In this document: piece by piece, positions 1 to 64,000 of the stretch
How the letters are laid out: the number at the start of each line of letters is the position of its first letter
Position numbering within the stretch: the stretch's first letter is position 1
Assembly: GCA_014800845.1 (NCBI GenBank)
Contig: JAAVFJ010000049.1
Coordinates: forward strand, 2,181 to 66,180
Reading direction: 5' to 3'
Length of the DNA stretch: 64,000 nucleotides
Origin: Bacteroidales bacterium
GTDB lineage: Bacteria > Bacteroidota > Bacteroidia > Bacteroidales > Muribaculaceae
Position numbers and translations under genes: made by a program
Notes under the pieces: model-generated
What the model was told of the DNA's origin: nothing
The model's database searches: none
The model's input: the letters and a program-made list of their open reading frames with translations, nothing else

Positions 1-1835
1 CTGTACAAAATGGTGTTTGAGTTTAACATCTGTTGCTCTATATGCTGCCTGCCCGGAGAGATTGAGCCGGTCAGATATTTCTCCATCATGAGGCTACCGA
101 TAGGCACACCGTAAGCGGCACCGAAACCGGCATTTTCCACATAGACGCAGATGGCAATCTTGGGATTATGGTAGGGCGCAAAGCCTATGAATGCCGAGTG
201 GTCACGTCCGTGGGGATTCTGCGCGGTGCCGGTTTTGCCACACACCTCAATGCCGGGCAGAGCGGCTCCGCGGCAGGTGCCACCAGTGACAGCCATACGC
301 ATGCCTTCGGCCACTATGTCATAATATCCCTTGTCTATATGTGGAGTGTGGCGCGTAGTGTATTGCTTGGGGAGCACGGTATCCTGAATCTGGCGTACTA
401 CGTGAGGAGTATAGAAATAGCCTCTGTTGGCAATAGTCGCCGCAAGATTAGCAATCTGAATAGGTGTAGCCAGCACCTCACCCTGTCCGATGGAGATAGA
501 GATGATAGTGTTGCCGCTCCACGAATTTCTATAGGCCTTGTTATAATAGTCAGCATTGGGAATAAAACCGCGGCTTTCCGAAGGGAGGTCCACACCGAGC
601 TTGTAGCCGTAGCCCATCTCCACCAGATAATCCTTCCACTTGGTGAGCTGGTCCTGAGGTTTAGTTCCTGCCTTGTCAATCATGTTCTTCAGGCCCCAGC
701 AGAAGTAGGCGTTGCAAGAGGTCTGGAGCGCAGGCTTAACGGCGATGGGGGAGGCGTGGGAGTGGCAGCCCACATGCAGGCCCCTATTGTTATAGCCGTG
801 CGCGCAGGGGAATGCAGTCCCAGTAGTGACAATATTTTCCTGAAGAAGAATGAGAGCCTGCGTAGGTTTAAACGTGGAACCGGGAGGATAGGAAGCCTGC
901 AGCGCGCGGTCAAAAAGGGGCTTGTAGGGGTTATTCACCAAGGCCGCATAGTTTTTGCCGCGGTCCTTACCGAGCAACAGATTGGGGTCATAAGAGGGGG
1001 AGGTCACGAGTGCCAGTATCTCGCCGGTTTCCGGCTCGATAGCCACGATAGCTCCGATCTTGCCCGTCATAAGTCGCTCGCCATATTCCTGAAGCTCTAT
1101 GTCAATTGACAGATTCAGATTATGTCCGGAGCGTGGAGCCACATCATGCTTGCCATCCTCATACTTGCCTTTTATGCGTCCTAAGGCATCTTTCATGAGA
1201 ATCTCTTCCCCCTTTACGCCGCGCAGATATGACTCATAGGACTTCTCGATACCCAGATCGCCGGTATAGTCACCGCGTCGGTAATAGGAATCTTTCTCCA
1301 GGTCAGTTGCCGAAACCTCACGGATGTTACCGAGAACATTGGCGCCGGCCAGGTGATTGTATTGTCTGATGGTTCTCTTCTGTATGAAAAGGCCGGGGAA
1401 AAGATAGAGCTTCTCCTGCAGCCTGCCGTAGTCTTCAGGTGACAAGTGCACGAGCAGCTTCTGAGGTGTATAGGAAGAGTAGCCCGGATTTCTGCGAGGG
1501 TCACGCATTTCAGCGAATTTTTCCCTTAATTGCTCACGTGTAATTCCGAGAGTGGTGCAGAAAGTAGTAGTGTCGAATGATGTCACATCCTTCGGTATCA
1601 TCATGACATCATAGGCCGGCTGGTTAAATACCACCAGCTCACCGTTGCGGTCATAAATCAGGCCACGGGCCGGGTATATTGTGCGTCGGAGAAACGCATT
1701 GCTCTCAGCGTTAAGTTTGTATTTGTCGTCGCTTACCTGGAGATTGAAGAGTCTAACTATATAGAGGGCTACAATCACGCAGATGAAACCGGCAATAACA
1801 TACTTGCGTTTCTCAAGATTATAGTCTTTTGACAT
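1..1835 (-). CDS. mrdA: Penicillin-binding protein 2 (runs off the left edge; last few codons missing)
   Basis: Absent from the ORF track because it has no stop in the window. Manual translation from ATG 1835 (MSKDYNLEKRKYVIAGFIC...) stays in frame through SxxK (PPGSTFK, 887-867) and KTG (GKTGTAQNPHG, ~239-207); lies directly downstream of mreBCD. Confidence 0.95.
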   Translation of the reverse strand, partial: MSKDYNLEKRKYVIAGFICVIVALYIVRLFNLQVSDDKYKLNAESNAFLRRTIYPARGLIYDRNGELVVFNQPAYDVMMIPKDVTSFDTTTFCTTLGITREQLREKFAEMRDPRRNPGYSSYTPQKLLVHLSPEDYGRLQEKLYLFPGLFIQKRTIRQYNHLAGANVLGNIREVSATDLEKDSYYRRGDYTGDLGIEKSYESYLRGVKGEEILMKDALGRIKGKYEDGKHDVAPRSGHNLNLSIDIELQEYGERLMTGKIGAIVAIEPETGEILALVTSPSYDPNLLLGKDRGKNYAALVNNPYKPLFDRALQASYPPGSTFKPTQALILLQENIVTTGTAFPCAHGYNNRGLHVGCHSHASPIAVKPALQTSCNAYFCWGLKNMIDKAGTKPQDQLTKWKDYLVEMGYGYKLGVDLPSESRGFIPNADYYNKAYRNSWSGNTIISISIGQGEVLATPIQIANLAATIANRGYFYTPHVVRQIQDTVLPKQYTTRHTPHIDKGYYDIVAEGMRMAVTGGTCRGAALPGIEVCGKTGTAQNPHGRDHSAFIGFAPYHNPKIAICVYVENAGFGAAYGVPIGSLMMEKYLTGSISPGRQHIEQQMLNSNTILY

Positions 1836-1852
1836 TGGCGATTTAGAATCTC

Positions 1853-2350
1853 TTAGCTACGCGATGCACGCATCAGTCCATCTATGCCAAGCATTACAAC
1901 GCTTGAAAGCAATGTAGAAGCAATTATTTTGACTATGATTGCCCCAACTGCTGTGAAGCTGAAGTATTCAATGAAGAATACGAGTGTGCAGTATATTAAG
2001 GTCAGCGTAATCAGATATTTAATATAAATGGCGGGAGGGAGGGTGGAGATTGAGGGGGTAAGATGCTGCAGCGAATCATCGCCTCCGGTGTAGGCACCAT
2101 AGATAGGGCGGCGCAATGCTGCAACGACAGTTGCGGCCAGTGAATTTAACCCCGGGGTGTCACTAAGTATATCTATCAGAAAGCCTGATATGAAGGCTAT
2201 AGTAAGTACCGTTTTGGGGTTAAGGGAAATTGGCAGGCGGAATATGCCATATATGAAAATAATAGGCATAGCCACACCGAAGAGCATGATATGATTACAT
2301 ATCAGCACCTGAGCGAGAATGAGAATCAATATGAGTACCAGATTTCTCAC
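1853..2350 (-). CDS. mreD: Rod shape-determining protein MreD
   Basis: 165-aa multi-TM protein between mreC and mrdA; GFLIDILSDTPG motif. Confidence 0.9.
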   Translation of the reverse strand: MRNLVLILILILAQVLICNHIMLFGVAMPIIFIYGIFRLPISLNPKTVLTIAFISGFLIDILSDTPGLNSLAATVVAALRRPIYGAYTGGDDSLQHLTPSISTLPPAIYIKYLITLTLIYCTLVFFIEYFSFTAVGAIIVKIIASTLLSSVVMLGIDGLMRASRS

Positions 2351-2356
2351 AGAGGA

Positions 2357-3208
2357 TCAATTGTTAGGTGATTCATCAAACATAGTAAGCGAATCGGTTT
2401 CGGCCTTATATCTATCGCTTAGCACACGCACTGTGGAGAGCGTGGGGAAGTCTGATGCAAGTCTTACTTTTACAGTATAGAAATTGTCATCGGCCGTGCT
2501 CACCTGACCCATTACGTAGCCTACTGGAATACCTTCGGGGAACGTAGTGGAATAGCCGCTCGTCACAATAGTGTCGCCTACATGATATTTCACATGTCTT
2601 GGCAGTTCCTCCACGTAAGCTATTGAGGCATTACCCTCTTTCCATGACAGTGTGCCAATATGGGGGGTACCTTTGACTTTCACCGAGAAGTGCTGATTAG
2701 CGTTAAGCACAGAGACGATCCGTGCCGTGTGCTTACCGGTGACACCTACAATTCCCACTATACCATTGTGGTCAACCACGCCCATTCCGGATTGAATACC
2801 ATCCTGACTACCTCGGTTGATAGTAAAGTAGTTGCGGGGTTTATGAGTGGAATTGTTTATTACAGTGGCGGAGATAAAACGAAATCTGTCAACCTCGCTG
2901 TTGCCGGCATGGATTGAATCTGGCATAGATGATTTCAGATCTGCCAGACGGTGGCGCAGGTTGAGTACCTCAGTCTCAAGAGCAGCGTTGCGCTGTTGCA
3001 AATCAGAGTTAATCGAACGCAGATGAAAGTAACCGGTCACCCCTTGCGCAGTGCTGTAAATTGCGTTACCTACAGATGAGGCTGAAGTGAGATAGATACT
3101 TTGCTGATACAGATTTCCTGAAAACAACATGATGCAACTCAACAACACATATAGCATGAATAGCATAGATGTGCTGTACTTTATGAAAAAGTCAATGAGT
3201 GTGCGCAC
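2357..3208 (-). CDS. mreC: Rod shape-determining protein MreC
   Basis: N-terminal TM, coiled coil, TINRGSQDGI and GDTIVTSGYSTTFPEGIPVG motifs; operon context. Confidence 0.95.
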   Translation of the reverse strand: MRTLIDFFIKYSTSMLFMLYVLLSCIMLFSGNLYQQSIYLTSASSVGNAIYSTAQGVTGYFHLRSINSDLQQRNAALETEVLNLRHRLADLKSSMPDSIHAGNSEVDRFRFISATVINNSTHKPRNYFTINRGSQDGIQSGMGVVDHNGIVGIVGVTGKHTARIVSVLNANQHFSVKVKGTPHIGTLSWKEGNASIAYVEELPRHVKYHVGDTIVTSGYSTTFPEGIPVGYVMGQVSTADDNFYTVKVRLASDFPTLSTVRVLSDRYKAETDSLTMFDESPNN

Positions 3209-3284
3209 GGTTGCTCAATTATTAGGGAGCAGACAAAGGGGAGAACCGGGTTGTTCTCACACTTTGCCTGCGGTATAAGTATGA

Positions 3285-4313
3285 TTAATAGTTCTTGATA
3301 AGGAAGGAGAAGCGGTTGTAATTCTTAAGCGCTACGCCTGTGCCGCGAGCCACTGCATGCAGGGGATCCTCAGCCACGTGGAATTGAATTCCGAAGCGGT
3401 CGGTGAATCTCTTGTCAAGACCGCGGAGCAGCGCACCGCCACCGGCCAAGTAGATACCTTTCTTCACAATATCAGCATAGAGTTCCGGCGGAGTATTCTC
3501 AAGAGCGTCAAGCACAGCGGCCTCCATCTTAGAGATGGTTTTATCTATGCACTGAGCTATCTCCTTATAACTAACAGAAACCTCCATGGGGAGAGCTGTA
3601 ATCTTGTTGGGGCCATGCACAATGAAGTCTTCAGGGGGATTCTCAAGCTCAGAGAGGGCGGAACCTACGTGAATCTTTATCTGCTCAGCCATAGTGGCGC
3701 CTACCTTAAGATTGTGTTCGCGGCTCATGTGCTCCTGGATGTCGGCAGTAAGCTCATTACCTGCTATGCGAATGCTCTTGTTTGACACGATGCCACCAAG
3801 AGAAATAACGGCGATTTCAGTAGTGCCACCACCTATATCCACAATCATGTTGCCCTGAGGTGCCTCAATGTCGAGACCGATGCCGAGAGCGGCTGCCATA
3901 GGCTCATAAATCAGATATACGTAACGGCCGCCGGCATGCTCGGAAGATTCCTTAACGGCACGGATTTCCACCTCCGTAGAGCCTGAGGGAATGCAGACCA
4001 CCATGCGCAGCGCGGGGTCAAACCAACGGTGTTTCTTTTTGCTTACCATCTTCACAAGTCCGCGAATCATCTGCTCTGCAGCTGTAAAGTCAGCAATCAC
4101 ACCATCGCGCAGAGGGCGGATAGTGCGTATGCCGGGAGGTTCCTTACCCTCCATCTGGTGAGCGGTTTCGCCTACAGCGAGCACCTTGTCGTTCTTAGTC
4201 TCGATAGCTACTACCGAGGGCTGATCGACCACAATTTTATTGTTATGGATAATAATGGAGTTGGCAGTGCCGAGGTCCATTGCTATCTCTTGTGTGAATG
4301 AGAAGAAGCCCAT
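3285..4313 (-). CDS. mreB: Actin-like rod shape protein MreB
   Basis: MDLGTAN, IYEPMAAALG, VDIGGGTTE, LAGGGALL motifs. Confidence 0.98.
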   Translation of the reverse strand: MGFFSFTQEIAMDLGTANSIIIHNNKIVVDQPSVVAIETKNDKVLAVGETAHQMEGKEPPGIRTIRPLRDGVIADFTAAEQMIRGLVKMVSKKKHRWFDPALRMVVCIPSGSTEVEIRAVKESSEHAGGRYVYLIYEPMAAALGIGLDIEAPQGNMIVDIGGGTTEIAVISLGGIVSNKSIRIAGNELTADIQEHMSREHNLKVGATMAEQIKIHVGSALSELENPPEDFIVHGPNKITALPMEVSVSYKEIAQCIDKTISKMEAAVLDALENTPPELYADIVKKGIYLAGGGALLRGLDKRFTDRFGIQFHVAEDPLHAVARGTGVALKNYNRFSFLIKNY

Positions 4314-4363
4314 TAATAAAGAGAGTTAAAAAGATAATTAATAAAGGGAGAGTGTGATGGGGA

Positions 4364-5905
4364 TTAGTGACGGAAATGGCGCGTGCCGGTAAATGCCATA
4401 GCTATACCGCGCTCATTGCAGGCATTGATGGAGTCCTGATCACGCACTGAGCCGCCGGGCTGAACAATAGCTGTGATACCGGCCTCTGAAGCAAGTTCCA
4501 CACAGTCTGAGAAGGGGAAGAAAGCATCTGAAGCAAGCACGGCACCATTGAGGTCGAAGCCAAATTCTTTAGCCTTTGCGATTGCCTGACGCAGAGAGTC
4601 TACGCGTGAAGTCTGACCTATGCCGGAAGCGCAGAGCTGACCGTTCTTAGCAAGTACAATTGCGTTACTCTTGGAGTGCTTCACAATCTTCTCCGCAAAC
4701 GCCAGGTCCTTAATCTGCTCCTCGGTGAGAGCTTTGTCTGTCACGGTGCTCAGCTTGGCAGCATTGAACACGGCAGTGTCATTTTCCTGCTCAAGCAGAC
4801 CGTTGAGCGCTGAGCGATAGCGGGGATAATTGCGGGTGCCGAGAGTGAGAGTCTCGGGAGCTGCTTTCAGAATAATGCGGTTCTTCTTTGACTTGAGCAC
4901 TTCGAGAGCCTCATCAGAGTATTCGGGAGCCATGATTACCTCAAGGAAAATCTTATTGATTTCCTCAGCGGTTTCTTTGTCGATGGGGCGGTTGGCGATG
5001 AGTACGCCGCCGAATGCTGACACGGGATCGCAAGCAAGTGCAGCGTCCCACGCCTCCTTTATAGACGCACGGGTTGCAATGCCGCAGGCATTGTTGTGCT
5101 TAAGGATGGCGAAAGTAGGCTCATCGCGGAAGTCGCTGATGAGAGCCACGGCTGCGTCTATGTCAAGCAGATTGTTGTAAGAAATTTCCTTACCGTGGAG
5201 CTTGGTGAAGAGCTCGTCGAAGCGGCCGAAGAACTTGGCTTTCTGGTGGGGATTCTCACCGTAGCGCAGAGGCATATTGCCATCTACAGCCAGACGCAGG
5301 TCAGAGCGGTCATTACGGTCAAACCAATTGAAAATTGCGCTGTCATACTGGCTTGAAACGGCAAAAGCCTCCTTGGCAAACCAGCATCGCTGATGTATGT
5401 CTGTTACATTGCCCTGAGTCTCGAGAATCTCGCGAAGGGGAGCATATTGAGCTTTTGAGGCTACGATCACTACGTCATTGAAATTCTTGGCAGCGCCGCG
5501 TATCAGAGAGATGCCGCCTATATCGATTTTCTCAATGATTTGAGCCTCATCGTTAGTAGAAGCCACAGTGTCAGAGAAGGGATAGAGGTCTACTATTACG
5601 AGGTCGAGGGTGGGAATATCGTACTGAGCAAGCTGAGCCTGATGGCTTTCATCTTCTCTGCGGGCGAGAATACCGCCGAACACTTTGGGATGGAGAGTCT
5701 TTACGCGTCCGTCAAGTATGGAGGGATAGGAAGTCACGCTTTCCACTGTGACACAGGGAATTCCGAGTGACTCTATAAACTTGTGAGTACCACCTGTAGA
5801 GTAGAGGGTAACTCCATGTTTGTGCAGCAGACGAATGATTTCGTCGAGGCCGTCCTTGTGATATACTGAGATAAGTGCAGATTTAATTTGCTTCTGATTC
5901 TCCAT
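4364..5905 (-). CDS. purH: Bifunctional AICAR transformylase/IMP cyclohydrolase
   Basis: GRVKTLHP, IDIGGISLIRGAAKN, LRYGENPHQ, SDAFFPF, RHFRH C-terminus. Confidence 0.98.
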   Translation of the reverse strand: MENQKQIKSALISVYHKDGLDEIIRLLHKHGVTLYSTGGTHKFIESLGIPCVTVESVTSYPSILDGRVKTLHPKVFGGILARREDESHQAQLAQYDIPTLDLVIVDLYPFSDTVASTNDEAQIIEKIDIGGISLIRGAAKNFNDVVIVASKAQYAPLREILETQGNVTDIHQRCWFAKEAFAVSSQYDSAIFNWFDRNDRSDLRLAVDGNMPLRYGENPHQKAKFFGRFDELFTKLHGKEISYNNLLDIDAAVALISDFRDEPTFAILKHNNACGIATRASIKEAWDAALACDPVSAFGGVLIANRPIDKETAEEINKIFLEVIMAPEYSDEALEVLKSKKNRIILKAAPETLTLGTRNYPRYRSALNGLLEQENDTAVFNAAKLSTVTDKALTEEQIKDLAFAEKIVKHSKSNAIVLAKNGQLCASGIGQTSRVDSLRQAIAKAKEFGFDLNGAVLASDAFFPFSDCVELASEAGITAIVQPGGSVRDQDSINACNERGIAMAFTGTRHFRH

Positions 5906-5937
5906 TATTGCGCAAGTGTTGGTAATAAATTAGGGCA

Positions 5938-5945
5938 CAAAGGTA
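5938..5945 (-). promoter_or_regulatory. Bacteroidota housekeeping promoter -7 element (TACCTTTG) for purH
   Basis: Exact TAnnTTTG match 33 nt upstream of the purH ATG. Confidence 0.7.
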
Positions 5946-5986
5946 CAAAATTTTTATTACATAAATTGTCAGCCACGGAAAATTTT

Positions 5987-6925
5987 TCACACATAAGGCG
6001 CTCTAAGATGTTCTGCACGATGAATTAGGCCGAAATCAAAGTCTTCAAGCAGCTCATTTGCGGATACGGGTGTCGGCGTGGAGCGCAGCCCCGCTATGTT
6101 TGCAAGCATGCCTATCAGCTCCTCGGCACTGTAATTTTTACGTAGGGCCTCCATGCTCAACGAGGCGTCACGCTTGCTCAGTCGTCTGTCAGAGTCGGGC
6201 GAGAAAAGTAGCGGGACATGAGCAAACTCAGGGGCTGCAAAGCCAAGCAATTCATATATGTAAATCTGTTGAGCCGCTGATAGAAGCAGGTCAGAACCGC
6301 GGACTACTTCTGTTACTCCCATAAGCGCATCGTCGATTACTACTGCCAGCTGATAGCCAAAAGCGCCGTCAGCTCTGCGGACTACGAAATCGCCGCATTC
6401 CTGAGCAAGATTTACGCGTTGTTCCCCATACATTCTGTCTGTGAAATGAATATACCGGTTAGGCACAACGATACGGGTGCTATGAGGTGAGGTCGCTTCC
6501 GGAGCCGGGAATGAATCAGGTCTGCACTTTCCGGAATATATAATTCTGCCATCGCTCTGGTGAGGTGCTTGAGTGGCCATTATGTCCCCGCGCTTGCAGA
6601 AACAAGGGTAAGTGTGGCCGGAGAGCTTGGCCAGATATTGAGAATAAATCTCGCTCCGTCTGCTTTGACTGTAAGGACCATTCGCACCCTTGTCATCCAA
6701 GCCACCCTCATCCCACTCAAGACCGAGCCAAAGCAGGTCTTCTTCTATCTGCTTGGCATATTCCATGCGCGAGCGCTGCGTATCAAGGTCCTCGATACGC
6801 AATATCCATCGGCCACCGCGAGATTTAACCGATAGCCATGAAATCAGTGCGGTAAAAACATTGCCAAGGTGCATACGGCCGGTAGGGGAAGGGGCGAAGC
6901 GACCAACAGGAGGGGTTGAAAGCAT
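5987..6925 (-). CDS. gluQ: Glutamyl-Q tRNA(Asp) synthetase (GluRS catalytic domain only)
   Basis: RFAPSPTGRMHLGN, LRIEDLD, RLSKRD; 312 aa with no anticodon-binding domain. Confidence 0.9.
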   Translation of the reverse strand: MLSTPPVGRFAPSPTGRMHLGNVFTALISWLSVKSRGGRWILRIEDLDTQRSRMEYAKQIEEDLLWLGLEWDEGGLDDKGANGPYSQSRRSEIYSQYLAKLSGHTYPCFCKRGDIMATQAPHQSDGRIIYSGKCRPDSFPAPEATSPHSTRIVVPNRYIHFTDRMYGEQRVNLAQECGDFVVRRADGAFGYQLAVVIDDALMGVTEVVRGSDLLLSAAQQIYIYELLGFAAPEFAHVPLLFSPDSDRRLSKRDASLSMEALRKNYSAEELIGMLANIAGLRSTPTPVSANELLEDFDFGLIHRAEHLRAPYV

Positions 6926-7106
6926 AAGTATGAGTTCAAATTTTTACGAAATCAAATTCAAAAGCAAGAGCTATATGATGAACGTATAATTTTTAATTTT
7001 GGAGGTGATTTCACTCTGTCACTCAGGCGCATAGCTTGCCATGCGCCTGGAACAGCCTCGAAAATAGTTGCGCCTTATATGTCCATATTTTGGGGCCACT
7101 TACTTA
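6925..7106 (+). repeat. Degenerate long copy (182 bp) of the TAAGTAAG inverted-repeat family
   Basis: Left end TAAGTATGAGTTCAAATTTTTACGAAATCAAATTC aligns with the 57437 and 62535 copies. Interior TTTCACTCTGTCACTCA...GAACAGCCT aligns with the 46303 copy. Right end is CACTTACTTA. First base is shared with the gluQ ATG. Confidence 0.8.
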
Positions 7107-7184
7107 AAAATCAGTTTTGAGAGAACTTATTTTGAGCGAGAGTGTTTAAAAGGTAAACGAAATCTTAATTAAACTATTATAGAA

Positions 7185-7787
7185 ATGACACAGACAAAAA
7201 GCCTCAAAGGCACTCAGACAGAAAAATTGGTAGCAGCTTCTTATATGGCGGAAACCCAGGCTTTCGCGCGTTATACATTCTACGCGCAGGCAGCCGACAA
7301 GGAACGCCTATTCCCCATCGGCGTAATTTTCCGTGAAACTGCACAGAATGAAATTCATCACGCCAAGGTTTTCCTGAAGATGCTTGAAAACTCAGAGCTC
7401 AATGAACCCCTCGGAATTGATGCCGGCTATCTTGGCACTACTGCCGACAATCTGAAGATGGCTATCAAGGAGGAGAGCGTAGATGGCTATGAATTCTACA
7501 ATGCAGCAGCCAAGACAGCTACCGAAGAGGGCTTCCCTGAAATAGCTTCTCACTTCACAGCTATCGCTAAGGTTGAGAAATTTCACCATGACCGTTTCAT
7601 CAAGTTCCTTGACATGCTCAACAACGGCACTTTGTGGAAGCGCGAGCAACCCGTAACTTGGAAATGCCTCGTATGCGGTTACACCGTAGTAGGCACTGAG
7701 CCGCCCGCAAAATGCCCCGGTTGTGATCACCCCATGGAGCACTATGTAGCTCTCGAAGATGGCTATGCTCCCGTGGAGGACTTCTAA
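7185..7787 (+). CDS. rbr: Rubrerythrin
   Basis: Di-iron ExxH motifs (NEIHHA, VEKFHH) and C-terminal rubredoxin CLVC...CPGC. Confidence 0.93.
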   Translation: MTQTKSLKGTQTEKLVAASYMAETQAFARYTFYAQAADKERLFPIGVIFRETAQNEIHHAKVFLKMLENSELNEPLGIDAGYLGTTADNLKMAIKEESVDGYEFYNAAAKTATEEGFPEIASHFTAIAKVEKFHHDRFIKFLDMLNNGTLWKREQPVTWKCLVCGYTVVGTEPPAKCPGCDHPMEHYVALEDGYAPVEDF

Positions 7788-7805
7788 GAAAGAATTATAA
7801 ATTTA

Positions 7806-7855
7806 AAAAGATTAGGGTATTTCAAGATGCAAATTTTGAAATACCCTAATCTTTT
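7806..7855. terminator. Bidirectional intrinsic terminator between convergent genes
   Basis: Perfect 20-bp inverted repeat AAAAGATTAGGGTATTTCAA / TTGAAATACCCTAATCTTTT with a 10-nt loop. Confidence 0.8.
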
Positions 7856-7873
7856 GCATTTGCCTCTGAGTGT

Positions 7874-7999
7874 TTTTTTCCAAAAGGAGCGGGTGAAGAT
7901 TGCTATTATCACAAACACCTCCAGGCGCCCGGCAAGCATAAGAAAAGACATACCCCATTTTCCGGTAGAGGGGAGGAAATCAAAGGAACCGGTGGATCC
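7874..7999 (-). pseudogene. trkH: 3'-terminal remnant (~42 codons) of a TrkH-family potassium uptake membrane protein
   Basis: Translates GSTGSFDFLPSTGKWGMSFLMLAGRLEVFVIIAIFTRSFWKK, matching the characteristic TrkH C-terminus (GPxxxFxxLPxxxKWxLxxxMLxGRLExF...FW). No upstream coding sequence is present. Confidence 0.85.
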
Positions 8000-8001
8000 G
8001 G

Positions 8002-8020
8002 TAATTCTTGACACTTACTA
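8002..8020 (+). repeat. Isolated right-end fragment of the TAAGTAAG repeat family
   Basis: TAATTCTTGACACTTACT is identical over 18 nt to the end of the 57437 copy (reverse strand); abuts the trkH remnant. Confidence 0.75.
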
Positions 8021-8026
8021 ATTACT

Positions 8027-8809
8027 TTAGTCGGCATCTTTCCACGCGGGGAACTTCTCGCGGAAGCGCCGCAGTTTTTCTATGTCAAGCTGAGCATAGA
8101 TAAACGGATGCCCCTCCGGATGTATGCCTGTATCTTTTCCTTTGAAGTCTATGATAGCACTTTCGCCGCCATAGACGATGCCCAAGTCATCAGTACCCAG
8201 GCAGTTAACACCTGCCACGTATGCTTCATTCTCAACCGCGCGGGCACGCAGCAGCAGCTCCCAGGCGGAAGATCGCGGTTTCGGCCAGTTGGCCACGGCT
8301 ATCAGCAGGTCATATTCATTCTGTCGGTTTCTGCACCAGATGGGGAAGCGAATGTCGTAACAGACAATCATGGAAATGTTCCAGCCGCGAAAGCGCACAG
8401 CCATACGCTCTGCACCGCGACCAAAAACTTTGTCTTCTCCCGCCATAGTAAACAGGTGTTTCTTGTCGGCAAAAGTTTCCTCGCCATTAGGCTCTATGAA
8501 AAAGGCACGATTGTAGAGCACACCGCCGGAGTCTGCTATGAATGAACCAGCTATGGCCACATTGTGCTTACGCGAAAGCGCCTTGATTGTATCAATTGTT
8601 TTGCCTGTGTTGCGCTCGGCCAGAGGCCGGAGTTCATCGCGGGTCTTTCCTGACATAAATCCGGTGGAAAAAGTCTCGGGAAGAATCAGCAGATCCGTCT
8701 CCGGATGTAGCGACTCAAGTGTGTCGATCAGCACACGCATGTTCTCAGCTTTGTCACCCCACTTTATGTTTTGAGGGAAAAGAGCGATGTTAAGATTTTT
8801 GGTTGTCAT
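8027..8809 (-). CDS. Nitrilase-family amidohydrolase (omega-amidase/YafV-like)
   Basis: LILPETFSTGF (Glu), ADKKHLF (Lys), VCYDIRFP (Cys) catalytic triad motifs. Confidence 0.9.
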   Translation of the reverse strand: MTTKNLNIALFPQNIKWGDKAENMRVLIDTLESLHPETDLLILPETFSTGFMSGKTRDELRPLAERNTGKTIDTIKALSRKHNVAIAGSFIADSGGVLYNRAFFIEPNGEETFADKKHLFTMAGEDKVFGRGAERMAVRFRGWNISMIVCYDIRFPIWCRNRQNEYDLLIAVANWPKPRSSAWELLLRARAVENEAYVAGVNCLGTDDLGIVYGGESAIIDFKGKDTGIHPEGHPFIYAQLDIEKLRRFREKFPAWKDAD

Positions 8810-8819
8810 TAAGGTTTAC

Positions 8820-9362
8820 TCATATTTGGAATTTTTCCGGATAGCGGGCGCAGTCGGCAAAAGGTGCGTAATAAGATTTAATCCTTGCCAGGTCCGCTTC
8901 TATGTCTCCGGTAGGAGAGAACTCCTCATCTATGATAATCTGCTTATGCTTATAGTCTATGACGCCGAGCTGCACCAGGACACCGGCCCCATACGCTATG
9001 CGCAAGAAACCTGTGTGCCACTCAGCTTTCCCGGAGCGGGTGCCTTCGGGGGTAATTGCAAGGTTCATGTAGTCAGTTTCCTTGAATTTACGTATCAATT
9101 GAGTGGTAAGGTCCCCTTTGCGGCTGCGGGTTACGGGTATGCCGCCAAAATGACGGAAGACATATTTAAGCGGGAAGAAAAACCAACTCTCTTTCATAAG
9201 AAAATTGGCCTTTCTTCCTACAGATTTGTACGCTAATAACCCTAAGATAAAATCCCAGTTAGAGGTGTGCGGAGCTACGCATATCACGCACTTATTGCGG
9301 CGAGGAGCCTTTAGAGAAACGCGCCAGCCGAAAGTTTTCAAGAGTAGTCCGCTGATACTCAT
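8820..9362 (-). CDS. Lysophospholipid acyltransferase (PlsC family)
   Basis: APHTSNWDF (HxxxxD) and ITPEGTRS motifs. Confidence 0.9.
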   Translation of the reverse strand: MSISGLLLKTFGWRVSLKAPRRNKCVICVAPHTSNWDFILGLLAYKSVGRKANFLMKESWFFFPLKYVFRHFGGIPVTRSRKGDLTTQLIRKFKETDYMNLAITPEGTRSGKAEWHTGFLRIAYGAGVLVQLGVIDYKHKQIIIDEEFSPTGDIEADLARIKSYYAPFADCARYPEKFQI

Positions 9363-9393
9363 AATCAGGAAATCAGGTTACAACAGGTTGAGC

Positions 9394-9744
9394 TTATGCC
9401 TTCTGAGCCTGCTTGGCTGCTTCGGGTATAGCTGCGTTAAACTTCTTGATAGCTTCGTTTATTGCATCAGCAAATTCTTTATTTACTTTGCGATAAAGAG
9501 CCTTGAAGAATTTTTCTTTCTCCTCGGTGTAGGCATGTTCGTTATCAAATGCACGACGAGTCTTGTCAAACTTCACGTTGCTCTTCATGATAGCCTCAGC
9601 ACCTGCTTTCAGTATGCTGATGACAGCATCGTCTATCGCAGCCTTATCGGCGCCTTCGATAGTGTAAGACGCATAGGTCATGTCAGATACAATGTTGTCA
9701 CATACTGTATTAATGTACTTTTTGAATTCTCTTTTATTAGCCAT
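9394..9744 (-). CDS. Hypothetical alpha-helical protein
   Basis: 116-aa ORF with codon style like the neighbouring genes; co-oriented operon context. Confidence 0.75.
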   Translation of the reverse strand: MANKREFKKYINTVCDNIVSDMTYASYTIEGADKAAIDDAVISILKAGAEAIMKSNVKFDKTRRAFDNEHAYTEEKEKFFKALYRKVNKEFADAINEAIKKFNAAIPEAAKQAQKA

Positions 9745-9890
9745 AATGTTTAATGTATAATGATGGGTTACTAAAATTCTCTGCTAATATAACACTTTTC
9801 TCCGACATAGGGTTAAGAAAATGCGGAAAAAATATTATTGATTATATCGGGCACAGGTCGGAAGTTCCGCTTCCCGGTGAAAGAAATAAG

Positions 9891-9930
9891 AAATCCCGCC
9901 TCTATCCTGAGAGATATTGGCGGGATTTTT
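9891..9930. terminator. Intrinsic terminator-like hairpin downstream of the TPR gene
   Basis: AAATCCCGCC / GGCGGGATTT stem with A/T-rich flanks. Confidence 0.6.
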
Positions 9931-9961
9931 ATGTTCTTACTCGCTAAGAGTAAATAGATTC

Positions 9962-11689
9962 TTACTTCTTAATCTTAGCTAAGATATCCTTAATCTGCTG
10001 ATCGTCGGGATTGAGAGCCAGGTACTTGTTCAGCAGCTGAGTAGCAGTGGTGAAATCCTTGTTGTTGTATGCTGCAATGCCGGCGAAGCGGTACATAGCC
10101 TTAGCGTCGTTGGCGTTGTTGTTTACAACATTATTGTCTTCCATGAGCTTGAGAGCCTGAAGGTACTCTGAGGCAGCTACTGCATCCTGCTTTGAAATCT
10201 GAGCTATGTCGCCGAGACGTTTGTGCACGAGGTATTTGAACTGACCTGCAAGCTTGGGCTCTGCCTTGAGAGCAGCTTCTTTACTAAGTTCGAAGTACTT
10301 ACCCTGCACGCCGGGTTCCTGAGCTTCCTGACCGGCAACCACAGCATACTGAGAGAGTGTCCAGTATTCAGTCCCGGTGGGGTCGTTCTGTTTGGCTATA
10401 TAAGAGCTGAGCATGTCGGCAGCTTCTGCATAGCGGTCGATAGCAGCAAGGGCAGAGGCTGTTTCTTTCAGCATCTCCAGATTGTCGGGATAGTGGCTGA
10501 GACCGAGCTGAAGCACGTTGATTGCTTCATCGTTCATACCGGCTTCATTGTAGTCACGGGCAATCATGGGATAAACACCGTAGGGGAGTTTGCCACCGGT
10601 TTCTTTTTGAGCTTTGAGCAGATCGGCGGCAATCTTGATTACGTTGGGGTCCTTAAGCTCGTGAGCGAACACGTAGCTCCAGCTGCGAGCGCCAAACTGT
10701 GAGGGGTCAGAAGCTACCATTGCGTTAGCCTGAGCAAGACCGGTCTGGAAATCCTTGCTGAAGTAAAGCAGCTCGAGGTAGCGGTTCTCGTCACTCTTGA
10801 AGTGGTTGGGGTTCTTCATGAGCTTTGCGTATTCGGCAGTAGCCTGAGCCACCTGGCCATCCTTGTAGAGCTTCTCGGCGAGCTCACGCTGGCCAAGAGC
10901 AGAACCGGGAGCCTGCTGCAGAAGCTCTTTCAGCTTAGCGATGGAGAAGGGAGCGTTGATGTCAAAATATGTGTCGGCATACTTTACGTAAGCTGCACCG
11001 TCAGTGGGATTAACACGGATAGCCTCTTCATATTCATTGCAGGCGTCGCCTACGAGTTTGCTGTCAGCACCCGCAGTAGCGAAAATCATGTCGCCGCGCA
11101 GAATGTAGTAATCCTGGTCATTGGGCTGGAAGTCAGCTTTGCCGGGAGCGGCAGTGATGCGCTTATACATCAGCTTCTCAGCAGAACCGAGAGCCTTGTC
11201 AATCTGCTTCTGATAGAAGCCGGGGTTGCCGTTGATTACACCGGCATTGTAGTATGCGCGAGCAATAGCTGCATATACACCGGCATCCTTCTGAGCAAGC
11301 TTTTCAGCCTTCTTCATGTTCTCTTCAGCCTCCTTGATATTGTTCTTGTAGAGAGCTACCTGGCCGAGACCTGCATAGTTGAATGCGTAATCAGGATTTG
11401 CCTGCATACCACGGTTGAAGAAATCAGCAGCTTCGGCAAGTTCCTTCTGTGCATCGGCAGTCTTGCCACGGCGCATGTCGTAGGAATAATAATCGAGCTG
11501 GATGAGACCGAGATAATAGTAAGACTCGGATTTGTCAGTACCGGCGTTGTTGAGGTTTTTCGAGAGAAGCTCATGAGCAAGCTCAATGCGGCCTGCCTTG
11601 TAGTACTCTACACCGTCTTTGTAGCCTTCAGCCATGGCTGACAGGGAGCAAGCGGCGAGCATAAGAGCAGCTATAGATTTAAACTTCAT
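9962..11689 (-). CDS. Secreted tetratricopeptide-repeat protein
   Basis: Signal peptide (MKFKSIAALMLAACSLSAMA) and multiple TPR-like helical repeats. Confidence 0.85.
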   Translation of the reverse strand: MKFKSIAALMLAACSLSAMAEGYKDGVEYYKAGRIELAHELLSKNLNNAGTDKSESYYYLGLIQLDYYSYDMRRGKTADAQKELAEAADFFNRGMQANPDYAFNYAGLGQVALYKNNIKEAEENMKKAEKLAQKDAGVYAAIARAYYNAGVINGNPGFYQKQIDKALGSAEKLMYKRITAAPGKADFQPNDQDYYILRGDMIFATAGADSKLVGDACNEYEEAIRVNPTDGAAYVKYADTYFDINAPFSIAKLKELLQQAPGSALGQRELAEKLYKDGQVAQATAEYAKLMKNPNHFKSDENRYLELLYFSKDFQTGLAQANAMVASDPSQFGARSWSYVFAHELKDPNVIKIAADLLKAQKETGGKLPYGVYPMIARDYNEAGMNDEAINVLQLGLSHYPDNLEMLKETASALAAIDRYAEAADMLSSYIAKQNDPTGTEYWTLSQYAVVAGQEAQEPGVQGKYFELSKEAALKAEPKLAGQFKYLVHKRLGDIAQISKQDAVAASEYLQALKLMEDNNVVNNNANDAKAMYRFAGIAAYNNKDFTTATQLLNKYLALNPDDQQIKDILAKIKK

Positions 11690-11743
11690 TTGTAAAAAAT
11701 ATTATAGGTTGTGTAATTTCTATTATCTTAGATAACGCGGAAC

Positions 11744-11784
11744 AGGCATGGTTTATTTTCAAAGATTAAAAATAAACCATGCCT
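11744..11784. terminator. 16-bp hairpin between the PstS-like and TPR genes (terminator or mRNA stability element)
   Basis: AGGCATGGTTTATTTT / AAAATAAACCATGCCT perfect inverted repeat. Confidence 0.6.
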
Positions 11785-11826
11785 TTACCTATTTTTTTAT
11801 TGTCAGTGCATTAAACATGCCCGATT

Positions 11827-12819
11827 TTAGTCGAGATTTACCACACGAGCATGATAGTGATAGGGGAGTACGCCTGTCTGCACCAGAATCTTCTGACCGA
11901 TGAAACCGGTCACGAAACTGAAGAAGGACTTGCCTACTGAGCGGTCAGCAGCGGTAGACACCATATATATAGTGCGCACCAAAGGATATTCACCGGAGTA
12001 GATGTAAGCCTGATAAGGAGCGTAGCCCACGGGGGAGTCATCCTTGCGAACTTTGAGCACGCGCACGCGGTCTGTGAAGTCAACGGCGGTCACCTCGTCT
12101 TCATTCTGCAGATTCTTAATTCTTGTAGAATCCACTGCCTGGTTGCTGATTCGCTCCAGATGCTCGCCGAGCCAGCTTACGCTCACAAGGCCTATGGCGT
12201 GCTTGTCCTGTTCCACTACTTTGATTACGTCGGCATTGCTTTTCTGTGCAAATGTGTTTTTGGGGAAAGGCGTGTCGGCTCCCAGGAATTTGTCACGAAT
12301 GAAATTGACATTTGCAGAACCTTCATGATCAAAGACGAGCTTAATTGCCGTGGTGTCCTGCCATGCAAGCTGTGTCCAACGGTTGATTTTTCCGCTGAAA
12401 ATTTCTTTGATTTCCTGCACGGATAAGGTGTTTACGGGGTTCTCCTTATTTATAATAAGGGCCACCGCGTCTACAGCTATCTCCTCCTGGCGAGCTATTT
12501 TCTTGCGTTTACCTTTGAGGTAATCAAGCTGAGTCTGATTGAGAGGGCGGCTGATCACGATAAGCTGGCAGGAATCCTCCAGCAAACCGTTGATGGCATC
12601 GTTCTCGCTCATATATTTTGAAAGAATATATGCTTTGGGATATTGATATTCAAACACATCAATTTCCTGCTCCATATAGCTTTTGCAGCCTTCGTCCGCA
12701 TACATGACAGCGCTCCCCTCGTCATAGCGTTTGGTCGATGACTTTGAACCGCAAGCGGAAGTCACGGCGCCAAGCATAACGGTGAGAGCTGAAAGGATGA
12801 ATAGGGATTTTAACTTCAT
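11827..12819 (-). CDS. PstS-family (PBP_like_2) substrate-binding lipoprotein
   Basis: Lipobox VTSAC; AVDAVALIINKENPV and YPLVRTIYM motifs. Confidence 0.85.
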   Translation of the reverse strand: MKLKSLFILSALTVMLGAVTSACGSKSSTKRYDEGSAVMYADEGCKSYMEQEIDVFEYQYPKAYILSKYMSENDAINGLLEDSCQLIVISRPLNQTQLDYLKGKRKKIARQEEIAVDAVALIINKENPVNTLSVQEIKEIFSGKINRWTQLAWQDTTAIKLVFDHEGSANVNFIRDKFLGADTPFPKNTFAQKSNADVIKVVEQDKHAIGLVSVSWLGEHLERISNQAVDSTRIKNLQNEDEVTAVDFTDRVRVLKVRKDDSPVGYAPYQAYIYSGEYPLVRTIYMVSTAADRSVGKSFFSFVTGFIGQKILVQTGVLPYHYHARVVNLD

Positions 12820-12865
12820 GGGAATTTATAACTGGTTAATCAATGGTCGGTTGGCATCTAAGGAT

Positions 12866-13084
12866 TTATTGACGTGAACGCCACAAACGATAGGCGCGCC
12901 AAATACCATAAATTATAAGCAGAATACCGAGAGCCAAAGAGATGCCCGGGTTATTGAAGCTAAGGATGTCGTGGTCCACGTTCAAGATGCAGAGTATACC
13001 TACGCCGATGTAGACGATCACCATGAAAATACCGAATATCAATCCGGCGGTGCTGCCGGCGGGTTTAGAATTGTTGGAAGCCAT
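12866..13084 (-). CDS. Small two-TM membrane protein
   Basis: 72 aa, two hydrophobic helices, ends GIWRAYRLWR; first gene of the PstS-TPR operon. Confidence 0.75.
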   Translation of the reverse strand: MASNNSKPAGSTAGLIFGIFMVIVYIGVGILCILNVDHDILSFNNPGISLALGILLIIYGIWRAYRLWRSRQ

Positions 13085-13172
13085 AATTGCGATGTTTTAA
13101 TTGGTTTTATTTTATTAACAACTATTAGCCCTAAACGTTCATTTCCGTCACCAATTATTTTACAGCTCTGTG

Positions 13173-13290
13173 TGAATCATTCATAATTTCAGCGGGGAAA
13201 TGCTCGTGCAGCATATAGGGGATAAATATTTTAAGCGAAATTCTTTGAATTATTTATGAAAAATACTAATTTTGCATTGTGAATTATTAA
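13173..13290. promoter_or_regulatory. Three candidate operator sites, consensus TGAAT-N-ATTCA
   Basis: Perfect palindrome TGAATCATTCA at 13173-13183; TGAATTATTTA at 13246-13256; TGAATTATTAA at 13280-13290. Confidence 0.45.
13244..13274 (+). promoter_or_regulatory. Housekeeping promoter for the XRE/S24 repressor
   Basis: TTTG (13244-47), 19-nt spacer, TAATTTTG (13267-74). It overlaps the track's TTG start, so the real start is taken as ATG 13302. Confidence 0.75.
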
Positions 13291-13301
13291 ATCAGAATAT
13301 T

Positions 13302-13964
13302 ATGTCCAACACAATACCTACTCCGCAGGAGCGACTCGCCGCTCTGCGTCAGCACACTGGAATGTCTCTCAAGAAAATGAGCGAAGAGGCCGGCATTAAA
13401 ACCGCCCAGACTCTTTATGAAATCAAGAATGGCAAGCACTCCTTTTCGAGCGAAGTGGCCAAAAAGCTTCATGAGCGTTGGCCGGAGCTAAGCCGCGGTT
13501 GGCTGATGAGCGGCGAAGGCGAAATGCTGCTTAACGCTGTATCTTCCCCGCAAGTAAAGCAGGGGGACTACGTGCCTTTGATGCCTGTGTCGGCGTTTGC
13601 CGGTCCCATCAAGTCCTTTTTGTCGGAAAGCGTGGAGTTGCGCGATTGCGAGTCAATCCTCTCCCCCTCGCCCGGTGCCGAACTCGCTATTCCTGTCTGT
13701 GGCGACAGCATGGAGCCAATGCTGCATGACGGTACCATCATATTCATAAAGAAAATCAATGACCGTGCCTTCATCCCCTGGGGGCAGACTATGGTTATTG
13801 ACACTGAAAATGGCGCGTTTGTAAAGGATATTTTCCCCGGCGACTCAGAAAATATCATTGCACGCAGCAAGAATCCACGCTATCCCGACATGCACATTCC
13901 TCACTCAAGCATCTACGGAATTTACAGAGTGGTCAACGCTATCCGTTCTTTTGGTGTAATGTAA
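13302..13964 (+). CDS. XRE-family HTH / S24 peptidase autocleaving repressor (LexA/CI-like)
   Basis: N-terminal HTH (RLAALRQHTGMSLKKMSEEAG), Ala-Gly cleavage site (SAFAGP), catalytic Ser (GDSMEP) and Lys (AFVKD). Confidence 0.88.
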   Translation: MSNTIPTPQERLAALRQHTGMSLKKMSEEAGIKTAQTLYEIKNGKHSFSSEVAKKLHERWPELSRGWLMSGEGEMLLNAVSSPQVKQGDYVPLMPVSAFAGPIKSFLSESVELRDCESILSPSPGAELAIPVCGDSMEPMLHDGTIIFIKKINDRAFIPWGQTMVIDTENGAFVKDIFPGDSENIIARSKNPRYPDMHIPHSSIYGIYRVVNAIRSFGVM

Positions 13965-13980
13965 ACAGCTCGTACTTATT

Positions 13981-14799
13981 ATGAAAAGAGCCATTATTTC
14001 CCTCACATTAGGTACACTTTTAACGATTCCCACAATGGCACAACAGAAAGTAATTCAGACAGCCGGGCGCGATGCACTTGGCGAATTTGCCCCTGAATTT
14101 GCAAGACTTAATGATGACATTCTTTTCGGCGAGGTCTGGAGTCGCAATGACCTGCTTTCTTTGCGCGACCGCAGCCTGGTGACTATAACCTGCCTTATCT
14201 CGCAGGGAATCACCGACTCATCGCTGAGATACCACCTGCAGGAGGCAAAGAAAAACGGAATCAACCGCACGGAAGCAGCCGAAATTATCACTCACATAGC
14301 ATTTTATGCCGGTTGGCCTAAGGCTTGGGCGGCGTTCAACCTTGCAAAGGAGGTTTGGAATGAGGACATAAAGGGCGACGATGCTCGCTCGGAATTTGAA
14401 CGCGAGATGTTTTTCCCGATAGGTGAACCGAACACAGCATACGCAAAATATTTTATCGGCAACAGCTATCTCGCTCCTGTTTCGCAGTCGCAGATACCAT
14501 TCTTCAATGTTACCTTTGAGCCCGGCTGCAGAAACAATTGGCACATTCATAAAGCCGATAAGGGCGGCGGCCAGATGCTCGTAGGTGTAGCGGGCCGCGG
14601 ATGGTATCAGGAGGAGGGGAAAGAGCCCGTAGAGATACTTCCCGGCACAGTAATTCATATCCCCGCCGGAGTGAAGCATTGGCATGGAGCCGCCAAAGAT
14701 TCCTGGTTCGCTCACTTGGCTTTTGAAGTGCCGGGGGAGAACACCGAGAATGTCTGGCTTGAACCGGTCACAGCCGAGCAATATGATTTACTGCCGTGA
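13981..14799 (+). CDS. Carboxymuconolactone decarboxylase (AhpD-like) + cupin fusion protein
   Basis: LSLRDRSLVT...HIAFYAGWPKAWAAF CMD motif; C-terminal cupin NNWHIH...KHWHGA. Confidence 0.88.
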   Translation: MKRAIISLTLGTLLTIPTMAQQKVIQTAGRDALGEFAPEFARLNDDILFGEVWSRNDLLSLRDRSLVTITCLISQGITDSSLRYHLQEAKKNGINRTEAAEIITHIAFYAGWPKAWAAFNLAKEVWNEDIKGDDARSEFEREMFFPIGEPNTAYAKYFIGNSYLAPVSQSQIPFFNVTFEPGCRNNWHIHKADKGGGQMLVGVAGRGWYQEEGKEPVEILPGTVIHIPAGVKHWHGAAKDSWFAHLAFEVPGENTENVWLEPVTAEQYDLLP

Positions 14800-14835
14800 A
14801 AATGCTAATATTCATGCTGTAAGCATATATTATAT

Positions 14836-14866
14836 TTTGCAGTGACGGAAATTCTTATTAACTTTG
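14836..14866 (+). promoter_or_regulatory. Housekeeping promoter for the aspS operon
   Basis: TTTG (14836-39), 19-nt spacer, TAACTTTG (14859-66). Confidence 0.75.
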
Positions 14867-14953
14867 CACGTTTAATGGCTCATGCTGTGCGTTTTTCATT
14901 GAAAAGCGAATATGGGCTGAGTTATTCGTAATAATTAGTTAAACTTATAGATA

Positions 14954-16708
14954 ATGTATAGAACAGCTACATGCGGAGAACTTCGTCTGAGCGATCGCAA
15001 TAAAGAAGTAACCATCGCCGGATGGGTGCAGCGCAGTCGCAAAATGGGCGGCATGACATTTATTGATGTCCGTGACCGTTACGGTATCACTCAAGTGGTA
15101 TTCAGCAATGAACTTAACCCTGAATTGGTTGAAGCCGCTTCAAAGCTCGGCCGCGAATATGTAGTGCAAATCACCGGTAAGGTTGAGGAGCGTGCGTCAA
15201 AGAACCCCAATCTCCCCACTGGCGACATAGAAATTCTTGCCACCGATCTGAAGGTGCTCAATAAGAGCGAAGTTCCCCCCTTCACCATTGAGGAGAACAC
15301 GGATGGCGGCGATGATCTGCGCATGAAGTATCGTTATCTTGATTTGCGTCGTCCCTCGCCCCGCGCCAACCTTGAGTTGCGCCACCGCATGGCGTTTGAG
15401 ATTCGTCGCTATCTCGATGCCAATCATTTCCTGGAAATTGAGACTCCTATTCTCGTGAAATCCACACCCGAAGGAGCACGCGACTTTGTGGTGCCCTCAC
15501 GCATGAATCCCGGTGAGTTCTATGCTCTCCCCCAGAGCCCCCAGATTTTCAAACAGCTTCTTATGGTCAGCGGTTTCGACCGTTATTTCCAGCTGGCCAA
15601 GTGCTTCCGCGACGAAGACCTCCGCGCTGACCGTCAGCCTGAATTCACTCAGGTGGACTGCGAGATGAGCTTCGTGGAGCAGGAAGATGTAATCAATATG
15701 TTTGAAGGTCTCGTTAAGCATATCTTCAAGTATGTAAAGGGCATTGACTTCACAGAAGCTTTCCCCCGCATTACTTGGGACGATGCAATGAAATATTATG
15801 GTTCTGACAAGCCTGACATCCGTTTTGGAATGAAGTTCGTGGAGCTCACTGATTTGGTGAAAGGCAAAGGCTTTGCCGTGATGGATGACGCTGAGTACAC
15901 CGCAGGTATTTGCGTTCCCGGCTGTGCAGGCTACACTCGCAAGCAGACCGATGAGCTGACAGATTTTGTGAAGCGTCCGCAAATCGGTGCCAAAGGTCTT
16001 GTTTGGGTTAAGATTGCCGAAGATGGTTCAATCAAGAGCTCTGTAGGCAAATTCTTCACCGATGAGCAGCTTAAGGAATGGGCCTCTGCAATGAACGCCA
16101 ACCCCGGCGACCTGCTTCTCATTCTCAGCGGTGCGACTGCCAAGACTCGCAAGGCTCTCGGCGAGCTCCGCCTTGAGATGGGTAACCGTCTCGGCCTCCG
16201 CCCGAAGAATGTGTTTGCGCCATTGTGGGTTATTGATTTCCCCCTCTTCGAGTGGGATGAGGAGACTCAGCGCTACTATGCTATGCACCACCCCTTCACC
16301 GCGCCCAATCCCGAAGACATACCTCTGCTTCATTCGGACACTGGAAAAGTGCGTGCCACTGCTTACGATATTGTGGTTAACGGCACTGAGCTGGGTGGTG
16401 GTTCAATCCGTATCCATGACAGCAGACTTCAGGATACCATGTTTGAACTGCTCGGCTTCACTCCCGAAAAGGCTCATGAGCAGTTCGGCTTCCTGATGAA
16501 TGCCTTCAAGTATGGTGCACCTCCTCACGGTGGTCTGGCTCTCGGCTTCGACCGTTTTGTGTCTATGCTTGCTGAGCTTGATTCAATTCGCGACACTATC
16601 GCCTTCCCGAAAAACAACTCCGGTCGCGATGTCATGAATGAGTCACCCTCACCCATTGATGAGGCTCAGCTTGAGGAACTTCAGCTTAAGTTAGACCTCA
16701 AAGATTGA
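14954..16708 (+). CDS. aspS: Aspartate--tRNA ligase
   Basis: [53 protein letters not shown] motifs. Confidence 0.98.
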
Positions 16709-16746
16709 GAGCAAAAGAGGATAGAACAAATATCAGATAACAAAGA

Positions 16747-17532
16747 ATGCCATCCGTAAAGGACATAATATCAAGTCTTGAGTCCTACGCTCCGTTAGCG
16801 TTGCAGGAGAGCTACGACAATGCCGGTCTTCAGATAGGAGACCCGGCGGTCGATGCTACTGCGGCTTTGCTCTGTCTGGACGTGACGGAGCGGACTATAG
16901 ATGAGGCGATTAAGCGTGGTTGCAATTTGGTTATCTCTCACCATCCGCTGCTGTTCGGTTCGGTTAAGAACATCACGACGGAAGATGAGCGTGGCCGTAC
17001 AATCATAAAAGCTCTTAAAAACAATATCTCCATCTACTCTGCTCACACTAATCTTGACCGCGCCCGTCAGGGTGTAAGCATGGAGATAGCAGCCTCACTG
17101 GGACTTGAGAATGTAAAGGTGCTTGAGCCGGACAATGCCGACCATTCGGTAGGTCTCGGAGCCATTGGTGACATCAACCCTATGCCAGCTCTTGAATTCC
17201 TTCGTAAAGTGAAGGATATATTCGGAGTGAAGTGTCTGAAGTATTCCGCTTCTTTCCACGCACTGATTGTCAAAAGGATAGCAGTGTGCGGAGGAGCCGG
17301 CGCTTCATTGATACGCAAGGCTGTGAATGAGGGTGCTGACGCCATCGTTACCGGCGACGTCAAGTATCATGATTTCACCACTTGGGGCAAGCGTATTCTC
17401 ATAGCAGATATAGGTCATTTTGAGAGTGAACTTTGCACCAAAAAGATTTTCAAACATATTATCGCGGAACGTTTCCCTGAATTCAGCACATATAATTCAG
17501 AGGAGGAGACTAATCCGATTAACGTATTGTAA
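16747..17532 (+). CDS. Nif3-like dinuclear metal-centre hexameric protein
   Basis: QESYDNAGLQ, HHPLLF, HTNLD, GHFESE motifs. Confidence 0.93.
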   Translation: MPSVKDIISSLESYAPLALQESYDNAGLQIGDPAVDATAALLCLDVTERTIDEAIKRGCNLVISHHPLLFGSVKNITTEDERGRTIIKALKNNISIYSAHTNLDRARQGVSMEIAASLGLENVKVLEPDNADHSVGLGAIGDINPMPALEFLRKVKDIFGVKCLKYSASFHALIVKRIAVCGGAGASLIRKAVNEGADAIVTGDVKYHDFTTWGKRILIADIGHFESELCTKKIFKHIIAERFPEFSTYNSEEETNPINVL

Positions 17533-17550
17533 AATATTTATAAACTGTAT

Positions 17551-18372
17551 ATGGCAACTGAAAGCAAGAAATCAGAAAAGGACCGCAGCGTAGAAGATCG
17601 TCTCAGAACCCTCTTTGAGCTTCAGTCAATTCTTTCAGAAATCGACCGCATCAAGATTCTTCGCGGTGAACTTCCTAACGAGGTGAAGGACCTGGAAGAT
17701 AATATCGCTCGTTTCAACACCCGTATCGAGAAGTACCAAGAAGAAATTGCTGCTCTTAAAAAAGATATTGCCACCAAGAATGGTGAAATCTCAGAACGTC
17801 AGGCTAAGATAGCTCGCTACAAGGAGCAGCAGGACAATGTGCGCAATAACCGCGAATTTGATTTCCTCAACAAGGAGATAGAATTTGAGGGTCTTGAGAT
17901 TCAGCTCGCTGAGAAGAAAATACGTGAAGCTACAGCAGCTCGCGAGGCAAAAGAGGCTGAGATTGTAAAGACTAAGGAGGAACTTGCCGACGGTGAGCAC
18001 ATCCTCGACGAAAAGCGCGCAGAGCTTGCAGCAATTGTGAGCGAAACTAAGGCAGAAGAAGAGAATCTCCGTGCGCGTGCGCTTGAGCTCGAGCCGATTA
18101 TCGACCCCTACACTCTTGCTGCATTCAAGCGTATCCGCAAAAATGCCCGCAACGGTCTCGGCATTGTGACTGTGCAGCGTAATGCTTGCGGTGGTTGCTT
18201 CAACCGTATCCCCTCGCAGCGTCAGCTTGAAATCAAGATGCACAAGAAGATTATCGTGTGCGAATACTGTGGCCGCATCATGATTGATGCCAAGCTTGCA
18301 GGCATCGAAGAGGAGGTAGTGGAAGCACCAGTAACAAAGCGTCGTTCCTCTCGTGCTAAAGCTGAGAAATAA
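17551..18372 (+). CDS. Coiled-coil protein with C4-type zinc ribbon (DUF164-like)
   Basis: Long coiled coil then CGGC...CEYC; commonly paired with Nif3. Confidence 0.9.
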   Translation: MATESKKSEKDRSVEDRLRTLFELQSILSEIDRIKILRGELPNEVKDLEDNIARFNTRIEKYQEEIAALKKDIATKNGEISERQAKIARYKEQQDNVRNNREFDFLNKEIEFEGLEIQLAEKKIREATAAREAKEAEIVKTKEELADGEHILDEKRAELAAIVSETKAEEENLRARALELEPIIDPYTLAAFKRIRKNARNGLGIVTVQRNACGGCFNRIPSQRQLEIKMHKKIIVCEYCGRIMIDAKLAGIEEEVVEAPVTKRRSSRAKAEK

Positions 18373-18427
18373 ATCAGCCGTTAACAGCCTTAAATATTAA
18401 CCGGATTTTAAAGGCTTTAAAATACAG

Positions 18428-18466
18428 ATACAGACGCATCCATACCCTGGTGCGTCTGTATTTTTT
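18428..18466 (+). terminator. Intrinsic terminator of the aspS operon
   Basis: ATACAGACGCA / TGCGTCTGTAT stem followed by a T-tract. Confidence 0.8.
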
Positions 18467-18490
18467 CTAACTAACGTAATAAAATCTATA

Positions 18491-20638
18491 ATGAAAAAAC
18501 TCAACTTATTATTTGCGTTGGCTTTGTCACTGCTACTTCCTTCTCTCACTCGGGCAGCGAATTATGCGTGGCCGGCCAACTATGTTGGTGTGATGCTCCA
18601 AGGCTTCTATTGGGACTCATACACTGACACTAAATGGACAAACCTCACCGCCCAGCGCGATGAATTGTCAAAGTACTTCACGCTTATCTGGGTGCCGAAT
18701 AGTGCTAAATCAGCTTCCGGCTACATGGGTTATGATCCTGTTTACTGGTTTACGAATCACAACACTCGCTTCGGCACAGAAGCTGAGCTACGCGCCATGA
18801 TTGCAGCCTATCGCGAGAAGAATGTAGGCATAATCGAAGATGTAGTGGTCAATCACCGCAGCGGCAAAAGCAACTGGACTGACTTCCCGGCAGAGCAGTG
18901 GAATGGCAAAACGTGGCAATTAGGCCCGGAGCACATTTGCAGTACCGACGAAGTGCGCAATGCTTCCGGTCAGGCAAAACCCACCGGCGCTCCCGACACT
19001 GGCGAAGACTTTGACGGCAGCCGCGACCTTGACCATACTAATGCTACCGTGCAGGATAACGTAAAGAATTACTGCAAGTTCCTGCTTGATGACCTCGGCT
19101 ACTCCGGTTTCCGCTACGATATGGTGAAAGGCTATGCCGGCCGTTTCAACAAGATATACAACGAATACTCAAAGCCCCGCTTCTCTGTTGGAGAATACTG
19201 GGATGGCGAGTATGATGCGTTAGCAGCATGGATCGAGGCAACCGGGCGCCAGTCAGCCGCTTTTGATTTTGCTTTCAAATACAGAGTCAACGAGGCATTT
19301 ACTTCCGGCGACCTGACAAAACTCTGCTGGAAAGCTAATGGCACAACCGACCAGCCTGCCGGTCTGATTCATTTCGGCTATGCGCAGTATGCAGTGACAT
19401 TCATTGACAACCACGACACCTATAGAGATGGTTCAAAGTTTACCGGCAACGTGCTGGCAGCTAATGCCTTCATGCTTTTCTCTCCCGGTACTCCTTGCGT
19501 TTTCCTTCCTCACTATAAGGAAAACAAGGCAGCCATCCAGCGTATGATAGACATACGTAACTCCGCAGGTATTCATAACATGTCGGCAGTGAAAGTGCTC
19601 CGTACAAGCCGCGACTGTTACATGGCCGAAGTGACCGGCAATAAAGGCAAAGTAGTAGTAAAAGTCGGAAGCGCCATGGTGAGCCCCGATGGCTACGCAG
19701 ACTCTGACATCAAAGCCTCAGGCGACAGTTATTGTATCTGGACCAAGGTCAACGTAGTGACCGGTGCACCCACCAGCGGCGGCTTGCGCGAAGAGTCATC
19801 AACTATTGAACCTGACCCGGATCTCGATCCTCAGGATGATTTCATGGTATATTTCGACAACACTTCTGCAAAGTGGACTACACCTCACTTGCACTATTGG
19901 GGTGGCGAAGAGAGCACATGGCCCGGCGTGGCAATGTCTAAAATCGATGGTAACATCTGGGGCTACAAAGTGCCTGGAGGCACAACCGGCTTGCTCTTTA
20001 ACGCCGGCGATGGCGATGCTACAAAGACTGAGGATTTCACAGCAGTAGTCAATGGTCTTTATAGCACCTCCGGCCTTATCGGTACTTACACCGGTGCCGG
20101 TGGTGATAACGAAAATAATGACTCGTTCCCCGCAAATCTCTATCTTGTGGGCACTATCAATGGCCACCCCTGGGCTACAGCTTCAGGTGTTAAGCCCACC
20201 TCAGCAGACAATGGCGTTTACACTTTCGAGAATGTAACCGTAGATGATGCAGGCGAAGGCTTAGGCTACTTCACATTCCTCACTGCTCTCGATGCAGTAG
20301 ACGGGGAATGGGATGGTGCTAACCAGTCTGACCGCTATGGGGCCGCTGAGAAAGATGAACTGATAGCCCCGGGGGTGAACGCCACCATACAAAAATACAC
20401 AAAGATGGTGGATGCTATGGCTGCTCAAAGCTGGAGTATTGAGCCCGGCACATATAACATTGTAGCCGACCTAAAAGATATGAAACTCAGAATTTCAGAC
20501 ACTAATGGCGTCTCTGCAATAATCAGTCTTGAGGCACCGATATACTTTAATCTGCAGGGTAACCCCGTCAACAATCCCGGCAAGGGAATCTATATTGTGA
20601 AGCGAGGCACAAAAGTAACTAAAGAAATAGTGAAATAA
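18491..20638 (+). CDS. Secreted modular GH13 alpha-amylase with starch-binding modules and a T9SS-type C-terminal domain
   Basis: Signal peptide; FRYDMVKGY, VGEYW, FIDNHD catalytic motifs; CBM26-like VYFDN...HYWGG...WPG module; C-terminal YFNLQGNPV...GIYIVK tail. Confidence 0.9.
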   Translation: MKKLNLLFALALSLLLPSLTRAANYAWPANYVGVMLQGFYWDSYTDTKWTNLTAQRDELSKYFTLIWVPNSAKSASGYMGYDPVYWFTNHNTRFGTEAELRAMIAAYREKNVGIIEDVVVNHRSGKSNWTDFPAEQWNGKTWQLGPEHICSTDEVRNASGQAKPTGAPDTGEDFDGSRDLDHTNATVQDNVKNYCKFLLDDLGYSGFRYDMVKGYAGRFNKIYNEYSKPRFSVGEYWDGEYDALAAWIEATGRQSAAFDFAFKYRVNEAFTSGDLTKLCWKANGTTDQPAGLIHFGYAQYAVTFIDNHDTYRDGSKFTGNVLAANAFMLFSPGTPCVFLPHYKENKAAIQRMIDIRNSAGIHNMSAVKVLRTSRDCYMAEVTGNKGKVVVKVGSAMVSPDGYADSDIKASGDSYCIWTKVNVVTGAPTSGGLREESSTIEPDPDLDPQDDFMVYFDNTSAKWTTPHLHYWGGEESTWPGVAMSKIDGNIWGYKVPGGTTGLLFNAGDGDATKTEDFTAVVNGLYSTSGLIGTYTGAGGDNENNDSFPANLYLVGTINGHPWATASGVKPTSADNGVYTFENVTVDDAGEGLGYFTFLTALDAVDGEWDGANQSDRYGAAEKDELIAPGVNATIQKYTKMVDAMAAQSWSIEPGTYNIVADLKDMKLRISDTNGVSAIISLEAPIYFNLQGNPVNNPGKGIYIVKRGTKVTKEIVK

Positions 20639-20660
20639 TACTCTCAAAAGCTAAATCAGG

Positions 20661-20710
20661 AAGCGCTCAGCGGAAATTTTAAAAAAAGTCCGTCTGAGCG
20701 CTTTTCTTTT
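20661..20710 (+). terminator. Intrinsic terminator after the amylase gene
   Basis: AAGCGCTCAG / CTGAGCGCTT stem followed by T-rich tract. Confidence 0.75.
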
Positions 20711-20835
20711 TTGGAGAAGCGAGGAAAAAATGTTAATTTCGCACGATGGAAATCTTAAGACCTAAATCTATGATTAAATCCTGAAAATCACTCTTACTAT
20801 AAATCTATAGAAATAAACTAAACCCAATTTATTAT

Positions 20836-22542
20836 ATGGCACAACCCGTCATCACTTCACTGCGCGACAAGGCATCCATGCGTTGGCTTGCGCTCGCGCT
20901 ACTTGCGGGAGCTATGTTCTGTTCATACATCTTTATGGACGTGCTCTCGCCAATCAAAGACCTTCTGCAATCTACTCGTGGCTGGGACTCCACCGCTTTC
21001 GGCACGATGCAGGGCTCCGAGACATTCCTTAACGTATTCATTTTCTTCCTGATTTTTGCGGGTATTATCCTCGACAAGATGGGTGTGCGTTTCACAGCAC
21101 TCCTCTCCGGTGTGGTAATGCTGGTAGGCGCTACAATCAACTGGTATGCGCTCACCGACTCCTTTATCGGAAGCAGTCTTGACACTTGGTTTACAAATCA
21201 TTTGAATTACATTCCCGGTTTCGATGAGCTTGGTATCTCACCGTTCTACAAAGGCATGCCGGCATCAGCAAAACTGTCAGCCGTAGGCTTCATGATATTC
21301 GGTTGCGGCGTGGAGATGGCAGGCATCACCGTAAGTCGCGGCATTGTTAAGTGGTTTAAAGGCAGAGAGATGGCTCTGGCCATGGGCTCCGAGATGGCAC
21401 TCGCTCGTCTGGGTGTAGCTACCTGTATGATCTTCTCTCCGATGTTCGCTGAAATGGGCGGCAAAGTCGATGTAAGCCGTTCAGTGGCTTTCGGCGTAGT
21501 GCTGCTCATGATTGCTCTGATGATGTTCATAGTCTACTTCTTCATGGACCGTAAACTCGATTCTCAGACTCACGAGGCCGAGGAGAAGGATGATCCCTTC
21601 AAGATTTCTGACCTTGGCAAGATTCTCTCCAGCCTTGGCTTCTGGCTTGTTGCATTGCTTTGCGTGCTCTATTATTCAGCTATCTTCCCGTTCCAGAAGT
21701 ATGCTGTGAATATGCTTCAGTGTAACATCGAGTTTTCTCCGCTCCCCGCCGATTCATTCTGGAAGACCGAAGCGGTGACCTACATTCAGTATGCGATAAT
21801 GCTTGTGGTTGCAGCCACCGCATTCGCCGGTAACTTCGCAAAGAAAGCTGCTATGAAGGGTCTGCTCTTCGGCATCTCAATAGTATCCCTCGTGGTATAT
21901 TGCTGGATGGGCTACGAGAAACAGAGCGCAGGCGCAATCTTCGCTGTGTTCCCCCTGCTTGCAGTTGGCATCACTCCCATACTTGGTAAGTATGTGGACC
22001 ATAAAGGTAAGGCTGCTTCCATGCTTGTTCTCGGCTCACTGTTGCTCATAGCCTGTCACCTGACATTTGCATTCATTCTCCCGATGTTCAAGGGCAACGC
22101 AATAGGTGGTGTAACAATAGCTTACATTACAATCCTGGTTCTCGGCGCATCATTCTCTCTGGTGCCCGCTTCACTTTGGCCCTCAGTGCCTAAGCTGGTT
22201 GACTCCAAGATTATCGGTTCTGCATACGCTCTTATTTTCTGGATTCAGAACATCGGCCTTTGGCTCTTCCCCATGCTCATCGGTAAGGTTCTTACGTCTA
22301 CAAACACCGATATTGAAGCGAAGGTGGCTGCCGGCCAAATGAGTGAAGAGGTTGCATCAGTAAGCTACAACTACACTTGGGCACTTGTGATGCTCGCTTG
22401 TCTGGGCGTAGCAGCGCTCTTCATCGGCCTGTACCTGAAAATTGTAGACCGCAAGAAGCATCTCGGCCTTGAGCTCCCGAACATCGCTCCTGAAAACAGA
22501 GCTGAGATTGCCGAGGCTGAGATGGCAGATGCCGAGCTTTAA
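20836..22542 (+). CDS. MFS transporter (long, 568 aa)
   Basis: Many TM helices; GIILDKMG and GKYVDHKGK loop motifs typical of MFS. Confidence 0.88.
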   Translation: MAQPVITSLRDKASMRWLALALLAGAMFCSYIFMDVLSPIKDLLQSTRGWDSTAFGTMQGSETFLNVFIFFLIFAGIILDKMGVRFTALLSGVVMLVGATINWYALTDSFIGSSLDTWFTNHLNYIPGFDELGISPFYKGMPASAKLSAVGFMIFGCGVEMAGITVSRGIVKWFKGREMALAMGSEMALARLGVATCMIFSPMFAEMGGKVDVSRSVAFGVVLLMIALMMFIVYFFMDRKLDSQTHEAEEKDDPFKISDLGKILSSLGFWLVALLCVLYYSAIFPFQKYAVNMLQCNIEFSPLPADSFWKTEAVTYIQYAIMLVVAATAFAGNFAKKAAMKGLLFGISIVSLVVYCWMGYEKQSAGAIFAVFPLLAVGITPILGKYVDHKGKAASMLVLGSLLLIACHLTFAFILPMFKGNAIGGVTIAYITILVLGASFSLVPASLWPSVPKLVDSKIIGSAYALIFWIQNIGLWLFPMLIGKVLTSTNTDIEAKVAAGQMSEEVASVSYNYTWALVMLACLGVAALFIGLYLKIVDRKKHLGLELPNIAPENRAEIAEAEMADAEL

Positions 22543-22577
22543 TGCACTTTTATAGTTAACTCTATATACTTTTTAAT

Positions 22578-22612
22578 GAGTCGGACGTTATATTATTATT
22601 AACGTCTGACTC
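22578..22612. terminator. Terminator-like hairpin after the MFS gene
   Basis: GAGTCGGACGTTA / TAACGTCTGACTC near-perfect stem. Confidence 0.6.
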
Positions 22613-22622
22613 TCTTATTTAA

Positions 22623-23738
22623 ATGAAAGTAATTACCCGATATATATCACTTTTGCTTCTGCTATGCGTGGCGTCCTCAGCATGGGCTGAAACAGTAAGC
22701 CAGAAGGAGGCTAAGCGAGTGGCCACGCTGTTCTTTAACAGTGCCTACGGTCAGGTTATGGCCGACCCCGTGTATGTCTACAACGGTAAGCGCCTGACTA
22801 CCGACAGACTCTTTTCTCCCTTCTATGTCTTCAATCATCCTGCCGGTGGCTTTGTGGTTATCTCTGCTGAAAACAAGGCTTTTCCCATCCTTGGATTCTC
22901 ACTGGCCGAGCGCTTTAATCCTGATAAAATAGGGGAGAAGACTACTGATTTGCTGCGCATGTATGCCCGGCATATAGAGAATGTGAGATACGACAGCGAA
23001 GTGCCTTTTCAGGCTATAGAAGCATGGCAAAACCTCCCGGTGCATATTAATGAAATCCTGACAGCTGACAGAGTGATTACCGATCAACTCATCTCTGCCG
23101 ATGAAGCCGAAAATGAGATTTGGTTCACAGCCGAATCCAATGATGCTGAAGCCTCGACTTCAGGTTTCTATACACCGGACCAGTGGCTTGAACAAATTAA
23201 CACTGAGCTCGCCACCAAGCGTAATCTGCCGTTAGGAATCATTACGGAGAATAGTATCACGCCCGTTGTTGTGCAGGGGCATCAAGGCGATTTTTATCGC
23301 TTAAGTCTTGATCAACTCAACCGGCAGTTGTGGCGCCTGCTGCCTACTGAAATCCTGAACCAGGGGGAAATTGCAGTCTTCGGCAATCCTCCCACCGTTC
23401 CTGAAGTTGAAATAGCAGAGGAACCCTTTGCTTTTTACAATGCAATGATGGCCGATAATCTGCAGGAGTATCAGTCCGATCGCGCAGCTATTGAGGATGC
23501 ATTGGTGGTGACCGACCCGCTTATTCGTGGCTTGGGACTGGGTTATTATAGCGTGACACTGCCGGAGCCGGCGGTGAGCATGCGTGTGTTTAATTCCACC
23601 GGCGCACAGATGAGCAGCGAAAAATTCAGGGATACAAACACTGCGTTTGTAGATTTGACAAAGCTCCCGACAGGACTCTATTTTGCTGTAATTTTCGGCG
23701 AATCAGGCCAGCCTTACGGCATTAAACTATTTCGATAA
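22623..23738 (+). CDS. Spi (inhibitor I69) prodomain protein with degenerate C10-protease remnant and C-terminal sorting-like domain
   Basis: Signal peptide; YVFN...GGFVVISAE...PILGFS prodomain motif; no catalytic Cys region; C-terminal LPTGLYFA tail. Confidence 0.75.
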   Translation: MKVITRYISLLLLLCVASSAWAETVSQKEAKRVATLFFNSAYGQVMADPVYVYNGKRLTTDRLFSPFYVFNHPAGGFVVISAENKAFPILGFSLAERFNPDKIGEKTTDLLRMYARHIENVRYDSEVPFQAIEAWQNLPVHINEILTADRVITDQLISADEAENEIWFTAESNDAEASTSGFYTPDQWLEQINTELATKRNLPLGIITENSITPVVVQGHQGDFYRLSLDQLNRQLWRLLPTEILNQGEIAVFGNPPTVPEVEIAEEPFAFYNAMMADNLQEYQSDRAAIEDALVVTDPLIRGLGLGYYSVTLPEPAVSMRVFNSTGAQMSSEKFRDTNTAFVDLTKLPTGLYFAVIFGESGQPYGIKLFR

Positions 23739-23797
23739 ACTGAATCTTTAACCTGTAGCTATAACCTGTATCTAACATATCAATTATCTAAAATAAA

Positions 23798-24070
23798 ATG
23801 AAATTCCTTAATTCAAAATTATGGATTGGCATAATCTTTATCGTCATCATTCTTATACTTTGTCTGAGCTTTACCAGCCGTAAATATTGGTGGTGCTACA
23901 TAGATGTTTTCTTTTTCTTTATGGGTGCGTTTTGCCAACTGATGGCGCTTACCCTTGGCGTGAAGATACCTAAGGCCGGCGCTAAACTGTCGATGATAGC
24001 GGCAGTCTTTGCCATTCTGGGTTTAGTCTCATTAATAGTGGAGGCAATATTGCTGTTCGGTGTTTTCTGA
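23798..24070 (+). CDS. Small three-TM membrane protein
   Basis: 90-aa hydrophobic ORF. Confidence 0.7.
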   Translation: MKFLNSKLWIGIIFIVIILILCLSFTSRKYWWCYIDVFFFFMGAFCQLMALTLGVKIPKAGAKLSMIAAVFAILGLVSLIVEAILLFGVF

Positions 24071-24165
24071 ATTAAAAAGACTCAAACTCGCCGCGCGATT
24101 CCCGTGCTGTCGGCGATTTACTAAGATAATATGCAGATTATACCTTAGTTTTCGCGAATTTTTTT

Positions 24166-24173
24166 TACCTTTG
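24166..24173 (+). promoter_or_regulatory. -7 promoter element (TACCTTTG) for the nucleoside permease operon
   Basis: Exact TAnnTTTG match 47 nt upstream of the ATG. Confidence 0.65.
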
Positions 24174-24220
24174 TCATCTAATTAGCCATTTGGCCTCCGG
24201 CCAATTAATTATCTACTGTC

Positions 24221-25630
24221 ATGAAAGGTATTAAAACACGCTTGGCGATAATGAACTTCCTCGAATTTGCAGTTTGGGGCAGTTATCTCGTATGTCTTGG
24301 TAACTATCTCGGAAGTGCCGGACTTGGTGGAGACATCGCCTGGTTCTATTCAGTGCAGGGCATTGTTTCTATTTTCATGCCTGCCATAATGGGTGCGATA
24401 GCTGACAAATTTGTTCAGCCGCAGAAATTGCTTGGTTATTGCCACTTCTTTGCTGCTATCTTCATGCTCCTTGCGTGGCACTACGGATGCAATCACCCCA
24501 CTCTGGAATTCTGGCCCTTCTTCTCTCTCTACACACTCAGCGTGGCTTTCTTTATGCCCACCATAGCGCTGTCTAACACCGTGGCCTTTTCTCTACTGAA
24601 GCAATCGGGCCTCGACACTGTCAAGGATTTTCCGCCTATTCGTGTGCTCGGCACAGTCGGTTTCATTGCAGCCATGTGGTTTGTCAATGGTTTTTATATG
24701 TACGATGGTTCGGTAGGTTTCTCACTCACCAACCCTGCAGGCACAGGACCGGACCCCCGCTTCCAGTTCTCTGTAAATCAGCTGGCAGTATGCGCTATGC
24801 TCGGTATCCTGCTCTTCCTTTATTGCATGCTTCTCCCCGCATGTCAGTGCGCGGCAAAGGGACTGAAAAGCAAAGGTTTTGCAGCTATGTTCGGACTCGA
24901 CGCTTTCAAATTGTTCAAGAAAAAGCAGATGGCCCTCTTCTTCATATTCTCAATGCTGCTGGGCGTCTCTCTGCAGATTACAAATGGATTCGCCACACCG
25001 TTCATTTCATCATTTAAGGCGCTGCCGGAGTACCTGGACTCCTTCGGTGCAAATAACGCCACATTGCTCACCTCGCTTTCCCAGATTTCTGAGGCGCTGT
25101 GCATTCTGCTGATTCCCTTCTTCCTCAAGCGATTCGGCATCAAGAAAGTAATGATGATAGCTATGGCAGCTTGGGTTTTCCGTTTCGGATTCTTCGGCAT
25201 TGGTAACCCGGGCAGCGGAGTTTGGCTGTTCATTTTATCAATGATAGTCTACGGTGTAGCCTTTGATTTCTTCAATGTGTCCGGAGCCCTCTTCGTAGAA
25301 CAGGAAACATCTCCTAACATCAAGGCTTCAGCGCAGGGCCTCTTCATGCTCATGACAAACGGCATCGGTGCCACTGTCGGCACACTCGGCGCCGGGGCTA
25401 TCATCAACTACTTCTGCTCTTGGCAGGCGGTAGATGGCGCATCCTATCTTTTAGGTAATGAGGGAACAAATGGATGGACCGGTGCTTGGCTTGTATTTGC
25501 TGCCTACGCGTTGCTGGTGTTCTGCCTCTTCGGCGTACTGTTCAAATATCGCCATCAGCCTAATAATAACGTTACTGTTGACGAGGTAGCTCCGGCCGCC
25601 GGTGACCCTGAAGGATACGTAGATTTGTAA
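24221..25630 (+). CDS. Nucleoside:H+ symporter (NupG/XapB-family MFS)
   Basis: MNFLEFAVWG, FPPIRVLGTVGF, SQISE, ASAQGLF motifs. Confidence 0.9.
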   Translation: MKGIKTRLAIMNFLEFAVWGSYLVCLGNYLGSAGLGGDIAWFYSVQGIVSIFMPAIMGAIADKFVQPQKLLGYCHFFAAIFMLLAWHYGCNHPTLEFWPFFSLYTLSVAFFMPTIALSNTVAFSLLKQSGLDTVKDFPPIRVLGTVGFIAAMWFVNGFYMYDGSVGFSLTNPAGTGPDPRFQFSVNQLAVCAMLGILLFLYCMLLPACQCAAKGLKSKGFAAMFGLDAFKLFKKKQMALFFIFSMLLGVSLQITNGFATPFISSFKALPEYLDSFGANNATLLTSLSQISEALCILLIPFFLKRFGIKKVMMIAMAAWVFRFGFFGIGNPGSGVWLFILSMIVYGVAFDFFNVSGALFVEQETSPNIKASAQGLFMLMTNGIGATVGTLGAGAIINYFCSWQAVDGASYLLGNEGTNGWTGAWLVFAAYALLVFCLFGVLFKYRHQPNNNVTVDEVAPAAGDPEGYVDL

Positions 25631-25647
25631 GTAACCCGCTATAACGA

Positions 25648-26358
25648 ATGATTCAGTTTTATTTGCCTGACATATCCACGATGCCGGTGCTTCCGGAGTC
25701 GGAAAGCGGACACTGTGTGCGGGTGCTACGCATGCGTGAAGGCGATGAACTTATTTGCGTCGATGGCAAAGGCAATCGCTACACTTGCTCCATACTTGAG
25801 GCTCACCCCAAGCACGTGCAACTCCAGGTAATTTCAAAAGAAGAAGTGCCGCAGTGCTGGAAAGCAAACATCCACCTCGCGTTTGCGCCCACTAAGCACA
25901 TGGACCGAGTGGAGTGGATGCTTGAGAAATGCACGGAGATGGGTATAAATTCATTTGTACCGGTCAGGTGTGACCGCAGCGAGCGAAAAGATGTGAAGTC
26001 AGAGCGCTTGGAAAAGATACTTGTATCGGCAATGAAGCAGAGCCTTAAAGCCACGCTTCCTGAGCTCGATGCAATGACCCCTTTGCGGCAGCTGCTCACG
26101 GCAGACATTCCCGGCAGTAAATTCATAGGCTATTGCAGCGATGAAGTGACCCGCAGGGAGTTCAGCAAAGAATATATCCCGGGTACTGATGTCACCATAC
26201 TTATTGGCCCTGAGGGGGATTTTTCACCCGAAGAGGTAAAAATAGCTGTGGACAACGGTTGGATTCCCGTGACATTTGGCGACAGCCGCTTGCGTGCCGA
26301 GACAGCCGGAATATTTTCTGTAGCGGCTGTTCACGCTATTAATCAAAAAGAATTATAG
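25648..26358 (+). CDS. rsmE: 16S rRNA m3U1498 methyltransferase
   Basis: HCVRVLRMREG, EKCTEMG, LIGPEGDFS, RLRAETA motifs. Confidence 0.95.
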   Translation: MIQFYLPDISTMPVLPESESGHCVRVLRMREGDELICVDGKGNRYTCSILEAHPKHVQLQVISKEEVPQCWKANIHLAFAPTKHMDRVEWMLEKCTEMGINSFVPVRCDRSERKDVKSERLEKILVSAMKQSLKATLPELDAMTPLRQLLTADIPGSKFIGYCSDEVTRREFSKEYIPGTDVTILIGPEGDFSPEEVKIAVDNGWIPVTFGDSRLRAETAGIFSVAAVHAINQKEL

Positions 26359-26362
26359 AAAC

Positions 26363-27196
26363 ATGAATAATATAAAGTTATCAGAATATCTCTCCTCATC
26401 ACCTGTAGGCAATTTCTTTCTGCTTGCAGGACCCTGTGTGATAGAGGGTGAAGAGATGGCTCTGAGCATAGCCGAACATCTGAAGGAGATAGGTACTAAG
26501 CTACAGATACCTCTTGTGTTTAAGGGCAGTTACCGCAAAGCAAATCGCTCGCGCCTCGATTCTTTTACTGGAATTGGCGATGAAAAGGCTTTAAAAATTC
26601 TGGCTAAGGTTAAGGAAACTTTTGATATTCCTGTAGTGACTGACATTCACCAAAGCAGTGAGGCTCAGATGGCCGCTGAATATGTCGACATGCTGCAGAT
26701 TCCCGCATTTCTTTGTCGACAGACCGAGCTACTCGTTGCGGCTGCCAAAACCGGTAAATATGTAAATATTAAAAAAGGGCAATTCCTCTCGCCGGAATCA
26801 ATGGCAAATGCTGTCAACAAGGTAAGAGCTGCCGGTAACAATGAGGTGGCAGTGACTGACCGAGGCACAACATTCGGTTACACCGACCTAATCGTAGACT
26901 TCCGCGGTATCCCCGTCATGCGCGACGAATGTAAATGTCCTGTAATAATGGATATTACCCATTCTCTCCAGCAGCCAAATCAGAGCAGTGGTGTGACAGG
27001 TGGTCTCCCCTCAATGATTTCTACCATAGGCAAAGCGGCAATAGCTGTCGGCGCCGACGGTCTGTTTATTGAAACGCATCCCAATCCCGCTGTTGCAAAA
27101 AGTGATGGCGCCAATATGCTGCCGCTTGACAAGATTGAATCGCTCTTAAGAAATCTCACAACCTTGAGGATGGCAGTCAATTCATTAGACTTTTAA
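26363..27196 (+). CDS. kdsA: KDO-8-phosphate synthase
   Basis: AGPCVIEG, KGSYRKANRS, QIPAFLCRQT, KKGQF, DITHSLQ motifs. Confidence 0.97.
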   Translation: MNNIKLSEYLSSSPVGNFFLLAGPCVIEGEEMALSIAEHLKEIGTKLQIPLVFKGSYRKANRSRLDSFTGIGDEKALKILAKVKETFDIPVVTDIHQSSEAQMAAEYVDMLQIPAFLCRQTELLVAAAKTGKYVNIKKGQFLSPESMANAVNKVRAAGNNEVAVTDRGTTFGYTDLIVDFRGIPVMRDECKCPVIMDITHSLQQPNQSSGVTGGLPSMISTIGKAAIAVGADGLFIETHPNPAVAKSDGANMLPLDKIESLLRNLTTLRMAVNSLDF

Positions 27197-27207
27197 TTTC
27201 TGAAACA

Positions 27208-28728
27208 ATGAACTTTCGCAAATATATAGTAGCCGCATCAGTAGGCATGGCCTTGGCTGTTAATGCCCAGTCTATCAATCCACTGACGCAGGCTATGCTT
27301 GACGGTTACGAGACACTCCTGGCCGAAAACCCTAAAGATTATCGCACACTTTATGAGCGTGCCTCTCAGTATTATCGTTTGTCTCGCTATGACCTTGCGC
27401 TTAACGATATTAAGAAGGCCATAGAGTTTACCCCCGCAAAAGACAAGGATCAGCTTTCTTCCGAGTATGGACTTTGTGCAGACATTTACACTCAGATGCA
27501 GGATTATTCCGCTGCGCTTGATGCTGTGAACAATGCGCTTGTACAGACTCCCAACAGTTATCCTTTACTTTACATGAAGGGTAATATATGTCTCTATCTT
27601 AATGACTTAAAAGCCGCCGCCGGTTGCTTTCAAGCCATGCGTCGCATGAATCCCCGCAGTCAGGAGGCCGTGATAGGCAACGCTATTGTAGCCGTCAGGG
27701 AACTGAACTTCGGTCAGGCATCGGAACTGCTTAAGGATGCAGAAAGACTTGACCCTTCAAACTATCTCACTTATTGCCGCATAGGTGATATTCATAGGGA
27801 AATGGGCATGCATCGTCAGGCAGCCAGTGATTACATCAGTGCCTTTAGCCTCAATTCTTCAAGCGAGCGCCCTATGTCGTCAATGCTCTCTCTGGCCAAA
27901 GAAAATTATGGCGCTACAGTGGAAGCTGTAGACTATGCTCTGACTCAAACTTCCAACACTGTGCCCCTAAATTTCCTTAAGGCGAATATTGCATTAAACG
28001 CCGGGAAATACGCTGAGGCCTATGAGGCCTATCAGCAGCTTCTGACCGACGAGGCTCAGACAGCTATACTGGCCCCCTCGGTGGCAAAAGTTTGCCTTGG
28101 TATGGGCAATATTCAGGAGGCGGATAAGTATGCCAACATGGCTCTTCAGCGCAATAATAATGCAGCAAATAATCTGACCAAAGCTCAGATTGAAGAAAGT
28201 GCCGGCAACATTGCATCTGCCCTCATATATGCCGAAAACTCCCTGAGAGCAAACGGGGATAGTCCGGACGCAATAATGGAGGTAGCAAGTTTGCAGACTG
28301 CATCCGGCAACTTCGAAGACGCGCTTCGCACTCTTGCCAATGCATTATTGCTGGACCCTTCAAACACTAATTATCTGCTTCTAAGGGGGTATATTCAGAG
28401 TAAATGTCAGAATAACGCAGCGGCCGGAAATATTGACTTTCAGCGTGCTATCAATGCCTCCTTAGGTGATGATTCAGGCGTAGCATCCAAGGCAATAGCT
28501 CAGGCCCTGTCCGGTCTCAAACTCGATGCTCAGTCTACCATAGCACCCCTGGAAAGTAAAGCCGAGATTAATCCGGAGACTGCAATCTTAGTAGCACAAT
28601 ATTATAAGTTGGCCGGCAATGCAAGCAAAGCCGCTGAGTATAAAGCAAAAGCCAAGGCTCAGGGATATGAAGATGAATACATTATGTCCTATTCGCTTAA
28701 CCCGATTCTCTCGCTTAAAGGCATTTAA
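27208..28728 (+). CDS. Secreted TPR-repeat protein
   Basis: Signal peptide (MNFRKYIVAASVGMALAVNA) followed by many TPR-like repeats. Confidence 0.85.
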   Translation: MNFRKYIVAASVGMALAVNAQSINPLTQAMLDGYETLLAENPKDYRTLYERASQYYRLSRYDLALNDIKKAIEFTPAKDKDQLSSEYGLCADIYTQMQDYSAALDAVNNALVQTPNSYPLLYMKGNICLYLNDLKAAAGCFQAMRRMNPRSQEAVIGNAIVAVRELNFGQASELLKDAERLDPSNYLTYCRIGDIHREMGMHRQAASDYISAFSLNSSSERPMSSMLSLAKENYGATVEAVDYALTQTSNTVPLNFLKANIALNAGKYAEAYEAYQQLLTDEAQTAILAPSVAKVCLGMGNIQEADKYANMALQRNNNAANNLTKAQIEESAGNIASALIYAENSLRANGDSPDAIMEVASLQTASGNFEDALRTLANALLLDPSNTNYLLLRGYIQSKCQNNAAAGNIDFQRAINASLGDDSGVASKAIAQALSGLKLDAQSTIAPLESKAEINPETAILVAQYYKLAGNASKAAEYKAKAKAQGYEDEYIMSYSLNPILSLKGI

Positions 28729-28739
28729 ACTGACTTTAA

Positions 28740-29597
28740 ATGGCTAAGAATGAAAACTTTGTAATAGCGGATGCCGGTGGCACATCCACGACGTGGCTTC
28801 TTTGCAGCGCCGCCGATGGGCCTGACAGCTACGTATATGGTTCAGGCATAAATGCTACTGTGCAGTGCGCACAGAGTGTAGCTGACTGCGTGGCTCAGGC
28901 CACGGCTTTGCTCCGCGAAGCCGATAGGGTATATTTTTACGGAGCAGGTTGCAAAGGTGATTCTAACATGGCAAAAGTTTCAGACGCCATTAAAGCAATT
29001 AATCCCTCAGCAGAAATTGAGATTCACAGCGATTTGTTAGGTGCCGCACGTGCGCTTTTCGGAAAGAGTCCCGGCATAGCCTGCATACTCGGAACCGGTT
29101 CAAATTCCTGCGTGATAAATAGCGGTGACATCGTAATGAATACACCCCCTCTCGGGTACCTGATTGGTGATGAGGGGAGTGGTGCTTCGTTAGGAAGGCG
29201 ACTGCTTAGAGAGGTGCTTCGAGACAACCTGACGGACTCTGAAATTATCGCTGATATTGAGCATATAGCAGGTGGGAAAATTGAGAATATAGTTTCTGAG
29301 GTGTACTCTTCCGAGGCTCCCAACAAGTATCTCAGTCAGTTTGCTCCGGTGCTCAGTAAGCACATTCAGAATACTGATGTTCAGAATATTGTCACCTCAG
29401 AACTTAAGCTTTTCTTTAATTCATGCATCCGACCATATAAAGATTCCGGATTTAAGCAGATAGGCTTTATCGGTTCAGTGGCAGAAGCATTTCAAGATAT
29501 AATAAAAAATCTATGTAAAGAGGAGGACCTTGCATTCACTAAAGTTATTAAGAATCCAATGGAAGGACTCATAAATTATCATCAGAACTACAAATGA
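28740..29597 (+). CDS. BadF/BcrAD-type ATPase, N-acetylglucosamine-kinase-like sugar kinase
   Basis: ADAGGTST, ACILGTGSNS, GYLIGDEGSGA motifs. Confidence 0.85.
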   Translation: MAKNENFVIADAGGTSTTWLLCSAADGPDSYVYGSGINATVQCAQSVADCVAQATALLREADRVYFYGAGCKGDSNMAKVSDAIKAINPSAEIEIHSDLLGAARALFGKSPGIACILGTGSNSCVINSGDIVMNTPPLGYLIGDEGSGASLGRRLLREVLRDNLTDSEIIADIEHIAGGKIENIVSEVYSSEAPNKYLSQFAPVLSKHIQNTDVQNIVTSELKLFFNSCIRPYKDSGFKQIGFIGSVAEAFQDIIKNLCKEEDLAFTKVIKNPMEGLINYHQNYK

Positions 29598-30256
29598 AGA
29601 TATTCAGACTTAAGACTATACTTTGTCTTTCACTGCTTTGTTTAGGCTACACCTCAGTGAAGGCAGATTCATATTATGATAGACGGGTTTCACTCTTCGA
29701 ATTCCTCCCTGTCTATGAAAACGACATCGTGTTCTTAGGCAACTCAATTACTGATGGCGGTGAATTTTCCGAGCTGTTGAAAATGCCTAATGTGAAGAAC
29801 AGAGGCATAGCATCGGACGTAATGGGAGGAGTGGAAAAACGCCTTGACCAAGTGCTCCGCGGGCATCCGCAGAAGCTCTTTCTGTTGATTGGTATCAATG
29901 ACGTATCTCACAAGCTGACAGTGGAGCAGCTTGCTTCCCGCTATTCAAAATTGGTGAAGAAAATCAGGGAGATATCGCCTGACACTAAGGTTTATCTTCA
30001 GAGTGTGATGCCAATTAACAATGACTTTAAGCGCTACAAATCCCTCTATGGCACCGAGAATGTAATTAAGGGCTTCAACAATCAGATAGCGCGTATTGCT
30101 GATGAAGAGGGCTGCGTATTCATTGATTTGACAGCGGCTCTGTCTGACCCCAAGACCGGAAAACTCAAACGTAATTTTACTAATGACGGTTTGCATCTCA
30201 CCGGCGCCGGCTATAAAGCATGGATGGAAGTTGTGGAACCTTATGTCAAGGAATAA
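29594..30256 (+). CDS. SGNH/GDSL-family esterase
   Basis: FLGNSIT (Ser), NRGIASD, GIND, DGLH blocks; signal peptide. Confidence 0.88.
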   Translation: MKIFRLKTILCLSLLCLGYTSVKADSYYDRRVSLFEFLPVYENDIVFLGNSITDGGEFSELLKMPNVKNRGIASDVMGGVEKRLDQVLRGHPQKLFLLIGINDVSHKLTVEQLASRYSKLVKKIREISPDTKVYLQSVMPINNDFKRYKSLYGTENVIKGFNNQIARIADEEGCVFIDLTAALSDPKTGKLKRNFTNDGLHLTGAGYKAWMEVVEPYVKE

Positions 30257-30331
30257 GTAAGTGTCAATTGTTAATAGCATGTAATGCTTGCTTATGAAAT
30301 TGATACAGTTTAAATTTTGATACTTGTATTA
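30254..30331 (-). repeat. Short copy (78 bp) of the TAAGTAAG inverted-repeat family
   Basis: Starts in the TAA stop of the SGNH gene (TAAGTAAGTGTCAA) and ends in the A of the next ATG. Its reverse complement aligns with the 62535 copy. Confidence 0.8.
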
Positions 30332-31257
30332 TGATTCGCCTTTCAAAATATGTATTGTCGTTAATATTGCTCGGCTCTTTTGCTCCGCTTCGAGCGCAAG
30401 AGGAGGTAACCGAGACTGAGTCAAACGTAACCGTATTGCCGCCATTATTTGACTACCCCACTGTGCCGGAAGAAATCACAGAGTGGCAAGCGCGCAACAA
30501 CTGGCTCGTGGAACACTTCTGGGACAATTTCGATTTCAAGCAAAAGGCAGTTGGCCATGCGCAGCTTGTGCATGCTTTCCGCACATTTACCGTGCCTATT
30601 CGCTTTGCCGATGCAAAAGTCTCGTTGAAAAGTATCGATAAGCTGATTAGTAAGCTTAAAAAACAACCGGGATTATTGCTGCAATTCACAAAAGTGGCGG
30701 AGCAGGAATGTTATGACCCCAAGACCTCAGCCGTAATAATTGACCAGGTCTATCTGCCATTCCTCGCCGCGATTCATGCCGATAAGAAATTGCCCGCAGT
30801 GCGGAAAGCTCGCTACGAGCATCAGTATCAGGCACTGAATGGTTGTCTTGTAGATGACGAGATGAAGAGCTTTGATTTTGTGGACCGCAACGGTGGCCCC
30901 ACAAAGTTTAATCCCGTCGCCTCCAAATACACCATCATTGAGTTTGGCGATCCCGATTGCTCGGAATGCATTATCAACAAAGTGCGACTGGAGACTGATG
31001 AGTTACTGCAAAAGATGTGTTCCGATGGAACCGCGCAGGTCTATTTTATAATACCTGATGCCGATCCCGACGATGATTCATGGCGAAACAGAGTAGCCGA
31101 CTACCCTCATTACTGGACAGTGGGGGCAGCGCCTTCGGCTGACGAGCAGATTGATTTGCGTTACACTCCCTGCATCTATGTCATAGGACCGGATAGAAAA
31201 ATAATCAGCAAAAACTCAACTCCGGACCAGATTCATGCAATTCTGGCTGCTGAATAA
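30331..31257 (+). CDS. DUF5106-like domain protein with C-terminal thioredoxin-like fold
   Basis: Signal peptide; WLVEHFWDNFDF motif; EFGDPDCSEC (CxxC) and YTPCIYVI. Confidence 0.75.
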   Translation: MIRLSKYVLSLILLGSFAPLRAQEEVTETESNVTVLPPLFDYPTVPEEITEWQARNNWLVEHFWDNFDFKQKAVGHAQLVHAFRTFTVPIRFADAKVSLKSIDKLISKLKKQPGLLLQFTKVAEQECYDPKTSAVIIDQVYLPFLAAIHADKKLPAVRKARYEHQYQALNGCLVDDEMKSFDFVDRNGGPTKFNPVASKYTIIEFGDPDCSECIINKVRLETDELLQKMCSDGTAQVYFIIPDADPDDDSWRNRVADYPHYWTVGAAPSADEQIDLRYTPCIYVIGPDRKIISKNSTPDQIHAILAAE

Positions 31258-31313
31258 TTAGAATTCGAACTGAGAAAGCAGTCGCGTTGTTATATTAATA
31301 AAATGTAATTCAC

Positions 31314-31847
31314 ATGTCGAAATTTGAAAGGAAACACCATAGGCGCAAACGCTTGCTTCATCCATTCAAGCGTTTTTATCTGCGCACTACAGGCTATTCA
31401 TACACTAACATGGGGCGTCTGTTCCTTCGCTTATTCGTGGGATTCATGCTGTTTCAGTTTGGCTTGAGGCAGTTAGGCAACGCAGACACTCTTATGATGG
31501 ATTTCCCTTCACTCTGGGGCATTCCGAGCGAACTGGCATTTGACATCATGGTAAGCGTGGAGCTGATATGTTCCGTGTTTATAATGTGCGGTTTCCTTAC
31601 GCGACTGATGTGCATACCACCCTTCCTGGCAATGCTCGCCGCTGAGTATTACCTTCTGTCAAGCCACGTTACGTCCTCCTATGAGCTATCGTGGCAGCAA
31701 CCGGGCTACCTGCCTATCATGTTTATGGGCATCTATTTCTTTATAATCCTTGTAGGCCCGGGAAAACTCTCTATTGATTATTTCCTTTCACTCCACATCA
31801 TCAATGCCGAGAATTGTAATGAAGATGCGGAACTCGAGCAAATGTAA
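31314..31847 (+). CDS. DoxX-family membrane protein
   Basis: LFLRLFVGFML...ELICSVFIMCGFLTRL...GPGKLSID. Confidence 0.88.
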   Translation: MSKFERKHHRRKRLLHPFKRFYLRTTGYSYTNMGRLFLRLFVGFMLFQFGLRQLGNADTLMMDFPSLWGIPSELAFDIMVSVELICSVFIMCGFLTRLMCIPPFLAMLAAEYYLLSSHVTSSYELSWQQPGYLPIMFMGIYFFIILVGPGKLSIDYFLSLHIINAENCNEDAELEQM

Positions 31848-31850
31848 GAA

Positions 31851-32930
31851 ATGAAGATTGCGGTATTATTATCCGGCGGGGTAGATAGTGCTGTAGCCAC
31901 TCATCTGCTGTATGAACAGGGCCATGAACTGCACCTGTTCTATATAAGGATAGGAATGGATAACGGCGAGGGTGACTGTAGCGCCGAAGAAGACATAGAG
32001 ATGTGTCGCCTTATCGCTTATCAATACAACCTGCCATTTGAGGTTATTTCCCTGCATGACGAGTATTGGGAGCATGTAATGCAATATTCACTTGATACTG
32101 TCGAAGCCGGCTTGACACCTCATCCCGACATGATGTGTAATAAGATTATCAAATTCGGCTTCTTCGAACAGCGTAAGGGGCACGAGTTTGACAAAACTGC
32201 TACCGGTCATTATGCCCGCGTGTTGGAAAAAGATGGAAAGTATTGGCTCGGAACAGCCGTAGACCCCGTAAAAGACCAGACTGATTTCCTCGCTCAGATA
32301 AGCTATGACCAGCTAAGCCACATCTTGTTTCCGCTCGGTAGTTTGCCAAAGGCTGAAGTGAGAGAGATTGCAAAATCGCTGAATCTTCCCAACGCTTTCC
32401 GAAAAGACTCACAAGGAATCTGCTTCCTTGGCAAGATTAACTATAACGACTTTATCCGCAGACATCTCGGTGAGAATGAGGGAGACATCATTGATATAGC
32501 TACCGGCAAAGTGTTAGGCAAACACAAAGGCTTTTGGTTTCATACGATTGGGCAGCGTAAAGGTCTCGGTCTCAGTGGCGGCCCCTGGTTCGTAGTTAGA
32601 AAGGATGTTAAGAATAACATCATCTACGTGTCCAACGGCTATGACACTCCTCTGCAGTATGGCAAGCGCCTGCATTTAAGCGAGATGCACTGGATTACTG
32701 AGAATCCTTTTGCCGACGGAAGCACTGAGCTCGAAGTAAAATTCAAGAACAGACACAACCCCCAGTTCCACAAAGCAATAATGAAAAGGATAGGGGAGCA
32801 CGAGTTCATTGTGGAATCGGAGGATCCGATTCAGGGTATAGCTCCCGGCCAATACGGAATCATATACACCCTGGATGAACAGATCTGTCTTGGTAGCGGC
32901 GTAATTATTGCCGAGCAGCCCCAAATGTAG
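31851..32930 (+). CDS. mnmA: tRNA 2-thiouridine(34) synthase
   Basis: SGGVDS, HPDMMCN, ATGHYA, KDQT, DSQGICF, TIGQRKG motifs. Confidence 0.97.
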
Positions 32931-32952
32931 AATTTAATTCACCCTTTCATAT

Positions 32953-33621
32953 ATGGAACAGGAAAAGAATTTAAAGCGCCTGATGTTAGTAGGCATAGCA
33001 TATAATCAAAACAACGCCGGTGTATACGGACTTATACTCCAGGAAACTGACGGCCCCCGTCGCCTGCCTATTGCCATAGGCACCCAGGAGGCGCACAGCA
33101 TCGAAGCCAAACTTACAGAAACCATTCCCGAGCGCCCGCTTACCCACGACCTGATGGTCAGTATCTTCCAAGCTACAGGAATAGAGCTGAATCAGATTGT
33201 CTTGAAGCAGCTTGAAAACGGCATTTATGCTGCTGACCTCTACCTGACTCAGGGTGAGCAGCAGATGGTTATAGATTCCCGTTCAAGCGATGCAATAGCT
33301 TTGGCTATACGTTTTGATGCACCGATCTATGCCACCGAGGACTTACTTGAAACAGCATCCATCCGCAGCAATCCGCGCCCGTCCGCAGGCAATAAGTCTG
33401 CAGCTGGAGCACGCGACACAGAGAAGGCTTCCGACAAAGATATGTCAGGCGAGTCAAAAGGCGCAGAACCCGAGCGCGATGTGTATGCGCAATACAGAAC
33501 CAAGAGTCTAGCAAAATTGCAGGAGATGCTCCAAAAGGCTGTAGAGGAAGAGAAATACGAAGAAGCGGGCCTCATAAAGAAAGTTATAGAGGAACGCACC
33601 ACTCAGGAGACAGCAGAGTGA
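32953..33621 (+). CDS. Bifunctional nuclease family (DUF151) protein with C-terminal UVR domain
   Basis: LPIAIG, ERPLTHDL, IDSRSSDAIALA motifs; C-terminal AVEEEKYEEAGLIK. Confidence 0.9.
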   Translation: MEQEKNLKRLMLVGIAYNQNNAGVYGLILQETDGPRRLPIAIGTQEAHSIEAKLTETIPERPLTHDLMVSIFQATGIELNQIVLKQLENGIYAADLYLTQGEQQMVIDSRSSDAIALAIRFDAPIYATEDLLETASIRSNPRPSAGNKSAAGARDTEKASDKDMSGESKGAEPERDVYAQYRTKSLAKLQEMLQKAVEEEKYEEAGLIKKVIEERTTQETAE

Positions 33622-33793
33622 TAGATTCTTATTTTTAAACCTCGGTCTTCCGGATGTTTCAGTCTGAAAATCAGTCGGGTGTAGATAAAATTTAGCATTT
33701 ACAACCCTCCTGATTATCAAAGACTTAACAAATAGCAGAAGTAGTTAAATTCAAATACTTAAAGCAATATAAACATTTTGAAATATTTTTTAT

Positions 33794-33801
33794 TATATTT
33801 G
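33794..33801 (+). promoter_or_regulatory. -7 promoter element (TATATTTG) for argR
   Basis: TAnnTTTG match 34 nt upstream of the argR ATG. Confidence 0.55.
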
Positions 33802-33835
33802 CAAAAAATTCAATTTGATTATATTGGTCTAAATC

Positions 33836-34333
33836 ATGAAAAACAGAAAACGCAGGGTTGAAATAATTGTAGACCTCATTAAAAACAATTGTATAGGCTC
33901 ACAAGAAGAGCTTAGCAATCGTCTTGCCGAATGTGGCTATCACGTAACACAAGCCACCTTAAGCAGAGACCTCAAAATGCTTAAGACTACTAAGGTGCCG
34001 ACTGACCGTGGCACTTACATGTACATATTGCCCGACAGCAATACCATAAAGGATAAGCTCCTTGCTTCCGGCCAGATGGCTATGAGCTCTGCTTATCAGC
34101 TCGGATTTATGTCTCTATCGTTCTCAGGCAACATGGCGGTAATCAAAACCCGGAACGGTTACGCTGCCGGTATGGCCTACGATTTAGATGTCAGCAATCC
34201 TCCCGAAATACTCGGTACCATAGCAGGCACTGACACAGTGTTTGCGGTGCTGAGAGAAGATGTGACACATGATCAGGCGCGCGAGGTGTTCTCCAAGCTC
34301 CTTCCGCTTGATGAGAAGATTCCCATCTATTAA
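33836..34333 (+). CDS. argR: Arginine repressor
   Basis: SQEEL...TQATLSRDL winged HTH and GTIAGTDT arginine-binding motif. Confidence 0.95.
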   Translation: MKNRKRRVEIIVDLIKNNCIGSQEELSNRLAECGYHVTQATLSRDLKMLKTTKVPTDRGTYMYILPDSNTIKDKLLASGQMAMSSAYQLGFMSLSFSGNMAVIKTRNGYAAGMAYDLDVSNPPEILGTIAGTDTVFAVLREDVTHDQAREVFSKLLPLDEKIPIY

Positions 34334-34423
34334 TCTTGTGAAGCATCAAAATATTTATAGCATAAATTGTAGGGGCGCGAATAATTCGCGTCCTTGCTGA
34401 TGAAAAAGCTACACTTATAAACG

Positions 34424-35326
34424 ATGATTAATGTAGGAATACTCGGAGCAAAGTCTCCCAAAGCCGGTGAAATAATCAGGATTCTTATCAACCATCCGGA
34501 CGTAACGATTCGCAGCCTGGTAGACAAGGATATGGCAGGCTATGATGTTAAGTCCGTGCATCACGGACTGATAGGGGAGTGTACTCTCGAGTTCTCCTCT
34601 GCACTTGATTTGTCTAAAATCGATGCGATTTTCACTACGGAAGCGTCAACTTCCACCACCTCTGTAGTGTCCGGAGATAATGAAATAAGACTTATAGAGT
34701 TGGGCCGTCCTTTTGCTGAAGTCAGGAAAGAAGACAGCCTCGCTGTGTTCGGTGTGCCCGAGCTCAACCGTAAATCGCTTGTGCGCGGAGCTCGCCACGC
34801 AGTGATTCCTTCCGCTCTGGAATCAGTAGCCACAGTAGCTCTGCTTCCCCTTGCTATGCGCGACATGCTTCCCGACGAATTTACATTGAAAGTCGAAGCC
34901 TCTGATAATATTTTGGAGGAGCTTCCCGCTACAATCGAAGCCGTCTCTGAAGAACTGAGCCGCAACGGGTCTAAAAATTTCAAGATAAATTGTGAGAAGC
35001 AAGCCGCCGATTTAGGTCGCGTAATTAGGCTGTCGCTTGATATGAATCTTCCTGTTCCCGTCGACAACATCACCGACATGTACGAAGAGCTTTATGAGGA
35101 CCATAATCTCACATTCGTGGTGGCGGAAGAGGTGGAACCCAACGAAGTGGAAGGCACCGACAAATGCATAATCAGCATAGACAAAGGCCCTGACGGCACC
35201 CTGCAATTGCGTGCCATGGCCGATGCCAGAATGCGCGGCGGAGCCGGCGATGCCGTTCATGTAATGAATCTGCTGATGGGTCTGTTTGAAAAGACAGGAT
35301 TATCCCTGAAAGCTTCACAATACTGA
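34424..35326 (+). CDS. ArgC (N-acetyl-gamma-glutamyl-phosphate reductase) homolog lacking catalytic motifs
   Basis: End-to-end ArgC-like (GEIIRILINHPDV, FGVPELNR, ALLPL, AVHVMNL...GLSLKAS), but NPGC is replaced by IPSA and the Gly-rich NADP loop by GAKSPKAG. Confidence 0.8.
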   Translation: MINVGILGAKSPKAGEIIRILINHPDVTIRSLVDKDMAGYDVKSVHHGLIGECTLEFSSALDLSKIDAIFTTEASTSTTSVVSGDNEIRLIELGRPFAEVRKEDSLAVFGVPELNRKSLVRGARHAVIPSALESVATVALLPLAMRDMLPDEFTLKVEASDNILEELPATIEAVSEELSRNGSKNFKINCEKQAADLGRVIRLSLDMNLPVPVDNITDMYEELYEDHNLTFVVAEEVEPNEVEGTDKCIISIDKGPDGTLQLRAMADARMRGGAGDAVHVMNLLMGLFEKTGLSLKASQY

Positions 35327-35340
35327 TTAAGTTTAAGATT

Positions 35341-35658
35341 TTGGGCGTAAATAAGGTTATATTATTAGGCAATGTCGGTTCCGATCCTCGGATGTACTAT
35401 CCAGAGGCAGGGGGCGCTATGGCTCTTTTCTCGCTTGCTACCAACGAGACTATCGGCGGCCAGGACCGCACGGAGTGGCACAACATAGTCTGCACAGGCC
35501 AACAAGCCGAATATGCTGAAAAATATATTCGCAAAGGCACCCGCCTTTACCTCGAGGGCAAGCTACGCACCCGCAGCTACACCGACAAACTTCACATTCA
35601 GCGCACAAGAACTGAGATTTACATAGAAACTTTTGAAATACTCGGGCGCGTCAGCTGA
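35341..35658 (+). CDS. ssb: Short single-stranded DNA-binding protein (OB fold only)
   Basis: VNKVILLGNVGSDP, RTEWHNIV, LYLEGKLRTRSY; TTG start; no acidic tail. Confidence 0.85.
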   Translation: MGVNKVILLGNVGSDPRMYYPEAGGAMALFSLATNETIGGQDRTEWHNIVCTGQQAEYAEKYIRKGTRLYLEGKLRTRSYTDKLHIQRTRTEIYIETFEILGRVS

Positions 35659-35685
35659 CGCCCCCTTAAGTAATTTTTATAGATT

Positions 35686-37578
35686 ATGAGAAAATGGCGT
35701 ATTGAGGATTCCTCAGAACTATATAACGTTCCCGGATGGGGCCGAAATTACTTTAAGGTCAATAATTCCGGACATGTAGAAGTCACTCCCCGCAAAAGCT
35801 GCCCTGCGGTAGACCTCAAGGAACTCATGGACGAACTGCAACTGCGCGACATAACGGCGCCGGTGCTTGTCCGCTTTCCCGATATTTTGGATGACCGCAT
35901 CCGGAAAATTCAGTCATGCTTTGCACAGGCAGCACAAGAGTATAAGTATGAGGGTCAAAACTTCATAGTCTACCCCATTAAGGTAAACCAGATGCGCCAG
36001 GTGGTTGAAGAGATTGTCAGCCACGGTAATAAATATAACATTGGTCTGGAAGCAGGTTCCAAGCCTGAGCTCCATGCAGTGCTGGCCGTGAACACTCACG
36101 AAAATTCCATCGTGGTCTGCAACGGCTACAAAGACAAGGACTACGTAGAGCTTGCGCTTCTTGCTCAAAAAATGGGACGCAGAATATTCATTGTGGCCGA
36201 AAAACTCAACGAGCTCAAAATCATTGCTGACATTTCCAAGAAGCTGAAAATCAGACCTAATATAGGCATACGCATTAAGCTCACCTCCTCCGGCTCAGGT
36301 AAATGGGAGGAGAGCGGAGGCGATGTCAGCAAATTCGGTCTTAACTCTTCCGAGCTGCTCGACGCCATCGAATTCCTGGAAAAGAACAAGCTTGGAGACT
36401 GCCTCAAATTCATTCACTTCCACATAGGCAGTCAGATCACAAAGATTCGCCGAATAAAGAATGCGCTGAGAGAGGCAATGCAGTTTTACGTGCAGCTCCA
36501 GCAGATGGGCTTCAAAATCGAATTTGTTGACATAGGCGGCGGACTCGGCGTGGACTATGACGGCACCCGCTCATCTTACAGCGAGAATTCCATGAATTAC
36601 AGTATTCAGGAATATGTAAACGACTCAGTGTCATCGCTCGTTGACGTCTGCGTAAAGCATAACCTCCCGCATCCCAACATAATCACCGAAAGTGGCCGCT
36701 CCGTCACTGCGCATCACTCGGTCCTGATTATCGAGGCCCTTGCTGCTACAGCCCTCCCTATCTGGAAAGATGAAATGACTGTAGATGAAAATGCTCATGA
36801 ACTTGCTCGCGAGCTTTACAGCATCTGGGACAAAATCAATCCGTCGCGTGTGTTTGAAGATTGGCATGACGCCCTGCAGATTCGCGATGAGGCTCTGGAA
36901 CTTTTCTCCCTGGGTTTATTAGATTTGCGCACACGAGCCCAGATTGAGAAACTCTTCTGGAGCGTGGCTCGGGATGTGAGCGACATCACTCGCAGCATGA
37001 AGCACCCGCCTGAAGAACTGCGCCGCGTAGTGAAGATGCTCCCCGAAAAATATTTTTGCAATTTCTCACTCTTCCAAAGCCTGCCTGATTCATGGGCTAT
37101 AGACCAGGTTTTCCCCATCATGCCTATTCAAAGACTTGATGAAAAACCCACTCAACTGGCAACACTGCAGGACGTTACGTGTGATTCCGATGGCAAAATA
37201 GACCATTTTGTATCGGCACATGGAATCTCAAATGCCCTCCCTGTTCACCCCTTAAAGGCAGGAGAGCACTACTATTTCGGTGTCTTCCTGGTGGGAGCAT
37301 ATCAGGAAATCCTGGGTGACCTTCACAATCTGTTCGGCGACACGAATGCCGTGCACATCACCGTAAAAGAAAACGGCCCGGTAATCGAACAGATAATAGA
37401 TGGCGAAACCGTGGCCGACGTGCTCGACTATGTAGAATACAATCCGAAGAAACTCGTGCGCAACCTTGAAACATGGGTTTCCGCTTGCATGAAGCAGGGT
37501 AAAATCTCCCCTGAAGAGGGGCGCCAATTCCTGAACAACTATCGCTCAGGACTTTATGGCTATACATATCTTGAATGA
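35686..37578 (+). CDS. speA: Biosynthetic arginine decarboxylase
   Basis: YPIKVNQ, GLEAGSKPEL, HFHIGSQ, DIGGGLGVDYDG, TCDSDG motifs. Confidence 0.97.
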   Translation: MRKWRIEDSSELYNVPGWGRNYFKVNNSGHVEVTPRKSCPAVDLKELMDELQLRDITAPVLVRFPDILDDRIRKIQSCFAQAAQEYKYEGQNFIVYPIKVNQMRQVVEEIVSHGNKYNIGLEAGSKPELHAVLAVNTHENSIVVCNGYKDKDYVELALLAQKMGRRIFIVAEKLNELKIIADISKKLKIRPNIGIRIKLTSSGSGKWEESGGDVSKFGLNSSELLDAIEFLEKNKLGDCLKFIHFHIGSQITKIRRIKNALREAMQFYVQLQQMGFKIEFVDIGGGLGVDYDGTRSSYSENSMNYSIQEYVNDSVSSLVDVCVKHNLPHPNIITESGRSVTAHHSVLIIEALAATALPIWKDEMTVDENAHELARELYSIWDKINPSRVFEDWHDALQIRDEALELFSLGLLDLRTRAQIEKLFWSVARDVSDITRSMKHPPEELRRVVKMLPEKYFCNFSLFQSLPDSWAIDQVFPIMPIQRLDEKPTQLATLQDVTCDSDGKIDHFVSAHGISNALPVHPLKAGEHYYFGVFLVGAYQEILGDLHNLFGDTNAVHITVKENGPVIEQIIDGETVADVLDYVEYNPKKLVRNLETWVSACMKQGKISPEEGRQFLNNYRSGLYGYTYLE

Positions 37579-38318
37579 TGCGATACTTCATCAGATTCTC
37601 ATACAACGGTAAAGGGTATTGTGGCTGGCAACGACAGCCGAATGCCCTTTCTGTTCAGGAAGTTATCGAAGGGGCTCTAAGCAAGGTGCTCGGCCGTGAA
37701 ACCTCCGTAACCGGAGCCGGCCGTACCGATGCCGGTGTGCACGCCATGTGTATGTATGCTCACTTTGACACCCTTAATCCCATAGCTGATACTGGCAAGC
37801 TGCTCAGGTCGCTCAACCATCTGTGCGGAAAGCAGATAGCTTTTCAGGAAATAATCCCTGTGGCTGATGATGCCCACGCTCGGTTTGATGCCACCGAGCG
37901 CACATATAAATACTTTGTCAACACAGAAAAAAGTCCTTTTACCAGTGAATTAGCATGGCAGGCGCCTTATAAGCTTGACTACGACCTGATGAATAAAGCG
38001 GCGGAAATTCTTCTCACCGTCTCAGACTTCACATCCTTCTCCAAGCTGCATACAGACGTGAAGACAAATATCTGCAACGTAACTCACGCTCATTGGGAAC
38101 CATACAGCCAAGGCTGGGTATTTACGATAACGGCAGACAGATTCCTTCGCAACATGGTGAGAGCCGTAGTTGGCACCCTCGTAGACGTAGGTCGCAAAAA
38201 AATAACAATTGAAGACTTCCGAAGAATCATAGAGCAGAAAGACCGCTGCGCAGCCGGCACCTCCATGCCGGGCCACGCCCTCTACCTCTGGAACGTTAAA
38301 TACCCCTACATCAAGTAG
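37575..38318 (+). CDS. truA: tRNA pseudouridine(38-40) synthase
   Basis: GWQRQ, AGRTDAGVHA, HARFDA, RFLRNMVR motifs. Confidence 0.97.
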   Translation: MMRYFIRFSYNGKGYCGWQRQPNALSVQEVIEGALSKVLGRETSVTGAGRTDAGVHAMCMYAHFDTLNPIADTGKLLRSLNHLCGKQIAFQEIIPVADDAHARFDATERTYKYFVNTEKSPFTSELAWQAPYKLDYDLMNKAAEILLTVSDFTSFSKLHTDVKTNICNVTHAHWEPYSQGWVFTITADRFLRNMVRAVVGTLVDVGRKKITIEDFRRIIEQKDRCAAGTSMPGHALYLWNVKYPYIK

Positions 38319-38387
38319 TTTTAAGCTCTCCAAAAAGATAAAGTGCACCTCGATTGAGATGCACTTTACTATTATTCGGGGCTTGGA

Positions 38388-39746
38388 TTACTTGATGTTG
38401 TGGGCGGCTTGGAGGATTACTTCGCTTACTGTGGGGTGAGAGAAGATTGTGTTCTTTATGCCGTCGGCCGTGATGTTTTGGTTCATCATGTCGGCACACT
38501 GCTGTGCGAGGTCTGCGGCCTGTACACCCATGATGTGGGCGCCTATTAGCGTCATGTCGTCAGCCCGGAATATCAGTTTGCAAAGGCCGTCAGGCTCTCC
38601 GAGCGTAAGCGCCTTACCATTTGCGCGGAAGAAGCTTGTGCCTGTCTTAACTGCTATGCCCTGTTCCTTACACTGCTCAGTAGTGAGACCTACCATACCG
38701 CACTCAGGTTGAGTAAATACAGCCGACGGAACCAGATTGAAGTCGATAGTGTCTGACTTACCCTCGATTGCATTGAGAGCTCGGATACCCTGGAAGCTTG
38801 CCACGTGTGCAAGCATCATGCGGGCATTTACATCACCTATGGCAAAGATGTGAGGGATGTTGGTGCGCATGTAGTCATCGACCTTAATGCCACGCGGCGT
38901 AAATTCTACACCGGTTGCTTCGAGGTTAAGACCGTCGAAACGGGGTGCGCGACCTACCGCCATGAGAATGTCGGAACTTATTATCTGTTCCTCCTTACCC
39001 TTACATTCGTAGGTGGTTACGATTTCGTAATCATCATTCTGCTCGATTGACTTCACAGCGGCAGAGGTGACAATCTTGATGCCACGCTTTGAGAGATTCT
39101 GCTTCAGGCGTTTTGCTATGTCGGAATCAAAAGGGGGAAGAATCTGTTTGCAGTATTCTACCACAGTCACCTGCGAACCCATGGCAGCAAATATAGAAGC
39201 AAATTCCATACCGATAACACCACCACCCACAACAGTCAGCGATGCAGGAACATATTCTATGTCAAGCATCTCTGTAGAGGTCTTGACGCAATCAAGATCC
39301 GCTCCGGGTATAGGCAAAGACTTGGAAACGGAACCGGTGGCTATGATAATATTCTCGGCAGTATATTCCTCACCGTCAGCCACTACAGTGTGAGCATCCT
39401 TAAAAGAGGCGAAAGCAGGAACAACGGTCACCTTTGCTTGGTCAAGCATTACTTTAATACCATCGCGCAACGTACTGACAACCTGATTCTTGCGTTCGAT
39501 CACTTTGTTAAAGTCGAATTCAAAGGTGAAGTCATCGATACCATAGGCCTCCGCCTCCTTAAATTGGCTGAGTACCTCGGCATTACGGCAGAAGCACTTG
39601 GTGGGTATGCAGCCTTCGTTAAGGCAGGTACCACCGAGTTTTCTCCCTTCAAACAGAATTACCTGCTTGCCACGATGCGCGGCTTCAAGCGCTGTTTCGT
39701 AGCCGCCGGGACCTGCACCTATTATGATTATATCTGCTTTAGTCAT
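38388..39746 (-). CDS. lpdA: Dihydrolipoyl dehydrogenase (L protein)
   Basis: GAGPGG, GGTCLNEGCIPTK redox disulfide, HPTVSE. Confidence 0.95.
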   Translation of the reverse strand: MTKADIIIIGAGPGGYETALEAAHRGKQVILFEGRKLGGTCLNEGCIPTKCFCRNAEVLSQFKEAEAYGIDDFTFEFDFNKVIERKNQVVSTLRDGIKVMLDQAKVTVVPAFASFKDAHTVVADGEEYTAENIIIATGSVSKSLPIPGADLDCVKTSTEMLDIEYVPASLTVVGGGVIGMEFASIFAAMGSQVTVVEYCKQILPPFDSDIAKRLKQNLSKRGIKIVTSAAVKSIEQNDDYEIVTTYECKGKEEQIISSDILMAVGRAPRFDGLNLEATGVEFTPRGIKVDDYMRTNIPHIFAIGDVNARMMLAHVASFQGIRALNAIEGKSDTIDFNLVPSAVFTQPECGMVGLTTEQCKEQGIAVKTGTSFFRANGKALTLGEPDGLCKLIFRADDMTLIGAHIMGVQAADLAQQCADMMNQNITADGIKNTIFSHPTVSEVILQAAHNIK

Positions 39747-39833
39747 TACTTGAATTATTAACGAGACGAGGATGCCCCTGTCGAATAGCCTCCATGAGCT
39801 GCAAGCAGTTACATCCTCGTCATGATTAGATAT

Positions 39834-41300
39834 TTATCCCTGCGCTTTGAGAGTCTTATAGTTCAGAATAGGATTCTTGGCAGCAGTTGTTTCATCGAGC
39901 TTACGCACCAAAGTGGTGAGGGGAGCATTCTTAACATCATCAGGTGTTTCGCGTGCCTCCTTAGCTACTTTGTGCATCACTTCGATAAATTCGTCAAGAG
40001 TCTCGAGTGATTCGGTTTCGGTGGGCTCAATCATCATTGACTCATGGAAGAGCAGCGGGAAATAGATGGTAGGAGCATGGAAACCGTAATCAAGCAGACG
40101 CTTGGCAACATTGAGAGTAGTAACTCCGGTAGACTTATCCTTCAGACCATCGAACACAAATTCGTGCTTGCACACGCCGCTGATGGGGAGCAGATAGTCA
40201 TCCTTAAGCGACTCCTTAATATAGTTAGCGTTAAGGGTAGCCATCGGACCTACATTCTTGATATTTTCTTTACCAAGAGTGAGGATATATGCGTAAGCCT
40301 TAAGCATAACACCGAAGTTGCCGAGATATGCAGAAATGCTGCCGAGGCTGTCCTTGCCCCATTCTATACGGAAAGTACCGTCAGCTTCTTTCTTCACGCG
40401 GGGATTGGGGAGAAGATCTTCAAGACCCTTGCGCACGCCTACAGGTCCGGAGCCGGGGCCGCCGCCACCGTGGGGAGTTGAGAAGGTTTTATGCAGATTG
40501 ATGTGCATGATGTCAAAGCCCATATCGCCGGGGCGCACCTTGCCGAGCAGCGGGTTGAGGTTAGCGCCATCGTAGTAAAGAAGACCGCCTGCCTCATGCA
40601 CGAGCTGTGCTATCTCAAGAATCTCAGTCTCAAACATACCCAGAGTGTTGGGGTTTGTCATCATGATGCCTGCGATTTCATCGTTGAGCAGAGGCTTCAG
40701 GTCCTCCACGTCAATAGAGCCATTGGGCTTTGACTTAACCTCTACAACCTCAAGGCCGGCAACCATAGCGGAAGCCGGGTTGGTGCCGTGAGCTGAGTTA
40801 GGCACTATCACCTTTCGACGCCTGTCATCGCCACGCATGGCGTGATATGCGCGCATAATCATGAGCCCGGTGAGCTCACCATGTGCGCCCGCATAGGGGT
40901 TAAGGGTAAATTCACCAAGACCTGCGAGTTCCGCAAGGGCTTCCTGAAGATTGTAATACACCTCAAGTGCGCCCTGCACAGTCTTTTCATCCTGCATGGG
41001 GTGAAGACCGGTGAAGGCTGACATGGCTGCAACCTCCTCGTTGATTTTGGGATTGTACTTCATAGTACAGCTACCCAGAGGATAGAAACCGGTGTCAACA
41101 CCAAAGTTCTTCACAGAGAGGTTGGTGTAGTGACGCACTACGTCCAGCTCACTAACTTCTGGGAGGTCAGCAGGCTCACGGCGCATCAGGTCTGCAGGTA
41201 TCGCATCGAGTGAGCCTTTAGCAAATTCGTTTGCAGGGAGCTCGTAACCCTTACGACCTTCACGTGAAAGCTCAAATATAAGTTTATCGTAGTATTTCAT
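39834..41300 (-). CDS. gcvPB: Glycine dehydrogenase (decarboxylating) subunit 2
   Basis: YPLGSCTMKYNP, SAHGTNPASA, NLHKTFSTPHGGGGPG motifs. Confidence 0.96.
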   Translation of the reverse strand: MKYYDKLIFELSREGRKGYELPANEFAKGSLDAIPADLMRREPADLPEVSELDVVRHYTNLSVKNFGVDTGFYPLGSCTMKYNPKINEEVAAMSAFTGLHPMQDEKTVQGALEVYYNLQEALAELAGLGEFTLNPYAGAHGELTGLMIMRAYHAMRGDDRRRKVIVPNSAHGTNPASAMVAGLEVVEVKSKPNGSIDVEDLKPLLNDEIAGIMMTNPNTLGMFETEILEIAQLVHEAGGLLYYDGANLNPLLGKVRPGDMGFDIMHINLHKTFSTPHGGGGPGSGPVGVRKGLEDLLPNPRVKKEADGTFRIEWGKDSLGSISAYLGNFGVMLKAYAYILTLGKENIKNVGPMATLNANYIKESLKDDYLLPISGVCKHEFVFDGLKDKSTGVTTLNVAKRLLDYGFHAPTIYFPLLFHESMMIEPTETESLETLDEFIEVMHKVAKEARETPDDVKNAPLTTLVRKLDETTAAKNPILNYKTLKAQG

Positions 41301-41307
41301 CGTCTTT

Positions 41308-42630
41308 TTATTTTGTCATTAAGGTTACTAAACGATCAATTTCAGCTTTTGTGCGCTTTTCGGTAACGGCAAGCAGGAGGCGGCCATCACCGATATTGAG
41401 GCCACCCATTATGCCCTCAGCAGCGAGGCGGGCGTTGAGCGCATCAATATCCATGTCAGTCTTAAGCGCAAACTCTTTGAGGAAAGGCTTGCCGGGGAAT
41501 GCGGGTGCGAATCTGCCACTCTCTACCAGCTTGTCAAAAAGGTAATGCGCGCCATCGGCTGAAAGGACGTTAACCTCCTTGAGACCCTGCTTACCCATGA
41601 GGGCTACGTAGATAGTAGCGTAGAGGGCCATTAGGCTCTGGTTCGAACAGATGTTTGAAGTAGCCTTTTCGCGACGGATATGCTGCTCGCGAGCCTGCAA
41701 TGTGAGTACAAAGGCGCGCTTGCCGTCGGCATCGGTAGTGGCACCTACTACGCGGCCGGGCATTTTGCGAAGCTGCGCTTTTGAGCAGGCAATAAATCCC
41801 AGGTAAGGACCACCGAAGTTGAGGGGAAGGCCAAGAGACTGACCATCGCCACACGCGATATCGGCACCCCACTCAGCGGGCGTGCGAAGCACAGCGAGTG
41901 CGGAAGGATCGGCATAAACACCGAGGAGTGCCTTAGCGGCGTGCACTTTGTCGGCTACACCGGTGAAGTCCTCGATTATGCCGTAGCGGTTAGGCGTAGG
42001 CAGAATTACACCGGCCACGTCGCCAGCTGCAAGGAGCTCGTCAAGCTGGGCGAGATCAGTGACACCATCCTTTTCAGGGATGAAAGTCAGGTCAACGCCA
42101 TGGAAGTGGCAATAAGTCTTCACAACCTCCTTTATCTGAGGAAGCAGTGTTTCGGAAACGAGCACACGATTCTTCTTGCGGGCGCTTGCCACCATCATGA
42201 AAGCTACTTCGGCGCATGCTGTGCTGCCGTCGTACATAGACGCATTGGCACACTCCATGCCGGTAAGCTCAGAAATCATGCTCTGATACTCAAAGATGTA
42301 CTGAAGAGTACCCTGAGAAATTTCGGGCTGATAGGGGGTGTAGGCAGTATAGAATTCGCTGCGCTGGAGCAGATGGTAAATTACCGAAGGAGAGTAGTGG
42401 TCGTAAGCACCGCCACCTGCAAATATAGTGAGAGTTTCGTTCTTTTTTCCAAGTGCATTGAAGAAGTTGCGAATCTCGATTTCTGACATAGCAGAGGGAA
42501 TGTTGTAATCCCTGCGGAGAATAACCTCGGCCGGAATGTCAGCGTAGAGGTCATCGACACTTTTTACACCGATTTTGGCGAGCATGTTTTGAATGTCCGC
42601 CTCAGTATGAGGAATAAATTTGTTGCTCAT
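41308..42630 (-). CDS. gcvPA: Glycine dehydrogenase (decarboxylating) subunit 1
   Basis: YTAYTPYQPEISQG, ASMYDG, REQHIRREKATSNIC motifs. Confidence 0.96.
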   Translation of the reverse strand: MSNKFIPHTEADIQNMLAKIGVKSVDDLYADIPAEVILRRDYNIPSAMSEIEIRNFFNALGKKNETLTIFAGGGAYDHYSPSVIYHLLQRSEFYTAYTPYQPEISQGTLQYIFEYQSMISELTGMECANASMYDGSTACAEVAFMMVASARKKNRVLVSETLLPQIKEVVKTYCHFHGVDLTFIPEKDGVTDLAQLDELLAAGDVAGVILPTPNRYGIIEDFTGVADKVHAAKALLGVYADPSALAVLRTPAEWGADIACGDGQSLGLPLNFGGPYLGFIACSKAQLRKMPGRVVGATTDADGKRAFVLTLQAREQHIRREKATSNICSNQSLMALYATIYVALMGKQGLKEVNVLSADGAHYLFDKLVESGRFAPAFPGKPFLKEFALKTDMDIDALNARLAAEGIMGGLNIGDGRLLLAVTEKRTKAEIDRLVTLMTK

Positions 42631-42765
42631 AATTAGGTATTAGTTAGCTACTTAGAGAAGAGAGGTTGGTTAAGAAAGCGCAAAGGCCATTATATCGCGT
42701 CAAGGAATGAGAATTTCACATACCATGCCGTAATACAATGGCCTGAACTTAGATGCTAAGGGCGA

Positions 42766-43146
42766 TTACTCTTCGCACACTTTTGCGTAAGCGGCAGCGT
42801 CAAGCAGCGCATCGATTTCTGAAGCGTCGCTGATCTTCACCTTCATAATCCAGTTAGCGAATGCATCTTCATTGATGAGCTCGGGAGAATCCTCGAGAGC
42901 TTCGTTTATTTCGAGCACTTCGCCGCTCACAGGAGAGATAAGGTCGCTGGCAGCCTTTACAGACTCAACAGCACCGAACTCTTCACCTGCGGTTACTTCA
43001 TCGCCTACTTCGGGCATATCAACATACACGATGTTGCCGAGGGCGTGCTGGGCGTAATCAGTGATACCTACGGTTGCAACATCACCTTCTACGAGTACCC
43101 ACTCGTGAGAGTCGGCATAACGGAGGTTTTCTAAAACTTTGCTCAT
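42766..43146 (-). CDS. gcvH: Glycine cleavage system H protein
   Basis: VGITDYAQ and lipoylation motif VESVKAAS. Confidence 0.97.
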   Translation of the reverse strand: MSKVLENLRYADSHEWVLVEGDVATVGITDYAQHALGNIVYVDMPEVGDEVTAGEEFGAVESVKAASDLISPVSGEVLEINEALEDSPELINEDAFANWIMKVKISDASEIDALLDAAAYAKVCEE

Positions 43147-43173
43147 TGTTAGTGGCTAAATTATGGGGTTATA

Positions 43174-43203
43174 TCATGGTGCAAAGCGGAGTTTGCACCA
43201 TGA
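43174..43203. other. 12-bp intercistronic hairpin between gcvT and gcvH
   Basis: TCATGGTGCAAA / TTTGCACCATGA with a 6-nt loop; no U-tract on the coding strand. Confidence 0.6.
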
Positions 43204-43212
43204 CTGATTTAT

Positions 43213-44310
43213 TTATTTCTTATAATTTTTATCGTAAAAACGCTTCTTGACAACAACACCGGGGAAAGTCTTTTTGCGGATGCGCACTTCCACAGGTGTG
43301 CCGAGCTTGTCATAGGGTTTGTCTACCATGGCCATAGCAACGCTCTTGCCGGTTGAGATAGAATTGTAGCCGGTAGTAACGTAGCCTATTACCTTGCCCT
43401 CGGCCTCTACGGGGTAACCGTGACGAGGAATTGCTTTGCCCTCAAGCTCTATGCCGATGATACGACGCTTAACGCCCTCGGCTTTCTGCTTTGCAAGTGC
43501 ATCGCGACCGATGAAGTCAGTGGGTTTGTCAAGCTTTACAAACATGCTGAGGCTGGCCTCGAGAGGAGTGATATCATCAGCAAGCTCATCGCCATAAAGA
43601 GGCAGGCCCACTTCAAAGCGGAGTGTGTCGCGGCAACCAAGTCCGCAGGGAGCCACACCTGCTTCCATGAGCTTGTCCCAGAGACGACGGGTGAAATCGT
43701 GAGAACCATATACCTCAAAACCATCTTCGCCGGTGTAGCCGGTGCGGGAGATGATTACCTGTTCACCATCAATTTCATAAGTCTTGAAGTTATAGAAAGC
43801 TATTTCCTCAAGGGGGAGATTGAGTATTTTGCAGAGAGTCTCCTCAGCTTTGGGACCCTGCACTGCAACTTCGCCGTAGTAGTCGCTCTCATTCTTGACA
43901 GTCACATTGAAGCCTTCAGCATTTTTCTCAATCCATGCTACGTCTTTAGCGATATTTGATGCGTTGATAACGAGGAAGTATTCCTCATCATTTACTTTAT
44001 AAACGAGAAGGTCATCAACTACGCCACCATTTTCATGGCACATCATACCATAGAAAATCTGGCCGTCAGGAGCACCGGTCACATCATTTACGAAAATGTG
44101 GCTCACATACTTGTAAGCATCGGGACCGGTGATACGAACTTCGCCCATGTGGCTAACGTCGAATACACCTACATTTTGACGCACAGCGTTGTGTTCCTCT
44201 ATGATAGAAGTGTACTGGATAGGCATGTCGAAACCGCCGAAAGGTGACATTAAGGCACCCTGAGCTACATGACGGTCATGAAGACATGTTTTGATAAGAT
44301 TTTCTTCCAT
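43213..44310 (-). CDS. gcvT: Glycine cleavage system aminomethyltransferase T (start corrected to ATG 44310)
   Basis: FGGFDMP, FDVSHMG, SRTGYTGEDGFE, GLGCRDTLRFE. The track's extra 73 N-terminal codons span a promoter. Confidence 0.96.
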   Translation of the reverse strand: MEENLIKTCLHDRHVAQGALMSPFGGFDMPIQYTSIIEEHNAVRQNVGVFDVSHMGEVRITGPDAYKYVSHIFVNDVTGAPDGQIFYGMMCHENGGVVDDLLVYKVNDEEYFLVINASNIAKDVAWIEKNAEGFNVTVKNESDYYGEVAVQGPKAEETLCKILNLPLEEIAFYNFKTYEIDGEQVIISRTGYTGEDGFEVYGSHDFTRRLWDKLMEAGVAPCGLGCRDTLRFEVGLPLYGDELADDITPLEASLSMFVKLDKPTDFIGRDALAKQKAEGVKRRIIGIELEGKAIPRHGYPVEAEGKVIGYVTTGYNSISTGKSVAMAMVDKPYDKLGTPVEVRIRKKTFPGVVVKKRFYDKNYKK

Positions 44311-44412
44311 TATAATAGATTTAAGATGATATTTTGTCTTGTGATTGACAGCTTTAGGTCTAAACTCTGCGATATGTAACCGCGGGAATAAACACTGCTG
44401 ACAATTTGATGG

Positions 44413-44444
44413 TAAAGGTAAAAAGAAGATTTGGTATAGCCAAA
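44413..44444 (-). promoter_or_regulatory. Promoter of the gcv operon
   Basis: TTTG, 20-nt spacer, TACCTTTA (one mismatch to TAnnTTTG). Confidence 0.55.
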
Positions 44445-44521
44445 TTTTTCTGTTAAATTCCTTTAATATCCGTGGAGATTCCTTCGGAACCTCTGGATTT
44501 ACCTGCCATGAAATCGAAGTA

Positions 44522-46303
44522 TTAATCAACGGTGAACTTCAATCCATCGTAAGCCAGCTTTACGTTAGAGGGCAACTTGCCGGAAACATCCTGATGCTTC
44601 CCCATGTCATGACAAATATGAGTGAGATAGGCTTGCTCCGGCTTTATCTTTTCGATAACCGCCAAAGCTTCCTCCACAGTCAGGTGGCTGAAGTGGGGAG
44701 TGTAGCGCAACGCATTTATTACTAGCACCTTTACCCCTTCAAGCTTTTCAAATTCTTCTTCGGGGATCGTCTTAGCGTCAGTGATATAGGCGAAATTGCC
44801 TATTCTATAGCCAATTATAGGTAGCTGGGCATGCATTACATTTATCGGAACAATCTTCACTCCGGAGAAATAGAAGGGCTCATTGCCCACTTCATGAATC
44901 TCAAAGCCGGGCACTCCGGGATACTTATGCTCACGGAAACAGTAATCAAGCCGGCGACGCAGGTCATCAGCCACGTGCTTGAGAGCGTAGAGAGGCATAC
45001 GTTTATTGAGGCAGTAGGGGCGAAGGTCATCTATTCCACCTACGTGGTCGTAATGCTGATGAGTAATCAGCGTAGCATCAATGTCGTAGACGCCTGCTCT
45101 TATAGCTTGCTCTCTGAAATCAGGCGACGCATCCAGTAGAAGTGTCAGCCCGTGGGTCTTTATGAGCGCGGATGCGCGCAGACGCTTGTCATGCTTGTCA
45201 GGCGATGTACAAACATCGCATTGGCATGCCGGCTCCGGCACACCTTTGCTGGTTCCGCTCCCCAGAATCTCAACATGAACTGACGTGTCAATAAAATTCA
45301 CCTCAGGCTGCAGCCAGACCCCAAATTTTCGGTGCACTGTCAGCTGAATGTGACGACAAAGCGCGCTCACAGAGATGCCGGTAGCATTATTGCGATTTAC
45401 TATAATAAGGCACTGCTTTTTATAAACAGCTGCGCCACCTATGCTGCAACCTTTTAAACCGGCATGCTCAATAAGCCAACCTGCGGGAATCTTTACTTTT
45501 TCGTCAGGCAAATCGTAGCTGGGCACATCATAGCCATGCTTCAATATTTCAGCCTCGTAATAACGACGGCGCACAATGGGATTCTTAAAGAAGCTTCCTG
45601 CGCTGCCTAATACTTTGGGGTCAGGCAGTTTGGAATTGCGAATCTCATTTATTTCCGCCACGACTTCTTTTAGAGAAGGGGTGTGGCCAAGTCTCTCTGC
45701 AAGAGATTTAAGAGGTCCGTAATCCAGATTTTCGCCTGTGGCAGAAGGTGTTAACCGGAAGCAAACTCTTAAGACATAGTATCTGCCTTTGCCTTCATGC
45801 TTGAAGAAACTGTCTCTGTAAGCAAAACGACATTCTTCATTAGTGAAGTTTACTATTTTGTGAGTCAATCGGTCGTAACACTCAGCTTTGAAAATTACAT
45901 CACCGGCTTCTACACCATAGGCGCCTACATTCTGAATTACTGAAGCACCTACCTCGCCGGGTATGCCTGTAAGATTTTCCAGTCCTGCCAAATTTCGCTC
46001 GACACAGAAGTCTATTAAATCTTGCCACGCTTCTCCGGCACCGGCTATGACATAGACAGTTGATTCGTTCTTGCGATATTCAGTTAATCCTTTAACTTTG
46101 GAATGAAGAATCAATCCATCAAAATCATGGATAAACAGCAGGTTGGAGCCGCCTCCTATGTGGAGCACTTCGTTTTGCTGATACTTCGGTGTGCGCATAA
46201 TGGCCTCAAGCTCCTTTACAGAGGAGTATTCGGCAAAATACTTGGCCTTGACCGGCACACCCAAAGTGGTGAGGGAAGTTATATCGTAGTCTGATTTAAT
46301 CAT
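44522..46303 (-). CDS. murB: Fusion of UDP-N-acetylenolpyruvoylglucosamine reductase (MurB) and a PhnP-like metallo-beta-lactamase-fold hydrolase
   Basis: N-half: IGGGSNLLF, GIPG..GA..IQNVGAYG, GSAGSFFKNP, LQPEVNFI. C-half (from ~45285): LGSGTSKGVP, THQHYDHVGG. One continuous frame; start taken as ATG 46303. Confidence 0.9.
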   Translation of the reverse strand: MIKSDYDITSLTTLGVPVKAKYFAEYSSVKELEAIMRTPKYQQNEVLHIGGGSNLLFIHDFDGLILHSKVKGLTEYRKNESTVYVIAGAGEAWQDLIDFCVERNLAGLENLTGIPGEVGASVIQNVGAYGVEAGDVIFKAECYDRLTHKIVNFTNEECRFAYRDSFFKHEGKGRYYVLRVCFRLTPSATGENLDYGPLKSLAERLGHTPSLKEVVAEINEIRNSKLPDPKVLGSAGSFFKNPIVRRRYYEAEILKHGYDVPSYDLPDEKVKIPAGWLIEHAGLKGCSIGGAAVYKKQCLIIVNRNNATGISVSALCRHIQLTVHRKFGVWLQPEVNFIDTSVHVEILGSGTSKGVPEPACQCDVCTSPDKHDKRLRASALIKTHGLTLLLDASPDFREQAIRAGVYDIDATLITHQHYDHVGGIDDLRPYCLNKRMPLYALKHVADDLRRRLDYCFREHKYPGVPGFEIHEVGNEPFYFSGVKIVPINVMHAQLPIIGYRIGNFAYITDAKTIPEEEFEKLEGVKVLVINALRYTPHFSHLTVEEALAVIEKIKPEQAYLTHICHDMGKHQDVSGKLPSNVKLAYDGLKFTVD

Positions 46304-46500
46304 AAGTAAGTGTTCAAATTTAAACAATAGTAAAATATGAATAAGTAAGGTTTTAATTTTTCATACAATCTGCTGTTTCTTTTTTGCCGTTTTCACTTTG
46401 TTGCTCAACCGCTTAGCTCGCTAAGCTCCTTCGCTCCACAGCGAAACAGCCTAAAAAATAAGCTCGCATATTGTATAAATTAAATTTGAACACTTACTTA
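46303..46500 (+). mobile_element. 198-bp MITE-like element with perfect 21-bp terminal inverted repeats (longest, best-preserved member of the TAAGTAAG family)
   Basis: TAAGTAAGTGTTCAAATTTAA (46303-23) is the exact reverse complement of TTAAATTTGAACACTTACTTA (46480-500). TA at both outer ends; internal hairpin CTTAG-CTCG-CTAAG; no coding capacity. Confidence 0.75.
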
Positions 46501-46501
46501 T

Positions 46502-47434
46502 TTATTTTCTGAAAGTTACTAACAGTCCATCTTCAAATCTGAGAAAAATACCATTGGCATAAGTCCAGATGTCTATGGTCTTGGAATAATCGCGCCCGGT
46601 ATCCGTGTCATCCGGGCTACCTAAAGCAAGCCGACATTCAGTCTTGGTCATGCCTAATGATACACGTCCGTTGCGGATGTTTTCCCAATTTTCATCAGAG
46701 ATGTTAGCAAAATTTTTTCGGGGATTGTCTATTGCAAAAAGCGAATGAAAGGGGCGACTGGCCAGCGTGCCTTGGTTCTGAGTCATGCTGATATATGCCG
46801 TGTCCCCCTTTTCATCTACAAATTTTATTAGAAACGGAAGATTTTCAGTGCCGCTGAGTACGTCAAGCACTTTTACGGCTTCAAACTTTCTTCCGGCAAC
46901 CTGTTTGCCATCAGAAGTCTTCCATTCCGGAGTTCGAGTCCAAAGAGTTCTGCCTCTCAGCTTCGAGGCCAGCTCCTGAATGAGCGTTTCATCAATAAGG
47001 AAGGGCAGCTCCGTACTGATGATTTTAGCAGTGTCCGATTTTGTAGAGTTGTAGCGACAAATATTGCCAGCCGGGTCTCTGAACAGAAGGTTGACCCTCT
47101 GAGTACCGCCGGGCGTCGGGATGAGCTCGAAAGCCTCATACTTCAAAGTATTTCCCTGCAAGGTGTCAGGCACTTGGTCAAACACCATAGCAACTTTCGT
47201 AGCATCAACATTAAACTCACGACCGCGAGCCCATCGTGATAGGGGAGCCCCATGTATGTCAGCCATGAAAGCTTCCTCTTTGGAGATTCTGTGTGTAATC
47301 TCTCTATCCTTCTTACTCAAGCTGATATGCCCGGTGTGCTCAATGCCGGTGAAACAGCTTTGAAACATTAAGCCCGAGAGCATGACAACAACAGTCATGC
47401 TTGCGGGCTTAAATATTTTGCTAAAGCCTCTCAT
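46502..47434 (-). CDS. Hypothetical lipoprotein with C-terminal SmpA/BamE-like motif
   Basis: Lipobox-like FQSC; C-terminal LGMTKTECRLALGSP...WTY. Start uncertain (47443 GTG, 47434 ATG or later). Confidence 0.7.
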   Translation of the reverse strand: MRGFSKIFKPASMTVVVMLSGLMFQSCFTGIEHTGHISLSKKDREITHRISKEEAFMADIHGAPLSRWARGREFNVDATKVAMVFDQVPDTLQGNTLKYEAFELIPTPGGTQRVNLLFRDPAGNICRYNSTKSDTAKIISTELPFLIDETLIQELASKLRGRTLWTRTPEWKTSDGKQVAGRKFEAVKVLDVLSGTENLPFLIKFVDEKGDTAYISMTQNQGTLASRPFHSLFAIDNPRKNFANISDENWENIRNGRVSLGMTKTECRLALGSPDDTDTGRDYSKTIDIWTYANGIFLRFEDGLLVTFRK

Positions 47435-47460
47435 CGGAAGCACTTTGAGAATTTATGACC

Positions 47461-50400
47461 TTATTTCTTTACGGCCTCAATCCATCTGCGGGCATTCACG
47501 AATGCCTGCATCCAGGGAGTCACCTGATCGTTAGCGCGAGTTGAGGGATAGTAACCGCACTGCCAGGGGAAGATGGCACGTTCGAGGTGAGGCATCATTG
47601 CCAGATGGCGACCATCGGCACTTGCGATACCTGCCACTGAAGCGTATGAGCCATTGGGGTTGCCGGGATAGCCTGAGTATGCATACTTTGCTATCACTTT
47701 ATATTCCGACAGCTTTTCGGGAAATTCAAATTTGCCTTCGCCGTGAGCCACCCAGATGCCGAGCTTGCTTCCGGAAAGATTGCCGAACATCACGCTGTTG
47801 TTTTCGGGTATCTCAACTGAAAGGAAGTTAGACTCAAATTTGTGGGAGTTATTATGAGCCAATTTGTGGCTCTTTTCATGCTCAGGATAGAGCAGGCCTA
47901 ATTCAGCCATCAGCTGACAGCCGTTACATATACCGAGCGAAAGGGTATCTTTACGGGCATAGAAATTGTCGAGAGCTCGCTTGGCGTTCTCATTAAACAG
48001 GAAGCCACCGGCCCAGCCCTTGGCGGAACCAAGCACGTCGCTGTTAGAGAAGCCGCCGCAGAACACTATCATGTTGACATCTTCCAGAGTTTCGCGGCCG
48101 GAAGTGAGGTCTGTCATGTGAACGTCCTTCACGTCGAAGCCGGCGAGATAAAGGCTGTATGCCATTTCTCGGTCGCCGTTTACGCCCTTCTCACGAATGA
48201 TAGCAGCTTTTACTCCGGAGCGACCCTGACGGTCAGCAGTTATACCCAGGTCAGCCATCTTACCGCTCCAATCCTTAGGCAGACGATAGCGCACGGGCTG
48301 CTTGCGGTAGTTCATGAAGCGAGCGTCAGCACACTTCTTGCCGCTCTGGTCCACGTCAAGCATCCATGAAGAACGATACCACACGTCGCGAAGAGCGTCA
48401 ATGTCAAATTCTTTATAGAAATCATCCTTGCGAACTACGAGGCTACGGGCCTTTGCGGGAGTGCCGATTACATGGTAATCAACCTGGTTGCTGTCAAGTA
48501 CGTCGGTCACTAAATTCCACTTGGAGTCAGCCACCTGCAGAACGATTGCGGGGTTCTCAGCGAAGAGCACCTTTACTACATCGTCCTTGCCGAAATCAGA
48601 AAGGTCTATATTAAGACCACCCTTCATGTTGGCAAAACACATTTCAAGCAGTGTAGTGATGAGACCACCGGCACTAACATCGTGCTGAGCAAGAATCAGA
48701 TTGCGCTCCACAAGCTTTTGAATAGCATTGAAAGTGCGTGCGAAGTAAGCCGCATCTGTCACAGTGGGAGCATCTGCACCTAATTTGTTAAGAGACTGCG
48801 CAAAGGCTGAACCACCAAGCTTCAGAGTGTCTTTGCTCATGTCTATATATATAAGGTGAGAGGCATTGGATTTCAGCACTGGTGAGGTGACGCGACGGAT
48901 ATTGCGAACTTCGCCGGCAGCAGAAATTATAACGGTGCCGGGAGCGTACACTTTGTCATCGCCATATTTCTGAGTCATGGACAGGGAGTCCTTGCCGGTA
49001 GGAATGTTGATACCCAGCTGGCAAGCGAAATCAGAGCATGCTTTCACAGCTTCGTACAAACGGGCATCCTCACCGGGATTCTTACAGGGCCACATCCAGT
49101 TGGCTGACAGAGACACTGATTTCAGGCCCTCCTTAAGGAGCGCGCCTGAGATATTAGTAAGAGCCTCAGCAATAGAGAGTACCGAGCCTTTTGCCGGATC
49201 AATCAGCGCAGCCTGCGGCGCATGGCCTATAGAAGTAGCTATGCCTGATTTTCCACGGTAGTCAAGAGCAACTACGCCACAGTCAGACAGAGGCAGCTGA
49301 AGCTCACCCTGACACTGCTGGCGGGCAATCTTACCTGTCACAGAGCGGTCCACTTTATTAGTTAGCCAGTCCTTACATGCCACAGCTTCAAGCTGGAGCA
49401 TACGCTCAAGGTATGCATCTATTTTATCAGCGGAATACACCACATCTTCGTAATGACGCTCTACAGTATTGTCGCGCATGACAGTCTTCGGAGAGTTGCC
49501 GAACATGTCGGCCATGGCAAGGTCTATGGGCTTAACGCCATCCTTCTGTTCAAATACGAAGCGGTCATCGCCGGTAGTTTCACCCACAACGTAGAACGGT
49601 GCGCGCTCGCGAGCTGCAATCTGGCGAACTATGGCAGTGTCCTTTTCCTTCATAACAAGGCCCATGCGCTCCTGGCTCTCGTTGCCGATAATCTCTTTTG
49701 CAGAAAGGGTAGGATCGCCTACGGGGAGGCTTGCAATATCAATCTTACCACCGGTTGCCTCTACCAACTCAGAGAGAGCGTTGAGGTGGCCACCTGCGCC
49801 GTGGTCGTGAATACTTACACAGGGATTGTGCTCCATCTCAGCAAGGGCGCGAACAACATTGCTCACACGCTTCTGCATCTCAGGGTTAGCACGCTGCACA
49901 GCATTGAGCTCAATGGAGTTGTCATATTCACCGGTTTCTACCGATGACACTGCACCGCCACCCATACCGATACGATAGTTGTCGCCACCCATGACTACAA
50001 CCTTCATTCCCGGTTCGGGTTCACCTTTGATAGCATCTTTAAGAGTACCGAAGCCTACACCGCCGGCAAGCATTATCACCTTGTCATAGGCCAGATTGCG
50101 ATCATGCTCGGCATGCTCAAATGTAAGCACTGAGCCGCAGATGAGGGGCTGACCGAATTTGTTGCCGAAATCGCTTGCGCCATTTGATGCCTTAATCAGA
50201 ATCTCTTCAGGAGTCTGATAAAGCCACGGACGGGGGAGGGGAGCACCCTTCTCCCATGCACGCACTTCGTCGGGACGCGGATAAGATGTCATATAAACAG
50301 CTGTGCCGGCAATCGGGAGAGATGCCTTACCACCACCAAGACGGTCACGAATCTCACCCCCTGTACCGGTAGCCGCGCCGTTAAAAGGCTCTACGGTGGT

Positions 50401-51156
50401 AGGGAAGTTATGAGTCTCTGCTTTCAGGGAGATTACAGTATTGATGTTGCGTTCCTCAAAGTAATCGGCCTTTTCGGGATTAACAGGAGCAAACTGTTTG
50501 GCTTTAGGACCTTTTACGAAAGCCACGTTATCCTTATAAGCTGAGACAAGGGCGTTGGGATTTTCCTGCGATGTCTTTTTGATGAGCTTAAATAATGAAG
50601 AGGGGCGCTCCTCACCATCTATAATAAATGTACCATTGAAAATTTTGTGGCGACAATGTTCTGAGTTTACCTGAGAGAAGCCGAACACCTCACTATCCGT
50701 GAGTTTGCGGCCAAGTTTCTCTTCCAACCCCTTGAGATAGGCTATCTCCTCAGCAGAAAGAGCCAAGCCCTCCTTCTTGTTATATTCCTCAAGATCAGAA
50801 ATATAAACAATCTCTTCAGGTTGGCGGGTAATGTTGAATACATCGGGGGTAAGACCATCATACACATGTTGGAGCATGCGGTCAAATTTAGGGTCTGAGG
50901 AATTAGCCTTAAAATACTCCTCTATTCGCTCTATGCCACTTATACCCATGTTCTGGGTGATTTCCACTGCATTCGTGCTCCAGGGAGTAATCATCTCCTT
51001 ACGGGGACCTACGAATGTGCCGCTGATTCGGTGAGACTTAAGTGGTTTGGCTCCATCAAAAAGCCAAGTAAGTTTCTCTAACGATTCGGCTGATAAAGCT
51101 TCTTTACTTTTAACGGCAATAATAAGCGAACTGCCTTTTTTGAAAAATGTGACCAT
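47461..51156 (-). CDS. purL: Phosphoribosylformylglycinamidine synthase, large single-chain form (start corrected to ATG 51156)
   Basis: NSEHCRHK, KAETHNFPT, IHDHGAGG, ESQERM, glutaminase GICNGCQ, MMPHLER. A promoter lies inside the track's extra 22 codons. Confidence 0.97.
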   Translation of the reverse strand: MVTFFKKGSSLIIAVKSKEALSAESLEKLTWLFDGAKPLKSHRISGTFVGPRKEMITPWSTNAVEITQNMGISGIERIEEYFKANSSDPKFDRMLQHVYDGLTPDVFNITRQPEEIVYISDLEEYNKKEGLALSAEEIAYLKGLEEKLGRKLTDSEVFGFSQVNSEHCRHKIFNGTFIIDGEERPSSLFKLIKKTSQENPNALVSAYKDNVAFVKGPKAKQFAPVNPEKADYFEERNINTVISLKAETHNFPTTVEPFNGAATGTGGEIRDRLGGGKASLPIAGTAVYMTSYPRPDEVRAWEKGAPLPRPWLYQTPEEILIKASNGASDFGNKFGQPLICGSVLTFEHAEHDRNLAYDKVIMLAGGVGFGTLKDAIKGEPEPGMKVVVMGGDNYRIGMGGGAVSSVETGEYDNSIELNAVQRANPEMQKRVSNVVRALAEMEHNPCVSIHDHGAGGHLNALSELVEATGGKIDIASLPVGDPTLSAKEIIGNESQERMGLVMKEKDTAIVRQIAARERAPFYVVGETTGDDRFVFEQKDGVKPIDLAMADMFGNSPKTVMRDNTVERHYEDVVYSADKIDAYLERMLQLEAVACKDWLTNKVDRSVTGKIARQQCQGELQLPLSDCGVVALDYRGKSGIATSIGHAPQAALIDPAKGSVLSIAEALTNISGALLKEGLKSVSLSANWMWPCKNPGEDARLYEAVKACSDFACQLGINIPTGKDSLSMTQKYGDDKVYAPGTVIISAAGEVRNIRRVTSPVLKSNASHLIYIDMSKDTLKLGGSAFAQSLNKLGADAPTVTDAAYFARTFNAIQKLVERNLILAQHDVSAGGLITTLLEMCFANMKGGLNIDLSDFGKDDVVKVLFAENPAIVLQVADSKWNLVTDVLDSNQVDYHVIGTPAKARSLVVRKDDFYKEFDIDALRDVWYRSSWMLDVDQSGKKCADARFMNYRKQPVRYRLPKDWSGKMADLGITADRQGRSGVKAAIIREKGVNGDREMAYSLYLAGFDVKDVHMTDLTSGRETLEDVNMIVFCGGFSNSDVLGSAKGWAGGFLFNENAKRALDNFYARKDTLSLGICNGCQLMAELGLLYPEHEKSHKLAHNNSHKFESNFLSVEIPENNSVMFGNLSGSKLGIWVAHGEGKFEFPEKLSEYKVIAKYAYSGYPGNPNGSYASVAGIASADGRHLAMMPHLERAIFPWQCGYYPSTRANDQVTPWMQAFVNARRWIEAVKK

Positions 51157-51192
51157 GCTTTGCGAAGTGATGGTGTTGAAATTAATTTTCTG

Positions 51193-51223
51193 CAAAGTTA
51201 ATAATTTTTGCCGAATACTCAAA
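51193..51223 (-). promoter_or_regulatory. Housekeeping promoter for purL
   Basis: TTTG, 19-nt spacer, TAACTTTG. Confidence 0.75.
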
Positions 51224-51300
51224 GTGATTTTTCAGAACGGCGCAACGGCATAAGACACAGGTGAAAAGAACATAGGGGAGAGCTCTGTTGTTATCACATC

Positions 51301-52125
51301 ATGAACATAAACGTAAAATTTATCTGGCACGATTGCTTCTTGGTCACCTTGCCCGAATGTGTGATTGTTTCAGATTATTGGGTGGACGCTCCCAACGGTG
51401 TACCCGCGGCAACTGATCTCCCTAAGTTTTTAGAGGATATCTCGCCTGACATGCCCCTATATGTGTTAGTTTCACATCACCATAAGGACCACTTCACTAA
51501 ATCGATATTCAAATGGGCTAGTAAATTCTCGCGCGTACACTATATTATTAGCAAAGACACTGCGCGATTTATCAAATACCTGCTCAACCCGAACTCCACA
51601 TATTCCGGCGCCTATTCCATTGATATTAACAGCGTTACAGTCCTGAAATCCGGGATGGAATTCGCAGATGATATTCTCACCGTTCAGGCATACGGTTCCA
51701 CTGATATAGGGAACAGTTATCTTATTGAATATAAAGGATATAAGTTCTTTCATGCCGGAGATCTAAACGCATGGATATGGAAAGATGAGTCAACAGAGCA
51801 GGAAATTAACAAGGCATTGGGAGATTATAAGGTAATAATTAATTCTATAAAGGGGTGCAATCCCGATATAAATGTCGTATTCTTTCCGGTTGATTCTCGC
51901 ATAGGTTCAGAATACTGGACCGGCGCTAAAATTTTCCTTAAGGAAATCAACGTAGAGTATTTTATTCCGATGCATTTCTGCCTATACGACACTCAAGAGC
52001 AATTTAAAAAGCGAAAACTTGATGCTACACGCACCAAACTATACAAACCTGACAAGGACACAATATTTCCGCGTTTGACCGAGCCATACGAAAGCATCGA
52101 GCTAAACTTAAATCGATCCTTTTAG
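51301..52125 (+). CDS. Metallo-beta-lactamase-fold hydrolase (UlaG-like)
   Basis: WHDCF, VSHHHKDHF (HxHxDH), FFHAGD, FIPMHF motifs. Confidence 0.85.
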   Translation: MNINVKFIWHDCFLVTLPECVIVSDYWVDAPNGVPAATDLPKFLEDISPDMPLYVLVSHHHKDHFTKSIFKWASKFSRVHYIISKDTARFIKYLLNPNSTYSGAYSIDINSVTVLKSGMEFADDILTVQAYGSTDIGNSYLIEYKGYKFFHAGDLNAWIWKDESTEQEINKALGDYKVIINSIKGCNPDINVVFFPVDSRIGSEYWTGAKIFLKEINVEYFIPMHFCLYDTQEQFKKRKLDATRTKLYKPDKDTIFPRLTEPYESIELNLNRSF

Positions 52126-52753
52126 TGAGGCACGTGAATTCTCGTTAGGGTACTAAGCCGAGATTTAATTTAACAGTGCTTAAATGACGCCACCGGCAAA
52201 CCGCGTCAGTTCCCAAAGCGTGAAAAGCGAATTATTTAAAGTACTCAAATGAATGTAGCGCAGAACCCCAATCTTAGCGCCACTAAGAAGCTGCTATACA
52301 TACCTCTTAAATCTGTAGCTACAAGATCATAGCAAAGCAAATGATGATTACAGAAAGTATTTACTTACACAATAAAAATAGACTTCATAGCAAAGTAGTT
52401 AAGATTACTTCAGAGATGCTTATCATGAACGTTCTGATGACATAAATAGGTTTCATAGCAAAATAGGTTATGATCAAGTTAAGAGAAGTAAATTAGAAAC
52501 ATTCAGACAAAACACAAATAGCCTCGACAGATTGGCTTAAACGTAGCACAGTCCATAGGGGATTAGTTGCCTCTCGCATTTTGTTTGACATAACAGGAAT
52601 TATACAGAGGGGCAACCCGGCCAAATGTAATGTGGTCGGAAGACAAATTTAACTATGCCGGTTCTTACCGCAATCTACACCCGGGCGACAACTCTGCAAC
52701 AGCTCGGAATTGAATCAATATCCGAATTTATTGCGCGTCATAGCTTTTTTTTG

Positions 52754-52761
52754 TAATTTTG
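52754..52761 (+). promoter_or_regulatory. -7 promoter element (TAATTTTG) 7 nt before the ATG of the hydrolase-murF-like operon
   Basis: Exact TAnnTTTG match. Confidence 0.65.
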
Positions 52762-52768
52762 CAGCGTT

Positions 52769-53554
52769 ATGAACAAGACCGCTATATTGCCCGGTGGTAT
52801 TGAATTACATTACACCGAAACCGGAAATCCTGATGGTGCTCCAATTCTTCTGATGCATGGTTGGGGTTGCAATCACTCAACTCTCGCATCTATTGAACGC
52901 ATTGTCGCGTCAAACATGCGTGTTATCAATGTTGACCTTCCCGGGTTTGGTGACAGCCCTGAGCCTACTGAGGTCTGGGGTGTTGATGACTATACTCGTG
53001 CGATTGAGGCGTTTGTAAAGCAGCTTAATCTCAAAAATCCCACACTCTTGGGCCACTCTTTTGGTGGTCGCATCAGCCTGCTTATAGGCTCTCGTAATCC
53101 CATTCATAAGATAATTTTGGTGGATGCTGCGGGCGTTAAGCCTCACCATTCTCTAAGTTGGTACTTGAAGGTTTATTCCTATAAATTTATCAAGAAGCTT
53201 TACCCCATAATCTTCGGCAAAAACGGCGCTCAAAAGAGAATCGAGGCTGCAAGACGCAGACGAAGTTCTGCCGATTATCAGCAGGCATCGCCTATGATGA
53301 GGGCTATTCTTAGCAAATGCGTAAACGAGGACCTCTGCCACGTCATGCCCGACATTAAGGCGCCTACCCTGCTTATTTGGGGCGAAAATGATACGGCAAC
53401 TCCCCTATCAGACGCAAAAAAGATGGAAAAACTTATTCCCGATGCCGGTCTTGTTTCGTTTCCCGATTGCGGGCATTACAGCTTCCTCGACAATCCTGCC
53501 GGATTTAAAGCAGTGCTTACATCTTTCTTAAGTAAAGAATTGAACAACAACTGA
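52769..53554 (+). CDS. Alpha/beta-fold hydrolase
   Basis: MHGWG, VDLPGFGDS, nucleophile elbow GHSFGG, WGENDTATP, CGH. Confidence 0.92.
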   Translation: MNKTAILPGGIELHYTETGNPDGAPILLMHGWGCNHSTLASIERIVASNMRVINVDLPGFGDSPEPTEVWGVDDYTRAIEAFVKQLNLKNPTLLGHSFGGRISLLIGSRNPIHKIILVDAAGVKPHHSLSWYLKVYSYKFIKKLYPIIFGKNGAQKRIEAARRRRSSADYQQASPMMRAILSKCVNEDLCHVMPDIKAPTLLIWGENDTATPLSDAKKMEKLIPDAGLVSFPDCGHYSFLDNPAGFKAVLTSFLSKELNNN

Positions 53555-53556
53555 TT

Positions 53557-55176
53557 ATGACAGCTATTCTCATCACTCTTTATGTGATATGCGGTGCATA
53601 CATGCTCCTCAATTTTAAGCGTGACATCCATGCGTTTCAGCTGAATTCCTACCGAATTTCGCGTTACTGGCGGTGGTTGCGCCATGGCAATCTCATGCCT
53701 GCTTGGAGACTTACAGACGTGGCGCTGATATTTTTATTGCTTACCCCCTTCATGTGGGTGGGGTTAATAGCTGTGCCTATCACGCTGATAGTTAAATCTA
53801 TAATGATTCTCACGGCCAAGTATAAAAAACCATTGGCCTTCACCAAGCGCGTCATACGTCTGTACTGTTGCACCGGCATTATAGCGACTGCTCTCTACGC
53901 TGCCTTGACAATACTTATTGTAAGAGGCACCATCCCTTTGCATCTCAACGCCTATTTTAATGAGACTGACTCTCTTGCACCCGTAGTGATACTGCTGTTA
54001 ATGACCACATTCTCCTGGGCTTTCGTTATGCTGGGCGCAATCGTTATCAGTCCTTGTGAAGCAGCCATCAACCGTCATTACTACAACGATGCTGCACGCA
54101 TGTTGCGCAGCATGCCCGACATGAAAATCATAGGCATAACCGGCTCCTACGGCAAAACAAGCACCAAGCATTATTTACAGAGAATATTGAGCGAAAAATT
54201 TGAAGTGCTCATGACCCCCGGCTCCTTTAACACTCCTATGGGTGTGATAAGAACCGTTCGCGAAATGCTCAAGCCATATCACGAAATATTCATCTGCGAA
54301 ATGGGTGCTAAACAGACTGGTGATATTAAAGAGATATGCGATCTTGTGCACCCACAGATGGGTATAATCACCGCAGTGGGTCCGATGCACCTCGAGACCT
54401 TTAAGAGCATAGAGAATGTGCAGCGCACCAAGTTTGAGCTCGCAGATGCTCTGCCTGCAGATGGCTTGGTTGTCATCAACAACGACTTCCCCTACTCGGC
54501 ATCGCGCGAGGTTGAGAATGTGGAGGCCATTCGCTACGGCATCTCCAACACTGAGAATGTGTCGTACACCGTAGACAACATAGTCTGCACACCTGAAGGC
54601 ACCGACTTTACCGTAATAGGTCCTAACGACCTGCATCTTGATCTTCACACTCGTCTTATCGGTGAAAGCAATCTCTCAAACCTCACAGCTGCTGTAATAA
54701 TAGCTCTCAAGCTTGGTGTAAGCCATGAGCAGATACGCAAGTCTGTAGAACACATTGACCAGGTAGAGCACCGCCTGAGCATGAAGAAAACACCCGCTGG
54801 CGTAACTATCATTGACGATGCTTACAATTCCAACCCGGTAGGCTCGCGAATGGCTGTAGAGGCTCTGGGCAAGTTTAAAGATGGACGCAGAATTATCATC
54901 ACTCCCGGCATGATTGAGTTAGGCAACCGTCAATATGAACTGAACAAGGAGTTCGGCAAGCACATAGCCCGCAATGTCGACATAGCAATTATAGTAGGCG
55001 AATACAATCGCAAAGCCATCTCCGACGGTATCAAGGAATCAAATGTGCTGAACGAGGATTCCATATATTATGTGAGCACCTTTATGGAGTCGCAGCAGCT
55101 GCTGAATTCAGAGCTCCGTATGACTAAAGGCGACACAGTGCTCTATGAAAATGACCTTCCTGATACATTCAAGTAG
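53557..55176 (+). CDS. MurF-like Mur ligase with N-terminal multi-TM region
   Basis: About 150 hydrophobic N-terminal residues, then GITGSYGKTSTK, CEMGA, DDAYNSNP, TPGMIELG; ends ENDLPDTF. Confidence 0.85.
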   Translation: MTAILITLYVICGAYMLLNFKRDIHAFQLNSYRISRYWRWLRHGNLMPAWRLTDVALIFLLLTPFMWVGLIAVPITLIVKSIMILTAKYKKPLAFTKRVIRLYCCTGIIATALYAALTILIVRGTIPLHLNAYFNETDSLAPVVILLLMTTFSWAFVMLGAIVISPCEAAINRHYYNDAARMLRSMPDMKIIGITGSYGKTSTKHYLQRILSEKFEVLMTPGSFNTPMGVIRTVREMLKPYHEIFICEMGAKQTGDIKEICDLVHPQMGIITAVGPMHLETFKSIENVQRTKFELADALPADGLVVINNDFPYSASREVENVEAIRYGISNTENVSYTVDNIVCTPEGTDFTVIGPNDLHLDLHTRLIGESNLSNLTAAVIIALKLGVSHEQIRKSVEHIDQVEHRLSMKKTPAGVTIIDDAYNSNPVGSRMAVEALGKFKDGRRIIITPGMIELGNRQYELNKEFGKHIARNVDIAIIVGEYNRKAISDGIKESNVLNEDSIYYVSTFMESQQLLNSELRMTKGDTVLYENDLPDTFK

Positions 55177-55201
55177 CCTTCATATATAGAGCTTACGATA
55201 T

Positions 55202-55236
55202 AAAATCTGCGGAATCAGCCATATTTCGCAGATTTT
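55202..55236 (+). terminator. Terminator-like hairpin after the murF-like gene
   Basis: AAAATCTGCG / CGCAGATTTT stem. Confidence 0.6.
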
Positions 55237-55258
55237 TAACACTTATTACGCAATAATT

Positions 55259-55290
55259 TTTGGAAATGCCGTAATAATGTCTTAACTTTG
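55259..55290 (+). promoter_or_regulatory. Housekeeping promoter for the sigma factor gene
   Basis: TTTG, 20-nt spacer, TAACTTTG. Confidence 0.7.
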
Positions 55291-55403
55291 TATTCCAAAA
55301 TCAGAGAAACCCAATCTCTTACAGCTAATCATTTAAAATTTTAACCCATCAAATCCTGAGCCTATAGATCAAATTCTACTTCAACATTAACAAAGGAATA
55401 GGA

Positions 55404-55994
55404 ATGGTAAATATGATGAGCAAAACCGACGAACAGTTGGTGAAAGCTTACAGCAATGGTAACAATGAGGCTTTTGACATCCTGCTCAAAAGGCATCAAG
55501 ACCGAATCTTCAACTATATCATTCGTATCGTAAAGAATGAAGATATAGCAAATGACATATTTCAGGATACTTTCGTAAAAGCTATCACTACTATACGCCA
55601 AGGCCGATACACGGAGCATGGCAAGTTTCCCGCTTGGATTTCGCGTATAGCCCACAACCTGATTATAGACTACTATCGTCAGGAGAAAGCCGAAAATGTG
55701 CAAAGCAGCGATGCTGAGGAAGTAGACATCCTTAATCGTAAAGAGCTCAGCGAAGAGACCATCGAGGATCTGATCATTACAGAACAGATTCATGAAGATG
55801 TTCGCTACCTGATAGATGAACTTCCTGAAGCACAGCGAGAAGTATTGGTTATGAGATACTACCGAAACATGAGCTTTAAAGAAATAGCCGACGCCACCGG
55901 TGTCAGCATCAACACCGCTCTTGGTCGCATGCGTTACGCTATTCTGAACATGCGCCGCATTGCCTCCTCCAAAGACATGGTGCTTAACCCCTAA
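55404..55994 (+). CDS. ECF-type RNA polymerase sigma-70 factor
   Basis: Region 2 (DIFQDTFVKA...WISRIAHNLIIDYYR) and region 4 (SFKEIADATGVSINTALGRMRYA). Confidence 0.92.
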   Translation: MVNMMSKTDEQLVKAYSNGNNEAFDILLKRHQDRIFNYIIRIVKNEDIANDIFQDTFVKAITTIRQGRYTEHGKFPAWISRIAHNLIIDYYRQEKAENVQSSDAEEVDILNRKELSEETIEDLIITEQIHEDVRYLIDELPEAQREVLVMRYYRNMSFKEIADATGVSINTALGRMRYAILNMRRIASSKDMVLNP

Positions 55995-55998
55995 TCTC

Positions 55999-56661
55999 AT
56001 GGCTCGGATCTCCCCCATTAAACTCAGCGCGTCATTTCCCCACCGTAAGGGAAACGATGCGCTTAGTTATTTTTTTAAGGTCTGCTTAATAGTAGTTCTT
56101 CTGTGTTGCGCAGCAGAAATCTCCGCACAGATTCCTCAAAAGGCTCCGCGACATAAAGTCATTACCATAAAAGAGGCCGAGAAATGGTGCGATACCCAGA
56201 CAATAAAAAATCCCGAAGGCATCTACTGGTATCCGAAGTATCAGGCTGTTGTGCTTGTAAGAAATGTCGGCCGCGGCTATGCCAAGCTTGGCCCCTACGA
56301 GATAGTATGTATACAATGCGATAACTTGCTCTATCCTCCCGGGCAGGTAATCGGCTACATCTCTACCACCGGAGATCCAACTCAACTGTCGCTTACTCTT
56401 TATAAAAAGGTTGAAGTGTCCGGTCTCTCGAAGCCTCAGCAATTTATTGCAAAGTATAATGCCTCGCAGTGCGCGATTACATATCAGCGGCCCTACACAA
56501 AATTCTCGTTCAATCCATTTTCTCTTATTCCTAAAATTGGCAGGTTTATAAGGTTTAGCCATACCGATCCAAACATCCACGCCACAGAGGGCCTGCAGCG
56601 AATTTATCCGAAGGTTCTCACCTCACCGTTAAACTCTTTCCAACTCCCAATATATTTATAG
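55999..56661 (+). CDS. Hypothetical, probably secreted protein
   Basis: Open frame directly after the sigma factor; hydrophobic signal-like segment FFKVCLIVVLLCCAAEISAQ. Start uncertain. Confidence 0.6.
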   Translation: MARISPIKLSASFPHRKGNDALSYFFKVCLIVVLLCCAAEISAQIPQKAPRHKVITIKEAEKWCDTQTIKNPEGIYWYPKYQAVVLVRNVGRGYAKLGPYEIVCIQCDNLLYPPGQVIGYISTTGDPTQLSLTLYKKVEVSGLSKPQQFIAKYNASQCAITYQRPYTKFSFNPFSLIPKIGRFIRFSHTDPNIHATEGLQRIYPKVLTSPLNSFQLPIYL

Positions 56662-56756
56662 CCTGTTTTCTCCTCAAAAAATATATTTAGTAATATCTTG
56701 GCAATCAAGTATTTCTAAAAAGAGGCTTAAAAAGATTGAAAAAATTCTCGGAAAAA

Positions 56757-56788
56757 TTTGCACAGACCGAAAAAACTTCGTAACTTTG
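56757..56788 (+). promoter_or_regulatory. Promoter of tRNA-Ser
   Basis: TTTG, 20-nt spacer, TAACTTTG. Confidence 0.8.
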
Positions 56789-56828
56789 CACTCGCAAACG
56801 GGAAACAACATCCCACCACAAAAGCACT

Positions 56829-56913
56829 GGAGAGATGGCAGAGTGGTCGATTGCGGCGGTCTTGAAAACCGTTGAGGGTCACACCTCCGGGGGTTCGAAT
56901 CCCTCTCTCTCCG
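56829..56913 (+). tRNA. tRNA-Ser (anticodon UGA), CCA not encoded
   Basis: Acceptor stem GGAGAGA/TCTCTCC, anticodon loop CTTGAAA (TGA at 56863-65), long variable arm, GGTTCGAATCC T-arm, discriminator G. Confidence 0.97.
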
Positions 56914-56919
56914 CTTCTT

Positions 56920-56947
56920 AAGCCTGCTTCAAAGCAGGCTTTTTTTG
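56920..56947 (+). terminator. Intrinsic terminator after tRNA-Ser
   Basis: AGCCTGCTT / AAGCAGGCT stem plus T-tract. Confidence 0.85.
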
Positions 56948-56995
56948 TTATTGTTTTGCAGACGCGACCTCGGTCGTTTTTTTAAATTCTGAGTT

Positions 56996-57439
56996 ATGAA
57001 GATTAAAGTGAAACGTTTTGAAGAGCTCACCACTTCTGAATTATATGAAATTCTGCGTTGCAGAGCTGAAGTGTTCATCGTAGGCCAGCACTGCAACTAT
57101 CAGGATATTGATGGTGCGGACAAAGCATCGACACACATATATTTCGAAGAGGATGGTTCTATCTTAGCTTACCTTAGAGTGATTGACCCGGGAGTGAAAT
57201 TCCCGGCGGCATCTATCGGACGCGTCCTTACCATGAATGAGTTTCGCGGTCATGGTTTGGCCAGAAAGCTGATGCTTGAGGGTATATCAGTAGCACAAAA
57301 GCTCTCTGATACTATTGAGATAGAGGCTCAGTCATATCTGGTTGACTTCTACCGGTCACTCGGTTTTCGCGAAACTTCCGAGGAATATCTCATTGATGGG
57401 CTTCCTCACATCAGCATGGTTTTAAATATTTCAAAATAA
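56996..57439 (+). CDS. GNAT-family acetyltransferase (ElaA-like)
   Basis: LYEILRCRAEVFIVGQ, SIGRV...FRGHGLARKLM, AQSYLVDFYRSLGF. Confidence 0.9.
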   Translation: MKIKVKRFEELTTSELYEILRCRAEVFIVGQHCNYQDIDGADKASTHIYFEEDGSILAYLRVIDPGVKFPAASIGRVLTMNEFRGHGLARKLMLEGISVAQKLSDTIEIEAQSYLVDFYRSLGFRETSEEYLIDGLPHISMVLNISK

Positions 57440-57518
57440 GTAAGTGTCAAGAATTATATGTTCAAGATATAACACTTACTTCAGAATTTGATATCGTTTA
57501 ATTTTTGAGACTTACTTA
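57437..57518 (-). repeat. Short copy (82 bp) of the TAAGTAAG inverted-repeat family
   Basis: TAAGTAAGTGTCAAGAAT...ATTTTTGAGACTTACTTA; starts in the GNAT TAA stop and ends 5 nt before the next ATG. Confidence 0.85.
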
Positions 57519-57523
57519 AGAAC

Positions 57524-57943
57524 ATGAATTCAAAAAATACAGATCTTCAGTATACACCTGAGAATATCACTTCGCTTGGCCCGGATGAGGTGTTTGTCTT
57601 TGGCAGCAACCTTGCCGGCATGCACGGTGGCGGCGCTGCCCGTGTGGCCTTTGAGCGTTTTGGCGCGAAGATGGGGCAAGGAGTAGGCATGCAAGGCCAA
57701 TCCTATGCCATCCCTACTATGCAAGGGGGTGTCGAAACCATCAAGCCCTATGTGGACGATTTCATAGAGTTGGCCCGTGAGTGGGATCAGACCACTTTCT
57801 ATGTTACACGCATTGGCTGCGGCATCGCCGGCTTCAAGGACTCGCAGATAGCACCTCTTTTTGCCGAAGCGCTAAAGCTTTATAACATAAGACTCCCGAA
57901 ATCATTTGTTGAAGAGATCAATAAGCTCAATAATAAACATTAA
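57524..57943 (+). CDS. Stand-alone macrodomain-like protein (A1S_2505-like family)
   Basis: VFVFGSNLAGMHGGGAAR and VTRIGCGIAG resemble the two ADP-ribose-binding loops of macrodomains. Confidence 0.75.
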   Translation: MNSKNTDLQYTPENITSLGPDEVFVFGSNLAGMHGGGAARVAFERFGAKMGQGVGMQGQSYAIPTMQGGVETIKPYVDDFIELAREWDQTTFYVTRIGCGIAGFKDSQIAPLFAEALKLYNIRLPKSFVEEINKLNNKH

Positions 57944-57959
57944 ACGTGCCGTTGACGAT

Positions 57960-58334
57960 ATGAATTTTGAATCCATTAGAGACTATTGCCTGAGTTTGCC
58001 GATGGTTACTGAAGATATGGCTTTCGGCGAGGATCATCTTCTCTTCAGAATATGTGAGAAGATATTCGCTTGTGCAGAATTAAAAACGGCTGATTATCTG
58101 ACTGTCAAATCTGACCCCGAGGATGCAATTCGCCTGCGTGAGCAATTTGCTGATATAGAGCCTGCTTGGCACTGGAACAAGAAATATTGGATTCAATTGA
58201 ATCTAAACGGAAATCTGCATGATGACCACATCAAGAATCTTATTCGCAAGAGTTATTCCGAGGTGGTCAAGAAGCTACCGAAAAGAATCAGGACAACCTA
58301 TCCGGAGATTGCCGAGGTCACTGCTGAAGTATAA
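57960..58334 (+). CDS. MmcQ/YjbR-family DNA-binding protein (start corrected to ATG 57960)
   Basis: IRDYCLSLP.VTEDMAFG, KIFA, VKSDPE, PAWHWNKKYW motifs. Confidence 0.9.
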   Translation: MNFESIRDYCLSLPMVTEDMAFGEDHLLFRICEKIFACAELKTADYLTVKSDPEDAIRLREQFADIEPAWHWNKKYWIQLNLNGNLHDDHIKNLIRKSYSEVVKKLPKRIRTTYPEIAEVTAEV

Positions 58335-58355
58335 CCCTATCCCCTACTCTAAATT

Positions 58356-58994
58356 ATGATTGAAGCTTCTATTCGTGAATATATAGAGACAGAAATATTA
58401 CCTCGGTACTCTGCTTTTGACAAGGCTCACCAGGCTGACCATGTTAATATGGTAATCTCCCAAAGCTTGGATTTAGCCTCACGTTTGCAGGACATAGATG
58501 CTAACATGGCTTACGTAATAGCAGCTTATCATGATCTCGGCCTCATCAACGGGCGAGAGAATCACCACAAGGATTCAAGGATAATTCTGGAGAATGACCC
58601 TGTTTTAAAGCGTCATTTCAGCACTGAGCAAATTCGCGTGATGGGAGAAGCTGTGGAGGACCACAGAGCCTCAAAGAGCGGCAAGCCACGTAGTATTTAC
58701 GGACTGATAGTAGCCGAAGCCGACAGGTGCATTAATTGTGAATCCATCATACGCCGAACTATTCAGTATGGGCTCGGAAACTTTCCTGATTTTACCAAGG
58801 AGGAACAGTTCCTGCGCACCACGGATCATCTCAACAAGAAGTATGGTCCGGACGGATACCTGAAAGTGTGGTTGCCTTGCAGCGACAATGCCCAAAGACT
58901 TCAGGAGCTACGGAGCGTTATTTCTAATCCGGAGGTCATCAGAGAAGTTTTTGAGAGAATCTATGATGAAGAGACAGTAAATCGCCATGATTAA
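58356..58994 (+). CDS. HD-domain phosphohydrolase
   Basis: FDKAHQADH, IAAYHDLG, AVEDHRAS, IVAEADR. Confidence 0.88.
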   Translation: MIEASIREYIETEILPRYSAFDKAHQADHVNMVISQSLDLASRLQDIDANMAYVIAAYHDLGLINGRENHHKDSRIILENDPVLKRHFSTEQIRVMGEAVEDHRASKSGKPRSIYGLIVAEADRCINCESIIRRTIQYGLGNFPDFTKEEQFLRTTDHLNKKYGPDGYLKVWLPCSDNAQRLQELRSVISNPEVIREVFERIYDEETVNRHD

Positions 58995-59634
58995 AAATAT
59001 TATTTTTGATTTCGACGGCACTCTGGCCGACACTGCCTCGCTGATCGTGAAGACAATGCAGGAGACCATCAGACAGATGGAGCTACCTCCCAAAACAGAT
59101 GAAGAATGTCAGGCTACTATAGGTCTACGTCTTGAAGATGTCCCTGCCAAAATTTGGCCGGAGCTCGGCGACATTGGCAGTGAGTATGCTCAAAAGTATC
59201 GCACACTGTTCAATGAACTCAAACGCCCCTTCGACGTCAAGATGTATGCCGGGGTTATAGAGACGCTGCGGGCGCTTCATGACCGCGGCATAAATATGGC
59301 CATAGCAAGCAGTCGCAGCCACACGTCACTCAAGGAATACATAGAGCAATTCAACCTCGTGGAATGTTTTGAGATGCTTGTAGGGGGCAATGATGTGGCC
59401 AACGGTAAACCTGCCCCCGATCCGGTCCTGAGTATTACTGACAAACTCGGGTGGGATGTAGGCGAGACACTAACTGTAGGCGATGCGGCAGTCGACATAC
59501 TTATGGGACAAGCCGCCTGTACTGAAACTTGTGCCGTGACATACGGTAACGGTAATGCCAAAGAACTTGAAGCTGTGTACCCCACCTATATTATCGATGT
59601 CTTCCCTGATTTACTTCAGTGCATCGAAGGATAA
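58987..59634 (+). CDS. HAD-superfamily phosphatase (Gph-like)
   Basis: FDFDGTLADT, IASS, GKPAPD, VGDAAVD motifs. Confidence 0.92.
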   Translation: MIKNIIFDFDGTLADTASLIVKTMQETIRQMELPPKTDEECQATIGLRLEDVPAKIWPELGDIGSEYAQKYRTLFNELKRPFDVKMYAGVIETLRALHDRGINMAIASSRSHTSLKEYIEQFNLVECFEMLVGGNDVANGKPAPDPVLSITDKLGWDVGETLTVGDAAVDILMGQAACTETCAVTYGNGNAKELEAVYPTYIIDVFPDLLQCIEG

Positions 59635-59664
59635 AATAGTTATCACTTAAAAAAGCAGACGAAC

Positions 59665-60588
59665 ATGATAACATATTTGAAATGCGACAACGGTTTCTCC
59701 GAAATCGGCGAATGGCGTCCCGGATGCTGGGTAAATGTAGAGCAGCCCACCCATTCTGAGATTGATACGCTGAAATCGAAATTCGGACTTCCGGAAGATT
59801 TCCTGAATGACATCTCGGATATTGACGAGCGACCCCGAGTGGAACGCACTGACGGCTGGATCTGTACTATTTTGCGTATCCCGGTGGCTTATAAAGAAGA
59901 GGATATCCCGTTCATCACTATACCTGTCGGCGTAATCGTCAATGGGGAATATGTTATCACGGTCTGTTACTTTGCCAACCACGTAATCTCTGATTTCATA
60001 GACCACACCCAGAGACGCAGCACAGAGGTAAACACTGCTCCTGACTTTATTCTCAGATTGCTGAACAGCTCAACATACTGGTTCCTTCAGTATCTGAAAG
60101 AGGTAAGGAACCTGGTGTCAGACTCCGAAAGCGACCTGCAGAAGAGTATACGAAATGAGGAATTAATCAGACTGATGAACCTTCAGAAATCTTTCGTGCT
60201 CTTCGCCACATCCATAAGTGGCAACAATATATTGTTGGAGAGGATTAATATATTGTATAGATCGGAGCTTGACCGTGACCTGTTTGACGACGTGAGGATT
60301 GAGCTGCGCCAGGCCGACATGTCTGTTACTATAGCTACCCAAATGCTAGATCGCACACTTGGAACCTACGCTTCTGTGATTTCCAATAATGTGAATGCCA
60401 TAATGAAACGCCTGACAAGCATCTCCCTGATACTGATGATTCCCACACTGATTGCAAGCTTCTACGGTATGAACGTAGATGTCGGCATATCCATGGATAA
60501 TCATTGGGCATTTACAGCCATTGTAAGTGTAGGTTTCCTTTTGTCCATAGTAATCTGCCTATGGCTCCGAAAAATTAAGTGGCTATAA
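59665..60588 (+). CDS. corA: CorA-family divalent cation transporter
   Basis: DIDERPR, ISNNVNAIMKRLT, ASFYGMN signature and two C-terminal TMs. Confidence 0.9.
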   Translation: MITYLKCDNGFSEIGEWRPGCWVNVEQPTHSEIDTLKSKFGLPEDFLNDISDIDERPRVERTDGWICTILRIPVAYKEEDIPFITIPVGVIVNGEYVITVCYFANHVISDFIDHTQRRSTEVNTAPDFILRLLNSSTYWFLQYLKEVRNLVSDSESDLQKSIRNEELIRLMNLQKSFVLFATSISGNNILLERINILYRSELDRDLFDDVRIELRQADMSVTIATQMLDRTLGTYASVISNNVNAIMKRLTSISLILMIPTLIASFYGMNVDVGISMDNHWAFTAIVSVGFLLSIVICLWLRKIKWL

Positions 60589-60594
60589 AAAGAT

Positions 60595-60634
60595 ATTGCC
60601 TCGCGCTGAGATGAATCTGTCAGCGCGAGGCAAT
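60595..60634. terminator. Strong bidirectional terminator between corA and trxA
   Basis: 15-bp perfect stem ATTGCCTCGCGCTGA / TCAGCGCGAGGCAAT. Confidence 0.8.
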
Positions 60635-60660
60635 TATTTGTGGTCGATTTTAGGCTTGCG

Positions 60661-60826
60661 TTAGAGAATGTTTGGATTTAAATGATTTTAGCACAAAGAG
60701 AGATTTTGGGATGATTTTTCAAAGTTGAAGAGAGAGCGATGCGGGCATCGCGACCGATGAAATCTTTGGAAAAGCGCCCAAAAGATCCTTTGTGATGAAA
60801 TCAAAAATTAATAAACTATTCTCTAA
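60661..60826. repeat. 166-bp imperfect palindromic element (second MITE-like type)
   Basis: Nested inverted repeats: TTAGAGAAT/ATTCTCTAA, GATTTTAGCACAAAG/CTTTGTGATGAAATC, TTTTGGG/CCCAAAA, TTTTCAAAG/CTTTGGAAAA, central GCGATGC-GG-GCATCGC. Confidence 0.65.
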
Positions 60827-60857
60827 TCTTTAATTTGGTTTAAATTCAAACACTCTC

Positions 60858-61172
60858 TTAGAGCAGCGCTTCGAGCTTTGAACGGAGCTCATCGTAAGAC
60901 ACGAGGCCTACGGTGCGATCCTTAAGCTCGCCATCCTTGAAGAAGAGTACGGTGGGGATGTTACGCACACGGTTCTCGGCAGAGAGCTCATCGTTTTCGT
61001 CAACATTGAGCTTGCCGACCACAGCCTTGCCTTCAAATTCTTCAGCAAGTTTTTCTACTGAAGGACCGAGCTTGATGCAGGGACCGCACCACTCTGCCCA
61101 CAGATCAACTACTACAGCTTTGCCGGAAGCAATTGCTTCTTTTGCTGTTGCATCAGTGAATTGTAATGCCAT
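60858..61172 (-). CDS. trxA: Thioredoxin
   Basis: WAEWCGPC active site, VRNIPT; 104 aa. Confidence 0.95.
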   Translation of the reverse strand: MALQFTDATAKEAIASGKAVVVDLWAEWCGPCIKLGPSVEKLAEEFEGKAVVGKLNVDENDELSAENRVRNIPTVLFFKDGELKDRTVGLVSYDELRSKLEALL

Positions 61173-61226
61173 AATTTTTCGCTTTTATATATATGTTTCG
61201 GTTTTCTTTATGGAGTTTTCAGACTT

Positions 61227-61257
61227 CAAAGTTAATAAAACTTCGCCTAAAATCAAA
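61227..61257 (-). promoter_or_regulatory. Proximal promoter for trxA
   Basis: TTTG, 19-nt spacer, TAACTTTG. Confidence 0.75.
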
Positions 61258-61312
61258 AGGGGGACGTCGGGCAGTAGGCCCGGTGCCCGTTGGCGAAGCC
61301 ATTTGATTGAGG

Positions 61313-61320
61313 CAAAGTTA
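61313..61320 (-). promoter_or_regulatory. Second, distal -7 element (TAACTTTG) upstream of trxA
   Basis: Exact TAnnTTTG followed by C; no clear -33 element. Confidence 0.55.
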
Positions 61321-61383
61321 CGAATTTTTTATAAAACCGTTGAGATAAGATCGTATAATTTTCGCGAAGATTTCTCCACCCTA

Positions 61384-61959
61384 TTATACCAGCCTATGTT
61401 TCATGGCGTAATACACGAGTGCCGGGGCACTGTGCATACCGGTTTTTTCAGCCAAATTCTTTCGGTGCGTGAGCACCGTATTGACCGAGATTCCCAATTT
61501 AACGGCAATTTCCTTAACAGATAAGCCCATCACAGTCTCCCTCAGCACGTCCACCTCTCGAGCAGTAAGCCTCAAGTCATCTACCTTTTCGGGTTTTCCA
61601 GCCAGATGATGAGGATGATGCACCACTGCAATTTGTCCATTAATAAAGCTTCCGAGAGTCTTACTAATCTCCTGCTCGGTAGCTAATGGGGAAAGGCACG
61701 GCAAAGAATTGCGGCCGTCAGTCAGAGGTCGTGATGAGGTTAGCAACAGCACTGCAGAGAGACGCGGCATAAGGTGTCGCGCAAAGGCGGCCATAGCTGC
61801 CGATGATACAATATATTTATCGGCCTCGGGCCACCCGTCAGGCGCACTCACATTGTCACAGTCGAAAATCAACACCTCGGCTGCCGGATACTTTTCGCGT
61901 ATCACTTCGCGCAGTCCGAGAGATTGGAGTGGCGCAAGTCCTATCAGGGCTATCCTCAT
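61384..61959 (-). CDS. LuxR-family transcriptional regulator with degenerate N-terminal domain
   Basis: C-terminal LTAREVDVL...SVKEIAVKLGISVNTVLTHRKNL HTH. Confidence 0.88.
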   Translation of the reverse strand: MRIALIGLAPLQSLGLREVIREKYPAAEVLIFDCDNVSAPDGWPEADKYIVSSAAMAAFARHLMPRLSAVLLLTSSRPLTDGRNSLPCLSPLATEQEISKTLGSFINGQIAVVHHPHHLAGKPEKVDDLRLTAREVDVLRETVMGLSVKEIAVKLGISVNTVLTHRKNLAEKTGMHSAPALVYYAMKHRLV

Positions 61960-61970
61960 CTATCCGGAAC

Positions 61971-62528
61971 TTATTTTCGCGTGTAATAGATTCCGTTCTC
62001 GGTTATGACAATATCAACCGGCACGTCATGGCTCTCGGCGGGGATGTCATCTACTACCTGAAATTCGTAAGCCACACCTATTTTAGATGCCTTTGTAGTA
62101 GCCAGCAGCCTGTCGTAATAACCTTTGCCGCGACCCAGGCGATTGCCCCTGCGGTCATAGGCAACTGCAGGCACCACTATTAGCTCCATAGTCTCGGGGT
62201 CTGCAAATTCATCGCCCACGGGTTCCTCTATATGAAATGAGCCGAGTTCAAGGCGAGTCCTGTCGTAGGGTAATATGTCGAGGTTAACCCCATTAACTCG
62301 CGGAAGAAAGAAACTCTTTGTCGCCGACCACTTTTTCAGAAATCTGCGAGTCTCCACCTCGTCGGGAAGTGAATGGTACATGAGGATTCGAGATGCCATC
62401 AGAAACTGTGCTGTCTTCTCCAGGCGCTCGAAAATGCTATCGGAAGCGGAGTCACGCTCCTCGGCCGAAAGCATCAGTCTCATATTTTTTATTTTGCGTC
62501 TAAGATGTGTCTTATCAAATTGGTCCAT
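61971..62528 (-). CDS. ygfA: 5-formyltetrahydrofolate cyclo-ligase
   Basis: KTHLRRKI, LPDEVET, VVPAVAYDRRGNRLGRGKGYYDR, HDVPVD motifs. Confidence 0.93.
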   Translation of the reverse strand: MDQFDKTHLRRKIKNMRLMLSAEERDSASDSIFERLEKTAQFLMASRILMYHSLPDEVETRRFLKKWSATKSFFLPRVNGVNLDILPYDRTRLELGSFHIEEPVGDEFADPETMELIVVPAVAYDRRGNRLGRGKGYYDRLLATTKASKIGVAYEFQVVDDIPAESHDVPVDIVITENGIYYTRK

Positions 62529-62534
62529 GGTACT

Positions 62535-62604
62535 AAAGTAAGTATCAAAAATTTAACGATATCAAATTCATAAGTAAGTATCACGCCCTGTTGACACTCA
62601 CTTA
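62535..62604 (+). repeat. Short copy (70 bp) of the TAAGTAAG inverted-repeat family
   Basis: AAAGTAAGTATCAAAAATTTAACGATATCAAATTCATAAGTAAGTAT...TTGACACTCACTTA; first 47 nt nearly identical to the reverse complement of 57472-57518. Confidence 0.85.
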
Positions 62605-62621
62605 TGAATAGTAATTTCAAC

Positions 62622-64000
62622 TCAGCGGGAAAGAGTCTTTACAGGAATCTTACCCGATTTTAAAACATCGACAGCCGCCTTAATTGTTCGGTCATCAGAG
62701 TTAAAAATTCTATAGAACTGGTCATAACCGGCCAAATCGCGAACTATAAATGCCTTCAACTGATTGGCTACCATAGGTGCCGAGATATTTATGTAATACC
62801 ATCGGGCCGGCACACCTTTGCTTTCAGCATATTCGGCAAACTGATGCACAAGCTGATCATCAGCGGGAAGTATCTTCAGAATCTGAGCCACATTCTTATT
62901 GTCACCCAAAATACGTCTGTAGCTTTCAGCAAGAGCGAAAGCATACTGCTGAATTAAGCCGGCATTGCTTACGGCTATATACCAGGAAGTGACCTGAGTG
63001 GTATCCTCCGGCACAAACACGTCAGGCATAATGCCCCCACCGCCATAGACAGTGCGACCGCGCAGGGTACGGAAAGGCTTCGTCTTGTCAAGCTTTATGG
63101 AATCGAGATGATAGAATTCACCTCGGTTATATCGCTGCACAATGTCCATGTCATATTCCAACCCTTCCCCTATTTTGTATTCCTTCTGTATGCTGCGGCC
63201 CGAGGGGGTGAAGTAGCGAGCCACAGTAAGACGTATGGCAGATGAGTCGGGGAGTGTGGTCTGATTCTGCACAAGACCCTTACCAAATGACCGGCGACCT
63301 ATAATTACACCGCGGTCATTATCCTGGATGGCGCCGGCTATAATCTCTGAAGCGGAGGCCGAATATTCGTTAATCAGAACAGCCACCGGGATTTTCTGGT
63401 GAGAACCGGTTCCGTCAGCTTTCATTTCAAGTACATTCTCGGGGGTACGAGAGCGCGTGTAGACTATCATTGAGCCCTCCGGGAGCAGCTCATTAGCTAT
63501 CAACGCTGCCTGATCAAGATAGCCACCAGGGTTATTCCGCAGATCAATTATAAGCTCCTTGGCGCCCTGAGCGTCAAGCTCTACCAATGCGTCAATGAAT
63601 TCCTGGAAAGTATTGCGTGTAAACTTGGACAGCTTCAGATAGCCTGTCTTCTTATCATCAAGCATATACGCCACATCGACCGAATTAACCGGAATGTCAT
63701 CGCGCGTCAAGGTAAACGGTAACGGTTCGGAGGCACCACGTCTGAGCACCGAGAGAGTTACCTTAGTGCCCTTCTTACCTCTCAACGTTTTGAAGACATC
63801 ATCGTTAGTCACACCCGGGCCTGCCAGAGGCTTGTTGTCAGCCTTTATGATGCGGTCACCTGCCAAGATGCCTAACTTTTCAGCCGGGCCTCCGGTAATC
63901 ACTTCCACGACAGTCACCGTGTCCTGCACAATCTGGAAGGATATGCCCACACCGCTGAAACTGCCGTCAAGGTCCTCGTTTACAGCCGTGAGCTGGCTCT
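62622..64000 (-). CDS. S41-family C-terminal processing peptidase (5' end outside the window)
   Basis: Frame stays open to the window edge (..NEDLDGSFSGVGISFQ); PDZ segment GGPAEKLG, DLRNNPGG, SASASEI, GRRSFGKGLVQ, YFTPSGRSIQ. Confidence 0.93.
   Translation of the reverse strand, partial: SQLTAVNEDLDGSFSGVGISFQIVQDTVTVVEVITGGPAEKLGILAGDRIIKADNKPLAGPGVTNDDVFKTLRGKKGTKVTLSVLRRGASEPLPFTLTRDDIPVNSVDVAYMLDDKKTGYLKLSKFTRNTFQEFIDALVELDAQGAKELIIDLRNNPGGYLDQAALIANELLPEGSMIVYTRSRTPENVLEMKADGTGSHQKIPVAVLINEYSASASEIIAGAIQDNDRGVIIGRRSFGKGLVQNQTTLPDSSAIRLTVARYFTPSGRSIQKEYKIGEGLEYDMDIVQRYNRGEFYHLDSIKLDKTKPFRTLRGRTVYGGGGIMPDVFVPEDTTQVTSWYIAVSNAGLIQQYAFALAESYRRILGDNKNVAQILKILPADDQLVHQFAEYAESKGVPARWYYINISAPMVANQLKAFIVRDLAGYDQFYRIFNSDDRTIKAAVDVLKSGKIPVKTLSR

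Follow-up and report, generated by a model that had tools for sequence, protein, structure and literature searches.

A MITE family, almost certainly derived from an IS630-type insertion sequence, set at gene edges with a preferred orientation in an uncultured genus of gut Muribaculaceae

The window analysed, a stretch of 64,000 nucleotides from genome G000 (numbers of the G001 type denote its 24 same-genus relatives), contains six stretches that an nhmmer search of the genome assigns to a single repeat family, all at the positions given in an earlier note on this DNA, that at 8002-8020 as a fragment. The copy at 6925-7106 (+ strand; L arm 6925, R end 7106; nhmmer E=6.5e-28) is a 182-bp member of a subfamily here termed B, in which both inverted repeats are degenerate. 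It sits in a divergent spacer between a gluQ-like gene (-), where the Pfam tRNA-synt_1c domain begins at residue 9, and a rubrerythrin gene (+); the T of its L end is common with the CAT at 6923-6925, i.e. the ATG of the gluQ-like gene, and its R end lies 78 nt from the rubrerythrin ATG. At 8002-8020 (+) there is a solo R-terminus (TTGACACTTACT-AA), the remainder of the element being absent (repeat match at C49:10201, window position 8021). The copy at 30254-30331 (-; R end 30254, L end 30331) is an old, diverged 78-bp short form, with a TAA at 30254-30256 that is the stop codon of a GDSL lipase gene and a last A that is the A of the ATG of a DUF5106 gene.

The 198-bp B-subfamily copy at 46303-46500 (+) has perfect 21-bp inverted repeats, and in each of them an outward TAAATTTG lies 12 nt inside the end; the T of its L end is common with the CAT at 46301-46303, the ATG of a murB-MBL fusion, and its R end falls 1 nt away from the stop codon of a 313-aa gene upstream. 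The remaining two copies are short forms. That of 82 bp at 57437-57518 (-; R end 57437, L end 57518) provides, with its TAA at 57437-57439, the stop of a GNAT gene and ends 5 nt ahead of the ATG of a 139-aa gene, an arrangement found in the same filled state in independent metagenome assemblies of the species. That of 70 bp at 62535-62604 (+) has its L end 6 nt from the ATG of a 5-FTHF cyclo-ligase gene (-) and its R end 17 nt from the stop of an S41 peptidase gene (-). Pfam coverage backs the starts assigned to gluQ, the murB fusion and the 5-FTHF cyclo-ligase. The sharing of the A of an ATG by three copies (at 6925, 30331 and 46303), and the supply of an upstream TAA stop by two, stand as first described, but four copies, rather than five, follow a co-oriented gene, 6925-7106 being in a divergent spacer.

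The common ends, conserved left arm and third internal copy of TAAGTAAGT noted in the window are borne out in the wider family, which comprises some 40-45 dispersed copies in G000 and is found, as diverged subfamilies, in 18 of the 24 same-genus genomes, with at least 20 copies at the upper end of the range among these relatives. The density in G000 is about one copy per 55 kb; the window is enriched, and the earlier extrapolation from about one copy per 10 kb was too high. Lengths range from 70 to 241 bp, i.e. all are below 300 bp as expected for small, non-coding elements, and include 195-bp full forms (92-100% mutual identity), the 182-198-bp B subfamily and 70-82-bp deletion forms. The latter share a single deletion junction at a TTATATG microhomology, in agreement with the proposal that they are internal deletions. 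No conserved ORF was found: the ~195-bp full form has none, and an internal AUG differs among subfamilies.

The terminal inverted repeats are of 21 bp (TAAGTAAGTGTCAAAAATTAA), perfect in young copies, and co-vary between the two arms across subfamilies. A TA opens 92/94 left ends and closes 91/94 right ends, with no further flanking repeat around these 94 copies; A or T is present at position -1 (left) in 91% and at +1 (right) in 70%. The third TAAGTAAGT repeats the left end directly at a subterminal position and co-varies with it across subfamilies, and the interior has a core that is rich in C and includes a GCATAGC..GCTATGC hairpin. Thirteen contig ends of this MAG fall within copies. A full copy gave no Rfam match at E<=1, and over the window only tRNA reached the Rfam gathering score.

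A transposase gene bounded by like ends, for which a search had been suggested, is present in an IS630-family insertion sequence of 1114 bp (Pfam DDE_3; right end TAAGTAAGTCGTAAAAATTAATTTATAC, left end TAAGTAGATGTTGAAAATTAG), a whole copy of which constitutes contig NZ_PUEC01000080.1 of Duncaniella muris DSM 103720. This IS is widespread in Bacteroidales, occurring in D. muris, other Muribaculaceae, Prevotella and Bacteroides, and is present within the genus (G020). Its right end, TAAGTAAGTCGTAAAAATTAA, agrees with the repeat of the family at 18/21 bases; its copies are likewise TA-flanked, and it too has a subterminal repeat, ~37 nt inside its left end, as in the L arm. By contrast, it encodes a 344-aa DDE_3 transposase whereas the repeats have no coding capacity, and no similarity was found between the two interiors, a search of G000 with the IS yielding only a decayed, internally deleted remnant of 287 bp (C58:35-321; 92% identical). 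No intact partner IS is present in the draft genome.

Orthologous loci, the comparison of which had also been proposed, hold no element in relatives. The S41 peptidase/5-FTHF cyclo-ligase junction is empty in 24/24 relatives, the closest of which, G005, has a 23-nt spacer, and no element is present at the GDSL/DUF5106 junction in 12/12 syntenic relatives, in four of which (G006, G002, G008 and G024) the upstream gene has the same GAA TAA stop. A same-species empty site, which would tell a duplicated TA from one that belongs to the repeat, was sought in the sampled assemblies of the species and none was found; the insertions are fixed in every one of these assemblies. The family has inverted repeats and TA at its ends, its copies are dispersed, the orthologous sites are empty and a partner of the IS630 family has nearly the same ends; on this evidence the repeats are almost certainly MITEs, i.e. 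non-autonomous elements derived from an IS630-type insertion sequence, and the family is a new one, in a genus of uncultured gut Muribaculaceae. From sequence considerations, a DDE transposase of the IS630 family would act on the copies in trans to move them, and the internal third TAAGTAAGT may, by analogy with IR-DR elements, act as a second transposase-binding site.

The orientation of the copies is a strong bias, not a rule. The same polarity throughout, as claimed for the window, does hold there, but it does not extend to the whole genome. Using gene calls from a crude codon-usage finder trained on G000 (and applied also to the relatives), the L arm is <=42 nt from a start 23 times in G000 and the R arm once (p=3e-6); tandem gene contexts are in the favoured orientation 12 vs 2, while 8 L ends face stop codons. 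In the relatives the corresponding counts are 36 vs 13 for L and R arms <=42 nt from a start and 34 vs 21 for tandem contexts. A reversed subfamily (TAAGTAGCTAC..AATTAATCGA; G015, G021) has the opposite bias at independent loci (9 vs 3; Fisher p=0.0015 vs the rest), and on leaving it out all tandem contexts amount to 43 vs 14 (p=1.5e-4). In the B type the L arm is preferred 14 to 2, and in divergent spacers the L arm is start-proximal 10 vs 2, irrespective of gene strand. Overall, the polarity bias is very probably real. The copies that survive are concentrated in 5' leaders and in operon spacers that are very short: a start lies <=16 nt from 18/40 elements, compared with 12.7% of intergenic TA sites (p=5e-7). 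Some copies nevertheless lie in convergent spacers or far from genes. In G000 the gap to a facing start is -1 to 42 nt from L ends and 35-95 nt from R ends, the latter leaving room for a promoter.

At the RNA level the element is predicted to fold as a long rod hairpin of 64 pairs, with 96.4% of cells paired and compensatory changes at 48/64 pairs, a result equalled by 0/500 shuffles; in the two inner helices, far past the terminal repeats, 37/40 pairs have compensatory changes. The R-to-L strand, which is mRNA-sense in the favoured orientation, is calculated to fold better, by 10-20 kcal/mol, in 99/100 scored copies, the exception being 6925-7106. At pairs predicted from both strands, G-U exceeds A-C by 65 to 28, and unpaired GA/GA loops are kept in all subfamilies on one strand only. 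The reversed subfamily has the same strand asymmetry in folding, so this asymmetry alone is not the determinant of polarity. By equilibrium folding the accessibility of the AUG is alike in both orientations (0.38 vs 0.377), and an intrinsic terminator is predicted on neither strand. With respect to transcription, TAnnTTTG is the true promoter motif of G000 (330 occurrences in 632 upstream regions vs 55 for a one-base-longer variant), some of these boxes being only 0-10 nt from the ATG. Complete consensus promoters (TTTG-N20-TAnnTTTG) are located 21-30 nt upstream of the R end at three copies (F1, at a tRNA-synthetase gene, L120 and L137), and sense -7 boxes 20-41 nt upstream of it at three others (F2, F5 and B1).

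The favoured explanation, which as a whole is considered moderately probable, is that the MITE is co-transcribed with its host genes and that selection after insertion removes copies in the other orientation. The codon-flush ends follow from a W-TA-W target and an element that begins AGT: where the TA belongs to a TAA or TAG stop, insertion would regenerate TAA, and where it belongs to T-ATG, the ATG would be left flush with the element. The element would be transcribed within the mRNA of its host genes, with transcription coming from upstream genes or from native promoters ahead of it, as the promoter positions suggest, and in the modelled rod the upstream stop and the downstream start are set at one stem base. 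Purifying selection would then let start-adjacent copies persist chiefly where the R-to-L strand is the one in the mRNA, i.e. the purine-rich, G-rich and better folded strand with conserved tandem G-A loops, which ends in a 36-nt AU-rich extension ahead of the AUG. The opposite, C-rich and less folded strand may be polar. Selection after insertion is thought rather more probable than otherwise to be the cause of the polarity; its specific basis, most plausibly Rho-dependent termination or poor initiation, can be proposed only tentatively. Of the earlier suggestion of a mobile element under post-insertion selection, the mobile element itself is thus supported by the evidence for a MITE, while selection is deduced from the statistics of orientation and distance.

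It may be that, instead, the L arm or both repeats carry an outward Bacteroidetes promoter for the adjacent gene, such that expression-supplying copies persist. In the B-subfamily repeats an exact -7 box does occur 12 nt inside the element end, as TAAATTTG or, in one G021 type, as TAATTTTG; TAnnTTTG is the genuine motif of G000, and some of its boxes lie only 0-10 nt from the ATG. A fully transcribed element is, moreover, predicted to bury starts 0-5 nt away in a 21-bp stem (accessibility 0.0-0.25), from which a transcript starting inside the element would escape. The box, however, is present in both arms, so it cannot explain the polarity, including the L bias of the B type itself; the same L-arm preference is seen, with no TAnnTTTG in the L arm, in the main G000 family and in the G009, G018, G010 and G003 types, a -33 TTTG is not present at the native 20-nt spacing, and a complete native promoter stands upstream of the R end at each of F1, L120 and L137. 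A portable promoter hence fits one subfamily only, and there not as a source of polarity, and as a general account is unlikely. A bias set at insertion, by transcription or replication coupling or by an asymmetric target, with no later selection, is more improbable still. It would accord with the bias already seen in the youngest, 92-100% identical G000 copies and with the slight asymmetry of the flanks, but the repeats are perfect over 21 bp, the target is near-palindromic, the L arm is start-proximal in divergent spacers on whichever gene strand and one subfamily is reversed; IS630/Tc1 cut-and-paste insertion is not known to be oriented.

A different type of proposal is that the R-to-L rod, with its conserved tandem G-A loops, is a domesticated intercistronic RNA module that binds a host factor or is processed (e.g. 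by RNase III), and that couples, insulates or stabilises cistrons, being retained by positive selection. The covariation of the inner helices, the conservation of the GA/GA loops on one strand only, the folding advantage of the R-to-L strand, the fixation of insertions in all sampled assemblies and the meeting of stop and start at the stem base are all consistent with such a role. It is nonetheless regarded as improbable: near-identical copies point to recent bursts, copies occur also in convergent spacers and far from genes, the orthologous junctions of relatives work with no element, one subfamily is reversed and an Rfam match is lacking. Rod-like forms are also common among MITEs, and a host protein binding to it as dsDNA could just as well explain the conserved centre. 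In a more specific and similarly doubtful form, the MITE would be more than a tolerated parasite, i.e. a mobile intercistronic device in Bacteroidales that lack Shine-Dalgarno sequences. The conserved rod with three tandem G-A loops would bring the upstream stop and the downstream AUG together at a single stem base; the AU-rich L extension of 36 nt might then be opened for initiation by a ribosome at termination, by a nuclease that processes the RNA or by a factor bound to it, and the internal repeat copy might be an alternative pairing partner freeing this leader. Nothing emerged in favour of the attC-like site also suggested earlier. The imperfect palindrome and strand-specific structure might recall such a site, another single-strand recombination site or a REP/RAYT-type repeat, but the TA at both ends, 21-bp terminal repeats matching those of a DDE-transposase IS and a length of 195 bp, far above that of REPs, make this very improbable; the copies are single and dispersed, with DDE IS ends and no cassette arrays, as opposed to integron attC sites, and no integrase or tyrosine recombinase is found among the genes flanking the window copies.

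Muribaculaceae are dominant, mostly uncultured gut bacteria, gene regulation in which is poorly known, and their repeat content breaks assemblies. With the present results a MITE superfamily of Bacteroidales gains a named IS630 parent, and >140 insertions are available as a data set in which orientation bias can be measured, together with a rod structure that shows very strong covariation. Should the bias stem from orientation-dependent polarity, the MITEs may serve as natural probes of what an mRNA leader or intercistronic spacer needs when Shine-Dalgarno pairing is not used; otherwise, they are a further case of what ERIC and Correia elements showed before.

Gene-edge placement and a preferred orientation are already known for elements of other bacteria that, by analogy, are similar. 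Nezha and other cyanobacterial IS630-derived MITEs are non-autonomous, deletion-type derivatives with a TA target, as here, though from another phylum and with another sequence; we know of no description of start/stop abutment or polarity for them. The Correia (NEMIS) elements of Neisseria likewise have terminal inverted repeats, with long and short forms that an internal deletion sets apart, and duplicate TA, which stands at both ends of the MITE. We know of no partner transposase for Correia elements, whereas the MITE has a plausible one; their repeats differ, and for Correia both an IHF site and processing by RNase III have been documented. They are often near genes and co-transcribed, their repeats give RNA hairpins, and outward promoters have been proposed in their ends (PMC2229807). 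The MITEs of Porphyromonas gingivalis (e.g. MITE464/BrickBuilt, PMC4596501; MITE239, PMC2575886), also of the order Bacteroidales, are apparently unrelated families with other IS parents. ERIC/IRU elements, of Enterobacteriaceae and Yersinia (MITEEc1 in ISfinder, filed under IS630), are likewise small (~127 bp), rod-forming, TA-bounded and IS630-linked, and are co-transcribed with flanking genes; they have orientation-dependent effects on mRNA (De Gregorio et al. 2005, as reviewed in PMC2229807). The MITE is longer (195 bp), has an additional subterminal direct repeat in one arm and resides in a Bacteroidales host lacking Shine-Dalgarno sequences rather than a proteobacterium, and the RNase E mechanism is a feature of ERIC. 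The likeness is thus one of functional analogy, with no membership claimed and no sequence relationship expected.

All six stretches that the earlier note had named as related elements were found in their places on inspection of the window sequence, and the genes flanking them, together with their starts, were confirmed by ORF listing and Pfam scans. Oriented by the conserved arm, here termed L (the opposite end being R), the copies at 6925-7106, 46303-46500 and 62535-62604 run L to R on the + strand, and those at 30254-30331 and 57437-57518 do so on the - strand; the sixth stretch, 8002-8020, is a solo fragment of the R terminus. As had been proposed, one base is common to the L end and the ATG at a gluQ-like gene (6925), a murB-MBL fusion (46303) and a DUF5106 gene (30331), and the GDSL lipase and GNAT genes take their TAA stop from the R end of the element that follows; for the 139-aa gene and 5-FTHF cyclo-ligase (5-FTHF-CL), the ATG lies 5-6 nt from the L end. 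Four copies, rather than the five previously counted, follow a co-oriented gene, that at 6925-7106 lying between divergent genes, and the density of about one copy per 10 kb was set too high, the window holding 5 of ~45 genome copies.

The assembly to which the window belongs (GCA_014800845.1, here G000; 2.45 Mb in 82 contigs, 52.7% GC, the window being C49:2181-66180) yields 36 copies by nhmmer with the left arm; with right-arm pieces at contig ends, added by a full-length model, the total is ~40-45. There are 13 intact copies of 194-227 bp (92-100% mutual identity), 13 pieces truncated by contig ends, five diverged B-subfamily copies of 180-198 bp, including both long window copies, and ~10 short forms (69-82 bp). 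In young copies the 21-bp terminal repeats are perfect (TAAGTAAGTGTCAAAAATTAA / TTAATTTTTGACACTTACTTA), four 78-bp copies have a common deletion junction at a TTATATG microhomology, and copy C5 carries an extra 32-bp tandem duplication within its L arm. Contig C63 (7150 bp), which has an inward-pointing right arm at each end, could be a composite or the product of a rearrangement. Window positions 60662-60840 contain another dispersed repeat, ~180 bp long and unrelated to the first, with terminal repeats TTAGAGAAT(G)TTT… / …AAACTATTCTCTAA; at least seven near-full copies, 90-98% identical, and many contig-end pieces are present in G000, several copies adjoin MITE copies (C14, C48), and four gut metagenomes cover it to a depth of 290-920x, versus ~7x for the flanks.

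The elements constitute a MITE superfamily of one Muribaculaceae genus, with TA as target and an IS630-type IS as parent. Matches to a full copy were found by BLAST in 18 of 24 same-genus genomes, at 67-81% identity and often in 10-20 or more copies, with a single marginal match among 16 other families of the order. When 185,579 species genomes were scanned for exact matches to the left arm of G000, none was found, the family being too diverged between species for this; BLAST and HMM searches within the genus succeeded. Phage records and Rfam contain no match to the element, and no paper describing the family was found in the literature. Variants of 240-242 bp with a ~45-bp interior insertion (…GACTCGTCATT…GTCGATTTTCAA…) occur in two relatives, G015 and G021 (L257, L258, L262, L263, L266, L271).

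TA is present at the element start in 92 of 94 copies and at its close in 91 of 94, the preceding base is A or T in 91%, and no flanking repeats other than TA were seen in the 94 copies. A Pfam DDE_3 search within the genus identified an IS630-family transposase in another relative, G020, with a 3' end of TAAGTAAGTCGTAAAAATTAATTTATAC and relatives in 391 stretches across Bacteroidales. Whole IS copies, one of them a Duncaniella muris contig, are 1104-1114 bp long with conserved left (TAAGTAGATGTTGAAAATTAGTTTATATCA) and right (TAAGTAAGTCGTAAAAATTAATTTATACTA) ends, the latter identical to the MITE repeat at 18 of 21 bases; the match extends further in the R arm of the B subfamily (…AATTTATAC). 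Some 36-37 nt in, the left end of the IS has a second partial copy of the end, as does the L arm of the MITE. No full-length IS bounded by MITE repeats is present in the G000 draft, which does contain a decayed IS630-family remnant (C77:13824-14135) and a TA-flanked, 287-bp internally deleted IS (C58:35-321) that is 92% identical to the D. muris IS and made up of its left end and last 240 bp. It is possible that this derivative is a snapshot of MITE origin.

Orthologous junctions without the element agree with these assignments, and the earlier proposal of a non-autonomous mobile element is thus upheld. The S41-peptidase/5-FTHF-CL junction is conserved and element-free in 24 of 24 relatives, with a spacer of 23 nt in the closest relative compared with 26 nt plus a 70-bp element in G000. 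The GDSL/DUF5106 junction is element-free in all 12 syntenic relatives, four of which have the same …GAA TAA stop, formed in G000 by the element's first TAA; at the GNAT/139-aa junction synteny is not kept in relatives. Independent same-species contigs, found via exact proteins, are every one filled or broken inside the element, and Logan contigs from four gut metagenomes, also examined for empty sites, gave low and fragmentary coverage.

The meeting of element ends with codons can be considered in terms of the target, W-TA-W, and of the element sequence, which begins AGT. A TAA or TAG stop whose TA takes an insertion consequently becomes TAA again, and an insertion at the TA of T-ATG leaves the ATG flush with the element; moreover either end, read inward from outside, has TAA in two frames within 7 nt. 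It follows directly, on sequence grounds, that the coincidence requires no special function. The possibility that CAT beside the L end is an artefact of a CATATG-like target was rejected: W-TA-W is all that the target specifies, and CA stands before the L end in 19% of copies.

With respect to genes, copies are placed non-randomly in both orientation and position, and their polarity is strongly biased. Using a simple codon-usage gene finder, with two missed genes added, 23 of 33 scorable L ends in G000 have a start codon at a distance of -1 to 42 nt, versus a single R end (at 35 nt; p=3e-6), the remaining start-facing R ends being at least 61 nt away. A start lies within 16 nt of 18 of 40 elements, compared with 12.7% of intergenic TA sites. 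In tandem contexts, copies with L facing the start and R the stop outnumber the opposite arrangement 12 to 2 (p=0.013), so the uniform polarity described earlier does not hold as a genome-wide rule but does as a strong bias. Among ~100 further copies from 12 related species, the tandem counts are 34 versus 21, the arm near a start is L in 36 cases and R in 13 (p=0.0014), and in divergent spacers the arm nearer the start is L in 10 and R in 2. In one subfamily, TAAGTAGCTAC…AATTAATCGA of G015 and G021, polarity is reversed by 9 to 3, the loci being independent (Fisher p=0.0015 against the rest). At its reversed loci (L006, L106, L128, L129, L163, L255, L258, L263, L266) the L end is flush with the upstream stop, with the R end 12-27 nt from the start in 6 of 9 and 75-433 nt in 3 of 9; its folding strand asymmetry is that of other subfamilies, and no sequence feature accounting for the reversal was found.

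The element has a covarying rod structure. In a consensus from twenty representatives less than 88% identical, 64 pairs are formed with 96.4% of cells paired, and compensatory changes occur in 48 of the 64, including 37 of the 40 that lie interior to the terminal repeats; not one of 500 shuffles was as good, and slid controls gave 37-46% pairing. In 99 of 100 scored copies the R-to-L strand is the better folded, by 10-20 kcal/mol (e.g. -73.5 versus -52.8); the one exception is the degenerate copy in the window at 6925-7106. Pairs predicted from both strands include 65 G-U versus 28 A-C, and the L-to-R strand has a C-rich interior (22.6% C, 15.8% G). All subfamilies have, on the R-to-L strand alone, three tandem GA/GA internal loops at a conserved centre, 2 bp apart and flanking a GCAUAGC/GCUAUGC hairpin (e.g. 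window 46395-46445; L001:1550-1610); one arm of this region contains AAGGAG. The L arm is an R-arm-type repeat plus an extra 36 nt, and modelling of R-to-L RNA lacking its last 21 nt predicts a rod already closed, the 5' repeat pairing with the complement of the internal repeat copy, which would leave an AU-rich tail ahead of the AUG.

Genome-wide upstream regions define the native G000 promoter as TTTG-N20-TA(a/c)(t/c)TTTG(c), the TA being preceded, at -7 to -3, by a T-run. Some 10% of -7 boxes end 0-10 nt from an ATG, implying many leaderless or near-leaderless mRNAs. At this native spacing (TTTG-N20-TAnnTTTG) no complete Bacteroidetes promoter was found in the L arm; an exact -7 box of the element's own occurs only in B-type repeats, in both arms. 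Where the L-adjacent gene has no cistron upstream of it, F1 (a tRNA-synthetase gene), L120 and L137 each have a complete consensus promoter 21-30 nt upstream of the R end, and F2, F5 and B1 have sense -7 boxes 20-41 nt upstream of it, so that these elements would sit in 5' leaders and be read R to L. A search of RNA-seq runs gave none that contains the sequence.

Several causes of the bias were considered. Equilibrium AUG accessibility does not depend on orientation (0.38 native versus 0.377 flipped), being predicted as very low (0-0.25) for an AUG within 5 nt of the element; no intrinsic terminator is predicted on either strand; and the idea that an R-arm upstream AUG is responsible fails for the B type, which lacks one yet is L-biased 14 to 2. 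Elements are probably co-transcribed with host genes in the R-to-L direction, and purifying selection probably removes the opposite orientation beside start codons. The C-rich, weaker-folding L-to-R RNA could be polar through Rho or poor initiation; by contrast R-to-L RNA would present a compact rod, then an AU-rich leader. Most plausibly, Rho-dependent polarity or poor initiation is the cause of the selection.

Co-transcription, RNA hairpins and orientation-dependent effects are reported for ERIC and Correia/NEMIS elements (PMC2229807), and ISfinder files ERIC with IS630 (10.1101/2024.01.18.576219). By analogy, the behaviour documented for these elements would be the same as that proposed here for the Muribaculaceae element, the family of which is real and well characterised, and of a kind already known from ERIC and Correia/NEMIS.

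Follow-up and report, generated by a model that had tools for sequence, protein, structure and literature searches.

Microhomology-mediated deletions, whether they arise by alternative end-joining or by slippage, leave gene stubs next to the ends of IS elements or MITEs. The locus described here shows the same geometry, with a 4-nt overlap and the apparent loss of an accessory operon, and differs from the known stub-leaving deletions in that its pre-deletion arrangement was seen in no relative. Prokaryotic MITEs of the IS630/Tc1-mariner type are TA-flanked, small and non-coding, with inverted termini and dozens of copies, as is the repeat family found at this locus, although at this site the family is represented by just 14-18 nt of one terminus. 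The stub itself resembles TrkH (PF02386; NF008020), sharing with the last 45 positions of the TrkH profiles the C-terminal helix ...KW.MS.LML.GRLE....FW.. of that protein. MITEs have been surveyed across prokaryotes (PMC11602168) and linked to rearrangements in Porphyromonas gingivalis (PMC2575886).

The DNA analysed (the window) is a stretch of 64,000 nucleotides, G000:C49:2181-66180, from a Muribaculaceae MAG (G000) of 2.45 Mb that is 99.5% complete. Positions without a prefix are those of the window, and positions with a contig prefix (C49 and so on) belong to the same MAG unless another genome is named. The features of the locus are as follows.

5987-6925, minus strand: GluQ-like gene of the tRNA-synthetase family
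7185..7787, plus strand: rubrerythrin, intact, 200 aa, convergent with the relic (Pfam PF02915 and PF21349; relatives 78-86% identical)
7806..7855, no strand assigned: hairpin with a 23-bp stem (-33.3 kcal/mol, z=-8.3) that scores as a terminator
7873..7879, minus strand: A7 homopolymer covering both Lys codons and the site of the missing stop (alignment of six assemblies)
7874..8005, minus strand: trkH2 3' relic, the last 44 codons (ITGSTGS...SFWKK), from translation and profile searches
8002..8019, minus strand: fragment of a MITE terminal inverted repeat, AGTAAGTGTCAAGAATTA, identical to 57439-57456 (plus strand)
8020..8029, minus strand: hydrolase stop codon TAA (8027-8029) and a 7-nt spacer, AGTAATT, preceding the repeat piece
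8027..8809, minus strand: CN-hydrolase (nitrilase-family amidohydrolase), intact, 260 aa (Pfam PF00795, E=4.9e-37; full-length alignments to relatives)
8820-9362, minus strand: acyltransferase

Hydrolase and relic share a strand, with the hydrolase as the neighbour upstream; reading along the minus strand past the hydrolase stop codon, the order was found to be TAA-AGTAATT-AGTAAGTGTCAAGAATTA-CCGGATCC..., with a frame from 8014 to 7874 that encodes VSR-ITGSTGSFDFLPSTGKWGMSFLMLAGRLEVFVIIAIFTRSFWKK and stays open to 7784. A TrkH2 profile made from 10 full-length relatives matched the relic at profile positions 451-495 of 495 (E=4.9e-18, 66 bits) and gave two matches among the 43,061 ORFs of the genome, the relic and the resident TrkH. 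NCBIfam NF008020 (TrkH) matched it at positions 447-482 of 483 (E=4.5e-5). No Pfam family was returned by hmmscan of the 76-aa ORF, even at E<=10, and the relic was not among the matches when the whole genome was searched with PF02386, so the fragment lies below the reach of Pfam. The profile matches bear out a preliminary description of this DNA, made from its letters alone, which had placed an unannotated TrkH C-terminal remnant between rbr and the amidohydrolase, and the relic ORF is indeed uncalled as a gene in every public assembly of the locus. The extent given there, about 42 codons at 7874-8029, has to be amended: the remnant comprises 44-45 codons, about 9% of TrkH, at 7874-8005, and 8006-8029 are occupied by repeat piece, spacer and stop codon.

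The relic is not part of a full-length TrkH (~480-500 aa, with four pore-forming repeats), being preceded by transposon-derived sequence and by the stop codon of the hydrolase, and no trkA partner was found at the relic locus. It is without a native start and without a natural stop after FWKK, the point at which relatives all terminate, FW(K/R)x being followed there by a stop. The homopolymer at 7873..7879 differs in length among assemblies, four having A8 where this genome and one independent assembly have A7, and the conserved W-V-M-S-F motif carries a V-to-G change that is unique to the relic (WGMSF, compared to WV/L/MMSF in all relatives). The lost stop, the A7/A8 run and the V-to-G change point to a decaying pseudogene of trkH2. 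It is highly improbable that the 76-aa ORF (7784-8014, with a GTG start inside the repeat piece) is instead a live small membrane-protein gene co-transcribed with the hydrolase: its 76 codons are open, it contains one hydrophobic helix and on the strand of the hydrolase it precedes the terminator, but gene calls leave it out in all assemblies, the A7/A8 polymorphism shifts the frame of its tail among strains, the change to WGMSF is non-conservative as well as unique, and its start codon sits in transposon-derived sequence.

An intact operon of trkA (444 aa) and trkH (489 aa) is present on the same contig (C49:71.5-74.3 kb), 61 kb from the relic, and the trkA adjoining this resident trkH (C49:73004-74338) is the sole trkA in the genome. 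Identity of the relic to the resident TrkH C-terminus was 41% over 44 residues, to congener TrkH C-termini up to 57%, and to proteins of a second type, TrkH2, 56-80%, with the best matches at 77% (an uncultured Sangeribacter sp. MAG) and 80% (P0122). Proteins of the TrkH2 type are ~40% identical to the resident TrkH and are always preceded by their own trkA2, and the orthologues of the resident TrkH in congeners are 51-58% identical to it. Judged by these identities (to the resident TrkH and to the TrkH2 type), the relic comes from the second paralog, trkH2, and not from the main trkH. Two TrkH C-termini, taken to be one of the TrkH2 class and one of the resident type, were counted from the genome table in 56 of 200 congeners (about a quarter); trkA2/trkH2 is patchily distributed and its neighbourhoods vary widely among congeners. 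No further trace of trkA2 or trkH2 was found in the 99.5%-complete genome. When a chimeric full-length query, scored over the 45 relic residues only, was compared with 5.8 billion proteins, no near-identical intact TrkH2 parent was recovered, the closest being 80% identical and in unrelated contexts.

As the trkA-trkH operon 61 kb away is intact, it is an accessory second Trk system that was lost and not K+ uptake. The suggestion in the preliminary description that the strain may have lost a K+ uptake channel is thus not sustained, and a search for a surviving TrkH copy leads to the complete resident trkH of 489 aa.

The repeat piece beside the relic belongs to a family of elements that recurs throughout the assembly, for which three further features are needed.

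57438..57517 (C49:59618-59697), plus strand: complete short-form MITE (80 bp), whose left repeat holds the same 18 nt with the rare CAAGAATTA variant
G000:C77:13824-14012: decayed IS630-family (DDE_3) transposase fragment, followed by a MITE-like terminus
G000:C58:79-210: decayed IS630-family (DDE_3) transposase fragment, followed by a MITE-like terminus

The family has at least 25 paired copies and about 25 ends that are solo or at contig ends; its copies are mostly intergenic and mostly 193 bp long (11 exactly so), with a short form of ~76-80 bp, and its termini of ~20 bp are in inverted orientation (AGTAAGTRTCAAAAATTAA). The pattern T/AAGTAAGT...ACTTACTT/A is seen in almost all copies, so that TA is found on both flanks, either as a TA duplication or as part of the element. 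The terminus AAGTAAGTRTCAAAAATTAA, with at most one mismatch, occurred 52 times in this genome compared to 0-4 times in each of 220 congeneric species genomes, and it was absent from 174 related loci. These counts show a burst confined to this species, and the family is young. The two DDE_3 fragments are each followed by a terminus (GTAAGTAACTCGTAAAAATTAA; ...TTAATTTTTACGAGTTACTTAC) that is similar to the MITE ends, and may be regarded as candidate relics of an autonomous partner, of which no intact DDE_3 representative was found in the assembly. Taken with the TA flanks, the termini of these DDE_3 relics point to an IS630-type origin of the MITE family.

A MITE copy stands at the end of many contigs of the MAG, and the true copy number is probably above our count. 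Many MITE ends abut CAT, which is ATG on the other strand (for example C9:99073, C9:171799, C28:298, C39:18483, C74:11084, C68:156 and C36:151), and others directly abut stop codons; such positions suggest that the family prefers certain targets, or that selection has acted on promoter or terminator activity directed outward from the termini. Solo truncated termini were seen at C3:6408-6431, which retains 24 nt of end A, and at C31:25662-25681, which overlaps the TAG stop of a 454-aa ORF. Within the locus itself, a diverged and complete MITE copy of the same family (6924-7107) fills the intergenic region between the GluQ-like gene and rubrerythrin, with one end abutting the GluQ-like start codon (CAT/AAGTATGAG); the corresponding spacer is only 55 bp in the lineage whose hydrolase is 73% identical. 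MITE-derived sequence is consequently present on both sides of rubrerythrin. A composite transposon made of the 6924-7107 MITE and the 8002-8019 piece, mobilising rubrerythrin between them, was considered and rejected, as rubrerythrin is in its ancestral place.

The 18-mer at the site was found exactly twice in the 2.45-Mb genome, compared to 0.0001 occurrences expected, and both copies (8002-8019 and 57439-57456) carry the rare CAAGAATTA variant. The preliminary description was right in equating this terminus with the copy in the 57437 region and in stating that the rest of the element is missing, as there is no MITE sequence beyond the 18 nt at the site; by-eye comparison with the consensus end recognised no second MITE terminus in 7856-8001. 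The repeat piece is oriented with its outer end towards the hydrolase and its inner end towards the relic. This orientation excludes a simple insertion of a MITE into trkH2 and agrees with a deletion that had one of its endpoints within the element.

At the junction, the inner 4 nt of the repeat piece (ATTA at 8002-8005, the repeat ending ..GAATTA) are also part of the trkH2 codons ATT-ACC. TrkH2 proteins have G-(I/V)-T-G-(I/V/S)-T-G-S-(F/Y)-D-F at this point; P0131 has GITGSTGSFDFLP at the junction codons, and some relatives use ATT ACA for I-T. As ATTA is equally repeat or trkH2 sequence, the junction has a 4-nt microhomology, or one of 6 nt in case GGA was the Gly codon before it. At its other end the relic keeps the natural 3' end of trkH2, ~18 nt from the terminator hairpin.

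The exact hydrolase protein was found on nine public contigs, and the six assemblies that cover the spacer, from at least five samples and produced with several assemblers, have an identical junction. The junction is therefore not a misassembly and is fixed across strains. A chimera of the assembly at the repeat is hardly conceivable: many contigs of the MAG do break at repeat copies, but that agreement between samples and between different assemblers speaks against it, and 18 nt of repeat are too short for a mis-join. An inversion with its ends in the two 18-mer copies (8002-8019 and 57439-57456) could be dismissed, since the genes on either side of the junction follow the same order as in the 73% lineage. 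Among the six assemblies the spacer is polymorphic by a 2-nt difference near 7826-7828, at the basal end of one hairpin arm.

The preliminary description had read the locus as an ancestral order of amidohydrolase, element and trkH, followed by a deletion from inside the element through most of trkH. Comparison with relatives did not recover that order. Neither trkH nor rubrerythrin was found downstream of the hydrolase in any of the 23 congeners that gave a match to the hydrolase (up to 1.5 kb, a few contigs ending sooner); the downstream neighbour of the hydrolase varies widely among these 23, and within the genus this region is a hot spot of rearrangement. In 17 of 17 trkH2-carrying congeners trkH2 and the hydrolase were on different contigs. 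No convergent or neighbouring trkH was present in the relatives with rubrerythrins 82-83% identical, which had other neighbours.

Closer lineages were located through matches to the hydrolase in a protein collection. The closest, with a hydrolase of 92% identity (L155/L156, runs SRR30592907 and SRR30592888), has a lipoprotein gene behind the hydrolase, where its contig ends, and divergence from the window starts right after the hydrolase stop (GACTAA/TCTTACAAC... in L155/L156 compared to GACTAA/AGTAATTAG... in the window). A longer contig of this lineage was sought via the lipoprotein gene, and only the same 3.2-kb contig was returned. The lipoprotein is 165 aa long with no Pfam family, and its sole counterpart in the genome studied here is a distant paralogue (C81:37702-38196, 39% over 90 residues). 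Among lineages with rubrerythrin, the two nearest have hydrolases of 73% and 75% identity, and in both the hydrolase and rubrerythrin are adjacent. In the 73% lineage the order S24-PBP-TPR-116aa-acyltransferase-hydrolase, with rubrerythrin convergent to the hydrolase and followed by the GluQ-like gene, is the same as here, with a 61-bp spacer; in the 75% lineage (L157/L158) hydrolase and rubrerythrin are convergent across a 71-bp spacer containing a hairpin homologous to that at 7806..7855, which looks like a bidirectional terminator serving rubrerythrin and the hydrolase.

Set against these spacers of 61-71 bp, the block of ~175 bp formed by the 7-nt spacer, the repeat piece, the relic and the ~18 nt after it is a lineage-specific insert that separates the stop codon of the hydrolase from the ancestral terminator. 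With none of 23 congeners having trkH behind the hydrolase, 17 of 17 having trkH2 on another contig and the nearest lineages having hydrolase and rubrerythrin adjacent, the relatives largely bear out what the preliminary description had named as refuting it, that trkH never lay behind the amidohydrolase. Of the deletion proposed in the preliminary description, the orientation of the repeat and the ATTA overlap thus speak for the event itself, and the starting arrangement is the part that found no counterpart in relatives.

We give about an even chance to the relic having arisen in situ, by a microhomology-mediated deletion that started inside a MITE, passed through trkA2 and ended in trkH2. 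In this sequence of events the MITE would have spread in the lineage, with one copy settling behind the hydrolase, 7 nt past its stop codon, and trkA2-trkH2 would have lain between that copy and the terminator shared with rubrerythrin. A single illegitimate deletion mediated by microhomology would then have taken out the remainder of the MITE together with trkA2 and ~450 codons of trkH2, possibly triggered by end-joining after a break at a palindromic or excising element or by replication slippage, and would have left the exact natural 3' end of trkH2 beside the terminator. The junction geometry and the microhomology favour such a deletion, and truncation in situ is further favoured by the position of the natural 3' end, ~18 nt from the terminator, which a random captured fragment would not predict. 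The pre-deletion arrangement, with trkH next to this hydrolase or this rubrerythrin, was found in none of the relatives examined, so the in-situ model needs an extra unseen event that placed trkA2-trkH2 in the spacer in this lineage only.

Alternatively, trkH2 may never have been here, and a break in a MITE that had inserted behind the hydrolase may have been repaired with a copy of the 3' end of trkH2, primed on ATTA, from a donor that was later lost completely. The break might have come from IS630-type excision or from breakage of a palindrome, the copy from template switching or filler synthesis, and the donor might have been genomic or foreign. Such an ectopic capture is possible and, in our judgement, rather unlikely. 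The short spacers in the nearest lineages make the ~175-bp block resemble a small insert, both flanks are collinear with the 73% lineage, the contexts of trkH2 in congeners are many and never near the hydrolase, and other truncated repeat ends are present in the genome (C3:6408 and C31:25662). Capture would, however, need a coincidental end at the natural 3' end of the gene just before the terminator, and neither a donor copy nor a second relic was found in the genome. Only one of the trkA2-trkH2 positions of congeners could be located here in looking for a reciprocal scar (after the C11_2445 orthologue), and it showed no repeat end and no trk relic. The spacer in which G073 has trkA2-trkH2 holds in this genome (G000:C11:2300-2430) two tandem palindromic units of ~40 bp (TATTACCAAAAAGTGTCCGAGCGGACAACTTTTGGTAATAG).

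The more specific proposal, that the relic is filler DNA, copied in when a broken, excising IS630-type MITE was repaired, we consider doubtful; to our knowledge, templated filler insertion at transposon excision sites has been documented mainly in eukaryotes and not in Bacteroidota, which weighs against capture here. Were it true, the locus would give bacteria a parallel to the capture of gene fragments at excision sites of eukaryotic DNA transposons, and this young MITE family would be shuffling pieces of genes within the genome of a gut Bacteroidota species.

A third scenario takes hydrolase-trkA2-trkH2-rubrerythrin as the ancestral order of the subclade: the operon would have disappeared cleanly, and independently, from the two relatives, this lineage would have kept a stub, and the MITE would have landed next to that stub later. 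It is improbable and the least parsimonious of the three. A distant genome from another Bacteroidales family (L162, G035:C7:4000-14000) does have CN-hydrolase, trkA and trkH in tandem, the only such adjacency found, and the hot spot behind the hydrolase also speaks for this scenario. The TrkH of G035 is, however, only 40% identical to the relic and no rubrerythrin follows its trkH; moreover, the scenario needs two clean, scarless losses as well as a MITE insertion that was then truncated exactly at the old junction, and it sits badly with a MITE that is young and species-specific.

The locus records that one uncultured Sangeribacter-like species of the Muribaculaceae has lost an accessory second Trk K+ uptake operon, with a clean microhomology junction at which a gene stub is joined to the end of a young, species-specific MITE. 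What is known of K+ transport is unchanged, as the core trkA-trkH operon is intact, and because the main potassium transporter remains elsewhere in the genome the stub is an ordinary genomic scar, of a known kind in a new lineage. The idea that the element promotes gene loss asks more of one junction than it can show. The MITE family is probably more notable than the stub, given its 52 ends here, the near absence of such ends from 220 congeners and the frequency with which they abut start codons. For this organism, the locus offers a small, concrete example of a repeat burst accompanying gene decay in a reduced gut genome of 2.4 Mb.

Follow-up and report, generated by a model that had tools for sequence, protein, structure and literature searches.

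The window analysed here is a stretch of 64,000 nucleotides from a Muribaculaceae bacterium of the order Bacteroidales (GenBank assembly GCA_014800845.1, contig JAAVFJ010000049.1, forward-strand positions 2,181 to 66,180). It raises the question of what a 198-bp segment with perfect inverted ends is doing between the stop codon of one gene and the start codon of the next, the essential cell-wall gene murB: whether it is a mobile promoter, an invertible switch, or an ordinary mobile element in an unusual place. Both flanking genes lie on the minus strand. The upstream one (46502..47398) encodes a lipoprotein of 298 aa, as on record, which belongs to no Pfam family and whose native stop codon TAA (46502-46504) lies 1 nt from the element. 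The downstream one (44522..46303, ATG at 46301-46303) encodes a 593-aa fusion of MurB and a metallo-beta-lactamase-fold domain (Pfam FAD_binding_4 and MurB_C), and its start is backed by homologues and by the gene call on record. purL lies beyond the lipoprotein gene, and the other neighbours include gcvT, gcvH and gcvP. The C-terminus of the lipoprotein (...FRK*) and the N-terminus of MurB (MIKSDYDITSLTT) align with their homologues in sister species, so that both the stop codon and the start codon are native. The element itself, with the core TAAGTAAGT...ACTTACTTA (46303-46500), takes up the entire distance between these two codons; the element, or its TA duplication, has the A of the murB ATG as its final base.

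The two inverted arms (46302..46323 and 46480..46501, given as plus-strand features) are 22 nt long and 100% complementary; their outermost A/T pair belongs to the flank and the remaining 21 nt to the element, and none of 100 shuffles gave an inverted match like them. The initial annotation had described a copy that fills nearly the whole gap and has perfect 21-bp arms, and the observation holds, with 22 of 22 positions complementary and the whole 198-nt gap occupied. The end at 46303, which points to murB, is referred to here as left (ML), and the end at 46500, which points to the lipoprotein stop codon, as right (MR). The left arm reads ATAAGTAAGTGTTCAAATTTAA, and the right arm is its exact reverse complement. 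A profile of the family to which this copy belongs matches either strand of every copy, which means that the element is largely palindromic. The asymmetry lies in the left arm, which carries about 30 extra nucleotides marked by a third, internal copy of the terminal TAAGTAAG motif (46342..46349, plus strand). A central palindrome, GCTGTTTC...GAAACAGC (46372..46450), is richer in G+C and forms the inner hairpin. The element is without coding capacity: the sole open reading frame across it is an upstream extension of murB from a TTG, a protein-level search gave no signal in it, and no Rfam family matched within it at the gathering threshold or at E<=1.

This copy is one of many. The host genome (2.45 Mb in 82 contigs, 52.7% G+C) contains at least 34 loci of the ~195-bp element, as found by BLAST against the genome itself and by iterated nhmmer searches, together with about six internally deleted mini forms of ~80 bp. 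The main subfamily comprises about 28 copies with the ends TAAGTAAGT(A/G)TCAAAAATTAA, and the copy at 46303-46500 belongs to a small subfamily (B) of four, the other members being C48:6209-6407 (96% identity), C53:9436-9632 (88.5%) and the more diverged C5:35659-35834. The family is present in many Muribaculaceae genomes of the same genus and absent from 16 of 16 other genera of the order; an exact-pattern scan found more than 112 loci, all of them in MAGs of the Muribaculaceae type (vole, mouse and human). In other genomes, the spacing of paired ends peaks at 180-199 bp (112 loci), no end pairs 0.6-4 kb apart were present among 124 loci, and the host genome itself contains no full-length element with the ends of the MITE. 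The segment is a multi-copy, non-coding MITE, an ordinary kind of element, and the suggestion that it is a mobile element of the Correia kind was correct in kind; its ends match those of IS630-family insertion sequences. Bacteroidota MITEs number tens of thousands in large censuses (PMC11602168), but a literature search found no description of this Muribaculaceae family.

The parent insertion sequence (IS) was traced solely through a search with the Pfam family DDE_3 (PF13358), the core of IS630-type transposases, which gave hits above the cut-off to two remnants in this genome and to a full element in a sister species. The remnants (C58:~19-291 and C77:~13827-14084) retain only the last ~85-90 residues, and each is followed by a stop codon and, after 10-20 nt, by TTAATTTTTACGAG(W)TACTTA; the ...TTAATTTTTGACACTTACTTA at the end of the MITE is a terminus of this same type. 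The full IS in the sister species (L134:1381-2505) is 1125 bp long and ends in TAAGTAACTGTTCAAAATTA and TAAGTGAGTAGTCAAATTTA; compared with the arm of the 46303-46500 copy, these ends are identical at 18 of 21 (left end) and 17 of 21 positions. About 30 related ISs of 1.11-1.13 kb, with ends beginning TAAGTA(A/G), are distributed across Bacteroidales. An intact transposase is absent from this assembly, and partners exist in sister species and in other Bacteroidales. The matching ends, the transposase remnants and the related ISs together mark the element as a MITE of the IS630/Tc1-mariner type which, as judged from these sequence comparisons, is derived from or mobilised by an IS of that type. 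Duplication of a TA target is the rule for IS630/Tc1-mariner elements. Every copy of the family is bounded by TA...TA with no longer flanking direct repeat; the inverted repeat, however, itself includes the TA. From the rule and from the TA at both ends of every copy, we infer that TA was duplicated at insertion.

The history of the insertion at murB can be read from relatives. The order purL-lipoprotein-murB is kept in five sister species, all of which are without the element, and the distances from stop to start codon in these species are an ATGA overlap, ~35, 35-45, 57 and 68 nt. Excising the element together with one TA from the present locus yields TAA-AT-ATG; thus, the element entered an operon junction of 0-2 nt, and the tight element-free junctions of the sister species likewise indicate that the insertion split a tight operon junction. 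This comparison shows that the insertion is specific to the species and lies in a conserved gene pair. Strains were compared by exact-protein look-ups for three copies. In five other assemblies of the murB locus the element points the same way (source samples ERZ27267558, ERZ23500253, ERZ27277234, SRR11425453 and ERR5005266). Two ENA assemblies, made from other samples, have it with one SNP in a background that is 0.76% divergent (45 differences in 5897 nt), and two Logan assemblies break inside the element and have identical junctions. The two other copies are likewise uniform across samples, with no polymorphism. A precise excision would leave the junction TAAATATG. A search of metagenome contigs for empty sites found no match, and neither did the occupied-junction control, the species being absent from those contigs. 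The empty-site comparison in relatives, which the initial annotation had proposed, thus yielded five sister species that lack the element at this gene junction and, within the species, no empty site for any copy among the assemblies compared.

The insertion is fixed and predates the split of strains that are 0.76% apart. Given this age and two further observations, the description of the copy as the youngest-looking of the repeats does not hold. Its nearest relative is 96% identical (93% with flanks), and within the main subfamily identity between copies reaches 95.6%. Perfect arms, moreover, characterise the whole subfamily, the C48 copy having them as well.

The strain comparison also bears on whether the locus could be an invertible DNA switch, in which site-specific recombination would invert the 156 bp between the repeats and so switch murB, or an antisense transcript, between on and off. 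The size of the segment and the length of its inverted repeats do resemble those of invertible segments, and its asymmetric inner sequence would make an inversion detectable; in the flipped orientation the murB flank would be joined to ...TTTAATTTATACAAT. The likeness is closest to the invertible promoter segments of Bacteroidales (Mpi/Tsr-type shufflons, at capsule and other loci), which share a length of ~150-200 bp, inverted repeats of ~20 nt upstream of a gene and a TAnnTTTG box. By contrast, the repeats studied here are transposon ends, and the family to which they belong has dozens of copies and an IS630 parent. A single orientation is seen at this locus in all six assemblies, which come from five samples, and the two other copies vary just as little. 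There is no recombinase gene next to the segment or otherwise associated with it, the neighbours (purL, murB, gcvT/H/P) being metabolic, and the element is so largely palindromic, with identical arms, that a flip would swap like for like at its ends. The switch, which the initial annotation had offered as one of two possible functions, was rejected on three grounds: the same ends recur at dozens of loci, no second orientation appeared in the assemblies, and the neighbours are metabolic genes. We regard it as extremely improbable.

The other proposed function, that of a mobile promoter, rests in the first place on an octamer. As had been annotated, both arms contain an outward-facing TAAATTTG, which fits the Bacteroidota -7 box TAnnTTTG. 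One box (46315..46322, minus strand) is separated by 11 nt, counted from its G, from the first base of the murB start codon (A at 46303), and the other (46481..46488, plus strand) is antisense to the lipoprotein gene and points towards its 3' end. The -33 TTTG, which the initial annotation had found not to be evident, is absent 19-21 nt upstream of the -7 box at both arms when the sequence is read directly; inspection by eye of the deeper part of the left arm gave no -33/-7 pair at the proper spacing, and a scan for sigma-70-type promoters and terminators returned nothing within the element. The box is, moreover, a property of the family: the end consensus is GTTTAAATTTGAA(T/C)ACTTACTTA, the box lies 12 nt from the end in 59 of 82 left arms and 46 of 82 right arms, and it is also found in the parent IS. 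Since it occurs in the ends family-wide and in the parent, it is an inherited end sequence and was not acquired as a promoter.

The genome does use such boxes. Upstream of its genes, TAnnTTTG in the sense direction is enriched over the antisense direction, and the spacing between the G of the box and the ATG peaks at 4, 7 and 9 nt and at 17-30 nt, with a trough at 10-16 nt, according to statistics that rest on our own approximate gene calls. The peak at 4 nt is a leaderless-type spacing and suggests that transcription starts ~4-5 nt after the box, in which case a murB transcript starting from the left arm would have a leader of only ~6-7 nt, an unusual geometry; murB is the only gene in the genome with a box-to-ATG spacing of 11 nt. 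The spacing, the unusual geometry and the inherited origin of the box lower the odds that it would function as a murB promoter.

A second line of evidence comes from the orientation of the copies. In this genome, every element end found within 30 nt of a gene start belongs to a left arm (16 of 16; binomial p = 3e-5). The left arm is the nearer one in 16 of 23 such cases in other genomes, giving 32 of 39 combined (p = 7e-5), and beyond 30 nt from gene starts the bias vanishes (25 versus 28). At least 11 genes begin on the last base of an element, six of them in this genome (CA|TAAGT...), murB included. On the other side, eight upstream genes in this genome end within 11 nt of the right end, several of them with the TAA of the element itself, and where stop codon, element and start codon are tightly joined the order is right-to-left in six of seven junctions. 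Because both arms end alike, the asymmetry must stem from the extra segment of the left arm. It is thus likely, as far as the placement of copies can indicate, that the element influences how the gene downstream is expressed, in a manner that depends on its direction. Three readings fit the bias: a promoter in the left arm; an influence on ribosome loading or RNase III cleavage in the read-through RNA; and selective loss of a polar opposite orientation. Of these three, read-through transcription combined with an orientation filter is the most likely.

The first of these readings would make the element a mobile expression cassette, whose left arm, through the terminal TAAATTTG or the ~30-nt segment, starts outward transcription and drives murB, as the 198-bp hairpin would cut the gene off from its operon promoter. 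Outward promoters have been described for Correia elements. An exact TAnnTTTG directed towards murB, in a genome where sense boxes are enriched over antisense ones, speaks for this reading, which is also consistent with the preference of the left arm for nearby gene starts and its absence at larger distances, with the genes that begin on the last base of the element, and with three copies between divergent genes whose left end lies within 16 nt of a start. The box, however, cannot account for the asymmetry, because it is found in both arms, and the main subfamily, which has TAATTTTTG in place of the exact box, has the same bias. The lack of a -33 TTTG at the proper distance, the short leader of ~6-7 nt and a box-to-ATG spacing within the range (10-16 nt) that is rarest in the genome also count against a promoter, and in the divergent case examined a plausible native promoter is present on the far side of the element. 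Promoter activity of the left arm is, in our judgement, rather unlikely.

The predicted structure of the RNA adds a further argument. In the mRNA sense, the element is predicted to fold with a free energy of -63 kcal/mol (z = -5.96) into a structure whose 22-bp basal stem holds the AU of the murB AUG and leaves the extra segment of the left arm unpaired just upstream. In a read-through mRNA, the start codon of a gene that is essential would be buried within a perfect stem of 22 bp, which favours the idea that transcription starts, or the transcript is processed, inside the element; a transcript that begins in the arm would release the AUG from the stem, which speaks for a promoter. The same fold is compatible with an effect exerted wholly through RNA, in which the element would be transcribed along with its neighbours and its orientation would count through the structures formed in the RNA. 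The unpaired, A/U-rich bulge of ~30 nt, placed 5' of the stem that holds the AUG, could be a ribosome standby site, an RNase III cut of the long stem could generate a separate murB mRNA, and a flipped element would block translation or terminate transcription. The position of the unpaired segment directly upstream of the basal stem and the right-to-left order at six of seven tight junctions agree with such a role, and processing of Correia hairpins by RNase III is established. On the other hand, no terminator with a U-tract was detected in either orientation of the 46303-46500 copy; we consider this hypothetical RNA-level role rather improbable.

Taken as a whole, the locus is best explained, with a good degree of confidence, as a fixed, non-autonomous foldback MITE of ~195 bp and IS630 type that inserted at the TA of an operon junction. 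According to this explanation, the element would have entered the TA of TAA-A-TA-TG in the 0-2-nt gap of the lipoprotein-murB operon, where its ends (TAAGTAAGT...ACTTACTTA, with the TA presumably duplicated) would have rebuilt the native stop and start codons. The perfect inverted repeats would be the ends bound by the transposase. murB would still be transcribed mainly from upstream, through the element, which in the read-through transcript would fold into a long hairpin with the AU of the AUG in its stem, and only one orientation of the element, the one that permits or aids expression of the gene downstream, would have persisted. Counting against this explanation are the absence of an intact transposase from the assembly, the burial of the AUG in the stem of a read-through mRNA, and the strong orientation bias, which shows that the element is not neutral for the gene that follows it.

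Several bacterial MITEs derived from IS630-type elements are known, among them MITEEc1/ERIC in enterobacteria, RUP in Streptococcus pneumoniae (with IS630-Spn1) and Nezha in cyanobacteria. The Muribaculaceae element resembles these in being short, non-coding, multi-copy and intergenic, in having terminal inverted repeats like those of an IS630-family IS of related genomes and TA at both ends, in its foldback RNA and, probably, in being co-transcribed with its neighbours. It differs from them in having no sequence similarity to any of the three, in its confinement to one genus of Muribaculaceae, in the asymmetry of its left arm, where the terminus occurs once more internally, in the bias of that arm towards gene starts, and in often lying exactly on stop and start codons. 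Correia elements of Neisseria (CREE/NEMIS) offer another comparison: they too are ~100-200 bp long, with inverted ends of ~25 nt and a TA target duplication (a duplication that we infer for the present element), are inserted beside genes, carry promoter-like boxes at their ends and give rise to hairpin RNA that is open to processing. The boxes of Correia elements, however, are -10 and -35 elements of the sigma-70 type with mapped activity, whereas that of the Muribaculaceae element is a predicted Bacteroidota -7-like box without a -33 element. A parent IS630-type IS can be identified for the Muribaculaceae element, and its sequence appears to be unrelated, with ends that differ from the Correia consensus; the likeness is probably functional only.

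MITEs beside genes are common; what is notable here is where this one sits, namely directly on the start codon of murB, an essential gene for the cell wall, within an operon junction of 0-2 nt. It is tempting to speculate that the left arm works as an expression module which moves with the element and depends on its orientation, be it a weak outward promoter or a standby or processing site in read-through RNA, and which, in combination with ends that rebuild codons, rewires dozens of genes per Muribaculaceae genome; we advance this proposal tentatively and think it possible, if on the doubtful side. If it were true, the element could land on start codons, even that of the essential murB, and within translationally coupled operons without killing its host. 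A promoter or a translation-enabling RNA feature in the left arm would then make these elements a source of regulatory change, widespread and unannotated, in a family that is dominant in the gut of rodents and humans. Independently of any such function, the elements can mislead the annotation of start codons, and they break assemblies, as is evident from the many copies that are cut by contig ends.

Two other members of the family lie within the window. A diverged copy (6925..7106), the left end of which supplies the T of TATG at a gene resembling that of glutamyl-Q-tRNA synthetase, is an older member; synteny around it is not kept in sister species, which provide no orthologous copy for a conservation profile. 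An internally deleted mini form of 82 bp (57437..57518) is situated, like the copy at murB, between a stop and a start codon.

Polarity toward gene starts is strong in the MITE family, the approximately 195-bp IS630-type foldback elements of this genome. Where a gene start lies no more than 30 nt away, it is faced by the arm carrying the additional internal copy of TAAGTAAG in a ratio of 16:0 in this genome, and the same arm prevails at 32:7 within 30 nt when relatives are included; the bias is absent beyond that distance in the family-wide count. The window holds copies at 6925-7106, 46303-46500 and 57437-57518. The murB gene, whose ATG adjoins the second of these (window 44522-46303, minus strand), encodes a 593-aa in-frame fusion with a Lactamase_B_2/PhnP-like metallo-hydrolase domain, and an identical fusion is recorded in other assemblies of the species.

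The ends of the elements frequently coincide with start codons (CA|TAAGT, giving TATG) and with stop codons, the TAA being supplied by the element. Outside the window, tight stop-element-start junctions occur at two further sites in the assembly (C9:170671-172000 and C9:98548-99270); at one, the MITE lies upstream of a HipA-like kinase gene, and at the other, between an AAA_15 ATPase gene and the gene for its 174-aa partner. These insertions are fixed in four to six samples, and the gene pairs that they split, as elsewhere, are presumably co-regulated. Across this whole Muribaculaceae genome, the spacings from the TAnnTTTG promoter box to the ATG, as counted from approximate gene calls, show a 17-30-nt mode and sharp peaks at 4, 7 and 9 nt, and these peaks suggest that many mRNAs are leaderless or near-leaderless.

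The parent IS clade (approximately 1.12 kb) is widespread in Bacteroidales (L134:1381-2505 in a sister species, L137, L188, L142 and others) and seems to require a frameshift from the N-terminal HTH frame into the DDE frame. In the L134 element, the frame break is located at a T-run (GTTTTTTAG), and this break could represent programmed frameshifting or decay. Of an IS630-type (DDE_3) transposase, this assembly retains two C-terminal fragments outside the window (C58:1-321 and C77:13780-14135), each followed by a MITE-like terminus, and it contains no intact transposase; its MITEs are therefore probably stranded at present. At least 13 contigs terminate inside a copy of the family (C36, C40, C68, C63, C27, C30, C39, C55, C57, C73, C74, C75 and C9); thus, the MITE is a main cause of breaks in this assembly, and its true copy number exceeds 34.
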